From contig PMIH01000030.1 in NCBI GenBank assembly GCA_003158255.1, positions 34,728 to 87,492 on the forward strand: DNA of 52,765 nucleotides, written 5' to 3'. How positions within the stretch are numbered: the first letter of the stretch is position 1; the number at the start of each line of letters is the position of its first letter. The notes beneath the pieces are model-generated. The model had not been told where the DNA came from, did not search any database, and saw nothing but the letters and a program-made list of their open reading frames with translations. Both the position numbers and the translations under genes were made by a program. The DNA comes from Rhodocyclaceae bacterium. Lineage in GTDB: Bacteria > Pseudomonadota > Gammaproteobacteria > Burkholderiales > Rhodocyclaceae. Of the stretch, positions 1 through 52,765 are shown one piece after another.

Positions 1-227
1 ATGCAGGCCAATCGGTTGTAGAGCGGCCCGAGGCCGTCGACCTGGTCGTCCTTCGATGGTGCCACGACCCAGCTCTGGCGCACCAGTGTCCGGCCGCGGA
101 AGAACTGCTCACGTTCCGTATCGCTCAACCCCGGCATCGGCTGCGCAAAGGCTTCGGGAGAGGCAGCGTTCTGTGCCAGGGCATTCCCGGCCATCAGCGC
201 GAATATCAAAATCATTGTCTTCTTCAT
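1..227 (-). CDS. DUF1111/COG3488-type di-haem oxidoreductase (peroxidase-like), N-terminal fragment running off the window
   Basis: Minus-strand ATG at 227 overlaps the stop of the upstream gene (ATGA). My translation is MKKTMILIFALMAGNALAQNAASPEAF...QVDGLGPLYNRLAC. It has a signal peptide and the DGLGPLxN..C lead-in to the first haem motif typical of DUF1111. It is absent from the ORF track because the window edge truncates it. Confidence 0.5.
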   Translation of the reverse strand, partial: MKKTMILIFALMAGNALAQNAASPEAFAQPMPGLSDTEREQFFRGRTLVRQSWVVAPSKDDQVDGLGPLYNRLAC

Positions 228-1534
228 GATTGCTCCAGGAGTTTGCCGGCTCGCGCCAGTCGCGCACCGCTTTCAGCCACCCACTGCTGTTCCAGAGCAA
301 CTGCGGCCGCTTCAGCTTTGGCGTCGTCGCGACGGTTGGCGAAGGCCTGTTGCCATTCCGTCTTGTCCGCATCCGCTTCGCTGATCGGCACGGCCGACAA
401 GAGTCGTTTCGCCTGCTCGCCGCGCTCGCCGCCAACGCGCCTGGCTTTGGCCCACAACTCCGCCAGCGTTTCCCGATGCTGCGCCAGCACGCTGTCGAAC
501 AACGCGGCGATCACCGGCAAACGACCAATGCCGCGATCGCTGTCGTAACCGTAGCCGCCCGCTGCGGCCACAGCGAAGGGATTGTGGTACCCGGCGTCGA
601 GTCCCGCATACACCGAAGGCCGCACGGGCAGCTTGCGGATATCGGGGTGCGTCACGATCTTCTGGCCCGCGTCGGACAACAGGAAAGTGACGAAGGCACG
701 CGCACCGTCGAGGTTCCGCGCACCCGCCATGATGGCCACCTGCCCGGGATTGACGCCACCATTCTTCGGGTAGATGAAGCGCAGCGGCGCGCCTTTGGCG
801 ATTGCGGCGGCGACGAAGAAGTCGATGGAAACGCCGATGCCGCGCCGGCCAGAACTCAACTCGTCGGAGACAAAAGTGCCACCGCGATCCACCAGCATCG
901 AATTGGCCGTGATGGCGCTCCACATGGCCCAGCCCTTTTCCCAACCATAGGCCTGGAGTGGAATGTCGGCCATCACCGGCGCGAAGCCGACGCGGCCCGG
1001 ATTCGGCAACGCGATGTGGCCGCCATAGCGGGCGTCGGCGAGGTCGGTCCAGTCGGTCGGCTCAGGCAGGCCATGGGCCTTCAGGTAATCCGGATTGATG
1101 GCGAATCCGTAGCCAGCCGTTTCCGTTGCCGCGTAGTAGCCGTCGGCATCATCGATCAGCGTATTGCCGATACGGCCCGGCAAGCCACTGCGATCGACGT
1201 CGAGTTTCCTCAGCAACCCCTCGCCCTTGAGAATGGCATAGTTGCGCGGCGACGGCGTCCAATAGACGTCGACGCCCTCCGGCCCCGGTCGGCGCAAGGT
1301 CGGCAAGGCGTCATGCGGCATGTGCCAGACGATGCGCAGACGCCACTCGGGATGCGCCTTCTCGAAAGCCGCCTCGAACCGCGACACGACTTCATCCGGA
1401 TAGCTGGTGACGACCACCACATCGCGCCGCTGCGCTGCACGCCCGGCACCCGCCGCACCGGCCAGGGCAAGGAGACTCAATCCTTTGACGAAGGCGCGAC
1501 GGGAGGACGAACTCAAATCACTCGTGACTGGCAT
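224..1534 (-). CDS. periplasmic solute-binding protein (family 1, Fe(III)-binder-like) with twin-arginine-like signal
   Basis: 436-aa ORF. The N-terminus SSRRAFVKGLSLLALAGAAGAG is a Tat-like signal. The body resembles ABC family-1 iron binders and carries a helical C-terminal extension of about 90 aa. Translationally coupled to the DUF1111 gene. Confidence 0.55.
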   Translation of the reverse strand: MPVTSDLSSSSRRAFVKGLSLLALAGAAGAGRAAQRRDVVVVTSYPDEVVSRFEAAFEKAHPEWRLRIVWHMPHDALPTLRRPGPEGVDVYWTPSPRNYAILKGEGLLRKLDVDRSGLPGRIGNTLIDDADGYYAATETAGYGFAINPDYLKAHGLPEPTDWTDLADARYGGHIALPNPGRVGFAPVMADIPLQAYGWEKGWAMWSAITANSMLVDRGGTFVSDELSSGRRGIGVSIDFFVAAAIAKGAPLRFIYPKNGGVNPGQVAIMAGARNLDGARAFVTFLLSDAGQKIVTHPDIRKLPVRPSVYAGLDAGYHNPFAVAAAGGYGYDSDRGIGRLPVIAALFDSVLAQHRETLAELWAKARRVGGERGEQAKRLLSAVPISEADADKTEWQQAFANRRDDAKAEAAAVALEQQWVAESGARLARAGKLLEQS

Positions 1535-1544
1535 CGCAAGCTCC

Positions 1545-3518
1545 TCAGAAGCTGTACTTCACGTTGGCAAACAACGTCCGGCCGGGCATGGGGTAGCCGT
1601 CGGACAACTCGTAGTTTTCGTCCAGCAGGTTGGCGACGCCAAGTTCGAGCGCCGTATCCTTGCGCGGCTTCCAGACCGCCTTGGCGCCAAGCAGCATGAA
1701 GCCGCCGAGGCCCGTGTAGCCGTTGCCGCGGGCCACCGTCCGACCGTTCTCCGCATCCACGGTGCCCTGGATCTCCCAGGCGTCGGCGGGCTTCCAGCCG
1801 ACGAACAGGAACCACTTGTGGCGCGGCGTATCGGTGAGCGGAATCGCCGGATTGCTCAGATTGTCGCGATCGAGATAGGTGTAGTTGATGCCACCCGTCC
1901 ACGCGTCACCTTGCTGCGTCAGCGAGAGCTCGACGCCTTGATGACGGGCGGTGCCGACGTTCTGCATCTGGTTGCAGGTGACGTTCGGCGTCGGCCCGGA
2001 CGAGCATTGGCCAGGGGCGGAGACGACGACGGTCTGGATCGCGTCTTCGATGCGGCTCCTGAACAGCGCAGCCTGCATGGAACCGCCCTGCCACGGTTTC
2101 GCCTTCAGCCCCAACTCGACGTTGTTCGCCGTTTCCGGGAGCAGCTCCGGGTTGTAGAGCGCCGTCCCAAGGCGGAAGGAGTAGCGGTCCTTGATGGTTG
2201 GAAAGCGTGACTTGCGCGCGGCGCTGCCATAGACATCGAGACCTGCAACGACGTTGTGGCTCAGCTCCGCCAGCCAATTGTTCTTGCTGGTGTCGCTCTT
2301 CGTGTAGGTATAGGCCTCCTTGGTATCGCGCTGATCGTGACTGGCGCCGACGCGCAGATGCCACGCCGACGTGATGGCAATCGCATCCTCGACCGCCAGC
2401 GAAGTCGTCAGGTCCTTGAAGTCCTTCGGCGGGATGTTGGGATTCGATTCCTTGTGCCGGTCTTCCTTGTAGTGGTAGGCCAGACGCAGTTCGTTGTTGC
2501 GGATGAGATAACTCGCCACTTCGACCGAAGCGCCACGGCTACCGTCGTCGTACCAGCTTGGGAAACTGGTGTTGTTGAGCTGGGTGGTGTAGTTGCCGTT
2601 GGTGTAGGCCCAGATGCTGTTGCGGTAAGTGTCGTCATAGACGCGCAGCTTGACGACGTGATCCTTGCCGATCGCCATGTTGCCGACGGCATAGACGCTC
2701 TCGACATCCCAGTACGGCCAGCGCCAGTAGCGAACGCCGCCCGGCACCGTACCGGCATAGGGCGGATTGCCCTTCTCGCCTTCCTGCTTGACGTAACCCA
2801 GCGCGAACTCGTCGCTGGCGTTCGGCGTGATGCCCAGCTTGAGCGACACCTTCTTGTCGGTGCGATAGGCATTTTCGCGGTCGCCGCCATTTTCGGTCGC
2901 CACCGGCTTGAAGTCCTTCGACAACGGAAAGGTATTGGCATCGAGATACGACGCGCCCACCTGGTAGTACCAGCTGCCCTGATTGCCGCCCACGTTCGCC
3001 GAGGCCTTGCGTTCGTCGCCGCTGCCGAAGCCGGCCCGCACATCGCCCTCGAACGCACTGGAGGGCTTGCGTGTGACCAGGTTGATGGCCCCACCGAGCG
3101 TGTTGGGGCCGTAGAGCAACGAAGCCGCGCCTTTGGCAACGCGGATTTCCGACAAATCGAACGTGGTGAAACGACCGAAGTCGACGTAACCGTCATACGG
3201 CACGTAAGTCGGCACGCCGTCAATGAACAGCGGCACCTGGCGCACATCGAAGCCGCGCAGATAAACGATGTCCTCGTTGCGACTGTTGTGCGACACGCTC
3301 ATGCCGGGCACGAGTGCGGCCGCAGCACCAACCGTGTCGCGGTTGAATTCCTCCATGGTTGCGTGGGTCACCTTGGTTTCGTTGGTCGACGTCGCGGCCG
3401 CCTGGCCGATGACTTCAACGGTTCCCAATTCGAACGCATCGCCCGCAAACGCGGGTATTGCAAAGGCAGACGCCAGCATAGCGGGCAGGATGCGAAGCTT
3501 ATGTTTCTTAAGTTTCAT
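1545..3518 (-). CDS. TonB-dependent outer-membrane receptor
   Basis: 657-aa ORF with signal peptide MKLKKHKLRILPAMLASAFAIPAFA. It has a plug region (IVYLRGFDVRQVPLFIDGVP) and a C-terminal aromatic ending (NVKYSF) typical of TBDTs. Confidence 0.85.
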   Translation of the reverse strand: MKLKKHKLRILPAMLASAFAIPAFAGDAFELGTVEVIGQAAATSTNETKVTHATMEEFNRDTVGAAAALVPGMSVSHNSRNEDIVYLRGFDVRQVPLFIDGVPTYVPYDGYVDFGRFTTFDLSEIRVAKGAASLLYGPNTLGGAINLVTRKPSSAFEGDVRAGFGSGDERKASANVGGNQGSWYYQVGASYLDANTFPLSKDFKPVATENGGDRENAYRTDKKVSLKLGITPNASDEFALGYVKQEGEKGNPPYAGTVPGGVRYWRWPYWDVESVYAVGNMAIGKDHVVKLRVYDDTYRNSIWAYTNGNYTTQLNNTSFPSWYDDGSRGASVEVASYLIRNNELRLAYHYKEDRHKESNPNIPPKDFKDLTTSLAVEDAIAITSAWHLRVGASHDQRDTKEAYTYTKSDTSKNNWLAELSHNVVAGLDVYGSAARKSRFPTIKDRYSFRLGTALYNPELLPETANNVELGLKAKPWQGGSMQAALFRSRIEDAIQTVVVSAPGQCSSGPTPNVTCNQMQNVGTARHQGVELSLTQQGDAWTGGINYTYLDRDNLSNPAIPLTDTPRHKWFLFVGWKPADAWEIQGTVDAENGRTVARGNGYTGLGGFMLLGAKAVWKPRKDTALELGVANLLDENYELSDGYPMPGRTLFANVKYSF

Positions 3519-3606
3519 GGGGTTTCTCCCTAACAGTGATCAAGGTTCTGGTTTTGTAACGAAGTCAATTCGGGTCAGTCCCGCCCGCGACGCCTGCGCA
3601 AATCGG

Positions 3607-4227
3607 TCAGCCATGATGCGGACAGAAGCGCATGCGAACACCGCATTCCAGTCCTTCGCCAGAACGGCCGCCGAAGCGCAACAGCGCCACGATGAACGGG
3701 ATACGTGCCGGCTGTGCCTTCATGATGCGGCGGTTGATCATGCGCACACTGAAGGACTCCAGCCAATTCCAGTATTCCTCGCGTACGTCGATGGGGAAGT
3801 CCATGTCTTCCATGGCCCGAAACAGAGCGGCCAGCCACGTTTCACGCGCCGACTCGTCGATGGTGAAGGGGAAATGGCGCGTGCGCATGCAGGTGTTTCC
3901 GTGCTGCGCCGAATACGTCGCGGCACCACCGCAGGCTTCGACAACGAAGTCGGCCACCTTCTCCGCCAGTTTGGCGAACACCCAGGGGTTCTTGGGAAAT
4001 AGATCGGCGATTGGACTTGCCTGCAGGAGCGCATGATGGCGCCGCACCACCTGCCGCAACTTCTCCTCACCCGCAATCTCGAGCACACGCCGGGAGGGAA
4101 ACTGCACTGCTGGCAAAACCAGTTCCGTCGCCGTATCCACGGTTCTGCCGACTTCGCGGGCCGGGTCACCGCTGCAAGCACACGAATGCGAGGATGGGAT
4201 ATCCGTTACGCGCTTACCGTCGCACAT
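3607..4227 (-). CDS. globin-family protein (truncated-haemoglobin-like core) with Cys/His-rich N- and C-terminal extensions
   Basis: 206-aa ORF. The core LEIAGEEKLRQVV...ACGGAATYSAQHGNTCMRTRHFPFTIDESARETWL matches the bacterial group-II-like globin pattern (RxRHxxFxI). Extensions are an N-terminal HSCACSG and a C-terminal ECGVRMRFCPHHG. The start overlaps the upstream gene by 22 nt and is uncertain. Confidence 0.5.
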   Translation of the reverse strand: MCDGKRVTDIPSSHSCACSGDPAREVGRTVDTATELVLPAVQFPSRRVLEIAGEEKLRQVVRRHHALLQASPIADLFPKNPWVFAKLAEKVADFVVEACGGAATYSAQHGNTCMRTRHFPFTIDESARETWLAALFRAMEDMDFPIDVREEYWNWLESFSVRMINRRIMKAQPARIPFIVALLRFGGRSGEGLECGVRMRFCPHHG

Positions 4228-5270
4228 GAGCTGGTTCCTTTCTCAAGGTCAAGGGATGGAACATCGGGCAAAGCCGGGCGTACCCGCTCGGCAAACAACG
4301 TCAGAGAGCAACGGTTGACGGCCGGATCGTAGGACGCCGGTTTGAGCAGCAGCACGACCGGCCTGGGGCCTAACGTCTCCCGCAAGGCCAGGCACTGCTC
4401 GATGCAGGCCGACGGATCGCCGACGATGGCGTTGCCAAGCAGGCGCTCCTCCTCGTAGGCCGCTTCGGGCTCGCCGAAGGGCATCAGGGGCGGCTCGGCG
4501 GGAATGCGCCGAATCACGGCACGCATGTTCTTGCCGAAGTCGCGGATGAAAGGCAACGCCTCCTCGCGTGCTCGCCGGCCGTCGCGGGCACAAAGCAGAT
4601 AGCGGGCGAGCACGAAGGGTGGGCTGCGTTCGGGCTGCAACGCATGGAAAGCATCGAGCAGTGCCCGCATTTTTGCCGCCGGCGCTGCCGAAGGGCCCAT
4701 CAAACCGTAGCCGCGCTCGGCCGCCAGAGACAGACTCTCATCGGCCATGCTGGCCAGCCAGATCGGCAGCGGCGAACGGATCGGGCGCGGATAAACGGAA
4801 AGATCGTCGTAGCGGTAATGCGCGCTGTCGTGCGAGACGCGGGTGCCGGCGAATACTTTCTCCAACAGATCAATCCCCTCGAACAGGCGCTGCCGGCTCT
4901 CGTCATGCGTAACGCCGAAGTTCCGGAACTGATCGGGGAATGGGCCACCCTTGGCCAGCCCCAGGAGCAGGCGGCCACCGGACAATGCGTCAACAGTGGC
5001 GGCGTCTTCCCCCACGCGCACGGGATCATGGAATGGCAGCAGCACCGCGCCGGCACCGAGCTTGATGCGCTCCGTCTTTGCTGCCAGATGGGCCAGCAAC
5101 GAAAAGATCGAAGCGCTAACGCTGAAGGCGTTGAAGTGATGTTCGGTAAGCCAGACCTGCTCGAACCCGAGCGCCTCGGCGTGAACGACTGTGTCGACCG
5201 ACTCCCGAAACGCCCGCGCCGTATCGCCGAAGGGATTCTCGAAGTTGGCGAAGAGCGCGAACTCGCTCAT
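4206..5270 (-). CDS. LLM-class (luciferase-like) flavin-dependent oxidoreductase
   Basis: I trimmed the ORF to the ATG at 5270 (MSEFALFANFENPFGD...). That start overlaps the methyltransferase stop as ATGA. The HAEALGFEQVWLTEHHF motif is typical of the luciferase-like monooxygenase family. Confidence 0.75.
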   Translation of the reverse strand: MSEFALFANFENPFGDTARAFRESVDTVVHAEALGFEQVWLTEHHFNAFSVSASIFSLLAHLAAKTERIKLGAGAVLLPFHDPVRVGEDAATVDALSGGRLLLGLAKGGPFPDQFRNFGVTHDESRQRLFEGIDLLEKVFAGTRVSHDSAHYRYDDLSVYPRPIRSPLPIWLASMADESLSLAAERGYGLMGPSAAPAAKMRALLDAFHALQPERSPPFVLARYLLCARDGRRAREEALPFIRDFGKNMRAVIRRIPAEPPLMPFGEPEAAYEEERLLGNAIVGDPSACIEQCLALRETLGPRPVVLLLKPASYDPAVNRCSLTLFAERVRPALPDVPSLDLEKGTSSCATVSA

Positions 5271-5887
5271 GCGCGCGTCTCCGGCTTGCGGAAGACGATC
5301 CACATTCCCTGGTCGCCCGATTCCACCTCGCCCTCGATCGCGAGTTCGGCCAGCAGGGCGCGAAAGTGCCCGGGCGGATGTTTGCTGCCGCGCTCGCGCC
5401 GCGCCTCGTTCCATTCGTCATCGTCGGCCTTCTCGGCGAGAATCTCGTCGCGCAGCTCCTTGTTGCCAAAGCCGCCGCCGACGTAAGCCCAGCCACCCGG
5501 GCGAAGCACGCGAAAGATCTCGCGCAGCCCCTGCCGCTGATCTTCCCAAAAGTAGATCGAACCACGACTCACCACCAGATCGACGGCACCGTCCGGGAAG
5601 GGCAACGCTTCCGCCCGCCCGACCTCGACCGTCACGCGATCGGCAACCCGATGTTCGACTATGTTGTCGCATGCCAGCTCGATGCACTCGACCAATGGAT
5701 CGACGACCACCACGAACATCCGACTCGACATCGCAATCCAGATACCAAGCATGCCCGGCCCGCCGCCGAGATCGAGGCACAAGCCGCTGCGGATGCCGGT
5801 ACGGGCGATGGCCTGTTCGGCGATCACGGGATAGATCTTGCGGAACAGCCCCTTCATGGTCTGTTCGTTGTATTGCCGAGCATTCAT
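5267..5887 (-). CDS. class I SAM-dependent methyltransferase
   Basis: Motif I CLDLGGGPGMLG and a post-I acidic residue, followed by VLRPGGWAYVGGGFG. I prefer the ATG at 5887 (ATGA overlap with the ABC ATPase stop) to the ORF-track start at 5896. Confidence 0.7.
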   Translation of the reverse strand: MNARQYNEQTMKGLFRKIYPVIAEQAIARTGIRSGLCLDLGGGPGMLGIWIAMSSRMFVVVVDPLVECIELACDNIVEHRVADRVTVEVGRAEALPFPDGAVDLVVSRGSIYFWEDQRQGLREIFRVLRPGGWAYVGGGFGNKELRDEILAEKADDDEWNEARRERGSKHPPGHFRALLAELAIEGEVESGDQGMWIVFRKPETRA

Positions 5888-6672
5888 GGCAAGCATGCCG
5901 TGCTCCTCCCCGTCGGGCGGAATGCGAGTCCGTTACCGTCGGCGGCACGCAGCAGGTCGACACGGATTCCGTAAAGTTGGTAAATGGCCTCTGGCGTCAG
6001 TACATCGGCCGGCGTGCCAACCGACGCGATGCAGCCGTCGATCAACATTGCGACACGCTGGCATCCGTGCAGCGGCTGATCCGGATCGTGCGTGGTCATG
6101 AGCACGCCATAGCCTTCCTCGGCCAGACTTTCCAGCCGCGCCAGCAACCGAACCTGGTGCCCGTAGTCGAGACCCGCCAGGGGCTCGTCCATCACCAGCA
6201 GCCGCGCATCCTGAGCCAGGGCACGGGCGATCAGCGCCAGTTGTCGCTCGCCACCGGACACCTCGGTATAGGGACGATCCGCGAGATGCCCAATGGCCAG
6301 ATGGTCGAGCGCGCGCTGCACGGCCTGATGGTCGGCGGCATGCGCCGCCCGGAACATGCCGGTCACCGGCAAGCGGCCCATCAGCGCCACTTCGCGCACT
6401 GTGTAGGGAAACGGCGCAGCATGCACCTGTGGAACATAGGCGAGGCATTGCGCCAGCTTCCGCCGGTCCATCCCTGCAATCGGCGTACCGCCAAGGCTGA
6501 CTTTCCCCGCCGCTGGCTTGAGCAAGCCAAGCAGGATTTTCAGCAGCGTGCTCTTGCCGGCACCGTTGGCGCCCAGCAGGCAGACGAGTTCCCCCGGGGC
6601 CAGTGACAGCGTCGCTCCGGTCAGCACGCGCCGGCCACGATAGGCGAAATGAATGTCGCGAGCCTCGATCAT
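5884..6672 (-). CDS. ABC transporter ATP-binding protein (FecE/BtuD-like, siderophore/cobalamin class)
   Basis: The ATG at 6672 gives 262 aa, MIEARDIHFAYRG... Walker A is GANGAGKST, the signature is VSGGERQ, and Walker B is LLVMDEP. The upstream 5' part of the 619-aa ORF-track entry is a frame artefact over the permease gene. Confidence 0.85.
   Translation of the reverse strand: MIEARDIHFAYRGRRVLTGATLSLAPGELVCLLGANGAGKSTLLKILLGLLKPAAGKVSLGGTPIAGMDRRKLAQCLAYVPQVHAAPFPYTVREVALMGRLPVTGMFRAAHAADHQAVQRALDHLAIGHLADRPYTEVSGGERQLALIARALAQDARLLVMDEPLAGLDYGHQVRLLARLESLAEEGYGVLMTTHDPDQPLHGCQRVAMLIDGCIASVGTPADVLTPEAIYQLYGIRVDLLRAADGNGLAFRPTGRSTACLP
6481..6505 (-). repeat. dispersed 25-bp motif copy
   Basis: Motif strand: GAAAGTCAG CCTT GGCGGTACGCCG. 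It lies inside the ABC ATPase gene in sense orientation, read as G-K-V-S-L-G-G-T-P. Confidence 0.7.
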
Positions 6673-7736
6673 TGCGCCCATGCCCGCCGCACGCGACTCA
6701 GCACAATGAGAAAGACCGGAATCCCGAGCAGCTCGGTGACGATGCCAATGGGCAATTCGGTCGCAAACAGGTTGCGCGCCAAGCTGTCGGCGCAGAGCAA
6801 GAAAACCGCGCCCAGACTCGCCGCCGCTGGCAGCAGGCGGGCATTGCCCGGGCCGACCAGCAACCGCGCAATGTGCGGCACGATGAGGCCGATCCAACCG
6901 ATCATGCCGGCGATCGACACGGTCAGCGCCGACACCAGCGTCGCAGTGGCGATGGTGACGAGCCGCACCGTCCGCACCGGCACGCCCAGTGCCTGCGCCT
7001 CGTCGTCGCCCATGGCCAGCGCGTCGAGGGCGCGGCCGAGCAGGCACAGCAGGACAATGCCGGCGACCATGGGCACGGCAGCCCAGGCCATGTCGTTCAG
7101 GTTCACCTGCCCCAGGCTGCCCATCAGCCAATAGACGATGGCCGGCAATTGGTTGTAAGGATCGGCGAGGTACTTCACCACCGATAACAGCGAGGTAAAG
7201 AGGGCGCCGCTGAGAATTCCACCCAGGATCAACATCACCAGCGAGCCGCCACCGAACAGATGGGCGATGCCAACGCCAATACCGACCGCCGCCAACCCGC
7301 CGAGGAAAGCACTGGCCTGCACCAGCAACCAGTTGCCGCCGAGGATGATGCCCAACGCCGCACCTGCGGAAGCGCCGGCCAGCACGCCGAGAAGTCCCGG
7401 TGATACCAGCGGGTTCCGGAACAAGGCTTGGTACGATGCGCCGGAGACCGACAGCGACGCGCCGACCAGGATCGCCGCCAATATGCGTGGCAGGCGAATC
7501 TCGACGATCAGGTTGTGCAGCAACGCGTAGCGATCCGGCTCCATCGAGGTGAGACCTGTGCTCGCCGCCAGGAAGCGCAGCGTCTCCCATGCCGGCAGCG
7601 GATAGCGGCCGAAAGAGAGGGCCAACACCGTCGCCAACAGTGCCAACAACGGTGCAACGAACCAACGCGGCCAGTTCAAGCTCTTTGGCACCGTGGCAGT
7701 CGTCGTCGGCCGCGCAGTGGAAACCATTTCTGTCAC
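6669..7736 (-). CDS. FecCD-family ABC permease
   Basis: 355-aa polytopic hydrophobic ORF with FecCD/BtuC-like segments (LRLPRILAAILVGASLSVSGASYQALFRNPLVSPGLLG). ATGA-coupled to the ATPase gene. Confidence 0.85.
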   Translation of the reverse strand: MTEMVSTARPTTTATVPKSLNWPRWFVAPLLALLATVLALSFGRYPLPAWETLRFLAASTGLTSMEPDRYALLHNLIVEIRLPRILAAILVGASLSVSGASYQALFRNPLVSPGLLGVLAGASAGAALGIILGGNWLLVQASAFLGGLAAVGIGVGIAHLFGGGSLVMLILGGILSGALFTSLLSVVKYLADPYNQLPAIVYWLMGSLGQVNLNDMAWAAVPMVAGIVLLCLLGRALDALAMGDDEAQALGVPVRTVRLVTIATATLVSALTVSIAGMIGWIGLIVPHIARLLVGPGNARLLPAAASLGAVFLLCADSLARNLFATELPIGIVTELLGIPVFLIVLSRVRRAWAQ

Positions 7737-7758
7737 GAACCAATCCCTGCGCTCGACG

Positions 7759-8799
7759 TCAATGAGCCAACAAATCGTCTATGTCCGCATCCGTCGGTGC
7801 GATACCGAAGAACAGGCGATAGAAATCACGCGTCTCGCGCTTCACGTCGAACGGATAGAGGTCGGGGTAAAAGAGGTTCGCCAGCCATTGCGCCCCGAGT
7901 GTGCGCACGACCGAGGGCGGACGGTCGATCCAGTTGTGAGGCCAGCGCGGTACCAGATGGACACGCCCGGCCTTGACGGCGCGAACGTTTTGCCAGCGCG
8001 GATCTGTGCGGATCGCCGCTGCGGCGGTACGATCCTGGACAATGATGATCTCGGGATCGAAGGCCAGCACCTGTTCGAGACCAACGCGCTCCATTCCCAT
8101 GTGATCTTTCGGCTCACATCGATAGACGTTGTAACCACCGGCCAATTCAATGGCCTCTGTGTGGAACGACCGGTTGCAATCGGTGGCGAGGCCATCGGTA
8201 CCCTCTGCGTAATAGATGCGGGGGCGCCGGTTCTCGGGCACCTTGTCCACTGTTACCGCCAACCGGGCCAACGCCTTTTCGACAGACACGGCTTGCGCTT
8301 CGACCGCCGCGTCGCGCCCGAGCAACTTGCCCGTGAAGCGCAACGCACGCGGCCAGTCGGCCAACGTGTCGAGCGTGATGAACACCACCGGAATGCCCAT
8401 CTTGCCGAACGCCTCCTCGATCTTGGTCTGGTCAACGAATGGACTCTTCCAGGCCAGCGCGAGGTCCGGCTTCAAGGCCAGAACGGTCTCCGGGTTCATC
8501 TGCTGACCGACGCCGAAGATGCCGCCCACGACAGGCAAACTTTGCACGTGAGAGGGAAAGAACCGCTTCGCCGGTTCTTCGATCTTGAAGCTGACGCCGA
8601 TCATCAGATCTGGCGCCACTGCGTTTAACAGCACATTGAGTGGCGGTGCAGAACCAAAGACACGGCTGACCTTGTCCGGCACCATCACTTTGCGGCCGGC
8701 CATGTCGATGATCTCACGTGCCAAGGCGACGGAAGCCGCGCTGGCGGCGACGATCACGGTGGCGAGAACAAGCAGGCTACGCTTGAGATTCATGGTCAT
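7759..8799 (-). CDS. periplasmic binding protein, Peripla_BP_2 (FhuD/BtuF) class
   Basis: Trimmed to the ATG at 8799 (MTMNLKRSLLVLATVIVAASAASVALA, a signal peptide). The rest resembles class-8 siderophore/cobalamin binders. Confidence 0.8.
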   Translation of the reverse strand: MTMNLKRSLLVLATVIVAASAASVALAREIIDMAGRKVMVPDKVSRVFGSAPPLNVLLNAVAPDLMIGVSFKIEEPAKRFFPSHVQSLPVVGGIFGVGQQMNPETVLALKPDLALAWKSPFVDQTKIEEAFGKMGIPVVFITLDTLADWPRALRFTGKLLGRDAAVEAQAVSVEKALARLAVTVDKVPENRRPRIYYAEGTDGLATDCNRSFHTEAIELAGGYNVYRCEPKDHMGMERVGLEQVLAFDPEIIIVQDRTAAAAIRTDPRWQNVRAVKAGRVHLVPRWPHNWIDRPPSVVRTLGAQWLANLFYPDLYPFDVKRETRDFYRLFFGIAPTDADIDDLLAH

Positions 8800-8804
8800 G
8801 CTCC

Positions 8805-11042
8805 TCAGAACTTCAGGCTCAGTTTCGCCACCAGGGTGCGCGGCGCACCGGGGTAGTAGATAGCGCCGTTGGCGGTGGTATTCACTTCGTTCGTGACGAT
8901 CTGGCCGATATACTTGCGATCGAATGCGTTCAGCAGCGCAAGCGACGCATCCCAGTTGCCCCAGGAACTCTTGTGGCCATGGCTCAGCGTCAGGTCGGCG
9001 GTGAAGTAGCCGGGAACCCGCTCCGTGTATGTGGTCGTCGCCCAGCGCGGCCCGATGTATTGCAGGACAGGCGCCACCGTCACTCCTTGAAGACTCCAGG
9101 CCACGCCCAGGTTTGCCATCGTCTTTGGCACGTCGGGCAACTGCTTGCCGTTCACCGATAGCGGCGCATTGCCCGCGATATGCACGTCTTCGACGAAATA
9201 GGATCGGCTGTACGAGTAGGCGCCGAACACCCGCAAGATTTCGCTCGGTGTCCAGCCGGCCGCCAGCTGCAAGCCATCGGCTTTGGTATTGCCGACGTTC
9301 TCGGGAAGGACCAACTTGGTCGCCGGGTCGTAGACGCTCACCATCTTGTTGTGGGAGCGTGCGTAATACACCGTGGGATCGAGGTAGACGGTCCCGTACC
9401 GCAGGTGGCCGCCTAGGTCGAGGTTGGTGCTCAGTTCCGGACGAATTTGATCCCAGGTGCTTTGGGATTGACTGGACACGAAAACCGACAAAGCCGGTGC
9501 GCCGATGTTGCGTCCCAGGCTGGCGTGAACTTCCGCCGCCGGGCTGAATTCGTAGCTGAGGCCGATCTGCGGCAGCCAATAACCGTGGGATCGCCCGTCG
9601 ACGCTCTTGCTCGGATCCAGCGTCGCCCGTGCCAAGGCATCATCGGCCGAAACATCCCATGAGGCGCTATTGGTGTTCGTCGTTTTGTAGACATCGATGC
9701 TGGGCAACTTCTCCCACGCGTAGCGGGTACCTCCCTGAACCGTGATGGCATCGAAACGCCGCTGGCCGGTCAGGTAGAAGTTCTGGAACTCGTAGCGGTC
9801 CGCCACCTTGTCCAACAGGCTCCATTGCTGGAAGACCAGATTGCCGCCTGTCACCGAGTATTGCTTGCGCGTCGTCGGCGGCCCTGGCGGCTCGGAGGAC
9901 GTCCACGAATAGCCGAGCTTGATGTCGGTCTCCGCGAGCAGGGTACGCAACTCGCCGGTAAGTCCGTAGACCGAGTGGTCGATCAACCATTTCTGTACCT
10001 GGGTCGCCGAACCGCCAGCGTAGAGGTAGTAACCTTCCTCCGTCGTGTAGAAAGGCTTGAAGGCAAATGATGTCTGCGGCGAGAACGTATATTCAGCCTC
10101 GGCCAGCAGCGCCTGATTACGGAAGTCCTGGCGGTTATAGTTGTAGTGGTCGGAAGAAGCCGGATTATTGGAATAGTCGTAGCTGTTGTAGGCACCCAGA
10201 TTGGTCGCCTGAGCAAAAGTGAGGGGCTTATAGTTGTTCTGGGCTTGATCATTCTGCGCAAAGATCAGTTTCAGCCTGAGATTGTCGAACGCTTGCGCCA
10301 GCGCAACCTCGGCGTTGTCTCGGCTGGAAGGTGCCTTGCCAAAGCCGCGCCATTTGTTGGCCGACGTGTCCGAGGCCGAAACGAATAGCGCGGTGCCGGT
10401 GCTGAGAACCCCAGTGTCGAGGCGGGCAAAATAGCGTTGGAAATTTTCGCTGCCGAAACTGGCTGAAACCTCGCGCCTGGCCTCGGGACGAGGCCAAAGC
10501 AGTTCGCTATCAAGCGCACCAAAAGTGTTGAACAAGCCGCCGCGATCCGCCGCCACCACCCCTTCTGCGATGGAGACGTCGGCCAGATTTTCCTTGTCGA
10601 AGAGGAACAGGCTGCCAGGGCCAGGGCCGGGACCGCCGAGAGGAACACCATCGACCGTGCCCGTCGTGCCGTGCATACTGAGTTCTCCCCGCACACGTAT
10701 GCCCTTTTGGCCGCCCTGCATGTTGTTGAGGCCATAGGCATCAACGTTGGTCTCCATCACGCCGGGAACCAAGGCCACCGAGGTGTATGGGTTCGCCCCG
10801 CCGGGCCTATCGAAAAGACGCAGGGCTTCGCCACCAACCCGATAGACCGTATTCGGGCTGCCACGATCCAGCCGAATCCAGTCTGCTTCTTGTGGTGCCG
10901 GGGCAGTCACGATAACTGTGCCCAGGGTCTTGTCGTCCGCCGTGTCGTCCGCGTATCCGGTCCCGGTACAAAAAACAAAAGTGCTGGACAGGCCTGCCGT
11001 AAGCCATTTGTGCAATGCCCGCTTGTTCAAGCGCTGAATCAT
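8805..11042 (-). CDS. TonB-dependent outer-membrane receptor
   Basis: 745-aa ORF with a signal peptide, a plug domain and the C-terminal LVAKLSLKF. It is the first gene of a co-directional, tightly packed gene string running to the left window edge. Confidence 0.85.
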   Translation of the reverse strand: MIQRLNKRALHKWLTAGLSSTFVFCTGTGYADDTADDKTLGTVIVTAPAPQEADWIRLDRGSPNTVYRVGGEALRLFDRPGGANPYTSVALVPGVMETNVDAYGLNNMQGGQKGIRVRGELSMHGTTGTVDGVPLGGPGPGPGSLFLFDKENLADVSIAEGVVAADRGGLFNTFGALDSELLWPRPEARREVSASFGSENFQRYFARLDTGVLSTGTALFVSASDTSANKWRGFGKAPSSRDNAEVALAQAFDNLRLKLIFAQNDQAQNNYKPLTFAQATNLGAYNSYDYSNNPASSDHYNYNRQDFRNQALLAEAEYTFSPQTSFAFKPFYTTEEGYYLYAGGSATQVQKWLIDHSVYGLTGELRTLLAETDIKLGYSWTSSEPPGPPTTRKQYSVTGGNLVFQQWSLLDKVADRYEFQNFYLTGQRRFDAITVQGGTRYAWEKLPSIDVYKTTNTNSASWDVSADDALARATLDPSKSVDGRSHGYWLPQIGLSYEFSPAAEVHASLGRNIGAPALSVFVSSQSQSTWDQIRPELSTNLDLGGHLRYGTVYLDPTVYYARSHNKMVSVYDPATKLVLPENVGNTKADGLQLAAGWTPSEILRVFGAYSYSRSYFVEDVHIAGNAPLSVNGKQLPDVPKTMANLGVAWSLQGVTVAPVLQYIGPRWATTTYTERVPGYFTADLTLSHGHKSSWGNWDASLALLNAFDRKYIGQIVTNEVNTTANGAIYYPGAPRTLVAKLSLKF

Positions 11043-11144
11043 CGAATTTCCCCTTTTCCAAAACTGCCAGACTCTCCCTGAAGAATCAGGACTCCCTATA
11101 TGGCCGCATATATACCGACAACCACATGACCATATTTGCGTGAT

Positions 11145-11160
11145 GGCAAAACCCGTGCCA
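11145..11160 (-). promoter_or_regulatory. sigma-54 (-24/-12) promoter for the TonB/ABC operon
   Basis: The minus strand reads TGGCACGGGTTTTGCC. It has exact GG-N10-GC spacing and is near-consensus. It lies about 100 nt upstream of the receptor ATG at 11042. Confidence 0.6.
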
Positions 11161-11214
11161 AAAGCCCTACTGGCGCTATTTAAGGGATAACAGACTCAAC
11201 TGGCAATTCGATAT

Positions 11215-11228
11215 GTACGGAAGTGTAC
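11215..11228. promoter_or_regulatory. GTAC-N6-GTAC dyad (VnfA-type enhancer box)
   Basis: GTACGGAAGTGTAC. It sits about 55 nt upstream of the minus-strand sigma-54 promoter and about 100 nt upstream of the vnfA sigma-54 promoter. It matches the dyad I recall for A. vinelandii VnfA-dependent promoters. Confidence 0.55.
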
Positions 11229-11324
11229 AACGTTTGTCGCAATTCCCTCATCAAGTACTCCGGAACAACGTCAAACATCGCCGCCGAGCCGCAATCGACT
11301 GAATTTCCGTAATCTGACGGCGCA

Positions 11325-11340
11325 TGGCGCATCTTTTGCT
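11325..11340 (+). promoter_or_regulatory. sigma-54 promoter for vnfA
   Basis: TGGCGCATCTTTTGCT with GG-N10-GC spacing, 50 nt upstream of the vnfA ATG. Confidence 0.55.
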
Positions 11341-11347
11341 CATGGCA

Positions 11348-11372
11348 TCGTTATAGCGTGCGATATATATCG
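11348..11372. promoter_or_regulatory. Mo-box-like element (candidate ModE operator) over the vnfA transcription start region
   Basis: TCGTTATA-N10-TATATCG. The same pattern, TCGCTATA-N10-TATATCG, recurs at 33145-33169 in the mop/modE intergenic region. Both are AT-rich islands in GC-rich DNA. Confidence 0.5.
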
Positions 11373-11389
11373 CCACCCGAAAGACAGCC

Positions 11390-12955
11390 ATGAATTCTTC
11401 CGTACCTCACCTTTGCGAATGCGACCTCGGCGAATGCCGCACCGATCTATTGCCCTTGCTCTACGAGATGAGCCGGATCGTCACCGAGAGCAGCAACCTG
11501 TCGGCGACGCTGCAAATCCTGATTCGGCTGATGAAGCGTCACATGAAGGTGATCCGCGGCATGGTTACGCTTTACGACACCGACTCGGGAAAGATCTTCA
11601 TCCACGAGAGCTTCGGCCTGACCGAGGAGGAGGCGGCACGCGGCGTCTACTTCCTTGGCGAAGGCATTACCGGCCGTGCGGTCGAGACCGGTCAGACCAT
11701 CGTCGTACCGCGCATCAGCGACGAACCGGAATTTCTCAACCGAACCGGCAGCCGCAACGATCTTGCCGATTCGAAACTGTCATTCCTCTGCGTACCGATC
11801 ATGCGGGGCCGCAAGGTGATGGGCACCATCAGTGCGGAGCGCATCTACGACAACAGCCGCCTGCTCAAGCTGGACGTCGAGATCCTGTCCATCCTGGCCA
11901 CCACCACTGCCCAAGCGGTCGAGCTCTACCTGCTTGAAAACGTGCGCAAGGTGGAACTCGAAGCCGAAAACCGCCGACTGCTCAACGCGCTGAAGGAAAA
12001 GTTCAAGCCGGACAACATCATCGGCAATTCGAAGCCGATGCAGGAGGTGTACAAACTGATCGAGAAGGTGCGGCGCTCCCGCACTACGGTGCTGATCCTG
12101 GGCGAGAGCGGGGTCGGCAAGGAGCGAGTGGCGCACGCCATCCACTACAACAGCCCCAATAGCGCAGGCCCGTTCGTCATCTTCAATTGCGCCGCTCTGC
12201 CGGAGACCGTCATCGAAAGCGAACTGTTCGGCCACGAGAAAGGCTCCTTTACGGGCGCAACCAACCTGCGCAAGGGCCGCTTCGAGGAAGCGGACGGCGG
12301 TACCATCTTTCTCGACGAGATCGGCGAACTGTCGCTGTCGATGCAGGCGAAACTCCTGCGGGTGCTGCAAGAGAAGTCCTTCGAGCGGGTCGGCGGCAAT
12401 ACCACCATCAAGGTGGAACTGCGGGTACTCGCCGCCACCAACCGCGACCTGCCCGACATGGTCGCCAACGGCTCTTTCCGCGAGGACCTGTATTACCGCC
12501 TCAACGTCTTTCCGATCACCATTCCGCCGCTACGCGAACGCGGCAACGACATCGTCGCGTTGGCCGACTACTTCGTCGCCAAATTTGCCAGCGAAATGGG
12601 TATCGACGTTCACCGCATTTCCACCCCGGCACTGAACATGCTGCTCTGCTATCACTGGCCCGGCAACGTGCGCGAACTGGAGAACGTCATCGAGCGTGCG
12701 ATGCTGCTCGCCGACGACGGCGTGATTCATGGCTACAACCTGCCACCTTCCCTGCAAACGCCAGTGGTGTCGGAAATTGCCGGCGGCGGAAGTCTTGAAG
12801 CGCGCCTCGGCACCGTCGAATACGAGATGATCGTCGAGGCGCTGAAGCTCCATCACGGCAACATGACCGATGCGGCCGCCCAACTCGGCCTGACGCGGCG
12901 CATCCTCGGTCTGCGCATGTCGAAGTACAAGCTCGACCACAAGGAGTATCGCTGA
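11390..12955 (+). CDS. vnfA: sigma-54-dependent transcriptional activator VnfA
   Basis: 521 aa with an N-terminal CECDLGEC (CxCxxxxC) motif characteristic of VnfA. It has a GAF-like domain, an AAA+ core (GESGVGKE, GAFTGA-type ESELFGHEKGSFTGA) and a C-terminal HTH. Confidence 0.9.
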   Translation: MNSSVPHLCECDLGECRTDLLPLLYEMSRIVTESSNLSATLQILIRLMKRHMKVIRGMVTLYDTDSGKIFIHESFGLTEEEAARGVYFLGEGITGRAVETGQTIVVPRISDEPEFLNRTGSRNDLADSKLSFLCVPIMRGRKVMGTISAERIYDNSRLLKLDVEILSILATTTAQAVELYLLENVRKVELEAENRRLLNALKEKFKPDNIIGNSKPMQEVYKLIEKVRRSRTTVLILGESGVGKERVAHAIHYNSPNSAGPFVIFNCAALPETVIESELFGHEKGSFTGATNLRKGRFEEADGGTIFLDEIGELSLSMQAKLLRVLQEKSFERVGGNTTIKVELRVLAATNRDLPDMVANGSFREDLYYRLNVFPITIPPLRERGNDIVALADYFVAKFASEMGIDVHRISTPALNMLLCYHWPGNVRELENVIERAMLLADDGVIHGYNLPPSLQTPVVSEIAGGGSLEARLGTVEYEMIVEALKLHHGNMTDAAAQLGLTRRILGLRMSKYKLDHKEYR

Positions 12956-12963
12956 ATGAATTC

Positions 12964-12977
12964 GTACGGAAACGTGC
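12964..12977. promoter_or_regulatory. degenerate VnfA-type box
   Basis: GTACGGAAACGTGC, with one mismatch in the right half. It lies 41 nt upstream of the next box. Confidence 0.4.
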
Positions 12978-13004
12978 GTCCCTTTCTGCGAATGGTTCCG
13001 AACC

Positions 13005-13018
13005 GTACGGAAATGTAC
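13005..13018. promoter_or_regulatory. GTAC-N6-GTAC dyad (VnfA-type box)
   Basis: GTACGGAAATGTAC, about 25 nt upstream of the sigma-54 element at 13041. Confidence 0.55.
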
Positions 13019-13040
13019 GCAAGAACCGGCTCTGATGGCA

Positions 13041-13056
13041 TGGTCCGATGCTTGCA
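13041..13056 (+). promoter_or_regulatory. sigma-54 promoter for the Cys-rich ORF-vnfENX-nfu operon
   Basis: TGGTCCGATGCTTGCA with GG-N10-GC spacing and a good -12 TTGCA. It is 38 nt upstream of the ATG at 13094. Confidence 0.5.
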
Positions 13057-13093
13057 ACATCAGCTTGTCCGCTTGCCCAACGAGGAGTGCGCC

Positions 13094-13495
13094 ATGCCAA
13101 ACGACATCACCGCGAATACCGCCGCGACGATCGCCACATGCAAGATCTGCACGATACGGCTGGAGCAGATCTGCTACCGGCGTGCCTGGTGGTTTCGTGT
13201 CTTCCGCGAGGTGCTTGCCACGGGCATACGTATCTTTGCGCTCGCCTACGGCATGCGTGCAAGCGAGCATCCGCCGCGTTCGCCCATGTGCCACCGCTGC
13301 CTGCGCTTTCGCAAAAACGCGCTCAAGGCGCGCTCACCGCTCTTCACCTGGCTCGACGGCTACCTCAATCCAATCTTCAATCGCGTCCGCGATTCGCTGC
13401 TGACGCCCGAAGAACTCGAACAGGCTCGCGATCTGGCGAGCCGTGCCGCCACGACTGACTTTTACGACAAACCCGTCGCCACGCGCTCGCACTGA
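13094..13495 (+). CDS. hypothetical Cys-rich protein (two CxxC pairs, one amphipathic/hydrophobic segment)
   Basis: Trimmed to the ATG at 13094, which is preceded by GAGGAG; 133 aa. Contains CKIC ... CHRC and WWFRVFREVLATGIRIFALAYG. It is the first ORF downstream of the sigma-54 promoter and 33 nt before vnfE. I recognise no family. Confidence 0.5.
   Translation: MPNDITANTAATIATCKICTIRLEQICYRRAWWFRVFREVLATGIRIFALAYGMRASEHPPRSPMCHRCLRFRKNALKARSPLFTWLDGYLNPIFNRVRDSLLTPEELEQARDLASRAATTDFYDKPVATRSH
13439..13463 (-). repeat. dispersed 25-bp motif copy
   Basis: Motif strand: AAAAGTCAG TCGT GGCGGCACGGCT. It is antisense to the 3' part of the Cys-rich ORF. Confidence 0.6.
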
Positions 13496-13528
13496 CCCGC
13501 CACCCGACCATTCGCTACGGAGATTCCC

Positions 13529-14929
13529 ATGAGCGCCAAAGACATCCAGGTCCTGTTCGACGAGCCCGCCTGCGACCACAACCAGGGCGCCAAGACCGGC
13601 TGTGCCAAGGGTCAGCCAGGCGCCACGCAGGGCGGCTGTGCCTTCGATGGCGCCCAGATCGCGCTGCTGCCAATTGCCGACGCCGCCCACATCGTGCACG
13701 GTCCCATCGGCTGTGCCGGTAGCTCGTGGGATGCGCGCGGCACGCGCTCCTCGGGGCCGACGCTCTATCGCACCGGAATGACCACCGATCTCACCAACAT
13801 CGACGTCGTCATGGGCCAGGGCGAGAAGCGCCTGTTCTTCTCGATCAAGGAAGCCATCGACAACTACCAGCCTGCCGCGATATTCATCTACGCCACCTGC
13901 GTCACCGCCATGCAGGGCGACGACCTCAATGCCGTGGCCAAAGCCGCGACCGAACGCTGGGGCGTGCCGGTAATCCCGGTCGATTGCGCCGGCTTCTATG
14001 GCGGCAAGAACTTCGGCAACCGCATCGGCGGCGACGCACTGTTGAAGCACGTCATCGGCACCCGCGAACCCGAGACGGTGTCGCCCGAGGCCGAGCGTCC
14101 CGGCATTCGCGTGCACGACATCAACCTGATCGGCGAGTACAACATCGTCGGCGAATTCTGGCAGGTGGCGCCTCTGTTCGATGAACTCGGGCTACGCATT
14201 CTGTGCACCCTCTCGGGCGACTCGCGCTTCCGCGAGGTTCAGAGCATGCATCGCGCCGAGGTCAACATGGTGGTCTGCTCCAAGGCCATGCTCAATGTCG
14301 CCCGCCAACTTCAAGAGAACCATGGCACGCCCTTCTTCGAAGGCAGCTTTTACGGTATCGCCGACACCTCGCAGGCACTGCGCGACTTTGCCTGCCTGCT
14401 CGGCGACGGCGAACTCGCTGACCGTACCGAAGCCCTGATTGCGCGCGAGGAAGCAGCGGCACACGCCACGCTCGCGCCCTGGCGCAAGCGCCTCACCGGC
14501 AAGCGCGCGCTGGTGTTCTCGGGCGGAGTGAAGTCCTGGTCAGCGGTCTCGGCCTTGCAGGACCTCGGCATGACGGTCGTCGCCACGGGCACCGAGAAAT
14601 CCACCGAGGAGGACCGTGCACGCATTCGCGAACTGATGGGTGAAGACGCGCGCATGATCGACGACAACGACCAGGGTGCGCTGATGGCAACCTGCCGAGA
14701 AGTCGGCGCCGACATCCTGATCGCGGGTGGCCGCTACCTGCAAGCCTCGCTCAAGTGCGGCCTGCCCTTCCTCGACATCAACCACGAACGCGACTTCGGC
14801 TACGCCAGCTACACCGGCATCGTCGAGCTTGCCCGGCAGCTCTGCTACGCGATCGAAAACCCGATCTGGCCGCAGCTTCATCGTCCCGCGCCGTGGCCGC
14901 AAATGCATGTAGCGGCCAGCGCTGTCTAA
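13529..14929 (+). CDS. vnfE: FeV-cofactor biosynthesis scaffold subunit VnfE (NifE homologue)
   Basis: 466 aa with motifs [34 protein letters not shown] and VVCSKAM. Position follows vnfA, as in known vnf clusters. Confidence 0.85.
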
Positions 14930-14939
14930 GGAGACCACC

Positions 14940-16316
14940 ATGACCACCATCATCCCGACCGACAAGGCCCTGGCCGTCAATCCGATCAAGGTCAGCCAGC
15001 CGATGGGCGCGACGCTGGCCTTTCTCGGCATCGCCGCCGCCATGCCGCTCGAACACGGCGCGCAAGGCTGCACGGCCTTCAGCAAGGCTTTCTTCACCCG
15101 CCACTTCCGAGAGCCCATACCCCTGCAAACGACGGCGATGGATCATCTCGTCACCATCGTCGGTTCCGACAACAACGTCATCACCGCGCTGAAGAATGTG
15201 GCCGACATCAATCGGCCCGAAGTGATCGGTCTCGTCACCACCGGCCTCACCGAAACGCAAGGTGCCGACATCGGCCGAACCATCAAGGAATTCCGGACGG
15301 CTCATCCCCGGCACGCCAACATCGCGGTGGTACCGGTTGGCACGCCCGATACCGAGGGCTGCCTGGAATCCGGTTTTGCGCTGGCCGTCGAAGCCATGGT
15401 CGCCACGCTGGTCCCCGAGAGCAACCGCGTCGGACACCGGCCACGCCAGGTCAACGTGCTTGCGTCGGCCATGCTCACGCCCGGCGATGTCCAGGCAATC
15501 GGCGAGTGGATCGAGGCCTTCGATCTCGACCCGGTGATCCTGCCCGACCTCGGTGACGCCATGGATGGTCACTTGGAGGAACTGGGTTACTCGACGCTGA
15601 CCGCCGGTGGCACGCCACGCTGGTGCATCGCGATGATGGGCGAGTCGGTGGCAACTTTGGTGATCGGCAAATCGATGCATCGCGCTGCCGATCTCCTCCA
15701 GCGGCGTACCGCCGTACCTGACTTTCGCTTCGACAGCTTGATGGGCCTCGAAGCCTGCGACGCCTTTACCGCAACGCTGCGCCGCATCGCCGGCTCGCTG
15801 GTACCTAAGCGCATAGAACGCCAGCGCGCCCAATTGCGGGATGCCATGGTCGACTGCCACCTTCAGTTCGGCGGCACACGCGTCGCCATCGCCGCCGATC
15901 CCGACCTGCTGGCCTCGCTGGTACGTTTCTTCGCCAGCATCGGCATCGAGCCGGTCGCTGCTGTCGCCGCCGCACGTAGCGGTGTCCTCGCCGAGCTGCC
16001 CATCGAGTCAGTGCTCATCGGCGACCTGGAAGACCTCGAACGAAATGCGCGTGCTGCGGATGTCGATTTGCTGGTGGCCAACTCACACGCTGCCGAAGCG
16101 GCCCGTCGCCTTGGCCTGCCGCTATTGCGAGCCGGCTTCCCGCTCTACGACCAGTTCGGCGGCTTCGCGCGGCGCTGGGTCGGCTATGCGGGATCGAGGC
16201 AAGCAATCTTCGACGCCGCCAACCTGATTGTCGGCAAGCGCCGCGAAATCGCGCCCTACCGCTCGATCTACTGGCAAGGCACATCGCGCGCCACCGAGAC
16301 CGCGACGCTGCACTGA
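14940..16316 (+). CDS. vnfN: FeV-cofactor biosynthesis scaffold subunit VnfN (NifN homologue)
   Basis: 458 aa, NifN/K-like (PLEHGAQGCTAFSK), immediately downstream of vnfE. Confidence 0.85.
   Translation: MTTIIPTDKALAVNPIKVSQPMGATLAFLGIAAAMPLEHGAQGCTAFSKAFFTRHFREPIPLQTTAMDHLVTIVGSDNNVITALKNVADINRPEVIGLVTTGLTETQGADIGRTIKEFRTAHPRHANIAVVPVGTPDTEGCLESGFALAVEAMVATLVPESNRVGHRPRQVNVLASAMLTPGDVQAIGEWIEAFDLDPVILPDLGDAMDGHLEELGYSTLTAGGTPRWCIAMMGESVATLVIGKSMHRAADLLQRRTAVPDFRFDSLMGLEACDAFTATLRRIAGSLVPKRIERQRAQLRDAMVDCHLQFGGTRVAIAADPDLLASLVRFFASIGIEPVAAVAAARSGVLAELPIESVLIGDLEDLERNARAADVDLLVANSHAAEAARRLGLPLLRAGFPLYDQFGGFARRWVGYAGSRQAIFDAANLIVGKRREIAPYRSIYWQGTSRATETATLH
15702..15726 (-). repeat. dispersed 25-bp motif copy
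   Basis: Motif strand: GAAAGTCAG GTAC GGCGGTACGCCG. It is antisense within vnfN. Confidence 0.7.
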
Positions 16317-16327
16317 GGAGCTTCATT

Positions 16328-16879
16328 ATGCTCAAGATCGCATTTGCCACGACCGACAAAACGCACGTCGATCTGCACTTCGGCGCCGGCGAACGCTTCG
16401 TCATCTACGACGTTGCACCCGGCGAAGCCGAATTGGTCGCCGAGGGAGAATTCGTCCCGGCCGTCATGAAAGGCGAAAACCGATTCAAGTCGCTGGCCAA
16501 GGGCGAGATGATCGTCCCCGGCGAGGAAGCGCAAGCCAAACCGGGCGAACTTGACAAGCCACCGGAGGACAAGGTCGTCGCCAAACTGGAATTCCTGCAA
16601 GGCTGCGCCGCCGTCTATGCCGCCTCGATCGGCACCTCGTCGATCAAGCGTCTGATGGCGGCCGGCATTCAGCCCATCATCGTCGACAACGGCCACGACA
16701 TCGTCGACCTTCTAAACGAAGTCAGCCTCGCCCTCGCCCAGGGCGGCCTGGCCTGGGTCGAAAAAGCCAAGGCAAAACCAAAAGCGGCCAACCGCTTCGA
16801 CACCATGATGGCCGAAGGCTGGCACGACGGCGAGGGAACGCGCCACAGCCTGATTACCTCGATCGACGATCTGGATTGA
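16328..16879 (+). CDS. vnfX: NifX-family cofactor carrier VnfX
   Basis: 183 aa. MLKIAFATTDKTHVDLHFGAGERFVIYDV is a NifX/NafY-type N-terminus. It follows vnfEN. Confidence 0.7.
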   Translation: MLKIAFATTDKTHVDLHFGAGERFVIYDVAPGEAELVAEGEFVPAVMKGENRFKSLAKGEMIVPGEEAQAKPGELDKPPEDKVVAKLEFLQGCAAVYAASIGTSSIKRLMAAGIQPIIVDNGHDIVDLLNEVSLALAQGGLAWVEKAKAKPKAANRFDTMMAEGWHDGEGTRHSLITSIDDLD

Positions 16880-16881
16880 TC

Positions 16882-17148
16882 ATGAGCGAAGAAGATGTCA
16901 TCCCCGAGGTTGCCCGCAACGCCGAACCTCACCGGGAACTGATCGCCGCCACGATCGAGTCGCTGCGACCCGTCGTTCAGAAAGACGGCGGCGACCTCGA
17001 ACTCGTCAAAATAGAACGCGACCGCGTTTTGGTGCGCCTCTCGGGCGCGTGCACGACCTGCGCCTTCGCCGGGCATACGCTAGGCGGCGTGCGTCGGCGA
17101 CTGGTGGAGGTGCTGGGCTTTCCGGTGCGGGTGGTGCCAGCCACCTAA
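16882..17148 (+). CDS. Nfu / NifU C-terminal-domain Fe-S assembly protein
   Basis: ATG at 16882 (the ORF track uses TTG at 16876). LVKIERDRVLVRLSGACTTCAFAG carries the Nfu CxxC motif. Confidence 0.65.
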   Translation: MSEEDVIPEVARNAEPHRELIAATIESLRPVVQKDGGDLELVKIERDRVLVRLSGACTTCAFAGHTLGGVRRRLVEVLGFPVRVVPAT

Positions 17149-18522
17149 TCATCGTCCACGTTGTTCGATCCACGGACAAAGCACAAGTCTTCCGGTCGGC
17201 GAATCGAACAAGCGAATTAACTCTCTCGCCAGGCGATCAATGCCAGGGAACCCAATGGCGGCTCGGTTCAGTTCGTCGCGACCGCAATCGTCCATGATCG
17301 AGTAGCCAGCCGTGCGAAACCCTGCCGCGTCCTGACCCAGGCCATCGATCAGGTCTGGCTGAACCTTGCGCAATAGTCCATCGACTTCAACCGGCGTCAT
17401 TTCCTGATAGCGGCGCGGTGTTTCAGGAATATGCCAGCGCCCTTCCCGATCCGGCCAGCCCTGCAAGGCACTGCCAACGCGGATGCCGAAGTCGGCATAG
17501 ACACGGACATCGCGCGGATGCAACGGTGCGAAGGAGAAATACAGCTTTCCATCGAGCCGGCGCCGACTCGCGGTCAGCGACGCTTTCACGTCGGATGAGT
17601 GATCGGCGATCATGCGTTCGGCCTTGCAGGCGACCTCGTTATCGAAGCAAGCAGCGATTGCGCGCAAGCTCTCGCGCGTTGCCGTCGGGCCGAGAAAACT
17701 GACCTCTATCGATGGCAACCCGAACTGTTGCTCCAACTTCCTGACCCAATATTCCATGTCCACACTGACGACCAGCCGACCAGAGCCAAGACCGGCGACT
17801 TGCGACCGATCGCTGCCTCCCGGCCAGCGCGCCACGACGCGCAGCCCCAGATCGACCAGCAGGCGCTCGATATTGCGCCAAGCGCCATTCATTTCCCGGC
17901 AAAGCAGGACAACATCGCGCGGGCCGGGCTCAACGTCTTGCGCAGCCCACTCCCGCCATGTGCCAATGATGGTGTTGTGCGTCTCGCCTATTCCGTCGCC
18001 GCGTCGGAAACCGGCACATTGAACCGGGATCACGGGCTTTCGCAGTTCGCGACTCGTGTGCTTCGCCACGCTCTCGATATCGTCGCCGATTAGGGCAATG
18101 GGGCACGTGGAAGGCAACGTCATGCCCCGATTGCGGGGAAACAGCCCGTCGGCTTCGACGACGGCGCGAGCCAGTTTGTTTGCGCCGCCGAATACAACAT
18201 CCTTCTCCTGAAAATCGGTGCTCAGGTTGATGCCGCTGAACACCTCCGCGCCGGAAATGCCATCGACCTGCGGACGATTGCCGTGGGCATAGACCCCGCA
18301 ACCGATCGGACCGTTGGTGATGTGCAGCAGGTCGCGGACCGGTGCCCAGAAAGTCGTGCTTTGGCCACCGTAGAGACATCCGCCGGTGGCGGCACGTCCG
18401 ACCTGAAGGCGATTCAAGGCGTAGTTCCAGGGCGGCATGGATACCGCTGGACCGCCCGGCGCCAGGGACGGGTACTCGTCCTGTTGCCGGTGAAGCTTCT
18501 CTGTGGGGAGCCGGGCGTTCAT
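17149..18522 (-). CDS. orphan nitrogenase component-1 family protein (NifD/NifE-like alpha-type subunit), function unknown
   Basis: 457 aa from the ATG at 18522 (alternative TTG at 18528). It aligns by eye with VnfE in this window: GGCLYGGQ, ITNGPIGCGV, STCPIALIGDDI, PVQCAGF. The cofactor-ligand position VVCSK is VVSVD here. There is no signal peptide and no adjacent K/N-type or H-type partner. Confidence 0.75.
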   Translation of the reverse strand: MNARLPTEKLHRQQDEYPSLAPGGPAVSMPPWNYALNRLQVGRAATGGCLYGGQSTTFWAPVRDLLHITNGPIGCGVYAHGNRPQVDGISGAEVFSGINLSTDFQEKDVVFGGANKLARAVVEADGLFPRNRGMTLPSTCPIALIGDDIESVAKHTSRELRKPVIPVQCAGFRRGDGIGETHNTIIGTWREWAAQDVEPGPRDVVLLCREMNGAWRNIERLLVDLGLRVVARWPGGSDRSQVAGLGSGRLVVSVDMEYWVRKLEQQFGLPSIEVSFLGPTATRESLRAIAACFDNEVACKAERMIADHSSDVKASLTASRRRLDGKLYFSFAPLHPRDVRVYADFGIRVGSALQGWPDREGRWHIPETPRRYQEMTPVEVDGLLRKVQPDLIDGLGQDAAGFRTAGYSIMDDCGRDELNRAAIGFPGIDRLARELIRLFDSPTGRLVLCPWIEQRGR

Positions 18523-18524
18523 GA

Positions 18525-19619
18525 TCAATTGTTCATGTCGTTGCGCCGCAGTCCATCCGGTCCCTTGCCGGCAAGCATCAGATCGAGTTCGCGCTCGCTG
18601 AGGTGGTAGCGATAGAAGCGGGCGTAGTAGTCACGGAATTCCTGCCGCAGATCGAGATCGGGGAACAGTTGCGGATACAGTTCCTTCGCCAGGTAGAGCA
18701 TCAGCAGCACGCCCTCGGTGGACCCGTCCCAGTAGAAGACGCCTTCGGGCAGCTCATGCACTTGACCGGTCCGAACGGCGGTGACCTGCGCCCAGCGCGG
18801 ATTACCGGTGACCAGTTCGGCGGAATACATGCGGCCGATGTTGATGACCTGGGGATCCCATTTCAGAATCTCCTCGATGGAAACCTCGCCCTGGCCAACG
18901 AAGGAATGTTGCTTCACCACCATGTCCGCCCCGGCGATGACGCCGTACCAGAAGGTGTGGGACGACAGGCCATGGGTGCGCGTGGCGCTTGGCCCGCGCA
19001 CATGGAAGAGTCGGACCTTCTTTTCCTCCGGTATCCGGTCTGTGCGCGAACGCACCATGGCCACCATCCGGTCGTGATAGGCGCACCACTCCTCGGCCCT
19101 GGCCTCGTACTCCGGACCGAGCACTCGGCCGAAGAGGCGCAGCATCCGCTTTCGGGATTCGACGAAAGCCTCGATGCTGTCGATCTTGTCCGTCCCCATG
19201 GTTTGCGAGACCAGGACAGGCACGCCCATCCGCGCGAGTGTGTCGATCTTGACCGGGTCCGGGTAGCCGTAGGTGCGGAACACGACGTCCACTCGCTGTT
19301 TCAACAGCTCCTCGGTGTTCGGGTTGGAAGCCAGTTGCTGGATACCATCTACGGCGGGATTGGTCTGCCGCATCCAGGGCGCATTGGTCCGGATCATCAT
19401 GGCGATTCGGTCGCTGGCGCCCAGCAGAAACAGCTTTTCATAGCACAGCACCTCCAGGCAAGCGATGCGGCCAACCCGCGCCGGGATCGCCACTTGGTTC
19501 CCGGCCATGTCGATCACTGACCTTGCGGCGGGCGGTGTTTTCGGCACCGGCGGTTCCCCGCAACCACCGGCCAGGAACATCGCGGCCAGAAGCGGAGCGA
19601 AGCGCAATCGACATGCCAT
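18525..19619 (-). CDS. lipoprotein, Peripla_BP_2 (FhuD/BtuF) class periplasmic binding protein
   Basis: Trimmed to the ATG at 19619. MACRLRFAPLLAAMFLAGGCGEPP looks like a lipoprotein signal with a lipobox-like LAGGC. The body resembles class-8 binders. Its stop is 2 nt before the NifD/E-like start. Confidence 0.75.
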   Translation of the reverse strand: MACRLRFAPLLAAMFLAGGCGEPPVPKTPPAARSVIDMAGNQVAIPARVGRIACLEVLCYEKLFLLGASDRIAMMIRTNAPWMRQTNPAVDGIQQLASNPNTEELLKQRVDVVFRTYGYPDPVKIDTLARMGVPVLVSQTMGTDKIDSIEAFVESRKRMLRLFGRVLGPEYEARAEEWCAYHDRMVAMVRSRTDRIPEEKKVRLFHVRGPSATRTHGLSSHTFWYGVIAGADMVVKQHSFVGQGEVSIEEILKWDPQVINIGRMYSAELVTGNPRWAQVTAVRTGQVHELPEGVFYWDGSTEGVLLMLYLAKELYPQLFPDLDLRQEFRDYYARFYRYHLSERELDLMLAGKGPDGLRRNDMNN

Positions 19620-19624
19620 CGATG

Positions 19625-21796
19625 TCACAGCTCCGCCTTGACCGTGAACGAAACCACCCGCGGTGCTCCGAGGGTCAGCCCGTCGCCGGAACGGTAGTAG
19701 GTCCAATACGCCTTATCGAACAAGTTGCTGACATTCAGTTTGAAAGTCAGCTTGCGGCCTGCGGCCCTGGTCTGGTAGCGCACGCCGATATCGTAGGTCG
19801 TGGCGCCGTCCAGGTAGTCGGTATTGGCGGAATCCACCGGACGCCTGCCCGAGTAATTCGCCCCACCGGTCGCCGTCAGGCCGGGCAACCCAGTCAGCGC
19901 ATATTCCAGATACAAACGGGCCTGTTGCTCCGGAACGTTGACCGGGGTCTTGCCTTCGAGAGCGGTGTTGTTCTTTGCCTTGGCGACATGGGCGTCTTGC
20001 ACGGTGAGCCCGCCCACTACCGTCAGCCGATCACTGAGCTTGCCGGTGGCAGTGAATTCCAGCCCTTGGTGGATTTCCCGTCCATTCTGCTTATAGACAT
20101 TGTCCGACGGGTCCGTGTATTCGTTGACCTTGTCGATACGGAACAGGGCGGCGGTCAGATCCATCGTGCCCGCGCGGGACTTGACGCCGACCTCGTACTG
20201 ATCGCTCACGCTCGGGGACAGGAGCGTATTGGCGTTGGCCGCCGTGGTCGGCGCCATGCCGCCGTTCGCCAGCCCTTCCATGTAGGAAACGTATAGCGTC
20301 GTTTCGGAAAGCGGTTTGTACATCAAGGCGACGCTGGGCGTGACCTTGCTCTGGTCATAATCCTTGGCGGAAAGCGCGGTACCGCTCCCCCAACGGTCGA
20401 GTTTTATCGACGCGCGGCTGACACCCAACAGGGCCGACCACGCATCACCGAATACCACGCGATCACCCAGTACCCAGTTATCGAAATGCTGCTGGTACCA
20501 GACGTTGGTCGGCCCGATGGCGAGGCCGGGATTGGCGTATCCGACTGTGTTGTCTATGTTGGAGGTACCCAACACCTTGGACACATCGTCGCCCCGCGTA
20601 TAGAGGAAGCTGGTCCCGGTATAGCCAAACGTCACCGTGTGCGCCAGCGACCCAGTATGGAACGCGGCATCCAACAGGGCGTAGGCGGAGCGGGTCTTTT
20701 CCGTCTGGCGGGTGCTGCCGATCGCCTTCTCGCTGTAGTTGCCCGCGTTGTCGGTCAACGTGGCGTTGACGAACAGGTAGTCCCGCCACATGTCGCCATA
20801 ACGGTAAGCGGAACGGAAGCTAAAGGTATCGTTCAATGCCGATTCGAGTCCCGCACCCACCACAGTCTTCTCGGCTTTGTTGTAGGTCCAGTCCTGACCG
20901 TATTGGGTGTTCGCGCTGAACCGCGACGCATCGGGCACGAAGATGCCACCGGCCGGATTGACGTTGATGAAGCTGACCAGCCCCGACATGTCCAGATCCT
21001 GATGCCAGGCGTCCAGCCACAGGCGGGTATCACGGGTCGGCTTGAAATCGACCACGCCGGAAATTAGGTGTCGCTGCTGTTTGCTGCCATCGATGTAGCC
21101 GTGGCCATCCTCGCCATAAGCATTGACCCGATACCCCCAACGATCGTCGTCGCCCACGTGGCCGCCAGCGTCGCCATGCAAGTAGTTGATGCCCCCTCCG
21201 TATTGGCCGATGGCTACACTGGCGTAGGCGTCTGGAGTGGGCTGCTTGCTCACGTAATTGACCGCACCGCCCAGAGCCGAAAAACCATACAGGAAGCCGG
21301 ACAAACCGTTCAGAACTTCTATCCGCTCCACGTTTTCCAGCGGCACGAAGGTAAAGCTACGATCCACCAATCCGTCGCGCAGGTCGGTCTGATCGGCCGC
21401 CGTGAAACCGCGAACCATCACCCGCGACATGGAGCTATAGCCATTCGACTCCATCAGTGTCGCCACCGTCGGATTGGTCTTCAGCGCGTCGGAGACCGTG
21501 TGGGCGCTACGGTTCTCGATCAACTCGCCCGAAGTGACGTTGAGGGAATACGGCGTGTCCTTGAGCGGCATGCGCCCCAACGGTCCTGCGGTTGCCGTCG
21601 TATTGCGATAGCCGCCGTCCGCCGATCCCTCGCTGGCGTCCAGATGTGAAACGACCTGGACGACAGGCAGTTCGGGGGCATCGGCCACAACCGCAGACTC
21701 CACTGCCCACGCAGCGCTTGCGGGCAATACGGCGACAACCATCAACGTGCAAGCGGAATTGCATTGCCGCGACCAAACCGGATATTCCATTTTCAT
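19625..21796 (-). CDS. TonB-dependent siderophore receptor (FhuA/FhuE-like)
   Basis: Trimmed to the ATG at 21796 (MKMEYPVWSRQCNSACTLMVVAVLPASAAWA, a signal peptide). It has a plug (RVMVRGF, ERIEVLNGLSGFLYG) and the C-terminal FTVKAEL. The ORF-track 5' extension overlaps the promoter. Confidence 0.85.
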   Translation of the reverse strand: MKMEYPVWSRQCNSACTLMVVAVLPASAAWAVESAVVADAPELPVVQVVSHLDASEGSADGGYRNTTATAGPLGRMPLKDTPYSLNVTSGELIENRSAHTVSDALKTNPTVATLMESNGYSSMSRVMVRGFTAADQTDLRDGLVDRSFTFVPLENVERIEVLNGLSGFLYGFSALGGAVNYVSKQPTPDAYASVAIGQYGGGINYLHGDAGGHVGDDDRWGYRVNAYGEDGHGYIDGSKQQRHLISGVVDFKPTRDTRLWLDAWHQDLDMSGLVSFINVNPAGGIFVPDASRFSANTQYGQDWTYNKAEKTVVGAGLESALNDTFSFRSAYRYGDMWRDYLFVNATLTDNAGNYSEKAIGSTRQTEKTRSAYALLDAAFHTGSLAHTVTFGYTGTSFLYTRGDDVSKVLGTSNIDNTVGYANPGLAIGPTNVWYQQHFDNWVLGDRVVFGDAWSALLGVSRASIKLDRWGSGTALSAKDYDQSKVTPSVALMYKPLSETTLYVSYMEGLANGGMAPTTAANANTLLSPSVSDQYEVGVKSRAGTMDLTAALFRIDKVNEYTDPSDNVYKQNGREIHQGLEFTATGKLSDRLTVVGGLTVQDAHVAKAKNNTALEGKTPVNVPEQQARLYLEYALTGLPGLTATGGANYSGRRPVDSANTDYLDGATTYDIGVRYQTRAAGRKLTFKLNVSNLFDKAYWTYYRSGDGLTLGAPRVVSFTVKAEL

Positions 21797-21849
21797 CACT
21801 AGCTCCCGAATTGAGGGTGCCGCCCTCGGGCATCCATGCCTCCTCAATT

Positions 21850-21865
21850 CGCAAGCGCCATACCA
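21850..21865 (-). promoter_or_regulatory. sigma-54 promoter for the receptor-binding protein-NifD/E-like operon
   Basis: The minus strand reads TGGTATGGCGCTTGCG with GG-N10-GC spacing. It is 54 nt upstream of the ATG at 21796. Confidence 0.5.
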
Positions 21866-21897
21866 GATCGATTCTGCGGCTCCCGCGTTACGCCGCT

Positions 21898-21911
21898 GTA
21901 CGAACGATACC
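21898..21911. promoter_or_regulatory. degenerate GTAC-N6 box
   Basis: GTACGAACGATACC, with a weak right half. It lies about 35 nt upstream of the minus-strand -24 element. Confidence 0.3.
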
Positions 21912-21990
21912 GTTTGCACCCCGATGTCCACGGTCACCCCAAATCACGACGAGGCCAGCGTTCCGGAATGTCACGCGCCGTTGGCCGAAT

Positions 21991-22004
21991 GTACGAACCG
22001 GAAC
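21991..22004. promoter_or_regulatory. GTAC-N6-GAAC box shared by divergent sigma-54 promoters
   Basis: GTACGAACCGGAAC. It is about 80 nt upstream of the plus-strand promoter at 22082 and about 130 nt upstream of the minus-strand promoter at 21865. Confidence 0.45.
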
Positions 22005-22081
22005 GAAATGAAAATCCACTCGTGAAGACCGCGCCGGGCTGCTCCCGCAGTCCGGCCGCTTCTTGTACCTCAGCGGATGTC

Positions 22082-22097
22082 TGGCCCGAAGCTTGCG
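22082..22097 (+). promoter_or_regulatory. sigma-54 promoter for the signal-less PhnD-like gene
   Basis: TGGCCCGAAGCTTGCG with GG-N10-GC spacing. The first in-frame ATG after the predicted start site is at 22140. Confidence 0.55.
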
Positions 22098-22139
22098 AGT
22101 GAGGCAGTGACCAGTTCACTTTGCGTAACCCGAGCAATC

Positions 22140-24013
<1,874 letters not shown>

Positions 24014-24033
24014 TCGATCCGGGAGACGCCAGC

Positions 24034-24234
24034 ATGGCCATGACCATCATCGCCGACGAATGCACCGCCTGCGGCGACTGCAAGCCAGTCTGTCCGACCA
24101 AGTCCATTCTCGTGCGCAAAGGCGTTTTCACCATCGATGCCAGAACCTGCACCGAGTGTGAAGACGACTCCGACGAACCTCAATGCATCCTTGTCTGCCC
24201 CGTGGACAACTGCATCGTGCCGTTGGCGGCCTGA
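24034..24234 (+). CDS. small 2x[4Fe-4S]-type ferredoxin (vnfH-associated)
   Basis: 66 aa. CTACGDCKPVCP and CTEC...CILVCP are two ferredoxin Cys clusters. Its position directly after vnfH matches the vnfH-Fd arrangement known in Azotobacter. Confidence 0.8.
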   Translation: MAMTIIADECTACGDCKPVCPTKSILVRKGVFTIDARTCTECEDDSDEPQCILVCPVDNCIVPLAA

Positions 24235-24238
24235 CGCC

Positions 24239-24952
24239 ATGACCCAAAGTCGACTCCCCGACGCCATCGCCCTGCGCATCGGCGTTGCCACCCGCAGCCT
24301 CCCCGGCGTCGGGGTCGGTCAGTTGCTGGAAGTACTGATCGACGCCGTCGGGCTCCCGCTCACGGCGGCCAAGCTCGACCGCCTGACGCTCGGGCGGTTG
24401 CGCAAGGCGTCACGGGGTACCCTGGCTGCCGTACCCCACTTCCCCCTGTTGAAGGCCCTCGCCTACCTCAACGGCGCGAGCACAATCGCTACCATCGATT
24501 CGCCGCTACCCGAGGTTGAAAGCTATTGCGACGGCGGAATGCCGCACTCGATACGCGTCGCGGTCGCATCGAGCGACGGCGAGTGTCTCGACGCCGGCTT
24601 CGCGACCGCACGCCGCTTCCTGATCTACCAACTCTCGGCAAGCGATATCCGCCTCGTTGCGATCCGCGAGGCTCCCGAGAAATCCGGCAAACATGGCTGG
24701 CGCCAGCGTTTGCCCCTGCTGGCCGACTGCCCCGTCGTGTACGCAAAGACGATCGCCACGCCAACCGCCGCCGCATTGGTCGCGGCTCGCATTCATCCGA
24801 TACAGACCTGGGTTCCCGGACCCGCGCGCGAGGCTTTGTCCAGCCTGCAACAAACGCTGCGCCGCCCGCCGCCCTGGCTGGCCAAGGCCTGCGGCCGGCG
24901 GCACCAGCCCCGCTTGCACGAGCCTACCGAAGTACTCGCGCTCAGCGCCTGA
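24239..24952 (+). CDS. NifX/NafY-family domain protein with unknown N-terminal domain of about 100 aa
   Basis: ATG at 24239, 237 aa. The C-terminal half, IRVAVASSDGECLDAGFATARRFLIYQL...LADCPVVYAKTIATPTAAALVAARIHP, is NifX-like. Confidence 0.6.
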   Translation: MTQSRLPDAIALRIGVATRSLPGVGVGQLLEVLIDAVGLPLTAAKLDRLTLGRLRKASRGTLAAVPHFPLLKALAYLNGASTIATIDSPLPEVESYCDGGMPHSIRVAVASSDGECLDAGFATARRFLIYQLSASDIRLVAIREAPEKSGKHGWRQRLPLLADCPVVYAKTIATPTAAALVAARIHPIQTWVPGPAREALSSLQQTLRRPPPWLAKACGRRHQPRLHEPTEVLALSA

Positions 24953-24978
24953 GCGTCACCTCCGTGCCACAGATCCTG

Positions 24979-24999
24979 CCTGCGCGCTTCGCGCGCGGG
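24979..24999 (+). terminator. GC-rich hairpin, possible intrinsic terminator after the vnfH operon
   Basis: CCTGCGCGC-TTC-GCGCGCGGG forms a 9-bp stem with one G-U pair. It is followed by TGATTCTTC, which is only a weak U-tract. Confidence 0.35.
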
Positions 25000-25079
25000 T
25001 GATTCTTCGCGCACCGCATTCATCATCGGAAGCCAACTCGGCAATCGACTGCACGGCAGCGAACATCCTCGGATCATTC

Positions 25080-25093
25080 GTACTTCCGCGAAC
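25080..25093. promoter_or_regulatory. GTAC-N6-GAAC box upstream of vnfD
   Basis: GTACTTCCGCGAAC sits within the larger dyad ATTCGTAC-N6-GAACGAAT. It is about 90 nt upstream of the -24 element. A weaker GCACGGCAGCGAAC lies at 25051. Confidence 0.45.
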
Positions 25094-25182
25094 GAATCCA
25101 GCGGACCTTTCGCAACGAACAAAGCGCTCTTGACGCCTGCCGATCAGCTCCCAGTGCGGCATTGAAGGTAATCAGGCCAAGC

Positions 25183-25198
25183 TGGCACGCTCGCTGCT
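25183..25198 (+). promoter_or_regulatory. sigma-54 promoter for vnfDGK
   Basis: TGGCACGCTCGCTGCT with GG-N10-GC spacing, 72 nt upstream of the vnfD ATG. Confidence 0.6.
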
Positions 25199-25203
25199 AA
25201 TAG

Positions 25204-28486
<3,283 letters not shown>

Positions 28487-28522
28487 GCCTCATTCTTCCA
28501 ACCGCATAGGCCTTCGCACATC

Positions 28523-29416
28523 ATGCTGCCGCTCGCCGAGCTTCTTGCCGATCAACACCGCTGCTTCGGGCATCGCTGGTCCCTGCCCGAGCATCGGCAG
28601 ATCGAGTTGTATTCCAAACGCAAGAAGCTCGCGTTCGGCGATGCGCCATCGGCGGCCACCGCGCCCGCCGGTACGCTCGGCCTGCTGGCGGCCGGCATGA
28701 TGCTCGAGGCCCATTTGGCCGGCGGCGATCCGCTGCTGATGGAAAGTCAGTCGTCGTGGCACGCCGTGCTGGCGCTGCCGCGCAAGACCGTCACCGACAA
28801 GCTGGTGGCGGAGGTCCATCGCATCCTGCGCATCTTCCGGATTGCCTCGTTTCATCGCGATGGCCGGATGGAAACCAGCGATGGCCTGGTGCGCATGGCT
28901 TGTAACTTTGACCGTTGCGCACTGGCGCTCACCATCACCTCCGCCGGCCTCGATCTGCTCGGCGCCTTCGTGCATCTCTTTCTCGACGCGCCCAACCAGC
29001 CCTATGGCGAGGCCTATGTCGAGCGCCTGCTGATGCAGTACTTCACCGACATCGTCGGCGAGATTCACAAGTTCGCCGACGAGGATCGGGTGCTCTACCA
29101 GTTCCGCTCACCGGGCTACTTCAACCGTCATTTCCGTTTCGATTGCGACAACCCGCGCTGCCACGCCGATGACGATGGCTACCGCTTCGAGATCGGCGCC
29201 GCCTACGCGGATGCCAACCGCTATCCGATCGACTTCTTTTTCACGCACGGCGACGACATTCACATCATTCCGGTCGAAGCGTTGAAGGACGGGTCGCTGA
29301 AGCAAGGTGAACTCTCACGCTGGCGAGCGCGCGAGCCGTTCCGCAAACAACTTCCCACTACCTATCAGCAGCGCTTCGGCCGCGAAGTGATGGTGGTCGG
29401 CCTGCCCATGACTTGA
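28523..29416 (+). CDS. hypothetical protein inside the vnfDGK operon (Cys/His-containing, no family recognised)
   Basis: 297-aa ORF, 36 nt after vnfK and 40 nt before the vnfY-like gene, on the same strand. Motifs are HRCFGHRW, CNFDRC and FDCDNPRCHADDDGY. There is no signal peptide or TM segment. Confidence 0.6.
   Translation: MLPLAELLADQHRCFGHRWSLPEHRQIELYSKRKKLAFGDAPSAATAPAGTLGLLAAGMMLEAHLAGGDPLLMESQSSWHAVLALPRKTVTDKLVAEVHRILRIFRIASFHRDGRMETSDGLVRMACNFDRCALALTITSAGLDLLGAFVHLFLDAPNQPYGEAYVERLLMQYFTDIVGEIHKFADEDRVLYQFRSPGYFNRHFRFDCDNPRCHADDDGYRFEIGAAYADANRYPIDFFFTHGDDIHIIPVEALKDGSLKQGELSRWRAREPFRKQLPTTYQQRFGREVMVVGLPMT
28742..28766 (+). repeat. dispersed 25-bp motif copy
   Basis: GAAAGTCAG TCGT CGTGGCACGCCG. 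It is in sense orientation in the 297-aa ORF, read as E-S-Q-S-S-W-H-A. Confidence 0.7.
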
Positions 29417-29456
29417 ACCAAACAACGACAACGCCCCAACCCCAACGGAGACCATC

Positions 29457-29993
29457 ATGCCCCAAACCGGCCATCTGAAAATCGCTCTGACGACCAACAG
29501 CCTGACGCGCGTCGACTGCGCCTTCGCGCTGGCCAAGCAGATCGTTTTCTACGACGTCAGCCGCGACGAGTCGCAATTCCTCGATGCCATCCGCTTCAAC
29601 GGCGGCGGCGCCGTCGCTCCTGAACTCAAGGGTCGGGCGAAGAACGGCGGCTCTTGCTGGATGGAGGACGAGGGCGAGACCAGCAGCGCCGGCGGCGACC
29701 GCATTACGCCCCGCGTCGATGCCGTCAAGGGGTGCCACATCGTCTTCACCAAGGGGCTCTCCGACGTGGCGGCGGTGAAGCTGCACAACATCGGCGTCTT
29801 CCCGGTGAAGATGGAAAGCGGCCGCGACATCGACGACTGCATCCTCTACCTGCAAAAGATGATCAAGGGCCACCCGCCGCTGTTCCTGCGCAAGGCGCTC
29901 GGCTACGTGGCGCCCAACAGCATGCAGGTGCCTGGCCAGGACATCGACACGATGGCCGACGACGAAACACCGTTGGCCGTGCTGGCCGCCTGA
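29457..29993 (+). CDS. vnfY: NifX/NifY-family protein, VnfY-like
   Basis: 178 aa. LKIALTTNSLTRVDCAFALAKQIVFYDV ... GCHIVFTKGLSDVAAVKLHNIGVFPV shows the NifX-like fold pattern. A Gly-rich insert sits in the middle. GGAG precedes the ATG. Confidence 0.55.
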   Translation: MPQTGHLKIALTTNSLTRVDCAFALAKQIVFYDVSRDESQFLDAIRFNGGGAVAPELKGRAKNGGSCWMEDEGETSSAGGDRITPRVDAVKGCHIVFTKGLSDVAAVKLHNIGVFPVKMESGRDIDDCILYLQKMIKGHPPLFLRKALGYVAPNSMQVPGQDIDTMADDETPLAVLAA

Positions 29994-30006
29994 AACGGAA
30001 CGCATC

Positions 30007-30750
30007 ATGATCCATATCGATCATGTCTCCGTCCAGCGCGGCGCGCATGAAGTGCTGCACGACATTTCGGCGGACATTCCCAGCGGCGGCATCACTGCGG
30101 TGGTCGGCCCCTCCGGCGTCGGCAAAACGACGCTGCTCGCGACCCTGAACGGACTGCTGCGGCCAAGCAGCGGCGCCATCACCATCGACGGCGTCGGCAT
30201 GCTCGATTCCGGCGAAACGCTGCGCGGCTTTCGTCGGCAAACAGCAACGGTATTCCAGGAGCATGCCCTGATTGACCGCCTGCCGGCCATGGACAATGTT
30301 CTGCTGGGCCTGGCCGATCAGCGCCATCCGCTGTCGCCGCTGCCTTGGTCGCGACCGATGCGCCTGCGCGCCGCCCAGGCGCTCGACGAAGTCGGGCTGC
30401 TGCACCGGGCCACGGCGCGCACAAGCCAACTCTCGGGTGGCGAACGGCAACGGGTCGGCGTGGCCCGCGCGCTGGTGCGCCAGCCGCGCCTGCTGCTCGG
30501 CGACGAGCCGTTCGCCTCGGTCGACCCGGCGTTGATACGCCAATTGGGCAACACCTTGCGCGACATGGTGGCCCGCAGCGGCGCCACGGTGATTCTGGTC
30601 ATGCACCAGATGGAAACCGCGCTATCGCTCGCCGACAAGGTCATCGCCCTGGCGGAGGGCCGCATCGCTTTCGATGGCACGCCCCGTCAGTTCGACCGCT
30701 GTTGCCAGGAAACCGTTTTCAAGACCATTCCGAGAGGAGCACTGTCATGA
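30007..30750 (+). CDS. PhnC-type ABC transporter ATP-binding protein
   Basis: 247 aa. Walker A is GPSGVGKTT, the signature is LSGGERQRV, and Walker B is LLLGDEP. Confidence 0.8.
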   Translation: MIHIDHVSVQRGAHEVLHDISADIPSGGITAVVGPSGVGKTTLLATLNGLLRPSSGAITIDGVGMLDSGETLRGFRRQTATVFQEHALIDRLPAMDNVLLGLADQRHPLSPLPWSRPMRLRAAQALDEVGLLHRATARTSQLSGGERQRVGVARALVRQPRLLLGDEPFASVDPALIRQLGNTLRDMVARSGATVILVMHQMETALSLADKVIALAEGRIAFDGTPRQFDRCCQETVFKTIPRGALS

Positions 30751-31625
30751 GTAGCCAAACAGTTCGCATCTATTTCCTGTTCTTCCTCCTGGCGCTCGCC
30801 ACCTTCGTCGCCATGGCGGCCGAGCGTCCGAACAAGCTGGTCGTCGGTCTGCTGCCCGGCGAGTCCGCACCCACCGTGATGCGCCTCAACGAACCGTTGC
30901 GCGCCTATCTCGAAAAGCGCCTGGGGCTGCCCGTCGAACTCGTGGTCGGCGCCAACTATGCCGCCACCGGCGAAGCATTGCGCTTCGGCCACCTCGACAT
31001 TGCCTACCTCGGCCCGGTCACCTACATCCTGCAAAGCAAGCACGCCAAGCTGGAACCGTTCGCCAGGCCTTCGCACGACATCGTCGGCCCGACCTTCCAG
31101 GCCGTGGTCATCGTGCCTGCGGACAGCCCCGCGAAGACGCTCGCCGACCTGAAGGGCAAGGAAGTCGCTTATGGCGATCCCGCTTCCACCTCCGGCACCT
31201 GGGTGCCGCGCTACATGCTGGTCGAAGCCGGTCTGGTGTCCGGACGCGACTACACGCTGCGCGTGCTCGGCGCCCACGACGCCGTCGCGCTGGCCGTGGC
31301 CAACCACAAGGTCGCCGCCGGCGGTCTTTCCATGCCGATCTACAACCGCCTGCTCAAGGAAGGCAAGATCGACGCCAAGGCCGTGCGCATCCTCGCCGAG
31401 TCGCCGGCCATTCCCGAATACATGTGGACCTTCCGCCAGGGGATCGACCCGGCCTTCAAGGAAGAGATCCGCAAGGCCTTCATCACCGTCAACGATTCCG
31501 AGGCGCTTAAGGTCTTCCGCGCCGAGGCCTTCATTCCTTGCGTCGATTCCGATGTTGATCGCGTGCGCGGCTGGATCGGCGCCATTACCAAGGATCGGCC
31601 GGACTCGGTCGAGATCGTGAAATGA
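30747..31625 (+). CDS. PhnD-family periplasmic solute-binding protein (exported paralogue)
   Basis: ATG at 30747 with an ATGA overlap on the ATPase gene. MSSQTVRIYFLFFLLALATFVAMAAE is a signal peptide. The body contains LLPGES...LDIAYLGPVTY...TSGTWVPRYML, typical of phosphonate/oxyanion binders. Confidence 0.8.
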   Translation: MSSQTVRIYFLFFLLALATFVAMAAERPNKLVVGLLPGESAPTVMRLNEPLRAYLEKRLGLPVELVVGANYAATGEALRFGHLDIAYLGPVTYILQSKHAKLEPFARPSHDIVGPTFQAVVIVPADSPAKTLADLKGKEVAYGDPASTSGTWVPRYMLVEAGLVSGRDYTLRVLGAHDAVALAVANHKVAAGGLSMPIYNRLLKEGKIDAKAVRILAESPAIPEYMWTFRQGIDPAFKEEIRKAFITVNDSEALKVFRAEAFIPCVDSDVDRVRGWIGAITKDRPDSVEIVK

Positions 31626-32455
31626 GCGCCGCACTAGCTGCCAACCACCAGGCCGAACTGGCCGCCGTCCTCGACGAGGGCGAGCGCCGCGCCTGGCGGC
31701 GCGCCCTCGTGCTGATCATTTCCGCGATTGTCGTCGGCACCGCTTTTGTCTACGGCGGCGTGCTTGATACGCAGCGCTATGCCGATGCGCTGCCGACGAT
31801 CCTGACGCTATTGGGCGACTCGCTGCCCCCCGACTTCTCCCGCTGGCAAAGCTGGGGCGTGCCGCTACTCGACACGCTGACCATGAGCACTGTCGGCACG
31901 GTGCTGGGCGCGCTCCTCGCTTTGCCCTTGGGCGCCCTGGCGGCGCGAGGCGTCGGCCCGGCTTCGATACGCACACCGGTGCTCATGTTGCTGAACACTC
32001 TGCGGTCGATTCCGGGACTCGTCTGGGGCATCCTGTTTGTCGCCGCCGTCGGTTTCGGCCCGCTGCCTGGCATCCTCGCCCTCGCCTGCCATTCGACGGG
32101 CATGCTGGGGAAGTTCTGCGCGGAGATTCTTGAACACGTCGATCCAGCACCGGGTGCCGCGCTGCGCAGCCAAGGCGTTTCCGCCATCGGCGTACTTCGT
32201 TTCAGCGTCTGGCCGCAGATCCTGCCGCGACTGCTCGATGTCACGCTCTATCGCTGGGAACACAACGTTCGCGCCGCCACCACGCTGGGCGTGATCGGCG
32301 CCGGCGGCCTGGGCCTGGAGCTCGTTACGGCATTCCATCTCTTCGAGTACCGCGAGGCACTGGCGCTGATCCTGGTCGTGCTGGCGCTGGTCACCATCAT
32401 CAACCTCGCCGGAGCCAAGCTGCGCGCCCGCTTGCTCGGCACATTCAACACTTGA
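31622..32455 (+). CDS. PhnE-type ABC permease
   Basis: 277-aa hydrophobic ORF with an ATGA overlap on the binding-protein gene. The PhnE-like EAA region is LRSIPGLVWGILFVAAVGFGPLPG. Confidence 0.8.
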   Translation: MSAALAANHQAELAAVLDEGERRAWRRALVLIISAIVVGTAFVYGGVLDTQRYADALPTILTLLGDSLPPDFSRWQSWGVPLLDTLTMSTVGTVLGALLALPLGALAARGVGPASIRTPVLMLLNTLRSIPGLVWGILFVAAVGFGPLPGILALACHSTGMLGKFCAEILEHVDPAPGAALRSQGVSAIGVLRFSVWPQILPRLLDVTLYRWEHNVRAATTLGVIGAGGLGLELVTAFHLFEYREALALILVVLALVTIINLAGAKLRARLLGTFNT

Positions 32456-32466
32456 GGAAACGTGCC

Positions 32467-32664
32467 ATGTCTGTCGAGTCCGCAGTTGCCTACATCAAGC
32501 ACATGCGTAGCGACGAAACCTTTCGCCGCGCCGTCAATGACTGTGACGACGAGGCCCGCAACTGGGCCTTCCTGAAGGAAAACGGCTACGAATTCACGCG
32601 AGAGGAATTCCTGCAGGCGAAGGACGCGATCTACGAAGAATACGGCATCACGCCGCAGTTCTGA
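32467..32664 (+). CDS. Nif11-domain small protein
   Basis: ATG at 32467, preceded by GAGGAA; 65 aa. The pattern VAYIKHMRSDETFRRAV...ENGYEFTREEF resembles the Nif11 N-terminal domain. It is the last gene of the vnfD-led string. Confidence 0.55.
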   Translation: MSVESAVAYIKHMRSDETFRRAVNDCDDEARNWAFLKENGYEFTREEFLQAKDAIYEEYGITPQF

Positions 32665-32688
32665 TCGCGCCCGTCCCAAAGGTGCAAC

Positions 32689-33117
32689 TTACGCCGGCAC
32701 GCCCAGGAGGACGTTGCTGGCCTTGAACATGGCCGTGGCTTCGGCACCGACCTTCAGGCCCAGTTCATCGACGGCGTCGTTGGTCACAACTGCGCCCAGC
32801 GAACTGCCGCCAGAAAGGGTCAGCGTTACCTGGGAATTCACCGGCCCGCGATTGATCTTGACCACCTTGCCTTGAAGCTGGTTGCGGGCGGAGAAGCGGT
32901 ATTCCGCCTTGCCCGTCATCAGCACCACCCAAGGCGCCTTGATGATCGCAACGGCTTCCTTCCCGGTCGCAATGCCGAGGGACTTGATGCTGGTGTCGGT
33001 GACCATCGCCACGATCTTGTCGCCGCTCGCCGTCGTGATTTCCACTTCGGCGTTGATGGGGCCTTCATGCAGGGCCGAGACTTTGCCGCGAAAGACGTTG
33101 CGGGCGCTGATTGCCAT
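32689..33117 (-). CDS. mop: di-Mop (TOBE) molybdate-binding protein (molbindin/ModG-like)
   Basis: 142 aa with two tandem Mop repeats, each starting SARN (ISARNVFRGKV..., FSARNQLQGKV...). Confidence 0.8.
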   Translation of the reverse strand: MAISARNVFRGKVSALHEGPINAEVEITTASGDKIVAMVTDTSIKSLGIATGKEAVAIIKAPWVVLMTGKAEYRFSARNQLQGKVVKINRGPVNSQVTLTLSGGSSLGAVVTNDAVDELGLKVGAEATAMFKASNVLLGVPA

Positions 33118-33144
33118 GGTATTGCTCCTTCTTGTTGGTTGATT

Positions 33145-33169
33145 TCGCTATATTTGTTGCACTATATCG
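33145..33169. promoter_or_regulatory. Mo-box-like element (candidate ModE operator) in the mop/modE divergent region
   Basis: TCGCTATA-N10-TATATCG, 28 nt upstream of the mop ATG. It overlaps a perfect 7-bp inverted repeat, GTTGCAC-N7-GTGCAAC (33156-33176). Confidence 0.5.
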
Positions 33170-33307
33170 GTGCAACGTAGCCCCATTCTGGGGAATACCG
33201 TTCCGCACTTGCAACAACAACGATCCGGAAACTGCCAAATTACGGCCTACGAACAGGACCGTTATCCCAGCATAGAATAGCGGTTCAGTTCTTGCTAGAG
33301 GATCACC

Positions 33308-34132
33308 ATGCCCACCAAGCGCCCCCCTCAACTCCAAGGCAAGCTCACCGTCGATACGGCCATGGGTGCCTTCCTTGGCGACACGCGCATCAAGCTGCTC
33401 GAAGCGATCGCCGAGCATGGTTCGATTTCGCAGGCAGCCAAGGCCGTGCCGCTCTCCTACAAGGCGGCCTGGGATGCCATCGACGCGATGAACAACCTGG
33501 CGCCCGAACCACTGGTGGTCCGCACCACGGGCGGCAAGCACGGCGGCGGCACCGAGCTCACCCAGTACGGCCACCGCCTGATCGGCTTCTATCGCGCACT
33601 CGAACAGGAGTACCAAGATGCCGTCACCCGATTGTCCGAGCGCATGGACGAAGTAGCCGGGAGCGATGTGGTGGATTTCCGCCGGTTCCTCAGGAGAATG
33701 TCCATGAAGTCCAGTGCCCGCAACCAGTTCGCCGGCCCGATTATCGAAATCAAGCAAAGCGTGGTCGATTGTGAGGTTCGCATCCAACTGGATGACAACC
33801 TGGACCTGACCGCCATCATCACGCGCGAATCGGCCGAGAATCTGGGGCTCAAGATCGGCCGGGAAGTCACCGCATTCGTGAAATCGTCGTCCATTCTGCT
33901 CATGCTCGATGCCAACGCACGCACCTCCGCCCGCAACCGCTATTGCGGCAAGGTGAGCAACATCCACGAGGGGCCGGTCAATACCGAGGTTTCGATCACG
34001 CTCCCCGGTGGCCGACACATCGTCACCGCAGTCATCACCCACGAGAGCCTGGAGAAACTGGAACTGAAAGTCGGCAGCACGGCCTGTGCCGTCTTCAAGG
34101 CTTCCAGCGTCTTCCTGGCCGTCATCGAATAA
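33308..34132 (+). CDS. modE: molybdate-responsive transcriptional regulator ModE
   Basis: 274 aa. The N-terminal HTH is GSISQAAKAVPLSYKAAWDAIDAMNN, followed by two C-terminal Mop domains (SARNQFAG..., SARNRYCG...). Confidence 0.85.
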   Translation: MPTKRPPQLQGKLTVDTAMGAFLGDTRIKLLEAIAEHGSISQAAKAVPLSYKAAWDAIDAMNNLAPEPLVVRTTGGKHGGGTELTQYGHRLIGFYRALEQEYQDAVTRLSERMDEVAGSDVVDFRRFLRRMSMKSSARNQFAGPIIEIKQSVVDCEVRIQLDDNLDLTAIITRESAENLGLKIGREVTAFVKSSSILLMLDANARTSARNRYCGKVSNIHEGPVNTEVSITLPGGRHIVTAVITHESLEKLELKVGSTACAVFKASSVFLAVIE

Positions 34133-34900
<768 letters not shown>

Positions 34901-34914
34901 TCCAGCGCGGGCAT

Positions 34915-34946
34915 GGAAATGACTGCTATCGTTAGCAGCCATTTCC
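34915..34946 (+). terminator. 14-bp hairpin between modA and modD (attenuator/partial terminator candidate)
   Basis: GGAAATGACTGCTA-TCGT-TAGCAGCCATTTCC with one mismatch, followed by TTGTTAACTTTG. It could uncouple binding-protein levels from the downstream genes. Confidence 0.4.
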
Positions 34947-34976
34947 TTGTTAACTTTGCGCCACGAAGATCGCACC

Positions 34977-35807
34977 ATGATGCTCGCCCTCCCCGATCAC
35001 GACCTCTACTGCCTGCTGCGCGATGATGTGCCCAATGGCGACCTGACGACGGAGTCGCTCGCCATCGGCCAATGCGCCGGCCGCATCGAATTCCGCGCCC
35101 GGCAAGCGATGACCGTGGCGTGTACCGAGGAAGCCGTCCGCATGTTTGAACTGGCCGGCGCCTCCGCCGAACTCGTCACGCCGTCCGGCGCCGTTGTGGC
35201 CGCCGGTACCTTGCTCTTGCGCGCCAGTGGGTCCGTTGCCTCGCTGCATGTGGCGTGGAAGGCGACGCAGATCCTGGTCGAATGGGCGAGCGGCATTGCA
35301 ACAGCCACGGCGGCCATCGTCACCGCAGCGGGCAACGTGCCCGTCGCCTGTACGCGCAAGAATGCGCCGGGCACCAAGGCGCTTTCGGCCAAGGCAGTTC
35401 GCGCCGGCGGCGCGACGATGCATCGCCTCGGGCTCTCGGAAACGCTATTGCTTTTTGCCGAGCACCGACTCTTCCTTCGGGAAACGCCCGGCGAAACCAT
35501 CGCCCGGCTGCGGCAGCGGCAACCCGAGAAAAAGATCGTTGTCGAAGTCGGCAGTGTCGCGGAGGCGCGCGTCTGGGCTACCGCCGGCGCCGATGTGCTG
35601 CAATTGGAAAAGTTTTCTCCCGAACAGGTAGCCGAGTGGCGTACCGCCACGACTGACTCTCCCGGCGTTCTGTTAGCTGCCGCCGGCGGCATCAATGCCG
35701 GCAACGCTGCCGCCTACGTACAGGCCGGCGCCGATCTGCTGGTAACCTCCGCTCCATACGCCGCGCCACCGCGCGATGTCCAGGTCGTTTTCGCTCCGAT
35801 GCCATGA
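34977..35807 (+). CDS. modD: ModD protein (quinolinate phosphoribosyltransferase-like)
   Basis: ATG at 34977. LLRDDVPNGDLTTESL ... LQLEKFSPEQV ... AAGGINAGNAAAYVQAGADLLVTSAPY fits the ModD/NadC-like fold. It lies in the mod operon. Confidence 0.7.
   Translation: MMLALPDHDLYCLLRDDVPNGDLTTESLAIGQCAGRIEFRARQAMTVACTEEAVRMFELAGASAELVTPSGAVVAAGTLLLRASGSVASLHVAWKATQILVEWASGIATATAAIVTAAGNVPVACTRKNAPGTKALSAKAVRAGGATMHRLGLSETLLLFAEHRLFLRETPGETIARLRQRQPEKKIVVEVGSVAEARVWATAGADVLQLEKFSPEQVAEWRTATTDSPGVLLAAAGGINAGNAAAYVQAGADLLVTSAPYAAPPRDVQVVFAPMP
35637..35661 (-). repeat. dispersed 25-bp motif copy
   Basis: Motif strand: GAGAGTCAG TCGT GGCGGTACGCCA. It is antisense within modD. Confidence 0.65.
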
Positions 35808-36358
35808 AGAACCGCGAACAACGGATGACCGACCTCCTCGCCCGCCCCGGCGAGGCGGATGCGCTCGCCGATCCGGCGCGACCTGTGTTCGCCAGCATAG
35901 TGGTCGGCCGCTCGCTCGGCGAGGGCGTGCTGCCGCATGCGCTCGGGCTCGGCGAGGAGCGATTCATCGACTTCTGGAAGCGCTACTTTCCCGGCCCGCA
36001 ACTGATCCTGCTCGAAGGCAACCACGAAGACATCCCCGAACTCGACGACATTGAGCACCTGCTGCTCGACTACCGCGCCGGGCTGCGCGATTCCGAAATC
36101 TGGCTGGCGCGCATCGTCGCCTACGGCTGCGCCGGGCGCGATCACCTGTGGCAAGACCTCGGGCTCGCCAACCGCACGGAACTCTCGCTGCTCATGGAAA
36201 CCGGCTTTCCGGCACTCGCCGCGCTCAACACCGGCGACATGAAGTGGAAGAAATTCATCTACCGCCAGTACTGCGCACGCGACGGTATCTATGTCTGCCC
36301 CGCGCCGTCGTGCGGCGTCTGCATCGACTACGCGAAGTGCTTTGCTCCTGAAGAATGA
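35804..36358 (+). CDS. nifQ: NifQ (Mo processing for cofactor synthesis)
   Basis: 184 aa. The C-terminal [15 protein letters not shown] matches the NifQ Cx4Cx2Cx5C motif. ATGA overlaps on both sides (modD stop, modB start). Confidence 0.75.
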
Positions 36359-37029
36359 TTGAGGCCGCCGACCTCACCGCCGTCCGCCTGACCATCGAGT
36401 TGGCGGGGCTGGTGACGATCCTGCTGTTACTCATCGGCACGCCGATCGCGTGGTGGTTGGCGCGCACACCGTCACGTTGGAAGGGGCCGATTGGCGCCGT
36501 CGTCTCGCTGCCGTTGGTGCTGCCGCCGGCCGTGCTCGGCTTCTACCTGCTGGTGCTGATGGGACCGAACGGCCCGCTGGGCGCGCTGACGCAAAGCCTC
36601 GGCCTCGGCCTGCTCCCCTTTACCTTCCCCGGCCTCGTCGTCGCCTCGGTGATCTACTCGATGCCCTTCGTCGTGCAGCCCTTGCAGAACGCCTTCGAGG
36701 CGATTGGCGAGCGCCCGCTGGAAGCCGCGGCAACGCTGCGGGCCTCGCCGCTCGACACCTTCTTCACCGTGGTCATACCGCTGGCCAAGCCGGGCTTCCT
36801 CACCGCGGCCATACTCGGCTTTGCACACACCGTCGGCGAATTCGGCGTGGTGCTGATGATCGGTGGCAACATTCCCGGCAAGACGCAGGTCGTCTCGATG
36901 GCGATCTACAACCACGTCGAAGCGATGGAGTACGGCAACGCGCACCTACTCTCGGGCATCCTGCTGGTCTTCTCCTTCGTCGTGCTGCTGTCGCTCTACA
37001 CACTGAATCGCTCGGGGAAGCAATCGTGA
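36355..37029 (+). CDS. modB: molybdate ABC permease ModB
   Basis: 224 aa. The CysTW-family EAA region is [25 protein letters not shown]. Confidence 0.85.
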
Positions 37030-38093
37030 GCATCGAGGCACGCTTCAAGCTCGACTACCCCGGCTTCTCGCTCGACGTCGATCTCGCCATTCCCGGCCAC
37101 GGCGTCACCGCGATCTTCGGTCAATCCGGCTCCGGCAAGACCACGCTCTTGCGCTGCATCGCCGGCCTGGAGCGCGCCAGCGGCTCGCTGAAAATAGAAA
37201 GTCAGTCGTGGCAGGACGCCAATTACTTCATGCCCGTGCACCAGCGGCCGCTCGGCTACGTGTTTCAGGAAGCCAGCCTGTTCCCGCACATGAGCGCGCG
37301 GCGTAATCTCGAATACGGCATGAAGCGCGTCGCCGCGGCGGATCGGCGCGTGGCGATGGATCAGGCCATCGAACTGCTCGGCATCGATCACCTGCTCGAC
37401 CGCCTGCCCGGCCATCTTTCCGGCGGCGAACGGCAGCGCGTCGCCATCGCCCGCGCCCTGCTCACCAGTCCGCGCCTCTTGCTGATGGATGAACCCCTCG
37501 CCGCGCTCGACCTCGCGCGCAAGAACGAGATCCTGCCCTACCTCGAACGACTGCACGACGAACTGGAAATCCCGGTGCTCTACGTGAGCCATGCGCCCGA
37601 CGAAGTGGCGCGGCTCGCTGATCACATCGTCGTCATGGACGCCGGTCGCGCCGTCGCGCAAGGCCCGCTGACCGAAACGCTGGCGCGCATCGACCTGCCG
37701 ATCAAACTCGGCGAAGACACCGGCGTGGTGCTCGACGGCCGCATCGCCGAGCGCGACGAGAACTGGCATCTGGCGCGCGTGGAATTCGACGGCGGCTCGG
37801 TGTGGGTGCGCGACTCCGGCCATGCGCTCGGCCATCACGTGCGCGTGCGCATCCTCGCCCGCGACGTCAGCATCGCGCTGGAACCGCAGCACGACTCCAG
37901 TATCCTCAACACCCTGCCCGCCGAAGTGATCGAGATCGCCGACGACGCGCATCCCGCGCTGGCGCTGGTCAAGCTGCGGGTCGGAAAGTCAGCCGTGGTG
38001 GCACGCCTCACCCACCGCTCGGCCCGCGGCCTCGATCTCAGTCCGGGCGCCAAAGTCTTCGCACAAATCAAAGCCGTCGCACTAATCGGATGA
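37026..38093 (+). CDS. modC: molybdate ABC ATP-binding protein ModC
   Basis: GTG at 37026 (GTGA overlap). Walker A is GQSGSGKTT, the signature is LSGGERQRV, and there is a C-terminal TOBE domain. The ORF-track 5' extension overlaps modB in another frame and is an artefact. Confidence 0.85.
37197..37221 (+). repeat. dispersed 25-bp motif copy
   Basis: GAAAGTCAG TCGT GGCAGGACGCCA. It is in sense orientation in modC, read as E-S-Q-S-W-Q-D-A. Confidence 0.6.
37984..38008 (+). repeat. dispersed 25-bp motif copy
   Basis: GAAAGTCAG CCGT GGTGGCACGCCT. It is in sense orientation in modC but in a different relative frame, read as G-K-S-A-V-V-A-R-L. Confidence 0.7.
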
Positions 38094-38539
38094 ACACGAA
38101 CATAACTTTCGCCACCGAAGCAGACCTGCCCGCCATGGCCGACCTGCTCTATGAACTCTTCGCCTTGGAATCGGACTTCAAGCCTGAGCGAGAGAAGCAA
38201 ATGCGCGGGCTGAAGCTGATCCTCGACACACCTCAGCTCGGCCACCTCTTCGTGCTGCGCGTCGACGGCCGCGTTGTTGGCATGGCGAATGCTTTGATTA
38301 CCGTGAGTACGGCGCAGGGTGCGCCGGTGTTGCTGCTCGAGGACGTCATCGTGAGCCGCGCCGCGCGCGGCGGCGGCCTGGGGCGCCAGCTGGTCGAGCA
38401 CGTCTGCGACTGGGCCAAGGCCCAGGGCATGGCGCGTGTCACGCTACTGGCCGACCAAGATAACGCACCCGCGCTGGCCTTCTACGATCGCCTCGGCTTC
38501 GAAAAGTCAGCCATGGTGGTACGCCGAAGAATGTTGTAA
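38090..38539 (+). CDS. GNAT-family N-acetyltransferase
   Basis: ATG at 38090 (ATGA overlap with modC), 149 aa. The acetyl-CoA motif is RGGGLGRQLV...AKAQG. Confidence 0.7.
   Translation: MNTNITFATEADLPAMADLLYELFALESDFKPEREKQMRGLKLILDTPQLGHLFVLRVDGRVVGMANALITVSTAQGAPVLLLEDVIVSRAARGGGLGRQLVEHVCDWAKAQGMARVTLLADQDNAPALAFYDRLGFEKSAMVVRRRML
38502..38526 (+). repeat. dispersed 25-bp motif copy
   Basis: AAAAGTCAG CCAT GGTGGTACGCCG, at the 3' end of the GNAT gene (E-K-S-A-M-V-V-R-R). The 21 nt at 38506-38526 are identical to 50506-50526. Confidence 0.7.
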
Positions 38540-38565
38540 CGCAGCGCTTTGTCAGGAGTCGCACA

Positions 38566-38835
38566 ATGGATAAATTCGACATGGGCGAGATGGTCTTCGC
38601 GGCCACCGACCTCTTCAACGACGACCTGGCCGAGGACGGCGCCAGCCTGATTCCGGACGTCGAACCGAACGCGCTGCTCGCGGCGACCGGCACGCGCGGT
38701 GTCGTCGTCAACGTCGGCCACGTCGCAGACCAACCGCAGCAGGCCATCTACCTCGTGCGCTTCGAAACCGGCCCCGACAAGTCGCTCGGCGTGCCCATCG
38801 GCTGCATGGCCGAGGAACTCACGAACTCGGCCTGA
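38566..38835 (+). CDS. nifZ: NifZ-domain protein
   Basis: 89 aa. F.MGEMV...NDD...G..G.V..VG......IYLVRF......G....EL follows the NifZ pattern, with an insertion. Confidence 0.55.
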   Translation: MDKFDMGEMVFAATDLFNDDLAEDGASLIPDVEPNALLAATGTRGVVVNVGHVADQPQQAIYLVRFETGPDKSLGVPIGCMAEELTNSA

Positions 38836-38883
38836 TGCGGCATTCTGTGCGATGATTCCGCCCACTCAAACGGCATCGGAATC

Positions 38884-41620
38884 ATGGCGCAGCCGGAACA
38901 ACAAGCACGGGAGGAAATCGACAGGCTGCTGACTTCAGCAGGCTGGCGCGTTTCCGACCTCGCCGACGCGAACATCCACGCTGCACGCGGCGTTGCGCTA
39001 CGCGAGTTCCCGCTCGATTCCGGCTTTGGTTTCGCCGACTATCTCCTCTACATCGACGGCAAAGCCGCCGGGGTCATCGAGGCCAAGAAAGCCGGCACCA
39101 CGCTGATCGGCGTCGAAAGTCAGTCGTCGCGGTACGCCGTTGGATTACCCGCCAGTCTGCCCGCCTGGCGCCGGCCGCTGCCTTTCCTCTACGAATCCAC
39201 CGGCATCGAGACCCACTTCACCAACGGCCTCGACCCCGAGCCGCGCGCCCGTCCGACCTTCGCCTTTCACCGCCCCGAGCTGCTGGCCGACTGGCTGCGC
39301 TACGACCTTTCCGGCACTGCTGGCGGCGTCGCGGAACCGCCGTCCACGTTCCTTTCACGTGTCCGCAGCCTACCGCCCCTGATCGAAGACGGCCTCTGAC
39401 CCGCACAGATCACGGCCGTCAAGAACCTCGAAGCCAGCATCGAAGCCAACAAGCCGCGCGCCCTGATCCAGATGGCCACGGGCAGCGGCAAGACCTTCAC
39501 CGCCATCAGCTTCATCTACCGCCTGATCAAGTTCGCCGGGGCGCGGCGCGTGCTGTTTCTGGTCGATCGCGGCAACCTCGGCCGCCAGACCAAGAAGGAA
39601 TTCGACCAGTACGTCTCGCCCTACAACAACTTCAAGTTCGGCGAGGAATACATCGTCCAGCACCTCACGAGTAACAATCTGGACAAGAGCGCCCGCGTCG
39701 TCATCTGCACCATCCAGCGCATGTACTCCATGCTGCGCGGCAGCGAGCTGCCCGAAGAGGACGACGAGCGCTCCACCGAAGGCAGCGAGGCGTTGTTCAA
39801 AGATGCGCCACCCATCGAGTACAACCCGGCCATCCCCATCGAGAGCTTCGACATCATCGTCACCGACGAAGCCCACCGCTCCATCTACAAGCTCTGGCGC
39901 CAGGTGCTGGAGTACTTCGACGCGCACCTGATCGGCCTCACCGCCACACCCAACAAGCAGACCTTCGGCTTCTTCAACCAGAACCTGGTGATGGAATACG
40001 GCCACGAGCAGGCCGTGGCCGACGGCGTGAACGTCAATTACGATGTCTATCGCATCCGCACCGAAGTCACCGAGGCCGGCGCTACGGTCGAGGCCGGCTA
40101 CTGGGTGCAGATGCTGGACCGTGACACACGCAAAAGGAGCGACTGGCAGCTCGACGAGGATTTCGACTACGACCCCGCCGAGCTCGACCGCAGCGTGCAG
40201 ACGCCCGACCAGATCCGCACCGTCGTGCGCACCATCCGCGACCGCTGGCAGGCCGAGATGTTTCCCCAGCGCACGGAACTGCCGAAGACCCTGGTCTTCG
40301 CCAAGGACGACAACCACGCCGAAGCCATCGTCCAGATCATCCGCGAGGAGTTCGGCCGCGGCAACGAGTTCGCCCAGAAGATCACCTACCGCAGCACCGG
40401 CGACACGCCGGAGAACCTGATCCGCGCCTTCCGCAGCAGCTACTACCCGCGCATCGCCGTCACGGTGGACATGGTCGCCACCGGCACCGACATCAAGCCG
40501 GTCGAGATCGTCGTCTTCCTGCGCTCGGTGAAGAGCCGCAGCTTCTTCGAGCAGATGAAGGGCCGCGGCGTGCGCGTTATCCCCCGCGCCGATCTGCGCG
40601 CCGTCAATCCCGGCGAGCACGTGGTCAAAGACCACTTCGTCATCGTCGATGCTGTCGGCGTCTGCGAGCGCGACAAGACCGACAGCCGGCCCATGGACCA
40701 GAAGAAGGCCGTGCCCTTCGACAAGCTCCTGCAAGCCGTGGCGCTGGGCAACGTCGAACCCGAAGTGCTTTCATCCGTGGCCGCGCGCCTCGCCCGCCTG
40801 GAGCGCGACATCACCGACGCCGACAAGGCCAAGGTCGTCGAAGCCAGTGGCGGCCACGACCTCAAGAGCCTCGCCCGCGGCATCGTCAATGCCCTGCGCG
40901 CAAACGCACCGGATGCCGATGCGCTCCAGCAGGCGCTCATTGCGGCAACTCGGCCGCTCGCCGACCCGGCCCTGCGCAACCTCCTGCTGCAACTGCGGCA
41001 GAAGGCCGACCAGATCATCGACATCGTCACGCAAGACAATCTCATCGAAGCCGGCTTCAGCGCCGCCGCCACCGAACGCGCCAAGAGCCTGGTGCAGACC
41101 TTCGAAGCCTTCATCGCCCAACACAAGGACGAAATCACCGCCCTGCAAATCCTCTACAACCGCCCGGTGAAGGCGCCGCTCCGCTTCGAGGACATCAAGG
41201 CCCTGGCCGACACCCTGCACGCCCCGCCGCACCTGTTCGACGAATCCGCGCTCTGGCAGGCCTACGCGGCGCTGGACAAGAGCAAGGTGAAAAGGGAGTA
41301 GCACCCGGCGTATCCTCACCGACCTCGTCAGCCTCGTGCGCTTCGCCATGCACCAGGAAAACGAACTCGTGCCCTACCCCGAGCGCGTCGCCAGCAACTT
41401 CAAGGCCTGGCTCGCGCAGCAGGGCGGCCACTTCACCCCCGAACAACAACACTGGCTAGAAATGATCCGCGACCACATCGCCGCCAACCTCGGCATCAAC
41501 CTCGACGACTTCGAATACGCGCCCTTCAACAAGGAAGGCGGACTGGGCCGCGTGCATCAGCTTTTCGGCGAGGAACTGCCAAAGGTGATTGAGGTGTTGA
41601 ATCGGGAGTTGGTGGCGTGA
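38884..41620 (+). pseudogene. hsdR: type I restriction enzyme R subunit, disrupted (in-frame TGA plus +1 frameshift)
   Basis: One frame runs from the ATG at 38884 and is broken by a TGA at 39397-39399 (...PPLIEDGL*PAQITAVKNLE...), just before helicase motif I, MATGSGKTFT. The C-terminal EcoEI-R-C-like domain (KGSSTRRILTDLVSLVRFAMHQENELVPYP, 41291-41620) is in the next frame. That shift is consistent with one extra A in the A4 run at 41290-41293. Confidence 0.75.
39115..39139 (+). repeat. dispersed 25-bp motif copy
   Basis: GAAAGTCAG TCGT CGCGGTACGCCG. It is in sense orientation in the hsdR N-terminal region, read as E-S-Q-S-S-R-Y-A. Confidence 0.7.
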
Positions 41621-42957
41621 CAGCTTCGCAGGCCTGGAAGTTCGTTACGTTGGCAGACGTTGGTACAGTCGTCACCGGAAACACGCCGCCCACTAAAGAG
41701 CTTCACTACTATGGCAACGACATTCCATTCGTGAAACCGACTGAGCTTATTGACAGGCCGATTCAGACCGCGCCCCAAATGCTGTCACACGCCGGCGCGG
41801 AAGTAGCCCGCAAAGTTCCTGCGGGCGCCGTACTCGTGTCCTGTATTGGCAATCTTGGAAAGACCGGCATCGCGCGCGTGCCGGTTTCACTGAACCAGCA
41901 GATCAACGCCATCGTTTTCAGGAATGAGGTGTTGCCTGAGTTTGGCTTCTACTACGCCCAGACTCTGAAGCGATGGCTGCATGGGCAGTCATCGGCAACG
42001 ACGATTCCCATCGTAAACAAGGGCAAATTTCAACAGGCCCCTTTTCCGCTTGCGCCGTTGGAAGATCAACACCGCATCGTCGCCGAAATCGAAAAGCAGT
42101 TCTCCCGCCTCGACGAAGCCGTCGCCGGCCTCCAGCGCGTCAAGGCCAACCTCAAGCGCTACAAGGCCGCCGTCCTAAAGTCAGCCGTGACGGGACGGCT
42201 CGTCCCCACCGAAGCCGACCTCGGCCGCCGCGAAGGCCGCAACCACGAATCCGGTGCCCAACTCCTGCACCGCATCCTCGAAACCCGCCGCAGCCAGTGG
42301 CAAGGCAAGGGCAAGTACAAGGAACCCACCGCGCCGGATACCACCGACCTGCCGGAGTTGCCGGAGGGGTGGGTGTGGTCAAACCTTGCCACCGCAGCGG
42401 CGCGCGTCACGGTAGGCCATGTTGGCCCAATGAAAGATGAGTACGTTGATTGCGGAATACCGTTCTTGCGATCGCAGAACGTCCGTCCGAATCGTTACGA
42501 TGCAGAAGGGCTCAAGTTCATTTCTGCTGAGTTTCACCAACGACTGGGAAAGTCAGCCCTACATCCAGGCGACATCGTTGTGGTCCGGTCCGGCAGCGTT
42601 GGGGTTTCCTGCGTCATTCCCGAATCGCTTCCGGAAGCCAACTGTTCAGACCTGGTTATCGTGAAGGGGCCGCAGGGCGTGTTGCCGGCTTTCGGCGCGT
42701 ACTACCTGAACTCCGTTGTTGAGTCTCGCATTGCAGCCGGAAAGGTCGGCGTCGCGCTCGTCCATTTCAATACCCAGTCGGTCGCCGAACTTCCATTGCC
42801 TGTGCCGCCACTCGCCGAACAACACCGCATTGTCGCCGAAGTCGACCGCCTGCTCTCGATCGCCCGCGAAACCGAGGCCGAGGTAGAGGCCAACCTCAAG
42901 CGGGCAAAGGGGTTGCGGCAGGCGATTCTCGGCAAGGCATTTACCCCGGCGGACTGA
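41617..42957 (+). CDS. hsdS: type I restriction-modification specificity subunit HsdS
   Basis: 446 aa, GTG start overlapping the hsdR end. It has two target-recognition domains separated by conserved helices (repeated EQHRIVAEI/EQHRIVAEV). Confidence 0.85.
   Translation: MTASQAWKFVTLADVGTVVTGNTPPTKELHYYGNDIPFVKPTELIDRPIQTAPQMLSHAGAEVARKVPAGAVLVSCIGNLGKTGIARVPVSLNQQINAIVFRNEVLPEFGFYYAQTLKRWLHGQSSATTIPIVNKGKFQQAPFPLAPLEDQHRIVAEIEKQFSRLDEAVAGLQRVKANLKRYKAAVLKSAVTGRLVPTEADLGRREGRNHESGAQLLHRILETRRSQWQGKGKYKEPTAPDTTDLPELPEGWVWSNLATAAARVTVGHVGPMKDEYVDCGIPFLRSQNVRPNRYDAEGLKFISAEFHQRLGKSALHPGDIVVVRSGSVGVSCVIPESLPEANCSDLVIVKGPQGVLPAFGAYYLNSVVESRIAAGKVGVALVHFNTQSVAELPLPVPPLAEQHRIVAEVDRLLSIARETEAEVEANLKRAKGLRQAILGKAFTPAD
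42176..42200 (+). repeat. dispersed motif, weaker copy
   Basis: TAAAGTCAG CCGT GACGGGACGGCT, in hsdS. The first half is good; the second half matches only about 7 of 12. Confidence 0.35.
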
Positions 42958-43020
42958 AACCGGTACACTCTCGCAATTCCGTTCCACCGGCGCTCCTGCC
43001 GGCTTCACTTGGAGACTGCC

Positions 43021-43974
43021 GTGAAAACCTTTGAACGTTCATTTCGCCTTGAGGCGAACGAAGGGCTTGGTGCCAAACCGCGTCCGGAGCTGATCGGGCC
43101 GGTGCTGGCCCACTTGCACGACACCTTGCAGGATTCCGTGCGCATGGGATTCCTGCATTCAAGCCGGGCGCGCGGCCGCGTGCCGGCATCGTTACGACTG
43201 GCGGCCGATGTTCGGTACATCGGCCATTCTGCCGATGGCGATACGGCCACCTTGCTTCACTTCGAGGTACCGTCGTTCGGCGAGGCGGCGGCCGACCTCT
43301 ACCGGCAGCAGGGCCTTTGGGAAGATGGTCCGCAACCGGAACAAACGGCTTTCGAATTGCTCGGTGCTGCTTTGAGCGACGTGGCGGCCCGGTGTGCCGA
43401 CAGCAATCGTTTCGACAGCGGCCTATTGCATCGCCTGGCCCGCTACCGGCGCATGTTTGGACGCGGTCATCTGGACCGAATTGCCCTGCCGGACGTGGCG
43501 CTACCTCGGCCCGGACAACTCGACGCTTCAGTTGTCGAGTCCGCCAAGGCGATGTACTCGGCGACCCCGCCGTCCCGGCGCGTTCGTATCGCCGGCCGGC
43601 TGGATGTGCTGGGAGTCAGCCAGGGCATACTCAAGCTGGACCTAGGCAACGGCAATGTCGTTACCGCTCTGTGGGATGGAGATGCCGATGTCGTGGCGCT
43701 CCGGGATCACCTGAACCGGGACGTGGTGATTGAAGGCAACGCGATCTTTCGTCCTTCAGGTGGCCTGCTGCGCGTGGATGCGTCGGCGATTGCCGCGGCG
43801 GCTGCGCGGGATGATTTCTTCCGGGTAATTCCCTCTGGGGTATTGGCGCAAGACGTACAGCGTGCAGCCCACTTGCGACCCGGCGAGAAGTCCGTTTACG
43901 CGCGAATTTTCGGGCGCATTCCGGCGGAGGAAACGGAAGAGGAATTCGATGCTGCCATCGAGTCCATGAGCTGA
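43021..43974 (+). CDS. hypothetical protein (no family recognised) in the antitoxin position upstream of vapC
   Basis: The ORF track gives 43009-43974 (TTG). I prefer the GTG at 43021, 6 nt after GGAG. About 317 aa with an acidic C-terminus, EETEEEFDAAIESMS. Its stop is 7 nt before the vapC ATG. Confidence 0.5.
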   Translation: MKTFERSFRLEANEGLGAKPRPELIGPVLAHLHDTLQDSVRMGFLHSSRARGRVPASLRLAADVRYIGHSADGDTATLLHFEVPSFGEAAADLYRQQGLWEDGPQPEQTAFELLGAALSDVAARCADSNRFDSGLLHRLARYRRMFGRGHLDRIALPDVALPRPGQLDASVVESAKAMYSATPPSRRVRIAGRLDVLGVSQGILKLDLGNGNVVTALWDGDADVVALRDHLNRDVVIEGNAIFRPSGGLLRVDASAIAAAAARDDFFRVIPSGVLAQDVQRAAHLRPGEKSVYARIFGRIPAEETEEEFDAAIESMS

Positions 43975-43981
43975 CGAGAGG

Positions 43982-44434
43982 ATGGCTACAACGCTTCCGT
44001 ATCTGCTGGATACCAATATCGTGCTGCTTTGGACGCGCGAGAACAGCACTGTGGCGGAAGCCTTGGATCGGCAGTTCGGTTTGCGGGACTCACCATTTCG
44101 TCCGGCGATCAGCGAAGTCACGGTGGCCGAGTTGCTGGCATTCGCCGAAAAGTGAGGAGACAAGCGCCGGCAGTTGCTCAAGGACATCATCGACGAACTG
44201 CTGGTCCTGCCGATCTCGCGACCGGAAGTTCATCAACAATGGGCGAAGTTGTACTCACACGCTAAGGCCACCGGCCTGGCGATTCAGCACAATGACGTGT
44301 GGATTGCAGCGACGGCGAGCGTGGCCGGGTTGCGCTTGATTTCATCGGATGCCGCCGCCTTCCTGCCGTTGCGAGGGACCGGGTGGGTGGACGTGGATGT
44401 GATCGATGCAAAGACGGGAGCGCTCGTGCCATGA
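43982..44434 (+). pseudogene. vapC: PIN-domain toxin VapC with an in-frame TGA
   Basis: ATG at 43982. MATTLPYLLDTNIVLL...ELLAFAEK is followed by a TGA (44153-44155), then the same frame continues GDKRRQLL...ISSDAAAF to 44434. The PIN acidic residues are present. The N-terminal 57-aa piece is below the ORF-track cutoff. Confidence 0.65.
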
Positions 44435-44967
44435 CGCCTCTCGACGCGGCCATTCTCCGTACCGCCAATGCATACTGCGCGCTCGGTTATGGTCTGTCTG
44501 AGCATGAGCTGCAGGAGCTTGCCGATTTCCTCCAGGAAGCCGGAGAAGCACTCAATCTGCCGTTCGAGAAGCATGCGTACGGGCCTTACTCCGATACTTT
44601 GCGTCATGTCCTCAATCGGATGGAAGGGCATTCCATCCGTGGCCTTGGTGACGGCGTTGCAGATGTCGAGATCGAGCCCGTTGCGGATGCCCTGGCTGAG
44701 GCTGAAACGTTCGTCGAAGCGCACGGCCATGAGGCCATGGCGGAGCGAGTGCTGCGCGTAGGCGACTTGATTGAGGGCTTCCAGTCGCCCTATGGCATGG
44801 AGTTGCTCGCGACCGTGCACTGGGTTGCCAAACACGAAGGCGCAGCGACGAAGGAGCAGGCGATTGCCGCTGTGCGCGCGTGGAATGATCGGAAGAAATC
44901 CTTGATGACACCGGAGCATGTTGCGGCAGCGTGGAACCGGTTGGAACAGGCTGGTTGGTTGAACTAA
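44431..44967 (+). CDS. hypothetical protein (possibly Panacea/SocA-like; weak)
   Basis: ATG at 44431, an ATGA overlap with the vapC end; 178 aa. The segment FEKHAYGPYSDTLRHVLNRMEG is reminiscent of antitoxin-associated domains, but I cannot assign it. The ORF-track 5' extension overlaps vapC. Confidence 0.45.
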   Translation: MTPLDAAILRTANAYCALGYGLSEHELQELADFLQEAGEALNLPFEKHAYGPYSDTLRHVLNRMEGHSIRGLGDGVADVEIEPVADALAEAETFVEAHGHEAMAERVLRVGDLIEGFQSPYGMELLATVHWVAKHEGAATKEQAIAAVRAWNDRKKSLMTPEHVAAAWNRLEQAGWLN

Positions 44968-44975
44968 ATCGCCCC

Positions 44976-45461
44976 ATGACTAAGACAACATCGCTTTACA
45001 CCTTCGGATATGAGGGCTTAACGCTGGAGGCCTTCATTGCTCGCCTCAAGGAGATCGGCGTCCGCACGATCATCGACGTGCGCGAACTGCCCTTGTCGCG
45101 GAAGAAGGGCTTCTCAAAACGGGCGTTCGCCGAGGCGCTGCACGGTGCCGGCATCGCTTACGCGCATATGCCTGCCTTGGGGTGCCCGAAGCCGATACGC
45201 GACGCGTATCGCGCGGATGGCAACTGGTCGACCTATACGCGCAAGATCATGGGCTATTTGGCGCAGCAAGCCGCCGCCGTGACGGAGGTGGCAAAGATCG
45301 CCCGTACGACCTCAGCTTGCCTGGTGTGCTTCGAGGCTGATTTCAACTATTGCCACCGCAGCATGGTGGCCCGCGCCGCCGCTCGCGCCGGCGGGCCGGC
45401 CGTGGTGCATCTGACGGCTAGAACAGCGATCCCTGAGATTTCTGCAAAGGCCGCTGCTTAG
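44976..45461 (+). CDS. DUF488-family protein
   Basis: ATG at 44976. MTKTTSLYTFGYEGLTLEAFIARLKEIGVRTIIDVRELPLSRKKGFSK is the typical DUF488 N-terminus. Confidence 0.7.
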   Translation: MTKTTSLYTFGYEGLTLEAFIARLKEIGVRTIIDVRELPLSRKKGFSKRAFAEALHGAGIAYAHMPALGCPKPIRDAYRADGNWSTYTRKIMGYLAQQAAAVTEVAKIARTTSACLVCFEADFNYCHRSMVARAAARAGGPAVVHLTARTAIPEISAKAAA

Positions 45462-45549
45462 GCGGGTAGATCAGGCTGATGATCAGCCACTGATCGGGAA
45501 AGCGGTGGATGGCAATCGATTTGTAAGCCGGCTAAAGCCGGCATTCATG

Positions 45550-45607
45550 TTGACAATAGCCGGTTATAGCCAGCATACTTATCCACTATTGCAGGACATG
45601 ACCTGCA
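45550..45607 (+). promoter_or_regulatory. sigma-70-like promoter plus operator-like inverted repeat upstream of mobile mystery protein A
   Basis: TTGACA (45550) -N18- CATACT (45574), then TGCAGG-N6-CCTGCA (45590-45607), 12 nt before the ATG of the HTH gene. Confidence 0.35.
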
Positions 45608-45619
45608 TACAATGCCGCC

Positions 45620-46084
45620 ATGACCGATACCAATACCCGTTTGAAGCGCCTTCAACTCGCTGATGCGCTACGTACTTACCCGGCGCCGGAGGCCGCCGCC
45701 GTACCGCGTCGCGGTTGGCTGCGCGCGATTCGTGAAGCGCTTGGAATGACCCAGGGCCAACTGGGTGCCCGTGCCGGGATCAGCCGGCAGTCGGTGCAGG
45801 ACTTCGAGCGCGCCGAGGTGGATCGCCGCATTACGCTGGAGAGCCTGGACAAGCTGGCGCGGGCGATGGGATGCCGCATGGTTTATGCGCTGGTGCCCGA
45901 GGCCGGGTCGGTGGATGCCGTGCGCGAGCAACGTGCTTTGGCGCTCGCGGAGAAAATGATTCAGCCTGCGGATCACTCGATGAAACTCGAAGCCCAGGGA
46001 GTAACAGCCGAGGAACGTGAACGGCAGCGCAAACTGCTGGCCGACATGCTGCTGGATGGAAGTCCCCGCAAGCTGTGGCGTTGA
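45620..46084 (+). CDS. mobile mystery protein A (XRE-type HTH)
   Basis: 154 aa. The HTH is RAIREALGMTQGQLGARAGISRQSVQDFE. It is paired with a Fic protein, as in the mobile mystery protein A/B family. Confidence 0.7.
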   Translation: MTDTNTRLKRLQLADALRTYPAPEAAAVPRRGWLRAIREALGMTQGQLGARAGISRQSVQDFERAEVDRRITLESLDKLARAMGCRMVYALVPEAGSVDAVREQRALALAEKMIQPADHSMKLEAQGVTAEERERQRKLLADMLLDGSPRKLWR

Positions 46085-46683
46085 ATCTCGACTATCCGTC
46101 TGGTGCCACGCCGCTCGACCCGGACGAGGCAGCCGGGTTGATTCCGGCGCACATCGCCAACCATGGCCAGTTGAACGAGTGGGAGATGGTGAATGTCATC
46201 GAAGGCGAGCATTGGGCTTTCGGCCGCCGTCACCCCGATCTGCTCGATAGCGCATTCATCTGCCGCTTGCATAAGCGGTTGTTCGGCAACACCTGGCGCT
46301 GGGCCGGGAAATTTCGCACCACCGAAAAGAATATCGGTGTGGACCCGCTGCGCATTCAGCCGGACTTGCGGAATTTGTGCGAGGACGTGAAGACGCAACT
46401 CGAATTCGAGAGCTATCCGCTTGACGAGATCGCCGCCCGCTTCAGCCATCGGCTGGTGTCGATTCATCCATTCGCCAATGGCAATGGCCGCCTATCGCGC
46501 ACAGCCGCCGATCTGTTGCTTGTTCAACACGGCAGGCCTCGCTTCGACTGGGGTGCCGGGAACCTGATCGCCGACGGTGACATACGACAACGCTACTTGG
46601 CCGCACTACGCGCAGCCGACGCCCGAGACTACGAACCACTGCTCGCCTTTGTCCGCTCCGGCGGCAACATGACTTCAGGCTGA
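46075..46683 (+). CDS. mobile mystery protein B (Fic/DOC family)
   Basis: 202 aa, GTG start overlapping the end of gene A. The Fic motif HPFANGNGR is intact. Confidence 0.75.
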   Translation: MALNLDYPSGATPLDPDEAAGLIPAHIANHGQLNEWEMVNVIEGEHWAFGRRHPDLLDSAFICRLHKRLFGNTWRWAGKFRTTEKNIGVDPLRIQPDLRNLCEDVKTQLEFESYPLDEIAARFSHRLVSIHPFANGNGRLSRTAADLLLVQHGRPRFDWGAGNLIADGDIRQRYLAALRAADARDYEPLLAFVRSGGNMTSG

Positions 46684-46759
46684 TCCGGCGTCGGTATTCG
46701 CTATTCGAGAATTCAGCATTTCAACCACATGATATTGCTTTTACAGGACTATTTACTTA

Positions 46760-46785
46760 TATTCGCCATTTGCAAATAGCGAATA
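46760..46785. promoter_or_regulatory. 26-bp near-perfect palindrome (operator candidate)
   Basis: TATTCGCCATTTG/CAAATAGCGAATA with one mismatch, ending 10 nt before the ATG at 46796. A third TATTCGC half-site lies at 46695-46701. Confidence 0.4.
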
Positions 46786-46795
46786 CGGTGCAGCC

Positions 46796-47341
46796 ATGTA
46801 TCGATCCAAGTCAAATCCACAGCTTGTTCTTCGTCCCCAGGATCTGGTGGTGTTGCTGCGCTTGTCCCTGGAACGCCAGACACCGCCAACCTATGCGGCA
46901 CTCGGCAGCGAACTCGTGCTCACGGCCTCGGAGGTCCACGCCGGGCTGGAGCGCGCCACCCTGGCGCAACTGGCGCGCAAGGACAAGGCGGGCAAGGCAG
47001 CGGTGGTGCGGGACGCCCTCTGGCTGTATGTGCAGCACGGTGCCCGCTATTCGTTTCCGGCAACGCGCGGCGAAGTGACGCGGGGCCTGCCGACGGGTTA
47101 CGCCGCGCCGCCACTCAAGGAGAAGATCGTCCAGCCGAATGAACCACCGCCGGTGTGGCCGCACAAGAACGGCCCGGTACGCGGGGCGGCGTTTTATCCG
47201 CTGTATCCAACGGTGCCCGAGGCTGCGATGCGCAATCCAGCGTTGTATGAACTGCTGGCGCTTTTCGATGCCGTGCGCGGCGGCAGTCCGCGCGAACGGG
47301 CCATTGCTCTCGATTTGTTGCAGGAGCGATTGGCCGCGTGA
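46796..47341 (+). CDS. hypothetical protein (winged-helix-like N-terminus; partner of the downstream NTase-like gene)
   Basis: 181-aa ORF whose stop overlaps the GTG start of the next gene. Confidence 0.45.
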   Translation: MYRSKSNPQLVLRPQDLVVLLRLSLERQTPPTYAALGSELVLTASEVHAGLERATLAQLARKDKAGKAAVVRDALWLYVQHGARYSFPATRGEVTRGLPTGYAAPPLKEKIVQPNEPPPVWPHKNGPVRGAAFYPLYPTVPEAAMRNPALYELLALFDAVRGGSPRERAIALDLLQERLAA

Positions 47342-47817
47342 ATCCGAACGACCCCAACGTCGCGATGATGGAGTTGGTGGCGGAGCGGCTTGGCGAGCGC
47401 CTGCGCGAGGAAATGGTGTTTGTCGGCGGCGCAGTCGCCGGCCTCTGGTATCCGCATGCCCTGGCAACGGCGCAGACAACAAACTTGCCGAGCGGCACCC
47501 CGATTCGCCTGGTAACGGCGCCCGTATTTCTCGCTACCAAATTCGAAGCGTTTGCTGATCGCGGCGGCAGGGACTATCTGTTCAGCCATGACCTTGGCGA
47601 TCTGATTTCGGTCATCGATGGCCGTGACGAACTCACCGCCGAATGCCGACTGGCCGAAGCACAACTGAAAAGCTACCTTCGCGACCAGTTCCGCGCACTG
47701 CTAGCCGTGCCGGCTTTCATCGATGCCCTGCCCGGCCACCTTCCGGGAGACTCCGCAAGCCAGGGGCGGCTCCCCGATCTCGAAGACAAATTGCGCCAAC
47801 TGGCGGAACTCAACTGA
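47338..47817 (+). CDS. nucleotidyltransferase-associated (AbiEii-like) protein, apparently short
   Basis: 159 aa. The N-terminal LVAERLGERLREEMVFVGGAVAGL and the C-terminal FLATKFEAFADRGGRDYLFSHDLGDLISVIDGR resemble the two ends of NTase-type toxins. The central catalytic segment seems to be missing. Confidence 0.4.
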   Translation: MNPNDPNVAMMELVAERLGERLREEMVFVGGAVAGLWYPHALATAQTTNLPSGTPIRLVTAPVFLATKFEAFADRGGRDYLFSHDLGDLISVIDGRDELTAECRLAEAQLKSYLRDQFRALLAVPAFIDALPGHLPGDSASQGRLPDLEDKLRQLAELN

Positions 47818-47820
47818 ACC

Positions 47821-47928
47821 ATGAACGCCTCCACCCTCGTCCAGAAACTCTGGAACTACTGCAACGTGCTGCGCGACGACGGCATGTCGTATGGCGACTA
47901 TGTCGAGCAGTTTGCTTGTCTGCTCTGA
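47821..47928 (+). pseudogene. duplicated 5' fragment of hsdM (35 codons then stop)
   Basis: 47821-47910 matches 48982-49071 at 88 of 90 positions (MNAS(T/I)LVQKLWNYCNVLRDDGMSYGDYVEQ). The sequence then diverges and reaches a TGA at 47926. Confidence 0.8.
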
Positions 47929-47935
47929 TTGACTA

Positions 47936-47971
47936 TGCCCAATATGGGCATTAACATTCCCAAAATGGGCA
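47936..47971. promoter_or_regulatory. two tandem operator-like palindromes
   Basis: TGCCCA-ATA-TGGGCA (47936-47950) and TTCCCA-AAA-TGGGCA (47957-47971), with starts 21 nt apart. They overlap the annotated 5' end of the MNT gene. Confidence 0.45.
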
Positions 47972-48582
47972 CGAACACCAAAGCACCCTCCACCCACACA
48001 AGCCTCGCCGACGCGCTGTTCTCCGGCACGCAGCAGCGTGTGCTCGGCCTGGTCTTCGGTCAGCCGGAGCGTAGCTTCTACGCGACGGAACTGATTGGGC
48101 TTACCGGCGCTGGCTCGGGCGCGGTGCAGCGCGAACTGGCGCGGTTGGCGCAGAGCGGTCTGGTAACGGTGCGTCCGGTGGGCAACCAGAAGCATTACCA
48201 GGCCAATCCGGATGCGCCGATCTATGCCGAACTGTGTGGTATCGCGCAAAAGACGGTCGGCCTTGCTGAGCCGCTGCGCGAAGCCTTGGGCTCCCTGGCG
48301 AAGAAGATCACGGCCGCCTTTGTGTACGGTTCAGTCGCGAAGCGGCAGGACACGGCGGCAAGCGACATCGACCTGATGTTGATCAGCGACAAGCTGACCT
48401 ATGCGGACGTCTTCGCGGTGCTGGAGGACGTTGGCACCCGCCTTGGCCGGCCGGTGAATCCAACGCTGATGACCCGCAAGGAACTGGCGAAACGCATTGC
48501 CAACGACAATTCCTTCGTCACGCGCGTGCTGGCCCAACCCAAGCTTTGGCTGATCGGCGGCGAACATGACCTCGCCGTTTGA
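47965..48582 (+). CDS. wHTH plus minimal nucleotidyltransferase (MNT-type antitoxin-like)
   Basis: I prefer the ATG at 47965 (the ORF track starts at 47929, inside the palindromes). It has a winged-helix region (GSGAVQRELARLAQSGLV) and the NTase motif GSVAKRQDTAASDIDLML. Confidence 0.65.
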   Translation: MGTNTKAPSTHTSLADALFSGTQQRVLGLVFGQPERSFYATELIGLTGAGSGAVQRELARLAQSGLVTVRPVGNQKHYQANPDAPIYAELCGIAQKTVGLAEPLREALGSLAKKITAAFVYGSVAKRQDTAASDIDLMLISDKLTYADVFAVLEDVGTRLGRPVNPTLMTRKELAKRIANDNSFVTRVLAQPKLWLIGGEHDLAV

Positions 48583-48985
48583 GAACCTCACCGGTTTCGG
48601 CAAGCCGCTGAAGGCGGAACCGCCGGACGCGAAGGAGTTCGCCGGCCTATGCCGCTCCGGCCTGGCACGGCTCAAGGATGCGGCGAACGAAGGGCTTTCG
48701 CTCGAAGGTCGCTTCGACCTGGCCTACAACGCCGCCCATGCATTTTGTCTCGCCGCGCTGCGCCGGCATGGCTACCGTTCGACGAACCGCTACATCGTGT
48801 TCCAACTGCTGCCGCATACCCTTGGGCTCGGTCCCGAAGTCTGGCGCGTGCTTGCCAAGTGCCACGACGTCCGCAACCTCGGCGAATATGAAGGCGATCT
48901 CAACGTCGACGAGCGCCTCGTTGCCGATCTGATTTCGGCCTGCCGAGCCGTTGCGGCGCGCCTCGATACCCCGCCTTCCTTATGA
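48566..48985 (+). CDS. HEPN-like protein (toxin partner of MNT)
   Basis: 139 aa, helical, overlapping the MNT end by 17 nt. It has an R-containing motif, HDVRNLGEY. Its TGA overlaps the hsdM ATG (ATGA). Confidence 0.5.
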   Translation: MTSPFENLTGFGKPLKAEPPDAKEFAGLCRSGLARLKDAANEGLSLEGRFDLAYNAAHAFCLAALRRHGYRSTNRYIVFQLLPHTLGLGPEVWRVLAKCHDVRNLGEYEGDLNVDERLVADLISACRAVAARLDTPPSL

Positions 48986-50472
48986 ACGCCTCCATCCTCG
49001 TCCAGAAACTCTGGAACTACTGCAACGTGCTGCGCGACGACGGCATGTCGTACGGCGACTATGTCGAGCAGCTCACTTACCTGCTCTTCCTGAAGATGGC
49101 GGATGAGCGCACGCGGCCGCCACACAACCAGAAGAGCCTGATCCCGGCTGCCTACGCCTGGCCGACCTTGCTGGCGAAGAGCGGCGATGCGCTGTTCGAC
49201 CACTACCGCCACGCGCTCGACGAACTCGGCAAGCAGAAGGGCACGCTGGGGCTGATTTTCGGCAAGGCCCAGAACAAGTTCCAGGACCCGGCCAAGCTGA
49301 CCCGAGTGATCGCCGACCTGATCGATGCCGAGAACTGGTCGTCGCTGAATGTGGATGTAAAGGGCGACGCCTACGAAGGATTGCTGGAGAAGAACGCACA
49401 GGACACCAAGAGCGGCGCGGGCCAGTACTTCACGCCGCGAGCCTTGATTCAGGCGATGGTGACTTGCGTTGCGCCCAAACCGGGCGAGCGAATCTGCGAC
49501 CCGGCATGCGGCACGGGCGGCTTTCTGCTGGCGGCGCATCACTACATCACGCACGAGAACCCGCACCTGGAGCGCACCGAGTTGCGCCGCCTCAAGAACG
49601 ATGCCTTCATGGGCTGGGAACTGGTGCAGGCGACGGCGCGGGTGTGCACGATGAACCTGATGCTGCATGGCATCGGCTCCGAGGAAAGCGTACCGGTGAA
49701 GGTGACCGATGCGCTGGCCGCCGACCCGGGCGAACGCTACCAGGTGGTGCTGGCGAATCCACCGTTCGGCAAGAAGAGCAGCACGGTTATCGTCGGCGAG
49801 GATGGCAAGACGACGACGGAAAAGGAGATCATCGAACGCGACGACTTCTGGGCGACGACATCGAACAAACAACTCAACTTCGTGCAGCACATCAAGACGC
49901 TGCTCGACATCCACGGCCGCGCGGCAGTAGTGGTGCCGGACAACGTGCTGTTCGAAGGCGGCGCGGGCGAGACGATCCGCCGGAAGCTGCTGCACGAGTG
50001 CGAGGTGCATACACTGCTACGCCTGCCTACGGGCTTGTTCTACGCTCAGGGCGTCAAGGCGAATGTAATCTTCTTCGACAAGAAGCCGGCCTCGGAAACA
50101 CCATGGACGAAAAAGCTGTGGATCTACGATCTGCGCACCAACCAGCACTTCACGCTTAAGACCAATCCGCTGAAGGTCGATGATCTGATGGAATTCGTGC
50201 GTCTCTACAACCCGGCGAATCGCCAGCAGCGCGCGGCGACGTGGAGCATCGAGAATCCAGACGGCCGCTGGCGCGCCTACGATTACGACGAACTGGTGGC
50301 GCGCGACAAGGCGAGCCTCGACATCTTCTGGCTCAAGGACGATGCCTTGGCCGATTCGGACAACCTGCCGGCGCCCGAGATCATCGCGCAGGAAATTGTC
50401 GAGGACCTGGAGGCGGCCTTGGTGCAGTTCCGCGAGGTACTGGCCGACCTGCGGCCGGATGCGGCGGACTAA
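48982..50472 (+). CDS. hsdM: type I restriction-modification N6-adenine DNA methyltransferase HsdM
   Basis: 496 aa. The SAM motif is DPACGTGGFL, the catalytic motif is NPPFG, and there is an HsdM N-terminal domain. Confidence 0.9.
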   Translation: MNASILVQKLWNYCNVLRDDGMSYGDYVEQLTYLLFLKMADERTRPPHNQKSLIPAAYAWPTLLAKSGDALFDHYRHALDELGKQKGTLGLIFGKAQNKFQDPAKLTRVIADLIDAENWSSLNVDVKGDAYEGLLEKNAQDTKSGAGQYFTPRALIQAMVTCVAPKPGERICDPACGTGGFLLAAHHYITHENPHLERTELRRLKNDAFMGWELVQATARVCTMNLMLHGIGSEESVPVKVTDALAADPGERYQVVLANPPFGKKSSTVIVGEDGKTTTEKEIIERDDFWATTSNKQLNFVQHIKTLLDIHGRAAVVVPDNVLFEGGAGETIRRKLLHECEVHTLLRLPTGLFYAQGVKANVIFFDKKPASETPWTKKLWIYDLRTNQHFTLKTNPLKVDDLMEFVRLYNPANRQQRAATWSIENPDGRWRAYDYDELVARDKASLDIFWLKDDALADSDNLPAPEIIAQEIVEDLEAALVQFREVLADLRPDAAD

Positions 50473-50478
50473 GGCCGG

Positions 50479-52413
50479 CTAAGTGCCTGCTTGCGCAGGC
50501 GCGTTGTCAGCCATGGTGGTACGCCGCAAGCGTCTGTAGAGCGTGCTGCGGCTGACGCCGAGGCGGCGCGCGGCTTCCGACATGTTGCCGGCGGTGCTGC
50601 CGACCGCGCGGTGGATGGCGGCGTCGGACATCGCCCGCAGGTTGTCGGGCACGTCGGCTTCGAATGGCTTCAACGCGGGCCCGCTCAGTTCTTCTTTCAA
50701 GTCGTCGGGCAAATGTTGCCAGCCGATCAGCGTTTCGCTGTCGTCGAGCAGCGCGCAGGCGGTGCGCAGCGCGTTGGCGAGCTGACGAATGTTTCCCGGC
50801 CACGAATAGGCGCCAAGCGCGGCCGCCAGTGACGCATCCAGGGTAACGTGGCGGCGATCGGTCGTTTCGTCGAGCAGGCGCGTGACCAGCATGGTGAAAT
50901 CGCTGCGCTCGCGCAAGGCCGGCAGCGCCAGCGCCATGCCGTTGATGCGGTAGTAGAGGTCGGCGCGGAAGCGGCCGTTTCCCATATCGGCCTTGAGGTT
51001 GCGGTGCGTGGCGCAGACCAGTGTGAAGTCGACAGGAATGGACTTGCCGGCGCCGAGCGGCGTCACCTGCTTTTCCTGCAAGACGCGCAGCAGTCGGGCT
51101 TGCAGGGCCAGCGGCATGTCGCCGATTTCGTCCAGGAACAAGGTGCCGCCGTGCGCTTCGCGGATGCGGCCGGGGTTGCCCTCGCGACGCGCGCCGGTGA
51201 AGGCGCCGGGGACGTAGCCGAACAGTTCGGACTCGATCAGGTTCTCGGGCAGTGCAGCGCAATTGACGGCGACGAAGGGCGCGTCGGCACGCGGGCCGGC
51301 GTCGTGCACGGCACGCGCGAAGACTTCCTTGCCGACGCCCGACTCGCCTTGCAACAGTAGCGGAATGGTCTTGCCCAATACCTTGCGCGCGCGGTCGATC
51401 GCAGCCGCGAAGCGCTCGTCACCGGTGTCAATTGCTGCCAGCGCATCGCGCGGTTTCGCCTTGATCGCGGCGCTCGGCACCGGCCGACGGCCGAGTTCGA
51501 CACGCACGAAGAAGCGGCGACCACCCTGCCCGTTGACTAGCATCGGCTGTGCGGGCGAACGGCGGCCCCATTCGAAGAGGGATTGCAGGCTGAGGTCGAG
51601 CAGGCGGGACACGGGCGTGGTGCCGATGTCCGCGTTGCACAGGCCGAGCAGCGCCAGACCGGTGCGATTGGCGCCGATGATCCAGCCGTCTTCCGAGAGC
51701 GCGACGATGCCTTCGGCGACGGTGCCGATGCCCTCGGCGAGCGCATGAAAGCGCAAGCGCAAGCCCGTGCCGTAGCTGCTGTCAAAGAGGCGGTTCTCGA
51801 TCATCTGCGCCGCCGCCTGCACGAGGCCGAAGGTGTGCGGGTGACGACCGCGCTGGTCGCCGGAAATGTCGAGCACACCGAGCAAGCGGCCATTCGGCGC
51901 TGTCACCGGCGCGGCGGCGCAGGTGAGAAAACCGTTGCGCTCAAGATAATGTTCGCCGGCATGAATGGTGACGGACGAGCTTTCCGCCAGCGCGGTGCCG
52001 ATGGCATTGGTGCCGCGATAACGCTCGTTCCACGAGGCGCCGGGCATCAGGGCGACGCGTTCGGCGCGGCCGAGGAAATCGGTGTCGCCGAGTGCTTGCA
52101 GCAGCACGCCGCGATCGTCGGCGAGGATGACCATGCTGCCGGAATCGCGCGTCTGGGCGTGGAGGTATTCCATCACCGGCCGCGCATGGGCGATGAACTC
52201 GCGCTGCTGGTCGGCGGCGCGGGCGAGTTGGCCGGCGGAAAGATGGGGCACTTCGGGCAGACGGCCGACGGGTGCCAAGCCGGCGCTGAAGCAGCGCTGC
52301 CACGAACGGGCAACCGTATCTTGCGCAAAGCCGGGCGGCAGTTCGCCATGCTCCAGCAACTGATGGCGGGCAAAGCGTAACGCCGCACCCGCATCCCTCG
52401 GTATCGGGGTCAT
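50479..52413 (-). CDS. sigma-54-dependent Fis-family activator with N-terminal GAF-like sensor (AcoR-like)
   Basis: 644 aa. The AAA+ core is GESGVGKE and ESELFGYVPGAFTGA, with a C-terminal HTH AARRLGVSRSTLYRRL. It is divergent from an aldehyde dehydrogenase gene that has a sigma-54 promoter. Confidence 0.85.
   Translation of the reverse strand: MTPIPRDAGAALRFARHQLLEHGELPPGFAQDTVARSWQRCFSAGLAPVGRLPEVPHLSAGQLARAADQQREFIAHARPVMEYLHAQTRDSGSMVILADDRGVLLQALGDTDFLGRAERVALMPGASWNERYRGTNAIGTALAESSSVTIHAGEHYLERNGFLTCAAAPVTAPNGRLLGVLDISGDQRGRHPHTFGLVQAAAQMIENRLFDSSYGTGLRLRFHALAEGIGTVAEGIVALSEDGWIIGANRTGLALLGLCNADIGTTPVSRLLDLSLQSLFEWGRRSPAQPMLVNGQGGRRFFVRVELGRRPVPSAAIKAKPRDALAAIDTGDERFAAAIDRARKVLGKTIPLLLQGESGVGKEVFARAVHDAGPRADAPFVAVNCAALPENLIESELFGYVPGAFTGARREGNPGRIREAHGGTLFLDEIGDMPLALQARLLRVLQEKQVTPLGAGKSIPVDFTLVCATHRNLKADMGNGRFRADLYYRINGMALALPALRERSDFTMLVTRLLDETTDRRHVTLDASLAAALGAYSWPGNIRQLANALRTACALLDDSETLIGWQHLPDDLKEELSGPALKPFEADVPDNLRAMSDAAIHRAVGSTAGNMSEAARRLGVSRSTLYRRLRRTTMADNAPAQAGT
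50502..50526 (+). repeat. dispersed 25-bp motif copy
   Basis: CGTTGTCAG CCAT GGTGGTACGCCG. It is antisense to the last codons of the AcoR-like gene (RRTTMAD). The first half is degenerate, and the last 21 nt are identical to the copy at 38506. Confidence 0.6.
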
Positions 52414-52526
52414 GTGTCTCCTCCTGTTGCTATCGTGCAGGCTTCCTCTTACGGGAAGCTGTCAGTGGCTCAGTTTAAGCAGTTCTCCCGGTTCCACAAG
52501 CGCCACGGCCGAAACCAGCGGCTACC

Positions 52527-52577
52527 TGTGCCATTTTGCGACATCTGTCCCGCGATGGCACGTCGCACGGCGTGCCA
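52527..52577. promoter_or_regulatory. candidate enhancer region for the AcoR-like activator
   Basis: TGT-N11-ACA (TGTGCCATTTTGCGACA, 52527-52543), plus GTGCCA/TGGCAC elements at 52528, 52556 and 52572. These include a perfect TGGCAC-N10-GTGCCA inverted repeat. The region lies 40-90 nt upstream of the -24 element. Confidence 0.3.
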
Positions 52578-52592
52578 CCACGACTGACTTTC
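52568..52592 (-). repeat. dispersed 25-bp motif copy
   Basis: Motif strand: GAAAGTCAG TCGT GGTGGCACGCCG. It is intergenic and a perfect match to my consensus. Confidence 0.7.
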
Positions 52593-52617
52593 GCTTGTCC
52601 ATCAATGCATTGCGGCT

Positions 52618-52633
52618 TGGCACGCTCCCTGCG
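52618..52633 (+). promoter_or_regulatory. sigma-54 promoter for the aldehyde dehydrogenase gene
   Basis: TGGCACGCTCCCTGCG with GG-N10-GC spacing, 61 nt upstream of the ATG. AAGGAG lies at 52681. Confidence 0.6.
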
Positions 52634-52693
52634 ATACCGGATCGGGCCCACGTGGCTTTCGTCATTCCCATACCAAAATCAAGGAGACAAGAC

Positions 52694-52765
52694 ATGATCT
52701 ACGCCGCACCCGGCGCCGCCGGCGCCAAGATGCAATTCAAAGCCAAGTATGACAACTTCATCGGC
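52694..52765 (+). CDS. NAD-dependent aldehyde dehydrogenase, N-terminal fragment (runs off window)
   Basis: MIYAAPGAAGAKMQFKAKYDNFIG resembles the N-terminus of AcoD/ExaC-type aldehyde dehydrogenases. Only 24 codons are present. Confidence 0.55.
   Translation, partial: MIYAAPGAAGAKMQFKAKYDNFIG

Follow-up and report, generated by a model that had tools for sequence, protein, structure and literature searches.

We analyzed a 52,765-nucleotide stretch of DNA from a Rhodocyclaceae bacterium, referred to here as the window, and found within it 12 discrete copies of the word (G/A)AAAGTCAG-YCGT-GGYGGYACGCC(G/A), compared to approximately 0.01 expected. Pfam searches identified the hosts of these copies as an ABC ATPase, a NifN/VnfN-type protein, a ModD-type QRPTase, ModC (two copies), a GNAT, the N-terminal fragment of an HsdR, HsdS, and a sigma-54 activator, which agrees with the host genes that the initial annotation had named. 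The 147-aa ORF hosting the copy at 13439 had no Pfam support, and the 297-aa ORF at 28523-29416 had no Pfam domain. The copies and their PWM scores are as follows.

GAAAGTCAGCCTTGGCGGTACGCCG, 6481..6505, minus strand, 37.5 bits: sense in an ABC-transporter ATPase gene (5884-6681, minus strand; PF00005), encoding GKVSLGGTP
AAAAGTCAGTCGTGGCGGCACGGCT, 13439..13463, minus strand, 34.3 bits: antisense, near the 3' end of the 147-aa ORF (13052-13495, plus strand), which lies in a nitrogenase cluster; D2-type ending, ACGGCT (dialects are described below)
GAAAGTCAGGTACGGCGGTACGCCG, 15702..15726, minus strand, 31.2 bits: antisense in a NifN/VnfN-type gene (14940-16316, plus strand; PF00148), reading RRTAVPDF
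GAAAGTCAGTCGTCGTGGCACGCCG, 28742..28766, plus strand, 37.9 bits: sense in the 297-aa ORF, encoding ESQSSWHA
GAGAGTCAGTCGTGGCGGTACGCCA, 35637..35661, minus strand, 36.1 bits: antisense in a ModD-type QRPTase gene (34956-35807, plus strand)
GAAAGTCAGTCGTGGCAGGACGCCA, 37197..37221, plus strand, 34.3 bits: sense in modC, encoding ESQSWQDA
GAAAGTCAGCCGTGGTGGCACGCCT, 37984..38008, plus strand, 37.6 bits: sense in the TOBE domain of modC, encoding GKSAVVARL
AAAAGTCAGCCATGGTGGTACGCCG, 38502..38526, plus strand, 38.2 bits: sense in a GNAT acetyltransferase gene, at the C-terminal end, encoding KSAMVVRR
GAAAGTCAGTCGTCGCGGTACGCCG, 39115..39139, plus strand, 38.7 bits: sense in a split hsdR, within the N-terminal fragment (38884-39399)
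TAAAGTCAGCCGTGACGGGACGGCT, 42176..42200, plus strand, 22.6 bits: degenerate, sense in hsdS, with a D2/D3-like ending
CGTTGTCAGCCATGGTGGTACGCCG, 50502..50526, plus strand, 27.0 bits: degenerate, with a decayed first half; antisense at the C-terminus of the sigma-54 activator (50479-52359, minus strand)
GAAAGTCAGTCGTGGTGGCACGCCG, 52568..52592, minus strand, 39.9 bits: consensus copy, intergenic, upstream of the sigma-54 activator gene

The coordinates given in the initial annotation were all correct, and the two copies it had called degenerate (50502, on the plus strand) and weaker (42176) were both recovered among the 12 PWM sites. Its three sense frames (ESQS.., GKSAV.., and GKVSL..), four antisense copies, and one intergenic copy were found again on re-examination. 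The four antisense copies of the window all share one antisense frame (RRTA..DF).

An exact recount of AAAGTCAG in the window returned 12 occurrences, 8 on the plus strand and 4 on the minus strand, as had been counted by eye, and dinucleotide shuffles gave an expectation of 0.88, in line with the earlier estimate of one or fewer, and a maximum of 3. With up to three mismatches allowed, the 25-mer occurred 10 times in the window compared to 0.01 expected from the same type of shuffle. The PWM scan yielded 12 sites at 22.6 to 39.9 bits, and the copies are discrete, since the interval from 8 to 22 bits was empty. Two occurrences of AAAGTCAG, at 19743 and 42549, lacked the second half and fit the chance expectation. 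The flanks of the window copies were unrelated to one another, and information content dropped to the background level precisely at positions 1 and 25, giving the unit sharp boundaries. The initial annotation had described the motif as bipartite with a 4-nt spacer. The spacer was indeed 4 nt in 164 of 164 copies from the window and the additional loci, but it was itself conserved as YCGT, and the word is therefore one rigid unit of approximately 24 bp rather than two independent halves. The unit has 23 to 25 conserved positions, with nearly every position of the 24-mer 90 to 100% conserved. A single copy forms no palindrome or hairpin (DNA fold minimum free energy, -3.4 to -3.8 kcal/mol; z, -0.7 to -1.7), which agrees with the earlier description of the motif as nonpalindromic. 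We found no earlier description of this 24- to 25-bp word in the literature, as the initial annotation had also stated.

A genome scan identified more than 104 matching stretches among the matches listed, almost all of them in about 12 Rhodocyclaceae-type species known as metagenome-assembled genomes (MAGs). At least 13 such species carry the word, the group is uncultured, and every genome involved is either a MAG or a set of metagenome contigs. The density in carriers was approximately 1 copy per 3.7 to 4.6 kb (about 0.25 copies per kb), which extrapolates to perhaps 1,000 copies per 4-Mb genome. Loci that were picked by the motif also contained further, unselected copies, and three loci selected instead by their genes (L107 to L109) contained 6, 6, and 5 copies per 21 kb, or 17 in 63 kb. 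The motif was absent from the loci of two sister lineages (L110 and L113), despite the same proteins and a similar GC content, and was nearly absent from viral contigs, with 2 matches among 2.9 million.

Three dialects of the word were distinguished. D1 ends in ..ACGCC, D2 ends in ..ACGGC in 12 of 12 copies from L107 and L108, and D3 has the form AAAGTCGGCGCTGGCGGGACGGC in L111 and L112; variants of individual genomes were also present. The order of D1, D2, and D3 follows the order of ModC identity, and dialects that track phylogeny are a hallmark of the DNA uptake sequences (DUS) of Neisseriaceae (PMC3630211). At the GNAT site, one and the same peptide was encoded with CGC in D1, CGG in D2, and TCG-GCG..CGG in D3, and orthologous copies matched the dialect of their lineage through single synonymous substitutions. 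Such shifts of synonymous codons to three lineage-specific dialects have the character of concerted evolution.

The ModC and GNAT sites also indicate how copies originate. Across 120 ModC orthologues, there was no indel at either motif site, and graded intermediates (NGEVWQD, DGQPWQD, NSQPWQD, and (E/K)SQPWQD) were found. The copy at 37197 was built in place on the ancestral NGEVWQD, and the two positions at which it mismatches, 17 and 19, keep the conserved W-Q-D; the copy at 37984, in a frame that differs from that of the other modC copy, was built in place on the ancestral G-x-SPLVARL. Comparison of the aligned orthologues thus shows the ModC and GNAT copies as having arisen where they stand, through successive substitutions that built on partial pre-matches, with no indels. 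Once present, copies are retained at orthologous positions between species, as for the copy at 35637, whose orthologous site in L107 (8601) likewise bears one. Motif copies were 24 to 25 of 25 identical between species, while their flanks were only 70 to 86% identical. The initial annotation had proposed to look for conservation at synonymous sites, and synonymous third positions were invariant in 12 of 14 motif codons versus 128 of 257 codons elsewhere (P = 0.008). These patterns point to a force acting at the DNA level that keeps the word intact. The earlier view of the motif as a DNA-level signal is sustained by this synonymous-site constraint, by the use of five frames, and by the intergenic copies. 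Protein homology was rejected as an explanation on the basis of the in-place origin, the lasting orthologous positions, and synonymous codons that track the dialect.

Placement was examined for 214 copies in DNA that was 89% coding. There were 122 copies in coding sequence (57%), 83 in intergenic sequence (39%), and 9 on gene edges, corresponding to 1.0 copy per kb of noncoding DNA versus 0.18 per kb of coding DNA. The impression that the motif lies mainly within genes, drawn from 11 of the 12 window copies, thus gave way to an approximately 5.6-fold intergenic enrichment in the larger sample. All five stop-free frames were used by the coding copies, 77 of which were sense and 45 antisense, a split that matches the 3:2 ratio to be expected if all five of these frames are usable. 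For intergenic copies, a 3' end was the nearest gene boundary in 52 of 82 cases, at a median distance of 10 nt, and convergent gaps contained 1.93 copies per kb versus 0.48 per kb for divergent gaps. Orientation showed no transcription bias relative to the adjacent gene (26:26), and relative to the GC skew of the locus 80 copies were co-oriented and 80 anti-oriented. The absence of polarity noted in the initial annotation, and with it the dismissal of a polar Chi/KOPS-type motif, holds on these counts: Chi and KOPS are likewise over-represented chromosomal words tolerated in coding DNA, but both are 8-mers whose orientation strongly follows replication, and the present word is three times longer. 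Three inverted pairs occurred among the 214 copies, all intergenic and forming long hairpins with A/T runs at their flanks, much like the terminator pairs of known uptake sequences; the pair at 3383-3438 of L040 is a perfect hairpin bordered by A4/T4.

Our leading interpretation, which is tentative and which we hold at somewhat less than even confidence, is that the 24- to 25-bp word may be a lineage-specific genomic "self" tag, a new and unusually long uptake-type sequence similar to DUS or to the uptake signal sequences (USS) of Pasteurellaceae. By analogy with these systems, we infer biased DNA uptake as the driving force and the existence of a receptor. A single sequence-specific factor, which by analogy would belong to the DNA-uptake apparatus used in natural transformation, would read double-stranded AAAGTCAG-N4-GG.G..ACGCC in either orientation. 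Fragments with good copies would be favored and installed in the chromosome by homologous recombination, and mutations that improve partial matches would therefore be fixed more often than damaging ones (molecular drive). Copies would pile up where they are least harmful: just downstream of stop codons, in the gaps between convergent genes, at the C-terminal ends of proteins, and at coding sites with an existing resemblance to the word. As the specificity of the factor drifted, all copies of a lineage would follow, producing dialects.

DUS are words of 10 to 12 nt that the ComP minor pilin recognizes in Neisseriaceae, and USS consist of a 9-nt core inside an extended motif of approximately 30 bp, for which ComN/PpdA is the predicted cognate receptor. 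Like the present motif, DUS are hyper-represented and nonpalindromic, occur in either orientation both in genes (in stop-free frames) and between them, are enriched at gene ends with occasional terminator-like inverted pairs, and show phylogeny-following dialects and orthologous-site conservation; both hosts are Betaproteobacteria. USS resemble it in being mostly coding (65% in Haemophilus influenzae, 57% here), in occupying poorly conserved residues and protein ends, in an in-place molecular drive that alters the local peptide, in an extended footprint of more than two helical turns, and in having two or more dialects. Between 34.5 and 65% of known uptake sequences lie within ORFs, a range that includes the 57% found here (PMC2817400), and they also gather in permissive regions (PMC2817400; bioRxiv 10.1101/2025.10.24.684340). 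As read from the genomes, the pattern matches the population-genomic signature of DUS and USS. Over-representation, phylogeny-following dialects, and permissive placement in both orientations were all found, but the short core of 9 to 12 nt that known uptake sequences possess was not, the unit having 23 to 25 conserved positions where DUS have 10 to 12. The density of approximately 0.25 copies per kb is several-fold below that of Neisseria or Haemophilus (about 1 per kb for DUS), and inverted pairs are rare (3 among 214), whereas about half of known DNA uptake-enhancing sequences lie in terminators. The motif and DUS (CGTCTGAA) have CG-N-CTGA in common on one strand (CGGCTGAC or CGACTGAC in the motif) and are otherwise unrelated in sequence; this 6-nt likeness could be due to chance. 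In DUS themselves, the CTG core is indispensable (PMC3630211). USS, from a gammaproteobacterial family, have degenerate AT-tracts around their core, while the present motif is uniformly conserved with a fixed 4-nt linker, and the two sequences are unrelated save for a superficial AAAGT..GCGGT.

The uptake-type reading predicts depletion of the motif in recently acquired DNA. Its near-absence from viral contigs favors such depletion, but codon-atypical genes showed none, with 0.19 copies per kb in the lowest quartile versus 0.17 in the other three combined, by a crude proxy applied to loci that were mostly motif-chosen. A search of approximately 1 Mb of locus sequence found no type IV pilin N-termini or competence genes. 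Zoogloea, a relative, acquired a nonconjugative plasmid in mixed culture (PMC10257627). The likeness to uptake sequences suggested in the initial annotation therefore stands as the best-fitting known model with respect to clade-wide dialects, in-place origin, orthologous conservation, 3'-end enrichment, and inverted pairs; length and density are atypical of it, and the undepleted codon-atypical genes lend it no support. DUS are documented in Neisseriaceae only; the host family of the present word is Rhodocyclaceae. To our knowledge, self-recognition uptake sequences have so far come from two bacterial families, to which Rhodocyclaceae would be added if the uptake-type reading is true.

An alternative that we consider unlikely is an array of sites for an intracellular sequence-specific factor (chromosome-organizing, repair, or a defense self-marker), in which site density would be selected and co-evolution with the factor would generate dialects. 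In-place origin, synonymous conservation, dialects, orientation independence, and permissive placement would be equally expected, and the undepleted atypical genes are easier to account for. Approximately 20 uniformly conserved positions over a rigid 24 bp also fit a multidomain protein, or a reader that uses a guide, better than a pilin contacting about 10 bp. Conversely, positional sites are not expected to crowd within 10 nt of stop codons, no candidate protein emerged, and we know of no family of nucleoid, segregation, or occlusion sites (parS, matS, NBS, SBS, KOPS, or Ter) that is nonpalindromic, 24 bp long, and present about every 4 kb on both strands independently of replication and transcription. 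On this account the word would, with similarly low probability, be not an uptake signal but an address in the genome for some sequence-specific system, so far undescribed, whose target is a rigid and asymmetric site of 24 bp; candidates are a self/non-self marker in defense or repair and a chromosome-organizing factor, possibly nucleic-acid-guided given the length and uniform conservation. If true, it would constitute a categorically new genome-wide signal, with approximately a thousand sites per genome evolving in concert. The cyanobacterial word HIP1 (GCGATCGC) is similarly over-represented inside and outside genes, maintained at the DNA level, and of unsettled function, but it is a much denser, methyltransferase-linked 8-bp palindrome, while the present word is a 24-bp asymmetric one.

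Considerably less probable is a short mobile or copy-paste repeat, whether REP/REPIN-like (mobilized by RAYT), a MITE remnant, or gene-conversion patches templated by a master copy. REPs and REPINs are also short, abundant, and lineage specific, are enriched in the short gaps that follow genes, and sometimes form inverted doublets; sharp copy bounds, bimodal scores with few weak copies, intergenic enrichment at gene 3' ends, lineage-specific variants, and the blockwise differences of some motif-less orthologues (L073 versus L004) would fit such a repeat. However, REPs are palindromic, extragenic, and spread by insertion, whereas the present word lacks a hairpin, is mostly intragenic in five frames, and arises by substitution in register: the ModC and GNAT copies add no length, pass through graded intermediates, and keep the mismatches that the protein requires at W-Q-D. 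Single synonymous changes bring orthologous copies into line with the dialect, viral contigs virtually lack the motif, and ORFs bracketed by motif copies, the stretches searched, encode no transposase domain, and no RAYT was seen.

A compositional, mutational, or technical artefact (codon usage, protein convergence, a hotspot, assembly, or adapter sequence) might be suspected from the overlap of several copies with recurrent protein motifs (G-x-V-x-L-x-G of ABC ATPases and V-A-R-L of TOBE domains) and from the exclusively metagenomic origin of the genomes, but it is effectively refuted by the 0.01 copies expected from dinucleotide shuffles, the five frames and intergenic occurrence, the motif-free sister lineages, the point variation among copies whose reading frames stay open, and the recurrence of the motif across assemblies that stem from numerous separate studies and platforms.

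The 8-mer AAAGTCAG was found 12 times in the window (8 copies on the plus strand and 4 on the minus strand) compared to 0.88 expected, which confirms the count in the initial annotation and its estimate of about one or fewer by chance. When the 25-mer GAAAGTCAGNNNNGGYGGYACGCCG was searched for with up to three mismatches, 10 sites were detected in the window, compared to 0.01 expected. A position weight matrix made from the copies scored 12 window sites at 22.6 to 39.9 bits and none between 8 and 22 bits, so that the copies stand apart as discrete elements rather than forming the tail of a compositional distribution. The proposed bipartite structure with a 4-nt spacer also held, since the spacer was 4 nt in all 164 copies from the window and the loci of relatives; this linker was itself conserved as YCGT. 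The second half lay inside the motif in eight of its nine window occurrences and stood without the first half once. Per-column information fell to the background level precisely at positions 1 and 25, and the sequences flanking the window copies had no similarity to each other. The fixed, conserved linker and the sharp boundaries show that the element is a single rigid, asymmetric unit of approximately 24 bp, (G/A)AAAGTCAG-YCGT-GGYGGYACGCC(G/A). No significant hairpin was found in a single copy, and no Rfam family matched in the window or five loci.

The reading frames of the host genes were finally set by Pfam together with an iterated whole-ORF codon model, and on this basis the host genes and orientations assigned from the sequence were correct. 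Frames taken from GC3 alone or from a local codon model gave the wrong strand at some sites, such as the ABC ATPase.

Motif copies in the window (start position, orientation relative to the host gene, host)
6481, sense, ABC ATPase, encodes GKVSLGGTP
13439, antisense, small ORF in the nitrogenase cluster
15702, antisense, NifN/VnfN-type gene
28742, sense, 297-aa ORF without assigned function
35637, antisense, ModD-type gene
37197, sense, ModC (site 1), ESQSWQDA
37984, sense, ModC (site 2) in another frame, GKSAVVARL
38502, sense, GNAT C-terminus
39115, sense, HsdR N-terminal fragment
42176, sense, HsdS
50502, antisense, sigma-54 activator
52568, intergenic, no host gene

When one genome per species was scanned for the exact pattern, more than 104 stretches matched, and among the matches listed nearly all were in approximately 12 MAG species, which carry the label Rhodocyclaceae, Rhodocyclales or Betaproteobacteria and came from many independent studies. 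The 8-kb blocks around these matches contained 87 further copies outside the search pattern. The window is distinct from the matched genomes, the best overlap being one stretch at 91% identity. Loci were also taken by their ModC orthologue, which removed the bias of motif-selected loci. Relatives with ModC identities of 90, 89 and 84% carried 6, 6 and 5 copies per 21 kb, those at 77 and 75% carried 7 to 9 copies of a diverged dialect, and those at 79 and 73% carried none.

Placement was determined in 773 kb of DNA, taken from 13 genomes and the window, that contained 214 copies. Of these, 122 were coding, 83 intergenic and 9 at gene edges; this DNA is 89% coding, so the density was 0.18 copies per kb within genes versus 1.0 per kb between them, and the window by itself, with 11 of its 12 copies in genes, is misleading compared to this larger sample. 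The coding copies were sense in 77 cases and antisense in 45, matching the 3:2 ratio that follows from three sense and two antisense frames free of stops. Each of these five frames was used (44, 17 and 16 copies in the sense frames, 20 and 18 in the antisense frames), while approximately 7 of the 122 coding calls fell in the TGA-containing antisense frame, a measure of gene-calling error. Of 82 intergenic copies, 52 had a 3' end as their closest gene boundary, with a median distance of 10 nt, and copies were densest in convergent gaps (1.93 per kb) and sparsest in divergent, promoter-containing gaps (0.48 per kb). Orientation was evenly split relative to both the adjacent gene (26:26) and GC skew (80:80), bearing out the earlier view that the motif lacks strand polarity; this rules out an RNA-level or transcription-coupled role and a polar signal of the Chi/KOPS type. 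A sigma-54 promoter, considered because of TGGCAC in the second half, was rejected by inspection, because a -12 TTGC is missing at the required distance, half of the copies have TGGTAC instead, and neither orientation is favored. Long hairpins are formed by three inverted pairs in intergenic DNA (L040 3383-3438, L059 6578-6639 and L045 639-723, in loci from relatives); the L040 pair, with a near-perfect 25-bp stem, a 6-nt loop, and AAAA and TTTT on its flanks, resembles a bidirectional intrinsic terminator.

In alignable blocks, motif sites were identical across species at 24 to 25 of 25 positions, compared to 70 to 86% identity in the flanks, and species without the motif at a site mostly aligned in register. 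Both ModC sites were in place in 120 orthologues with zero indels. Distant orthologues read VNGEVWQD and G-x-SPLVARL at these sites and the motif clade V(E/K)SQPWQD and GKSAVVARL, with graded intermediates linking the two. At site 1 the codon series ran from AAC GGC GAG GTC TGG CAG GAC through GAT GGC CAG CCA TGG.. to GAA AGT CAG CCG TGG CAG GAC GCC; the copy was built on an earlier partial match (W-Q-D = TGGCAGGAC), and it keeps the two mismatches required by the protein. Synonymous third positions of modC were invariant in 12 of 14 motif codons versus 128 of 257 codons elsewhere (Fisher p=0.008). The in-register graded series and this third-position constraint indicate that copies arise by stepwise substitution under a directional force at the DNA level and not by insertion of a mobile unit. 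In L111 and L112, two loci from relatives, an extra antisense copy lies approximately 310 nt into modC (10310-10334 and 10312-10336, respectively, both on the minus strand) that is not in the window lineage, and site 1 of the window is absent, which points to site turnover between lineages.

Genomes also differed in the form of the motif. Compared to the ..ACGCC ending of dialect D1, the window type, all 12 copies in the related loci L107 and L108 (dialect D2) end in ..ACGGC, and L111 and L112 (dialect D3) have the form AAA(A/T)GTCGGCGCTGGCG(G/A)GACGGC. Other genome-specific variants were ..CAGCCCCGGTGGTACGCC in DATJQH, A at positions 1 and 25 in JBNKCS, and C at position 19 in CAZRRI. The three dialects are distinguished by positions 8, 10-13 and 23. 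Orthologous copies matched the dialect of their own genome: in D2, ModC site 1 has GGC (Gly) instead of GCC (Ala) and site 2 CGG instead of CGC, and the GNAT C-terminal peptide KSAMVVRR is encoded in three ways by the three dialects.

Codons at the GNAT site
D1: AAG TCA GCC ATG GTG GTA CGC
D2: ..CGG
D3: AAG TCG GCG ATG GTG GTA CGG
Motif-free outgroup: GCG TCC GCG ATG ACC GTG CTC (different peptide)

Because synonymous codons at one site track a lineage-wide consensus, a single recognition specificity must act on all copies, which excludes both protein selection at each site separately and inheritance by simple vertical descent. Two window copies, 13439-13463 and 42176-42200, end in ACGGCT, a D2-type ending unlike the ACGCC of the window itself, and might either have arrived with DNA from a relative of dialect D2 or represent an older state.

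The best explanation, which we favor tentatively and at slightly less than even confidence, is that the motif is a self-recognition sequence like the known DNA uptake sequences (DUS and USS), driven by biased uptake and recombination. It ranks first because the combination of features matches the published signature of uptake-enhancing sequences (PMC2817400, PMC3630211, bioRxiv 10.1101/2025.10.24.684340): over-representation, orientation independence, in-place origin by point mutation, conserved orthologous sites, permissive genic positions, sites just downstream of genes, dialects following phylogeny and occasional inverted pairs resembling terminators. Of all copies, 57% are coding, compared to 34.5 to 65% for known uptake sequences. 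However, the motif is longer (23 to 25 nt versus 9 to 12 nt), several-fold less dense and rarely paired. A pilin N-terminal regular expression had no match in approximately 1 Mb of DNA, in which no competence genes were found, and the depletion in codon-atypical genes predicted by the uptake model was not seen. Given these differences and null results, the motif is no more than a candidate member of the DUS/USS family; we propose that it works as these sequences do, a view that we hold with a little more doubt than belief. Contextual support for competence came only from Zoogloea, a relative, which acquired a non-conjugative plasmid when grown in mixed culture (PMC10257627). A late-2025 survey placed uptake sequences only in the host-associated Neisseriaceae and Pasteurellaceae (bioRxiv 10.1101/2025.10.24.684340). 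Our literature search found no account of the motif or of uptake sequences in Rhodocyclaceae or Rhodocyclales, and searches by 8-mer and 11-mer returned primers and noise only.

If the uptake reading is true, the Rhodocyclaceae of groundwater, fens and activated sludge, which are free-living and fix nitrogen, would add an independent third case, and sequence-specific self-recognition in transformation would not be peculiar to pathogens and commensals. The recognition architecture would be very different (24 bp, rigid and bipartite), with bases 2-9, 14-15, 17 and 20-24 predicted to be critical, the three natural dialects could be used to find the receptor by co-variation, and the motif would allow recombination and foreign DNA to be followed in environmental metagenomes. 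If it is wrong, concerted synonymous codon evolution at hundreds of sites would still demand an undiscovered genome-wide force. An intracellular binding-site array kept by selection predicts the same signatures and better accommodates the length and uniform conservation, but it is without precedent in this geometry and without a candidate protein, and we consider it unlikely; that the motif is a categorically new genome-wide signal is similarly doubtful. Derivation from REP/RAYT elements, MITEs or templated patches is more improbable still, given the missing hairpin, the location of most copies inside genes, their graded in-register origin, the tracking of dialects at single bases, and a search of copy-bracketed stretches that found no RAYT or transposase. 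An artefactual or compositional origin is excluded by the chance expectation of 0.01 copies, the use of five frames as well as intergenic sites, and the absence of the motif from sister lineages with the same proteins and similar GC (L110 and L113).

In some relatives, a structured repeat of approximately 72 nt, GTGGGGC-N3-GCCCCATCCCTCGC.TTGCTCGGGACCGCC..GGCGTCCTGCGCCCTTCGG, lies inside the motif, with (A)AAAGT before it and, after it, the full motif or the motif from GTCAG on.

Copies of the 72-nt repeat (locus, position, strand)
L017, 3298-3432, minus
L017, 5370-5504, plus
L068, 4636-4770, minus
L083, 3295-3429, plus
L090, 6349-6483, minus
L034, 1346-1480, plus
L034, 6304-6438, minus

The repeat folds as two hairpins whose stems show compensatory changes from copy to copy (z of -2.1 to -2.7); it matched no Rfam family and does not occur in the window. 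The duplicated AAAGT on its flanks indicates that the repeat inserts into the motif, and it looks like a small non-autonomous element inserting at AAAGT with target duplication. The converse, that the 25-mer is the end of this repeat (JAHJPX, JADJAS), was rejected because the repeat is absent from the window and stands beside only seven copies.

The motif-bearing region at 11456-38093 of the window is an alternative-nitrogenase and molybdate-handling cluster (including Oxidored_nitro, AnfG/VnfG, NifQ, NifZ, ModD, ModABC-type genes and TOBE regulators), with the same gene order in L107 and L114. At 38884-41620, a type I restriction hsdR is divided into three ORFs of 171 aa (HSDR_N), 609 aa (ResIII/helicase) and 94 aa (EcoEI_R_C), and no hsdM was seen beside the window hsdS. 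The gene is intact in relatives (912 aa in L111 and 1079 aa in L107) and split likewise in L114, L115 and L116, contigs of three other samples, demonstrating a real decayed restriction-modification locus and not a sequencing error. The region at 43100-48600 consists of successive short genes that score low in the codon model (20 to 45) and contain few Pfam domains; the co-linear L114 has DUF488, HTH, Fic and Polbeta domains. This region is possibly a recently acquired island adjoining the restriction-modification locus, and the 8.3 kb from 42.2 to 50.5 kb contain zero motif copies.

A phage element was ruled out, since only 2 of 2.9 million viral contigs matched the pattern. One of the two, L105 (IMG/VR UViG_3300020576_005104; 63% GC), has two sites, at 4713-4737 and 5522-5546, one of them a weaker copy with D3-like features (GTCGG, ACGGC), and probably represents a prophage or a fragment of the motif clade that was misbinned.

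What the first reader, a model, noticed from the sequence alone, without database searches (positions are those of the whole stretch)
8805..25198. A VnfA-type box / sigma-54 regulon architecture that extends beyond vnf genes to TonB-dependent uptake operons
**Promoters.** Seven GG-N10-GC promoters lie in the vnf region, at 11160 (minus strand), 11325, 13041, 21865 (minus strand), 22082, 23062 and 25183.

**Upstream boxes.** Each promoter has one or two 14-bp boxes 25-130 nt upstream:
- 11215: GTACGGAAGTGTAC
- 12964: GTACGGAAACGTGC
- 13005: GTACGGAAATGTAC
- 21898: GTACGAACGATACC
- 21991: GTACGAACCGGAAC
- 22942: GTACGCACCGGAAC
- 22972: GTACATCCACGAAC
- 25080: GTACTTCCGCGAAC

GTAC-N6-GTAC is the dyad I recall being assigned to VnfA in Azotobacter vinelandii. 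In this window the structural-gene promoters use a GTAC-N6-GAAC variant.

**The new point.** The same promoter-plus-box arrangement heads two TonB-receptor operons (8805-11042 and downstream; 19625-21796 and downstream) and a PhnD-like gene. These would therefore be co-regulated with V-nitrogenase. Receptors for vanadium-metallophore complexes have not, to my knowledge, been identified, and these are explicit candidates. The box at 11215 sits between the divergent receptor and vnfA promoters, which suggests autoregulation.
Basis: partly seen in the sequence, partly recalled or inferred. Interest (0 to 1): 0.7.

Follow-up and report, generated by a model that had tools for sequence, protein, structure and literature searches.

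The report
VnfA/sigma-54 regulon with metal-uptake operons
The vanadium-nitrogenase gene cluster of an uncultured bacterium carries seven sigma-54 promoters with VnfA-type activator sites, two of which head outer-membrane receptor operons, but this arrangement was already shown by experiment in Azotobacter vinelandii in 2022, so it is a new example of a known regulon.

Summary
All seven -24/-12 promoters and all eight boxes are at the stated coordinates. A scoring matrix built only from published A. vinelandii VnfA1 ChIP-seq sites finds a box of at least 11 bits 30-200 nt upstream of exactly those seven promoters (0.22 expected by chance).

Corrections to the boxes:
- Box 21898 fails as drawn. 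Only its GTAC half is conserved.
- Box 22942 is weak.
- With these, box pairs sit 31 bp apart, as in Azotobacter.

The "new point" is not new. Appia-Ayme et al. 2022 (PMC9542535) showed that VnfA1 binds and activates three TonB-dependent receptor operons, and reported the GT(T/A)C-N6-GTAC motif. One of those operons ends in a NifD-like gene, as does the window's operon at 17149-21796.

Additions from this work:
- The PhnD-like gene has no signal peptide, so it resembles the cytoplasmic regulator VnfZ, not a transporter subunit.
- Two ModE-type Mo-boxes lie just downstream of the divergent vnfA and receptor-1 promoters, which predicts repression by molybdenum.
- Relatives of receptor 1 elsewhere sit beside modE/modA and use NifA-type sites. 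The box at 11214 fits both the NifA and VnfA consensus, so VnfA autoregulation is not established.
- In Azotobacter these receptor operons are on only when both Mo and V are absent, so simple co-expression with V-nitrogenase is doubtful.

The parts
224..8799 (-). Distal genes of the receptor-1 operon: periplasmic binding protein 7759-8799, FecCD permease 6669-7727, ABC ATPase 5884-6681, methyltransferase 5267-5896, luciferase-like oxygenase 4206-5270, globin 3607-4227, a second TonB receptor 1545-3518, solute-binding protein 224-1534
   Evidence: Gene calls and Pfam hits on the identical contig, shifted by 1389; NCBIfam. Co-transcription is inferred from tight spacing on one strand.
8805..11042 (-). 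TonB-dependent receptor 1 (745 aa), member of a small distinct family
   Evidence: The signal peptide is visible. Homologues sit next to modE/modA/modD in L092 and L094.
11094..11117 (.). Mo-box 1 (ModE-type dyad CCCTATA-N10-TATACCG) in the leader of the receptor-1 operon, about +18 to +41
   Evidence: 3 sites in the window against 0.01 expected. Conserved in L096.
11146..11160 (-). Sigma-54 promoter of the receptor-1 operon, TGGCACGGGTTTTGC
   Evidence: 0 mismatches to the consensus. Conserved in L096.
11214..11229 (.). Shared upstream activator site TGTACGGAAGTGTACA between the divergent promoters. It fits both VnfA (GTAC-N6-GTAC) and NifA (TGT-N10-ACA).
   Evidence: 18.0 bits with the A. 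vinelandii VnfA1 matrix. TGT-N10-ACA match. Conserved in L096.
11325..11339 (+). Sigma-54 promoter of vnfA, TGGCGCATCTTTTGC
   Evidence: The TGGC.C and TTTTGC elements are conserved in L096.
11349..11372 (.). Mo-box 2 (CGTTATA-N10-TATATCG) over the predicted vnfA transcription start
   Evidence: 0 mismatches. Conserved in L096. A matching box lies upstream of vnfA in L007.
11390..12955 (+). vnfA: GAF, AAA+ and HTH domains, sigma-54 enhancer-binding protein with the C-X-C-X4-C motif
12963..13018 (.). VnfA boxes upstream of the vnfE operon: 12963 CGTACGGAAACGTGC (11.9 bits), 12994 GGTTCCGAACCGTAC (9.1), 13004 CGTACGGAAATGTAC (19.0). The pair 12963/12994 is 31 bp apart and conserved in L096.
13041..13055 (+). 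Sigma-54 promoter TGGTCCGATGCTTGC for orf133-vnfE-vnfN-vnfX-nifU-like
   Evidence: Identical in L096.
13094..17148 (+). orf133 (13094-13495, no family), vnfE 13529-14929, vnfN 14940-16316, nifX-like 16328-16879, NifU C-terminal-like 16882-17148
17149..21796 (-). Receptor-2 operon: TonB siderophore-type receptor 19625-21796, periplasmic binding protein 18525-19619, NifD-like protein 17149-18522
   Evidence: The same three-gene module occurs in Azomonas (L010), L007, L009 and L096. PMC9542535 describes Avin_39890 to Avin_39870 as a VnfA1-dependent operon of a TonB receptor and putative ABC transport components ending in a NifD-like gene.
21851..21865 (-). Sigma-54 promoter of the receptor-2 operon, TGGTATGGCGCTTGC
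   Evidence: L096 has TGGCACACGGCTTGC at the same place.
21884..21901 (.). Degenerate promoter-proximal site. Only the GTAC at 21898-21901 is conserved.
   Evidence: Below 8 bits in the window. The equivalent site in L096 is CGTACCCACGGGTAC at 14.5 bits.
21959..22004 (.). Pair of VnfA boxes shared by the divergent receptor-2 and vnfZ-like promoters, 31 bp apart: 21959 CGTTCCGGAATGTCA (13.0 bits) and 21990 TGTACGAACCGGAAC (11.2/11.6)
   Evidence: 21990 differs by one base from the Avin_00450 site TGTACGGACCGGAAC.
22082..22096 (+). Sigma-54 promoter of the vnfZ-like gene, TGGCCCGAAGCTTGC
22140..23048 (+). PhnD-like protein without a signal peptide (VnfZ-like, cytoplasmic paralogue of VodA)
   Evidence: The VnfZ description is in PMC9542535.
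22941..22986 (.). vnfH upstream boxes, 31 bp apart, inside the 3' end of the vnfZ-like gene: 22941 AGTACGCACCGGAAC (8.3 bits) and 22972 (minus strand) CGTTCGTGGATGTAC (15.1)
   Evidence: In L096 the substitutions fall only in the N6 spacer.
23062..23076 (+). Sigma-54 promoter of vnfH, TGGCACAGCCCTTGC
   Evidence: 0 mismatches.
23126..24952 (+). vnfH (23126-24013) and a 271-aa protein with a C-terminal NifX-like domain (24137-24952)
25080..25094 (.). vnfD upstream box, minus strand CGTTCGCGGAAGTAC (15.2 bits)
25183..25197 (+). Sigma-54 promoter of vnfDGK, TGGCACGCTCGCTGC
25270..32455 (+). vnfD 25270-26697, vnfG 26698-27036, vnfK 27065-28486, orf297 28523-29416, nifX-like 29457-29993, then vanadate-type ABC transporter genes: ATPase 30007-30750, signal-peptide-bearing PhnD-like binding protein about 30753-31625, permease 31622-32455
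   Evidence: A single transcript from 25183 is inferred from the spacing only.
32689..34132 (.). mop (two TOBE domains, 32689-33117, minus strand), Mo-box 3 at 33146-33169, modE (HTH_1 plus TOBE, 33308-34132, plus strand): the likely source of the repressor for Mo-boxes 1 and 2

Best explanation
The window holds the vanadium-nitrogenase cluster of an uncultured proteobacterium.

**Promoters and activator.** Transcription runs from seven sigma-54 (-24/-12) promoters. Each is served by upstream sites of the type GT(A/T)C-N6-G(T/A)AC, often as pairs 31 bp apart. The locally encoded VnfA most likely binds these sites.

**What is in the regulon.** The vnf structural and cofactor genes; a cytoplasmic VnfZ-like vanadate-sensor paralogue; and two TonB-dependent uptake operons. 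The operon at 17149-21796 (receptor, periplasmic binding protein, NifD-like protein) appears to be the counterpart of A. vinelandii Avin_39890 to Avin_39870, a proven VnfA1 target.

**Molybdenum control.** ModE-type Mo-boxes sit just downstream of the divergent vnfA and receptor-1 promoters. When Mo is plentiful, ModE (or Mop) should shut off both the activator gene and the receptor-1 operon.

**Predicted behaviour.** When Mo is scarce, vnfA is made and switches on the other promoters. By analogy with Azotobacter, the VnfZ-like protein may tune VnfA according to vanadium supply, so that the uptake operons peak under Mo and V starvation.

**Shown versus inferred.** Shown by sequence analysis: presence, statistics and conservation of the sites, gene identities and gene order. 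Inferred: VnfA and ModE binding, operon boundaries, the expression pattern and the substrates of the receptors.
For: - All seven promoters and all eight boxes are present.
- A matrix built from A. vinelandii ChIP-seq sites finds boxes of at least 11 bits 30-200 nt upstream of exactly these seven promoters: 7 against 0.22 expected.
- Pair spacing is 31 bp at 21959/21990, 22941/22972 and 12963/12994. Azotobacter pairs are spaced 30-31 bp.
- VnfA identity: the C-X-C-X4-C motif, 75-77% identity to Azotobacter and Azomonas VnfA, and the recognition helix LGLTRRILGLRM.
- Comparison with L096, which has the same gene order: in otherwise diverged spacers, the conserved islands are the promoters, the boxes and the Mo-boxes.
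- The same three-gene receptor module with a sigma-54 promoter and boxes occurs in L007, L096, L099, L128 and Azomonas L010.
- Experimental precedent: PMC9542535.
- Mo-box dyad: 3 sites against 0.01 expected, the third in the mop/modE gap. A matching box lies upstream of vnfA in L007.
- No Fur box lies upstream of either receptor.
Against: - There are no expression or binding data for this organism.
- Box 21898 fails and box 22942 is weak.
- vnfD has a single good box.
- Box 11214 also fits the NifA consensus. Receptor-1 homologues elsewhere use NifA-type sites without a VnfA box, so VnfA control of receptor 1 and of vnfA itself is the weakest link.
- Direct comparison with the Avin_39890 protein sequence was not possible. 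Orthology rests on gene order and on 63% identity to the Azomonas homologue.
- In more distant receptor-2 relatives no sigma-54 promoter lies within 450 bp upstream (23 of 27 loci; also Rhodovastum).
Confidence: 0.72

Rival explanations
1. The divergent vnfA and receptor-1 promoters are activated by NifA, encoded elsewhere in the genome, through TGT-N10-ACA at 11214-11229, and not by VnfA. vnfA would then sit in a cascade: nitrogen limitation acts through NifA, Mo status acts through ModE, VnfA is made, and VnfA turns on the remaining vnf promoters. On this reading receptor 1 is a Mo-starvation uptake system of the nif regulon and not a VnfA target.
For: - TGTACGGAAGTGTACA satisfies TGT-N10-ACA.
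- Receptor-1 family operons in Rhodocyclus tenuis (L092), L094 and an Azonexus MAG (L095) have TGT-N10-ACA sites and a sigma-54 promoter, and in L094 and L095 also a Mo-box, with no VnfA box of 9 bits or more close to the promoter. They sit beside modE/modA/modD, nifB or nifZ.
- A sigma-54 promoter for vnfA needs some activator before any VnfA exists.
- Overlapping NifA, VnfA and AnfA use of one site is reported for the A. vinelandii nifB promoter (cited in PMC7294313).
Against: - The site is also a perfect GTAC-N6-GTAC and the second-best VnfA matrix hit in the window, at 18.0 bits.
- L096 has three GTAC half-sites in register at this position, which looks VnfA-like.
- No NifA is encoded in the window. 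The second enhancer-binding protein at 50479-52413 is not NifA.
- The two readings do not exclude each other.
Confidence: 0.3
2. The receptor operons import ordinary ferric siderophores. They are switched on with the alternative nitrogenases only to meet the extra iron demand, and have no role in vanadium or molybdenum uptake.
For: - Receptor 2 passes the TonB-dependent siderophore receptor model at 301 bits against a cut-off of 223.5.
- Its partners are Peripla_BP_2, FecCD and ABC components typical of iron-siderophore or cobalamin uptake.
- In A. vinelandii the homologous operons peak under Fe-only conditions.
- Receptor-2 relatives also lie next to anf-type genes (VnfG-like 39-40%, VnfD-like 56%) in L103, L105 and L106.
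Against: - There is no Fur box upstream of either receptor (best match 9-10 of 19).
- Mo-box control of receptor 1 and its modE/modA neighbourhood in other genomes.
- In Azotobacter the operons are repressed by vanadium, not iron, which fits Mo/V scavenging at least as well.
Confidence: 0.3
3. The boxes upstream of the receptor operons are chance matches in AT-poorer spacers, and the receptor promoters are not under VnfA control at all.
For: - The motif is short and degenerate.
- TGGCAC-N5-TTGC with up to 2 mismatches is not enriched in the window overall.
- One strong box (50426, 15.3 bits) lies inside a restriction-modification gene and is probably chance.
Against: - The joint promoter-plus-box count is 7 against 0.22 expected.
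- The sites are conserved in otherwise diverged spacers of L096.
- The arrangement recurs in L007, L099, L128 and Azomonas.
- There is experimental precedent for a similarly organised operon ending in a NifD-like gene.
Confidence: 0.05

Closest known systems
VnfA1 regulon of Azotobacter vinelandii (Appia-Ayme et al. 2022, Mol Microbiol 118:105, PMC9542535; binding site first defined by Woodley et al. 1996)
   Same: - Sigma-54 promoters with GT(T/A)C-N6-GTAC sites, often as pairs about 30 bp apart.
- Targets include vnfH, vnfDGK and vnfE, a signal-peptide-less PhnD-like gene (vnfZ), divergent promoter pairs sharing one set of sites, and TonB-dependent receptor operons, one of which ends in a NifD-like gene.
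- vnfA itself carries ModE sites.
   Different: - Here the receptor operons lie inside the vnf cluster instead of being scattered on the chromosome.
- The window shows only one VnfA, with no vnfA3 next to the vnfZ-like gene.
- vnfA has a sigma-54 promoter with an upstream site. No such promoter is described for the A. vinelandii vnfU-vnfA1 operon in the sections I read.
- Receptor 1 belongs to a family with no named Azotobacter member among the hits, and its leader carries a Mo-box.
ModE/Mop repression at Mo-boxes (E. coli modA operator; R. capsulatus MopA/MopB at anfA, mopA and morA; A. vinelandii ModE1/ModE2 at vnfA1 and anfA)
   Same: - The dyad CGNTATA-N10-TATANCG lies over or just downstream of the promoter of the alternative-nitrogenase activator gene.
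- A further copy lies in the mop/modE gap.
- modE and mop are encoded nearby.
   Different: - A second Mo-box lies in the leader of a TonB-dependent receptor operon.
- The repressed promoters are sigma-54 type.
VnfZ / VodA (cytoplasmic and periplasmic PhnD-like vanadate-binding paralogues of A. vinelandii)
   Same: - Two paralogues, 62% identical to each other.
- One has a signal peptide and sits in an ABC transporter operon. The other has none and has its own sigma-54 promoter with VnfA boxes.
   Different: The vnfZ-like gene is not translationally coupled to a VnfA paralogue. It stands alone just upstream of vnfH, and the vnfH activator sites lie inside its 3' end.

Membership tests
VnfA-dependent sigma-54 promoter (as defined in A. 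vinelandii) | -24 GG / -12 GC element close to TGGCAC-N5-TTGC, at a suitable distance upstream of a start codon | tested here: met
   Seven sites, with 0-2 mismatches, lie 40-105 nt upstream of start codons in the correct orientation.
VnfA-dependent sigma-54 promoter (as defined in A. vinelandii) | Upstream site matching GT(T/A)C-N6-GTAC, scored with a matrix from ChIP-seq-derived sites | tested here: met
Every one of the seven promoters has at least one box of 11 bits or more 30-200 nt upstream.
VnfA-dependent sigma-54 promoter (as defined in A. vinelandii) | Two sites about 20 or 30 bp apart (cooperative binding) | tested here: inconclusive
   31-bp pairs occur at vnfE, at receptor-2/vnfZ and at vnfH. 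The vnfA/receptor-1 region has a single box, and vnfD has one good box with only a weak second (9.3 bits).
VnfA-dependent sigma-54 promoter (as defined in A. vinelandii) | A cognate VnfA with the N-terminal Cys motif and a conserved DNA-recognition helix | tested here: met
   CECDLGEC motif, 77% identity to Azotobacter beijerinckii VnfA, helix LGLTRRILGLRM against LGLTRRVLGLRM. That C-X-C-X4-C marks VnfA rests on established knowledge (Nakajima et al. 2010).
VnfA-dependent sigma-54 promoter (as defined in A. vinelandii) | VnfA binding in vivo or in vitro, and loss of transcription in vnfA or rpoN mutants | not testable with these tools
   The organism is uncultured and no expression data are available.
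Avin_39890-39870 type operon (TonB receptor, transport component(s), NifD-like protein) | Gene content and order | tested here: met
   Window 21796 down to 17149. The same three-gene order occurs in Azomonas macrocytogenes L010 and in L007, L009 and L096. The A. vinelandii operon is described; the periplasmic-binding annotation of Avin_39880 appears.
Avin_39890-39870 type operon (TonB receptor, transport component(s), NifD-like protein) | Sequence orthology to the A. vinelandii proteins themselves | not tested
   The A. vinelandii sequences could not be fetched; both genome scans failed. The nearest proxy is 63% identity to the Azomonas receptor.
ModE (Mo-box) operator | Dyad CGNTATA-N10-TATANCG overlapping a promoter or leader, with modE in the genome | tested here: met
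   Sites at 11094, 11349 and 33146: 3 against 0.01 expected. modE lies at 33308-34132 and mop at 32689-33117. The sites are conserved in L096 and L007. Binding itself cannot be tested here.
VnfZ | PhnD/VodA-like fold without an N-terminal signal peptide | tested here: met
   Phosphonate-binding family hit. The protein starts [14 protein letters not shown], directly at the mature domain. The paralogue at about 30753 has MSSQTVRIYFLFFLLALATFVAMAA.
VnfZ | Co-transcribed and translationally coupled with a VnfA paralogue (vnfA3) | tested here: not met
   The next gene downstream is vnfH, which has its own promoter. No second VnfA is adjacent. The protein is therefore called VnfZ-like only.
Fur-regulated ferric-siderophore receptor | Fur box in the promoter region | tested here: not met
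   The best match to the 19-bp Fur consensus is 10/19 upstream of receptor 1 and 9/19 upstream of receptor 2, which is background level.
NifA-dependent promoter | TGT-N10-ACA site upstream of a sigma-54 promoter | tested here: inconclusive
   Met at 11214-11229 in the vnfA/receptor-1 gap and not in the receptor-2/vnfZ gap; the other promoter regions were not scanned for it. The same bases form the VnfA dyad, so the activator cannot be assigned.

The most novel reading that the evidence does not exclude
The two receptor families may be the outer-membrane importers for molybdenum and vanadium (as metallophore complexes or oxyanions) that feed nitrogenase cofactor synthesis. No such importer came up in the papers I searched. 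Receptor 1 would be a Mo-repressed scavenging system: it has a Mo-box leader and modE/modA neighbours in several genomes. The module of receptor 2, a periplasmic binding protein and a NifD/E-like protein would be a conserved accessory of alternative nitrogenases across several bacterial groups. In two metagenomic loci receptor 2 lies directly downstream of vnfDGK on the same strand.
Probability: 0.2. Interest if true: 0.7.

Novelty: new member of a known kind. Interest (0 to 1): 0.35.

Why it matters
The regulatory logic worked out in Azotobacter vinelandii holds outside that genus. That logic is Mo repression through ModE, VnfA activation at sigma-54 promoters, and metal-uptake operons inside the regulon. 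In this uncultured proteobacterium everything is compacted into one cluster.

This gives two practical leads:
- Two defined receptor families can be tested for Mo or V uptake. The families are small enough, and well enough linked to nitrogenase and mod genes, to make knockouts in a cultured relative worthwhile (Azomonas, Rhodocyclus tenuis, Rhodovastum atsumiense).
- The window shows that a single site can satisfy both the NifA and the VnfA consensus. This matters for anyone predicting nitrogenase regulons from sequence.

The central claim itself is not a discovery.

Tried and rejected
- **Genome scan with the NifD-like protein alone** found nothing.
- **Genome scan with an alignment of NifD-like proteins** returned only canonical NifD at 33-35% identity. 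No isolate genome, and no A. vinelandii locus, could therefore be fetched, and the organism stays unidentified. Best named hits are Rhodocyclaceae, Azoarcus and Methylobacter relatives; GC is 62.5%.
- **Sigma-54-like match at 19604-19618(-)** was rejected as a promoter because it overlaps the ATG of the periplasmic-binding-protein gene.
- **Box at 50426 (15.3 bits)** lies in the 3' end of hsdM, next to an enhancer-binding protein that is not NifA. I treated it as chance.
- **Box-like match at 27048** in the vnfG-vnfK gap (10.8 bits) has no promoter nearby and was not pursued.
- **Fur-box search** was negative.
- **Rhodovastum atsumiense (L098)**: the receptor-2 homologue lies in a vnf cluster but has no sigma-54 promoter upstream, so the regulation is not universal.
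- **Papers not held**: Oda et al. 2005 (R. palustris transcriptome) and Hamilton et al. 2011 (A. vinelandii transcriptome). I could not check whether TonB receptors in the R. palustris vnf cluster respond to V-nitrogenase conditions.
- **Literature searches** for an identified V- or Mo-metallophore receptor found none in the held library. That is absence in this library only.

Full report
**1. What is in the window**

The window matches contigs from metagenomes (JGI 3300037334, ENA ERZ27254220) and no isolate genome was found. GC is 62.5%.

Gene content from NCBIfam, Pfam and the gene calls on the identical contig:

- **Minus-strand operon, 11042 down to 224.** TonB-dependent receptor 1 (8805-11042), a periplasmic binding protein, a FecCD permease, an ABC ATPase, a methyltransferase, a luciferase-like oxygenase, a globin, a further TonB receptor and a solute-binding protein.
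- **vnfA and the cofactor genes.** vnfA (11390-12955), an unassigned orf133, vnfE, vnfN, a nifX-like gene and a short NifU-like gene.
- **Minus-strand operon, 21796 down to 17149.** TonB receptor 2, a periplasmic binding protein and a NifD-like protein.
- **Structural genes.** A PhnD-like gene (22140-23048), vnfH (23126-24013), a NifX-domain gene, and vnfDGK (25270-28486).
- **Downstream.** Two more genes, a PhnC/PhnD/PhnE-like ABC transporter (30007-32455), then mop, modE, modA, modD, nifQ, modB and modC.

**2. Check of the observation**

All seven promoters and all eight boxes are present at the stated coordinates.

On their own the promoter patterns are weak evidence:
- TGG-N8-YTGC occurs 36 times against 19 expected.
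- TGGCAC-N5-TTGC with up to two mismatches is not enriched, 74 against 67.

The boxes are strongly enriched. GTAC-N6-GWAC gives 12 matches against 0.81 expected.

To avoid circularity I built a 15-position matrix from 32 VnfA1 sites that MEME extracted from A. vinelandii ChIP-seq peaks (Table S5 of PMC9542535). I then scanned the window with it:
- Hits of at least 12 bits: 8 against 2.0 expected.
- Hits of at least 15 bits: 5 against 0.23 expected.

The joint statistic counts a TGG-N8-YTGC site that has a box of at least 11 bits 30-200 nt upstream on the correct side. It gives 7 against 0.22 expected, with a maximum of 3 in 300 dinucleotide-preserving shuffles.

Corrections:
- Box 21898 scores below 8 bits and box 22942 scores only 8.3.
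- With these included, the pairs 21959/21990, 22941/22972 and 12963/12994 are each 31 bp apart. The common spacing of the Azotobacter pairs is 30-31 bp: vnfH 22/52, vnfD 110/140, Avin_02430 185/215, Avin_39890 454/485.

**3. Conservation**

L096 comes from a different sample. It has the same gene order, with proteins 91-95% identical.

- **vnfA/receptor-1 spacer.** It is much diverged. The conserved islands are the two sigma-54 promoters, the box at 11214 with about 20 nt next to it, and two AT-rich dyads.
- **Upstream of the vnfE operon.** The promoter is identical and boxes 12963 and 12994 are conserved. The TGTAC end of 13004 is not.
- **Upstream of vnfH.** The only substitutions inside the boxes fall in the N6 spacer.
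- **Receptor-2/vnfZ spacer.** The boxes are replaced by different but still matching sequences at the same positions.

Sigma-54 promoters with boxes also precede the receptor-2 homologues in L007, L099 and L128, and in Azomonas macrocytogenes L010.

**4. What is already known**

Appia-Ayme et al. 2022 (PMC9542535) combined ChIP-seq, Cappable-seq and qRT-PCR in A. vinelandii. They showed the following:
- The VnfA1 regulon includes transport operons.
- Three TonB-dependent siderophore receptor genes (Avin_30860, Avin_39890, Avin_47130) are VnfA1-dependent from sigma-54 promoters.
- The Avin_39890 operon ends in a NifD-like gene.
- The binding motif is GT(T/A)C-N6-GTAC, usually as two sites.
- Divergent sigma-54 promoters share sites.

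The Azotobacter vnfH, vnfD and vnfE sites are of the GTTC-N6-GTAC form too. The window's 21990 site, TGTACGAACCGGAAC, differs by one base from the Avin_00450 site.

The window's operon of receptor 2, a binding protein and a NifD-like protein resembles Avin_39890 to Avin_39870. The receptor is 63% identical to the Azomonas homologue, which heads the same three-gene operon.

What the window adds is a further organism in which the same components are packed into one cluster.

**5.

**(a) Expression pattern.** In A. vinelandii the receptor operons are class B. They need VnfA1, VnfA3 and VnfZ, and they are on only when both Mo and V are absent. In the presence of V their transcripts are below 20% of that level. 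This is a starvation response, not co-expression with V-nitrogenase. It is still compatible with a scavenging role.

**(b) The PhnD-like gene.** It begins [14 protein letters not shown], with no signal peptide. A paralogue 62% identical at about 30753-31625 has a clear signal peptide and sits between the ABC ATPase and permease genes. That is the VnfZ/VodA distinction drawn in PMC9542535. The gene is therefore more likely a cytoplasmic vanadate-sensing partner of VnfA than an uptake component. It is not coupled to a VnfA paralogue, so I call it VnfZ-like only.

**(c) Autoregulation.** TGTACGGAAGTGTACA at 11214 is both GTAC-N6-GTAC and TGT-N10-ACA, the NifA consensus. Receptor 1 belongs to a small family: about 80 clusters, with a sharp drop below 36% identity. 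Homologous operons occur in Rhodocyclus tenuis (L092), L094 and an Azonexus MAG (L095). In those loci:
- The operon is preceded by one or two TGT-N10-ACA sites and a sigma-54 promoter.
- L094 and L095 also have a Mo-box just downstream of the promoter.
- No VnfA box lies close to the promoter.
- The operons lie beside modE, modA, modD, TOBE, nifB or nifZ genes.

So NifA activation of receptor 1, and of vnfA, is a live alternative. No NifA is encoded in the window; the enhancer-binding protein at 50479-52413 matches NifA only over its AAA+ domain.

**6. An added layer: molybdenum control**

The dyad CGNTATA-N10-TATANCG, allowing one mismatch, occurs exactly three times in the window against 0.01 expected:
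- At 11094-11117, in the leader of the receptor-1 operon.
- At 11349-11372, over the predicted vnfA start site.
- At 33146-33169, in the mop/modE gap, where a ModE operator is expected.

The first two are conserved in L096. A perfect copy lies between the sigma-54 promoter and vnfA in L007.

ModE sites in the vnfA1 and anfA promoters, and redundant repression by ModE1 and ModE2, are documented for A. vinelandii. The form of the consensus is from my knowledge of ModE operators.

The prediction is that Mo shuts off both vnfA and the receptor-1 operon directly. Neither receptor has a Fur box.

**7. Wider distribution of the receptor-2 family**

A metagenome scan returned 31 loci; 29 were analysed and 27 had usable upstream sequence.
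- Only the closest relatives (about 70% identity or more) keep the sigma-54 promoter with boxes.
- Thirteen of the 27 have nitrogenase-family genes within 6 kb.
- In L101 and L102 the receptor follows vnfA-vnfD-vnfG-vnfK-orf directly on the same strand.
- L110, L111 and L128 carry vnfDG nearby.
- L103, L105 and L106 carry anf-like D and G genes.
- In L106, L109, L112, L115, L118 and L122 the receptor and binding protein are followed by a NifE/NifD-like gene.
- In Rhodovastum atsumiense the homologue lies in a vnf cluster without a sigma-54 promoter.

The physical link to alternative nitrogenases is therefore broader than the VnfA-box regulation. It is not specific to vanadium.

**8. Verdict**

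The mechanism (sigma-54 with VnfA, overlaid by ModE) is well supported by sequence statistics, conservation and a direct experimental precedent. It is untested in this organism.

The claim of novelty fails. This is a new member of a known kind.

The substrates of the receptors remain unknown. Mo or V scavenging, and extra iron supply, both fit the data.

Noticed in passing
window 17149-21796; L106, L109, L112, L115, L118, L122, L007, L009, L010, L096: A three-gene module recurs in many metagenomic and isolate loci: TonB receptor, Peripla_BP_2 binding protein and a nitrogenase-like (NifD/NifE-type) protein. It is often near vnf or anf genes. The NifD-like family is small: few 50%-identity clusters score above 1e-30.
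   Followed up: partly
window 3607-5896; L094 15180-17454; L095 16522-20686: The receptor-1 operon carries a methyltransferase, a luciferase-like oxygenase and a bacterial globin after the ABC transporter genes. The set recurs in L094 and partly in L095. This hints at chemical processing of the imported ligand.
   Followed up: no
window 13094-13495: A 133-aa ORF with a good ribosome-binding site sits between vnfA and vnfE. It has no Pfam or NCBIfam hit. ORFs occupy the same position in L096 (136 aa) and L007 (121 aa).
   Followed up: no
window 22941-23048: The vnfH upstream activator sites lie inside the last ~100 nt of the vnfZ-like coding region. The protein's C-terminal tail has no counterpart in the VodA-like paralogue.
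   Followed up: partly
window 38884-41301: The type I restriction enzyme R subunit appears split. The HSDR_N domain is in a 171-aa ORF and the ResIII/helicase part is in the next 609-aa ORF. This could be a frameshift or a pseudogene. hsdS (41617-42957) and hsdM (48982-50472) are separated by about 6 kb of unassigned ORFs.
   Followed up: no
window 50426-50440 and 52618-52632: A strong VnfA-matrix hit (AGTTCCGCGAGGTAC, 15.3 bits) lies at the end of hsdM, just past the stop of a GAF-AAA+-HTH enhancer-binding protein (50479-52413, minus strand, not NifA). A good sigma-54 match, TGGCACGCTCCCTGC, at 52618 points out of the window.
   Followed up: partly
window 201-219: This is the only good Fur-box-like match in the window (14 of 19, GAATATCAAAATCATTGTC). 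It lies just beyond the 3' end of the last gene of the receptor-1 operon.
   Followed up: no
L101 and L102, 1-8010: In two metagenomic contigs the receptor-2 homologue (66% identity) follows vnfA-vnfD-vnfG-vnfK-orf directly on the same strand. This suggests co-transcription with the V-nitrogenase structural genes.
   Followed up: partly
one search hit list: Receptor-2 homologues of 50-56% identity are named from very different phyla: Methylomusa anaerophila, Spirosoma arboris, Chondrinema litorale, and Fibrobacterota, Elusimicrobia and Verrucomicrobia MAGs. That is unusually high conservation for a TonB receptor.
   Followed up: no

Follow-up and report, generated by a model that had tools for sequence, protein, structure and literature searches.

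The closest described counterpart of the locus reported here is the Avin_39890-39880-39870 operon of Azotobacter vinelandii, identified by Appia-Ayme et al. (2022) as a direct, sigma-54-dependent 'Class B' target of VnfA1, VnfA3 and VnfZ (PMC9542535). At Avin_39890 they reported a sigma-54 promoter together with a ChIP peak for VnfA1, the promoter being nearly off with V (0.5 by qRT-PCR, Table S1) and strongly on only when Mo and V are both absent (332 under Fe-only conditions) (PMC9542535). Expression was unchanged in an anfA deletion, and the authors inferred that V controls the promoter via VnfZ, a paralogue of the vanadate-binding VodA (PMC9542535). They also remarked on the NifD-like final gene, Avin_39870, for which the sole knockout reported had no phenotype when assayed with Mo, under which the operon stays off (PMC9542535).

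Other characterised systems resemble individual parts of this operon. The closest characterised homologue of the final gene product is NifD itself (PDB 1M1N chain A), with which it has in common the P-cluster ligands, Cys183 and the Phe125 motif; unlike NifD, it has no NifK partner gene, its domain III is rebuilt and its gene belongs to a transport operon. NifE and VnfE are likewise alpha-type Oxidored_nitro proteins with three N-terminal-domain cysteines and no His442, found near vnf genes, but they keep a cysteine at the position of NifD Cys275, which the NifD-like protein lacks along with any NifN-type partner. The MolA-MolBC system of Haemophilus influenzae (HI1470-72) takes up molybdate and tungstate through a class III binding protein and an ABC importer of type II. 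By overall homology the binding protein described below is a full-length homologue of MolA, and relatives of the operon carry MolB-like permeases of the FecCD type; MolABC, however, is a low-affinity system with neither a TonB-dependent receptor (TBDT) nor a nitrogenase-like gene. Some uptake operons encode ferric-siderophore reductases of the cytoplasm (FhuF, the ViuB/SIP family), which free the metal from the imported chelate. They resemble the present case by analogy only, in that genes for a TBDT, a binding protein and an ABC importer go together with one for a redox protein of the cytoplasm: they are small flavin or [2Fe-2S] proteins having no kinship of sequence or fold to a 457 aa component-1 homologue, which would, unlike them, presumably require the ATP-dependent Fe protein.

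An orthologous operon in a vnf island

The window, a 52,765 nt stretch of DNA from a Rhodocyclaceae bacterium (GCA_003158255.1, PMIH01000030.1:34728-87492), contains on its minus strand the orthologue of Avin_39890-39880-39870. The features to which the text refers are as follows.

17149-18522, minus strand: NifD-like protein, cytoplasmic, 457 aa, orthologue of Avin_39870 (profile, tree and fold evidence)
18525-19619, minus strand: Peripla_BP_2 (class III) substrate-binding lipoprotein, exported, 364 aa (Pfam match and signal peptide)
19625-21796, minus strand: siderophore-type TonB-dependent receptor of the outer membrane, 723 aa, with signal peptide (domain and profile matches)
21850-21865, minus strand: sigma-54 (-24/-12) element, TGGTATGGCGCTTGCG, core TGGTATGGCGCTTGC at 21851-21865 (pattern match and conservation)
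21888-21901, minus strand: second, imperfect box, GTACAGCGGCGTAA, one mismatch from GTAC-N6-GTAC
21991-22004, minus strand: VnfA-type upstream activator box, GTTCCGGTTCGTAC, of the form GT(T/A)C-N6-GTAC (perfect GTTC-N6-GTAC)
22140-23048, plus strand: PhnD-like (VnfZ-like) protein lacking a signal peptide, divergent from the trio (Phosphonate-bd domain, 197 bits)
11390-12955, plus strand: vnfA, with GAF, Sigma54_activat and HTH_8 domains (gene call and Pfam families)
5884-11042, minus strand: second uptake operon (TBDT 8805-11042, Peripla_BP_2 7759-8793, FecCD 6669-7736, ABC ATPase 5884-6675)

A preliminary description of this DNA had proposed that a minus-strand sigma-54 promoter precedes three tightly packed genes, and both the promoter element and the three open reading frames, in the order TBDT, binding protein, NifD-like gene and separated by 5 and 2 nt, were found as it gave them. 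The TBDT reading frame is open as far as 21937, and it is the ATG at 21796 that yields a signal peptide. Compared with the A. vinelandii operon, the genes are the same three, the order alike and the spacing near-identical, with protein identities of 64%, 71% and 59% respectively, the last over 457 residues. All three genes are under purifying selection (dN/dS 0.14-0.24).

The two operons differ in their surroundings. That of A. vinelandii, whose identity with Avin_39890-39870 was recognised among the compared loci from its coordinates and from the LysR and amidohydrolase genes beside it, lies at 4.04 Mb, adjoining the LysR regulator and remote from the vnf genes, which are at ~0.25 Mb, whereas the trio in the window is situated inside a vnf island, as the preliminary description had recognised, between vnfENX-nifU and the vnfZ-like gene, with vnfH beyond the latter. 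The trio operon itself includes no K/N-type or Fe-protein gene; the accompanying claim that such partners are not adjacent needs qualifying, as vnfN, part of a convergent vnfEN operon, and vnfH are only 1-1.5 kb away on the opposite strand, and vnfK is present in the same island. Nor is there a permease or ATPase gene within the trio operon, again in agreement with the earlier description. A FecCD/ABC_tran pair in the island, 10-12 kb distant, belongs to the second uptake operon, which has its own sigma-54 element (11146-11160) and palindromic VnfA box (11215-11228) and could provide the missing inner-membrane permease and ATPase.

Promoter architecture and candidate regulators

The pattern TGGYAY-N5-TTGC occurs five times in the window, against 0.42 expected. 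The match upstream of the trio shares 15 of its 16 positions with the element preceding Avin_39890 (TGGTATGGCGCTTGCT), and in seven loci, the window included, the element is conserved at a distance of 55-97 nt before the TBDT start. No sigma-70-like promoter was found inside the trio operon, and a search for cobalamin and other riboswitches also found none. GTAC-type boxes upstream of the operon had been pointed out previously; the perfect one at 21991-22004 exactly fits the motif published for the VnfA1/VnfA3 ChIP-seq targets. This pattern has 12 matches in the window (0.69 expected), grouped at vnf promoters, and GTWC-N6-GTAC boxes are found upstream of orthologous TBDT genes in seven loci, again including the window, with the A. 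vinelandii operon likewise having VnfA-type boxes. The imperfect box, weak by itself, lies at -105 from the ATG, as do boxes in two other loci (L004 and L015). At the level of sequence, the TBDT gene is preceded by both a sigma-54 element and VnfA-type boxes, as is Avin_39890.

The likely activator of the trio, judging from these boxes and the A. vinelandii data, is the product of the vnfA gene in the window, which is 71% identical to a VnfA3-like protein of Azomonas. The closest relatives of the divergently encoded PhnD-like protein all lack a signal peptide, and the 70% identical Azomonas orthologue overlaps the start of a gene for a GAF-sigma-54 activator. This overlap corresponds to the published vnfZ-vnfA3 arrangement. 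The window protein is read as VnfZ-like, and it is probably a vanadium-sensing co-regulator of the trio's promoter class. Unlike A. vinelandii, the window shows a single vnfA, and its vnfZ-like gene is not fused to a vnfA3.

Receptor and binding protein

The preliminary assignment of the three products to a siderophore-type receptor, a Peripla_BP_2 lipoprotein and a nitrogenase component-1 protein was borne out by profile matches above the respective cutoffs. The TBDT contains Plug (66 bits) and TonB_dep_Rec_b-barrel (140 bits) domains and is a member of the TonB-siderophore receptor family TIGR01783 (301.1 bits, cutoff 223.5), while scoring far under the models for B12 and haem receptors; its nearest solved structures are FemA, BauA, CntO and FoxA, and its dN/dS relative to the L015 orthologue is 0.20. 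The binding protein belongs to the class III type (Peripla_BP_2, 69.2 bits, cutoff 27.5; dN/dS 0.14), and its signal peptide ends in a lipobox-like LAGGC, a similar arrangement being present in most of its orthologues. Its nearest solved relatives are the uncharacterised 4ovk and MolA HI_1472 (3psa/3psh, E 6e-17), the latter, a molybdate/tungstate binder, being the nearest characterised relative, albeit a distant one at ~25% identity. Together, the two proteins look like generic ferric-siderophore components.

A NifD-like family without the FeMo-co ligands

The final gene encodes a protein without a signal peptide that matches Oxidored_nitro (PF00148) over residues 59-439 (148 bits, cutoff 28.6) and is ~34% identical to true NifD over ~90% of its length, but only ~28% identical to the VnfE of the same window. 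More specific family models were rejected: the NifD equivalog (TIGR01282; 237.1 bits, cutoff 653.55), with the FeMo-co ligands absent and no beta gene adjoining; NifE/VnfE (TIGR01283; 149.2 bits, cutoff 505.1), from which the protein is also separate in the tree; and the tetrapyrrole reductases of the BchN/B, BchY/Z and CfbD types (18-25 bits, cutoffs 268-509).

Three cluster-ligating cysteine contexts had been described as retained, and C49, C75 and C140, which align with the P-cluster ligands Cys62, Cys88 and Cys154 of NifD, are indeed invariant in 23 clade sequences, as are C169 (Cys183) and F111 (Phe125, in the VFGG motif involved in Fe-protein docking). The FeMo-co ligands, by contrast, are gone. 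The earlier reading of a serine in place of the cofactor cysteine holds in so far as Cys275 is lost, but the serine is not a conserved replacement, the clade having here a gap or a Ser, Gly or Ala that varies between members; His442 has likewise been lost, its position being unconserved, and the segment corresponding to Gln191-His195 is deleted or rearranged. The A. vinelandii protein has the same pattern of kept P-cluster cysteines and lost FeMo-co ligands. The consensus identity to NifD is 0.55-0.65 at residues 61-80 and 101-180, but falls to 0.15-0.25 in domain III, the part that makes up the FeMo-co pocket, and to 0.15-0.30 at residues 1-60. Within the clade, 81 alignment columns are invariant in the 23 sequences, despite identity descending to 49%, and the new invariant residues of the remodelled pocket include S351, Q354, G355, W356, W363 and D398. 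The predicted model has a full NifD fold, matching NifD chains (Av1 alpha) at a TM of 0.72, with pLDDT below 50 at residues 40-50, 72-112 and 141-145, which are the cluster-binding loops. The dN/dS of the gene is 0.24. Conservation of the docking motif may merely reflect structural constraint from NifD ancestry.

Distribution and synteny

The cassette is rare, being found in five of ~185,000 species representatives. Loci were compared from A. vinelandii, Azomonas, a beta-proteobacterial and an alpha-proteobacterial metagenome-assembled genome (MAG) and four metagenome contigs, and in every one examined the order TBDT, Peripla_BP_2, NifD-like gene is the same, so that the linkage to uptake genes on which the preliminary description had suggested a neighbourhood analysis is recurrent. 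The gap preceding the NifD-like gene is 1-3 nt in seven of eight loci, the reading frame is intact in all of them, and the synteny spans alpha-, beta- and gamma-proteobacteria. No locus examined has an Oxidored_nitro gene co-directional with or adjoining the NifD-like gene. FecCD and ABC_tran genes, in some cases accompanied by ExbBD and TonB, come immediately after it in three loci (L006, L017 and L018) and adjoin the cassette in a fourth (L020). Genes of the vnf system are within 10 kb of the cassette in the window and four other loci (L015, L017, L018 and L020); in A. vinelandii and Azomonas, the NifD-like gene is far from any of them.

The phylogenetic placement that had also been suggested separates these proteins from ordinary VnfE/NifE as a distinct NifD-like clade (100% bootstrap) grouping with Mo-NifD rather than VnfE. 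Its members, including those of A. vinelandii and Azomonas, are 50-99% identical, and the next-best matches are true NifD at ~34%. Together with the recurrent linkage to uptake genes, this placement goes against the refuting outcome named in the preliminary description, an ordinary VnfE/NifE lacking such linkage. A member of the sister clade (P0122) is encoded by the final gene of a vnfE-vnfN-vnfX-DUF364 operon.

Contrary to the preliminary statement that no alpha-type nitrogenase homologue was known from an uptake operon, the same operon had already been noted in A. vinelandii, including its activity when Mo and V are both missing (PMC9542535). The novelty of the present analysis lies instead in the rarity and fixed gene order of the cassette, the distinct NifD-like family devoid of FeMo-co ligands and the sister clade associated with vnfENX.

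Proposed role and alternative explanations

By analogy with A. vinelandii, the trio is a VnfA-type-activated sigma-54 operon in the metal-acquisition branch of the vanadium-nitrogenase regulon. Expression data come from that species alone, the window operon being known from its sequence; on the same analogy it would be expressed under scarcity of Mo and V, the heterometals of nitrogenase, in the manner of a scavenging system induced by starvation rather than a supply route for V-replete cells. Since the orthologous promoter is nearly off with V, the Mo-free, V-supplemented conditions previously recommended for expression studies would probably give little trio expression.

The earlier suggestion that the NifD-like protein accepts or reductively processes an imported metal complex is plausible. 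The reading that we favour, with evenly balanced confidence, is that the trio constitutes an uptake module for heterometal starvation, in which the NifD-like protein would serve in the cytoplasm as an Fe-S acceptor for the metal complex brought in, or would process it reductively. The TBDT would carry a chelated metal over the outer membrane, most likely a Mo- or V-metallophore complex but possibly an Fe complex, and the lipoprotein would hand this cargo to a FecCD/ABC importer, encoded in the same operon in relatives and elsewhere in the island here. In the cytoplasm, the NifD-like protein would take up or process the cargo. It is proposed to form a homo-oligomer, or to borrow a beta-type subunit, with an Fe-S cluster at the interface; with a nitrogenase Fe protein (VnfH, AnfH or NifH) as its reductant, it might use low-potential electrons to free or hold the metal for synthesis of FeV-co or FeMo-co. 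The sequences themselves show the gene content, orthology, synteny, promoter elements, ligand pattern and purifying selection, and the VnfA1/VnfA3/VnfZ dependence and induction without Mo and V come from the A. vinelandii work (PMC9542535), whereas the cargo, oligomeric state, cluster, electron donor and release or hand-off chemistry are what we infer. In favour of this reading are the links to vnf and importer genes, the conserved promoter elements with a VnfZ-like neighbour, the invariant P-cluster cysteines and docking motif, and the kinship of the binding protein with MolA. Against it count the generic ferric-siderophore look of the receptor and binding protein, the remoteness of the likeness to MolA, the position of the A. 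vinelandii and Azomonas genes away from vnf, the low pLDDT of the cluster-binding loops, the silent knockout in the presence of Mo and the chance that structural constraint alone preserves the docking motif.

It is also conceivable, though unlikely, that the operon imports a ferric siderophore to satisfy the high Fe demand of alternative nitrogenases, with Mo and V uninvolved and the NifD-like protein serving as a ferric-siderophore reductase, which could apply ATP-coupled Fe-protein electrons to very low-potential Fe(III)-catecholates. The passing of the TonB-siderophore model by the TBDT, its similarity to the ferric-siderophore receptors FemA, BauA and FoxA, the classic role of FecCD-type permeases in iron-chelate import and the peak of the A. 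vinelandii promoter under Fe-only-nitrogenase conditions are all consistent with such a function. Against it, that promoter is unaffected by deletion of anfA and requires the VodA paralogue VnfZ, the family is found in vnf rather than anf islands, with its sister clade in a vnfENX operon, and the nearest characterised relative of the binding protein binds molybdate and tungstate. Decidedly unlikely is a non-redox function in the cytoplasm, with the protein carrying, storing or sensing the imported metal or a cofactor precursor, bound in its domain III pocket, and either passing it to VnfEN or NifQ or signalling metal status to VnfA/VnfZ, without catalysis or an Fe protein. The remodelled yet strongly conserved pocket would suit this role, as would the membership of nitrogenase component-1 domains and class III binding proteins in one structural superfamily (SCOP c.92.2) and the position of the sister clade in a cofactor-assembly operon, after vnfX and a protein of DUF364, a putative metal-chelation family. 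The invariance of the P-cluster cysteines, Cys183 and the Phe125 motif, in the region most similar to NifD, is nevertheless hard to account for without electron transfer.

An improbable explanation is that the protein substitutes for an alpha subunit, pairing with VnfK, AnfK, NifK or VnfN in a hybrid component-1-like complex, which could be a P-cluster-only scaffold or a maturation intermediate when heterometals are missing. It is the closest known NifD paralogue, retains the alpha-side P-cluster ligands and has no dedicated beta gene in any locus, with vnfN and vnfK present in the window's island; but in A. vinelandii and Azomonas no beta gene is encoded anywhere near it, the genes co-translated with it are for transport instead of nitrogenase, and it is strongly diverged over residues 1-60, the N-terminal region of NifD being one that contacts the beta subunit. 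Processing of an imported haem, corrinoid or chlorophyll derivative, in the manner of DPOR, COR or CfbCD and following uptake by a TBDT and a Peripla_BP_2 protein of BtuB/BtuF-like or haem type, is very improbable. Haem and B12 are also imported by Peripla_BP_2/FecCD systems and, to our knowledge, the other characterised non-nitrogenase members of the superfamily all act on tetrapyrroles, but the scores against the BchN, BchB and CfbD models, the grouping with Mo-NifD, the poor matches of the TBDT to B12 and haem receptors, the lack of a riboswitch and the VnfA/sigma-54 regulation within metal-cofactor islands all point elsewhere. Equally remote, and strongly disfavoured, is the notion that the gene is a decaying relic of a nifD duplication, without function, left as the last gene of an uptake operon. 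The loss of both FeMo-co ligands and the silent A. vinelandii knockout in the presence of Mo might be cited for it. The intact reading frames, the 81 invariant columns, dN/dS values of 0.17-0.28 and the synteny kept across three proteobacterial classes argue against decay; furthermore, one locus (L017) carries different types of TBDT and binding protein, and across such loci the NifD-like protein is more conserved than both.

Structure and regulation of the operon

The operon outlined in the preliminary description is real and was correctly described, with three ORFs packed closely together on the minus strand of the window and separated by gaps of 5 nt and 2 nt:

19625-21796, minus strand: TonB-dependent receptor (TBDT) gene, with Plug and barrel domains (TIGR01783, 301 bits against a cutoff of 223.5)
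18525-19619, minus strand: binding-protein gene (Peripla_BP_2, 69 bits)
17149-18522, minus strand: NifD-like gene (Oxidored_nitro, 148 bits against a cutoff of 28.6)

The N-terminus of the binding protein, MACRLRFAPLLAAMFLAGGC, is a signal peptide with a lipobox-like motif, and a signal peptide is also present in the receptor. As it is exported, the binding protein was rejected as a beta-like partner of the NifD-like protein. A periplasmic location for the latter was likewise discarded, because neither a signal nor a Tat motif was found in any of the 11 N-termini examined.

The proposed sigma-54 promoter was also recovered, as the element TGGTATGGCGCTTGC at 21851-21865. The window contains five matches to TGGYAY-N5-TTGC, where 0.42 would be expected, three of which precede vnfH, the second TonB receptor gene and the trio. 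A perfect VnfA-type activator box, GTTC-N6-GTAC, lies at 21991-22004; this box pattern occurs 12 times in the window (0.69 expected), clustered at the promoters of the island. Within the operon, a promoter and terminator scan found no sigma-70-like promoter and only chance-level matches to terminators, and an Rfam scan of the whole window found no riboswitch (cobalamin, Moco or other) that might hint at the cargo. At the distal end, the NifD-like gene and a convergent NifU-like gene on the plus strand have abutting stop codons (17149 and 17148, respectively) with no intergenic bases, so that a conventional terminator could not fit between the two operons; at locus L015, on a metagenome contig, the equivalent pair is separated by 3 nt.

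The preliminary description knew of no reported case of such an arrangement, but one has been published for Azotobacter vinelandii (PMC9542535), the only paper returned by literature searches that describes a TonB operon containing a nitrogenase-like gene. The trio is a new member of this published operon type, in a more telling genomic position. The A. vinelandii locus compared here (L001) was recognised as the Avin_39890 operon from the ChIP peak position, 4,041,526, and from its LysR and hydrolase neighbours. Avin_39890 is among the direct VnfA1 targets detected by ChIP-seq and has a 'Class B' sigma-54 promoter (Appia-Ayme et al. 2022, PMC9542535). Strong activation of Class B promoters occurs only if Mo and V are both lacking, and all of them require VnfZ (PMC9542535). 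By qRT-PCR, expression of Avin_39890 was 0.5 with V versus 332 under Fe-only conditions (Table S1); activation depended on VnfA1, with strong co-dependence on VnfA3, and was not significantly altered by deletion of anfA (PMC9542535). A knockout of Avin_39870, the NifD-like orthologue, is described there at second hand; its phenotype was assessed in growth conditions that leave the operon off. The A. vinelandii sigma-54 element is identical to that of the window at 15 of 16 positions, and in seven loci such an element, together with VnfA-type boxes, is kept ahead of the receptor gene. It is very probable that the trio is orthologous to the Avin_39890 operon and belongs to the same regulon.

Conservation of gene linkage

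The NifD-like protein was detected in five of approximately 185,000 species-representative genomes, too few species for co-occurrence statistics with vnfDGK. The order TBDT, Peripla_BP_2, NifD-like was found throughout the loci of the Avin_39870-type clade that were examined, with exceptions to the order at L009 and L021, and in seven of eight loci only 1-3 nt precede the NifD-like start.

Loci compared with the window
L001, A. vinelandii: divergent LysR gene upstream; vnf genes absent nearby
L004, L005 and L007, Azomonas macrocytogenes: divergent LysR gene upstream
L006, beta-proteobacterial MAG: FecCD and ABC genes downstream
L009, alpha-proteobacterial MAG (bin_33), 4.5-kb contig: NifD-like gene first, then Peripla_BP_2 and a 29%-identical TBDT
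L015, metagenome contig: layout as in the window
L017, metagenome contig: FecCD and ABC genes downstream; vnfK, VodABC-like and VnfA-like genes near
L018, metagenome contig: two TBDT/binding-protein pairs, NifD-like, ExbB, ExbD, FecCD, ABC, TonB, vnfDGK
L019, metagenome contig: trio alone, contig end reached
L020 (L010 in the genome scan), alpha-proteobacterial MAG: divergent FecCD-ABC-TonB genes; convergent vnfENX-nifU cluster
L021, metagenome contig, sister-group protein P0121: Peripla_BP_2 gene next
L022, metagenome contig, sister-group protein P0122 (38% identical): last gene of a vnfE-vnfN-vnfX-DUF2478/DUF4213/DUF364 operon (5512-11362) in a vnf island; SBP_bac_6/CobW/ABC/nitroreductase and TBDT-FecCD-ABC clusters downstream

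The arrangement at L022 ties the wider NifD-like family to genes for FeV-co assembly. Two types of receptor and binding protein, approximately 40% identical to one another, pair with the one NifD-like clade. Both types occur in tandem beside a single NifD-like gene at L018 (3361-9985) and L020 (6756-16362), which suggests that one cytoplasmic protein may serve more than one import route.

A NifD paralogue with a rebuilt cofactor side

Comparison with NCBIfam models ranked nifD (237 bits) ahead of nifE (149), VNFD (85) and ANFD (84.5), all far under their cutoffs, and structures in the PDB were ranked similarly (Mo-NifD at about 245 bits over the full length, NifE at 104 and VnfD at 81). A search of 5.8 billion proteins returned a clade at 50-99% identity, including proteins of A. 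vinelandii and Azomonas macrocytogenes annotated as 'oxidoreductase/nitrogenase component 1', with true NifD next at around 34%. Searching 1.84 billion cluster representatives exhaustively added sister groups, with three representatives (P0121-P0123) at 37-38% identity that outscored NifD. In a bootstrapped neighbour-joining tree, built by a fast distance method from a set lacking AnfD, Mo-type NifE and non-group-I NifD, the clade was recovered at 100%, its union with the sister groups at 99%, and the placement of both beside Mo-NifD, apart from VnfD and VnfE, at 87%. From this limited taxon sampling and the ranking of HMM and PDB scores, the group is putatively sister to Mo-NifD. That the protein might be an ordinary VnfE or NifE was rejected, given its scores under the family cutoffs and its position in the tree apart from VnfE.

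C49, C75 and C140, which correspond to the NifD P-cluster ligands Cys62, Cys88 and Cys154, are invariant, as are C169 (NifD Cys183) and F111, equivalent to Phe125 of the VFGG motif at the Fe-protein docking face. Neither of the FeMo-co ligands Cys275 and His442 has a conserved counterpart, and the Gln191-His195 segment of NifD is deleted or rearranged; the same losses are seen in the sister groups. His182 pairs with NifD His195 in a pairwise alignment; the multiple alignment places a seven-residue deletion there. The Ser noted in the preliminary description at the position of Cys275 is not conserved across the clade, and was rejected as a working substitute for it. Consensus identity to NifD is 0.55-0.65 at residues 61-80 and 101-180 and falls to 0.15-0.25 in domain III, which is nevertheless well conserved within the clade. 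The AlphaFold model (pLDDT 79), of low confidence only in the cysteine-bearing loops, matched Av1 alpha chains over the full length with a TM score of 0.72. Relative to an 85%-identical orthologue, dN/dS was 0.24 for the NifD-like gene; the receptor gave 0.20 and the binding protein 0.14. Residue pattern, predicted fold and dN/dS together indicate that the gene encodes a functional, selected NifD paralogue in which the electron-entry side has been kept and the cofactor side rebuilt.

Genomic context

The gene order of the window was taken from gene calls of a matching metagenome contig (ENA ERZ27254220 k141_1081796) and from Pfam scans:

224-11042, minus strand: SBP_bac_6, TBDT, globin, luciferase-like oxygenase, ABC_tran, FecCD, Peripla_BP_2, second TBDT
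Plus strand: vnfA (11390-12955), unknown 179-aa ORF, vnfE, vnfN, vnfX, NifU C-terminal-domain gene
Minus strand: trio, between the NifU C-terminal-domain gene and the PhnD-like gene
Plus strand: PhnD-like gene (22140-23048), vnfH, ferredoxin, vnfY-like gene, vnfDGK, unknown 297-aa ORF
Plus strand, downstream of the 297-aa ORF: NifX-like, VodA-like, VodB-like, modE, modA, modD, nifQ, modB
Beyond modB: type I restriction-modification system, second GAF-sigma-54 activator

This order places the trio inside a V/Mo cofactor island. It was rightly said to encode no permease or ATPase, but genes for both lie at a distance of 10-12 kb, within another uptake operon (TBDT, Peripla_BP_2, FecCD, ABC ATPase; 5884-11228, minus strand), divergent from vnfA and with its own sigma-54 element (11146-11160) and palindromic GTAC-N6-GTAC box (11215-11228). 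The trio's cargo could be carried across the inner membrane by the products of this operon. A pair of clusters related to it is present at L020.

The PhnD-like gene is divergent from the trio and directly upstream of vnfH. Its product has no room for a signal peptide, and its closest relatives all share one N-terminal start; VodA-type relatives do have a signal peptide. In Azomonas (L024, 10001-12546), the 70%-identical orthologue runs into the start codon of a gene for a GAF-sigma-54 activator and is transcribed divergently from a TBDT/binding-protein pair, as in the vnfZ-vnfA3 arrangement reported for A. vinelandii (PMC9542535). Unlike its Azomonas orthologue, the gene in the window has no such coupling to a vnfA3-type activator. 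Its resemblance to vnfZ suggests that a putative V-sensing co-regulator of Class B promoters is encoded beside the trio promoter. Within or just past the 3' end of this gene are two VnfA boxes (22942-22985) and the sigma-54 element of vnfH (23062-23076).

Proposed function

To our knowledge, the acquisition of V and trace Mo by diazotrophs, and the transfer of these metals to cofactor assembly, is largely not understood, and we know of no V donor equivalent to NifQ. The trio is a concrete candidate for this step of heterometal acquisition or hand-over, because it is under VnfA and sigma-54 control, is induced by heterometal starvation in the sole organism tested and is repeatedly located in vnf islands, and because, among known paralogues of the nitrogenase catalytic subunit, the NifD-like protein is the closest, preserving only the electron-entry side.

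The operon is conserved and selected and carries sigma-54 and VnfA-box elements. Its products are a receptor in the outer membrane, a binding protein that is exported and a NifD paralogue that stays in the cytoplasm; in relatives the operon runs on into FecCD, ABC, ExbBD and TonB genes. Its A. vinelandii orthologue is induced by heterometal starvation (PMC9542535). It probably functions in metal scavenging, in which case a chelated metal would be captured for synthesis of the nitrogenase cofactor. Iron is a serious rival as the cargo, since the receptor resembles those for ferric siderophores; V or Mo is favoured because of the linkage to vnf genes and because the nearest characterised relative of the binding protein is MolA, which binds molybdate and tungstate. 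The NifD-like protein might oligomerise around an Fe-S cluster bound by the kept cysteines; a nitrogenase Fe protein could dock on the conserved face and deliver electrons, and the rebuilt domain III would bind the imported complex, with its reductive release or handing on to follow. Such a redox or hand-off mechanism is a tentative suggestion, and rather less probable than the scavenging role itself. Less likely still is the full proposal that these proteins constitute a new functional class, Fe-protein-reduced, ATP-dependent Fe-S proteins that release or capture V or Mo (or Fe) from imported metallophores and so supply, under metal scarcity, the missing heterometal-delivery step that feeds the assembly of FeV-co and FeMo-co. 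Heterometal delivery becomes a testable hypothesis through family-wide synteny, the pattern of ligands, the association of a sister clade with vnfENX and the adjacent VnfZ-like gene. As A. vinelandii is genetically tractable, its orthologue opens the question directly to experiment. If the protein is a redox enzyme, nitrogenase-like chemistry would be widened from N2 and tetrapyrroles to metal trafficking.

Other features of the island

At the edge of the metal island, the minus strand carries an odd mix of genes (224-5414): SBP_bac_6 binding protein (224-1534), third TBDT (1545-3518), bacterial globin (3607-4227) and luciferase-like monooxygenase (4206-5414). Two plus-strand ORFs lack Pfam matches. 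The 297-aa ORF (28523-29416), directly downstream of vnfK, has counterparts, 49-56% identical, in the equivalent place of two further vnf islands (L018, 18499-19401; L017, 578-1240). The 179-aa ORF (12956-13495), between vnfA and vnfE, is 85% identical at L015; as two overlapping VnfA boxes (12995-13018) fall within its 5' end, the vnfE promoter region may overlap the ORF, or the ORF may be spurious.

The Mo-donor gene nifQ (35804-36358) appears to be co-operonic with a molybdate transporter, being located with a ModD-like QRPTase gene (34947-35807) inside the modE-modA-...-modB cluster (33308-37029, plus strand). The VodA-like PhnD-family ORF (30345-31625, plus strand) encodes 426 aa with a binding domain at residues 167-403 only, so either it has a long N-terminal extension or translation actually begins further downstream; next to it comes a VodB-like permease, and no ATPase was found among the ORFs scanned. 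Adjoining the metal island, the region 38566-52413 contains the type I restriction-modification system, with an apparently split HsdR (HSDR_N, 38884-39399; ResIII, 39472-41301) and Fic and nucleotidyltransferase genes near, and the second GAF-sigma-54 activator (50479-52413, minus strand), a hint that this region is mobile or was recently acquired.
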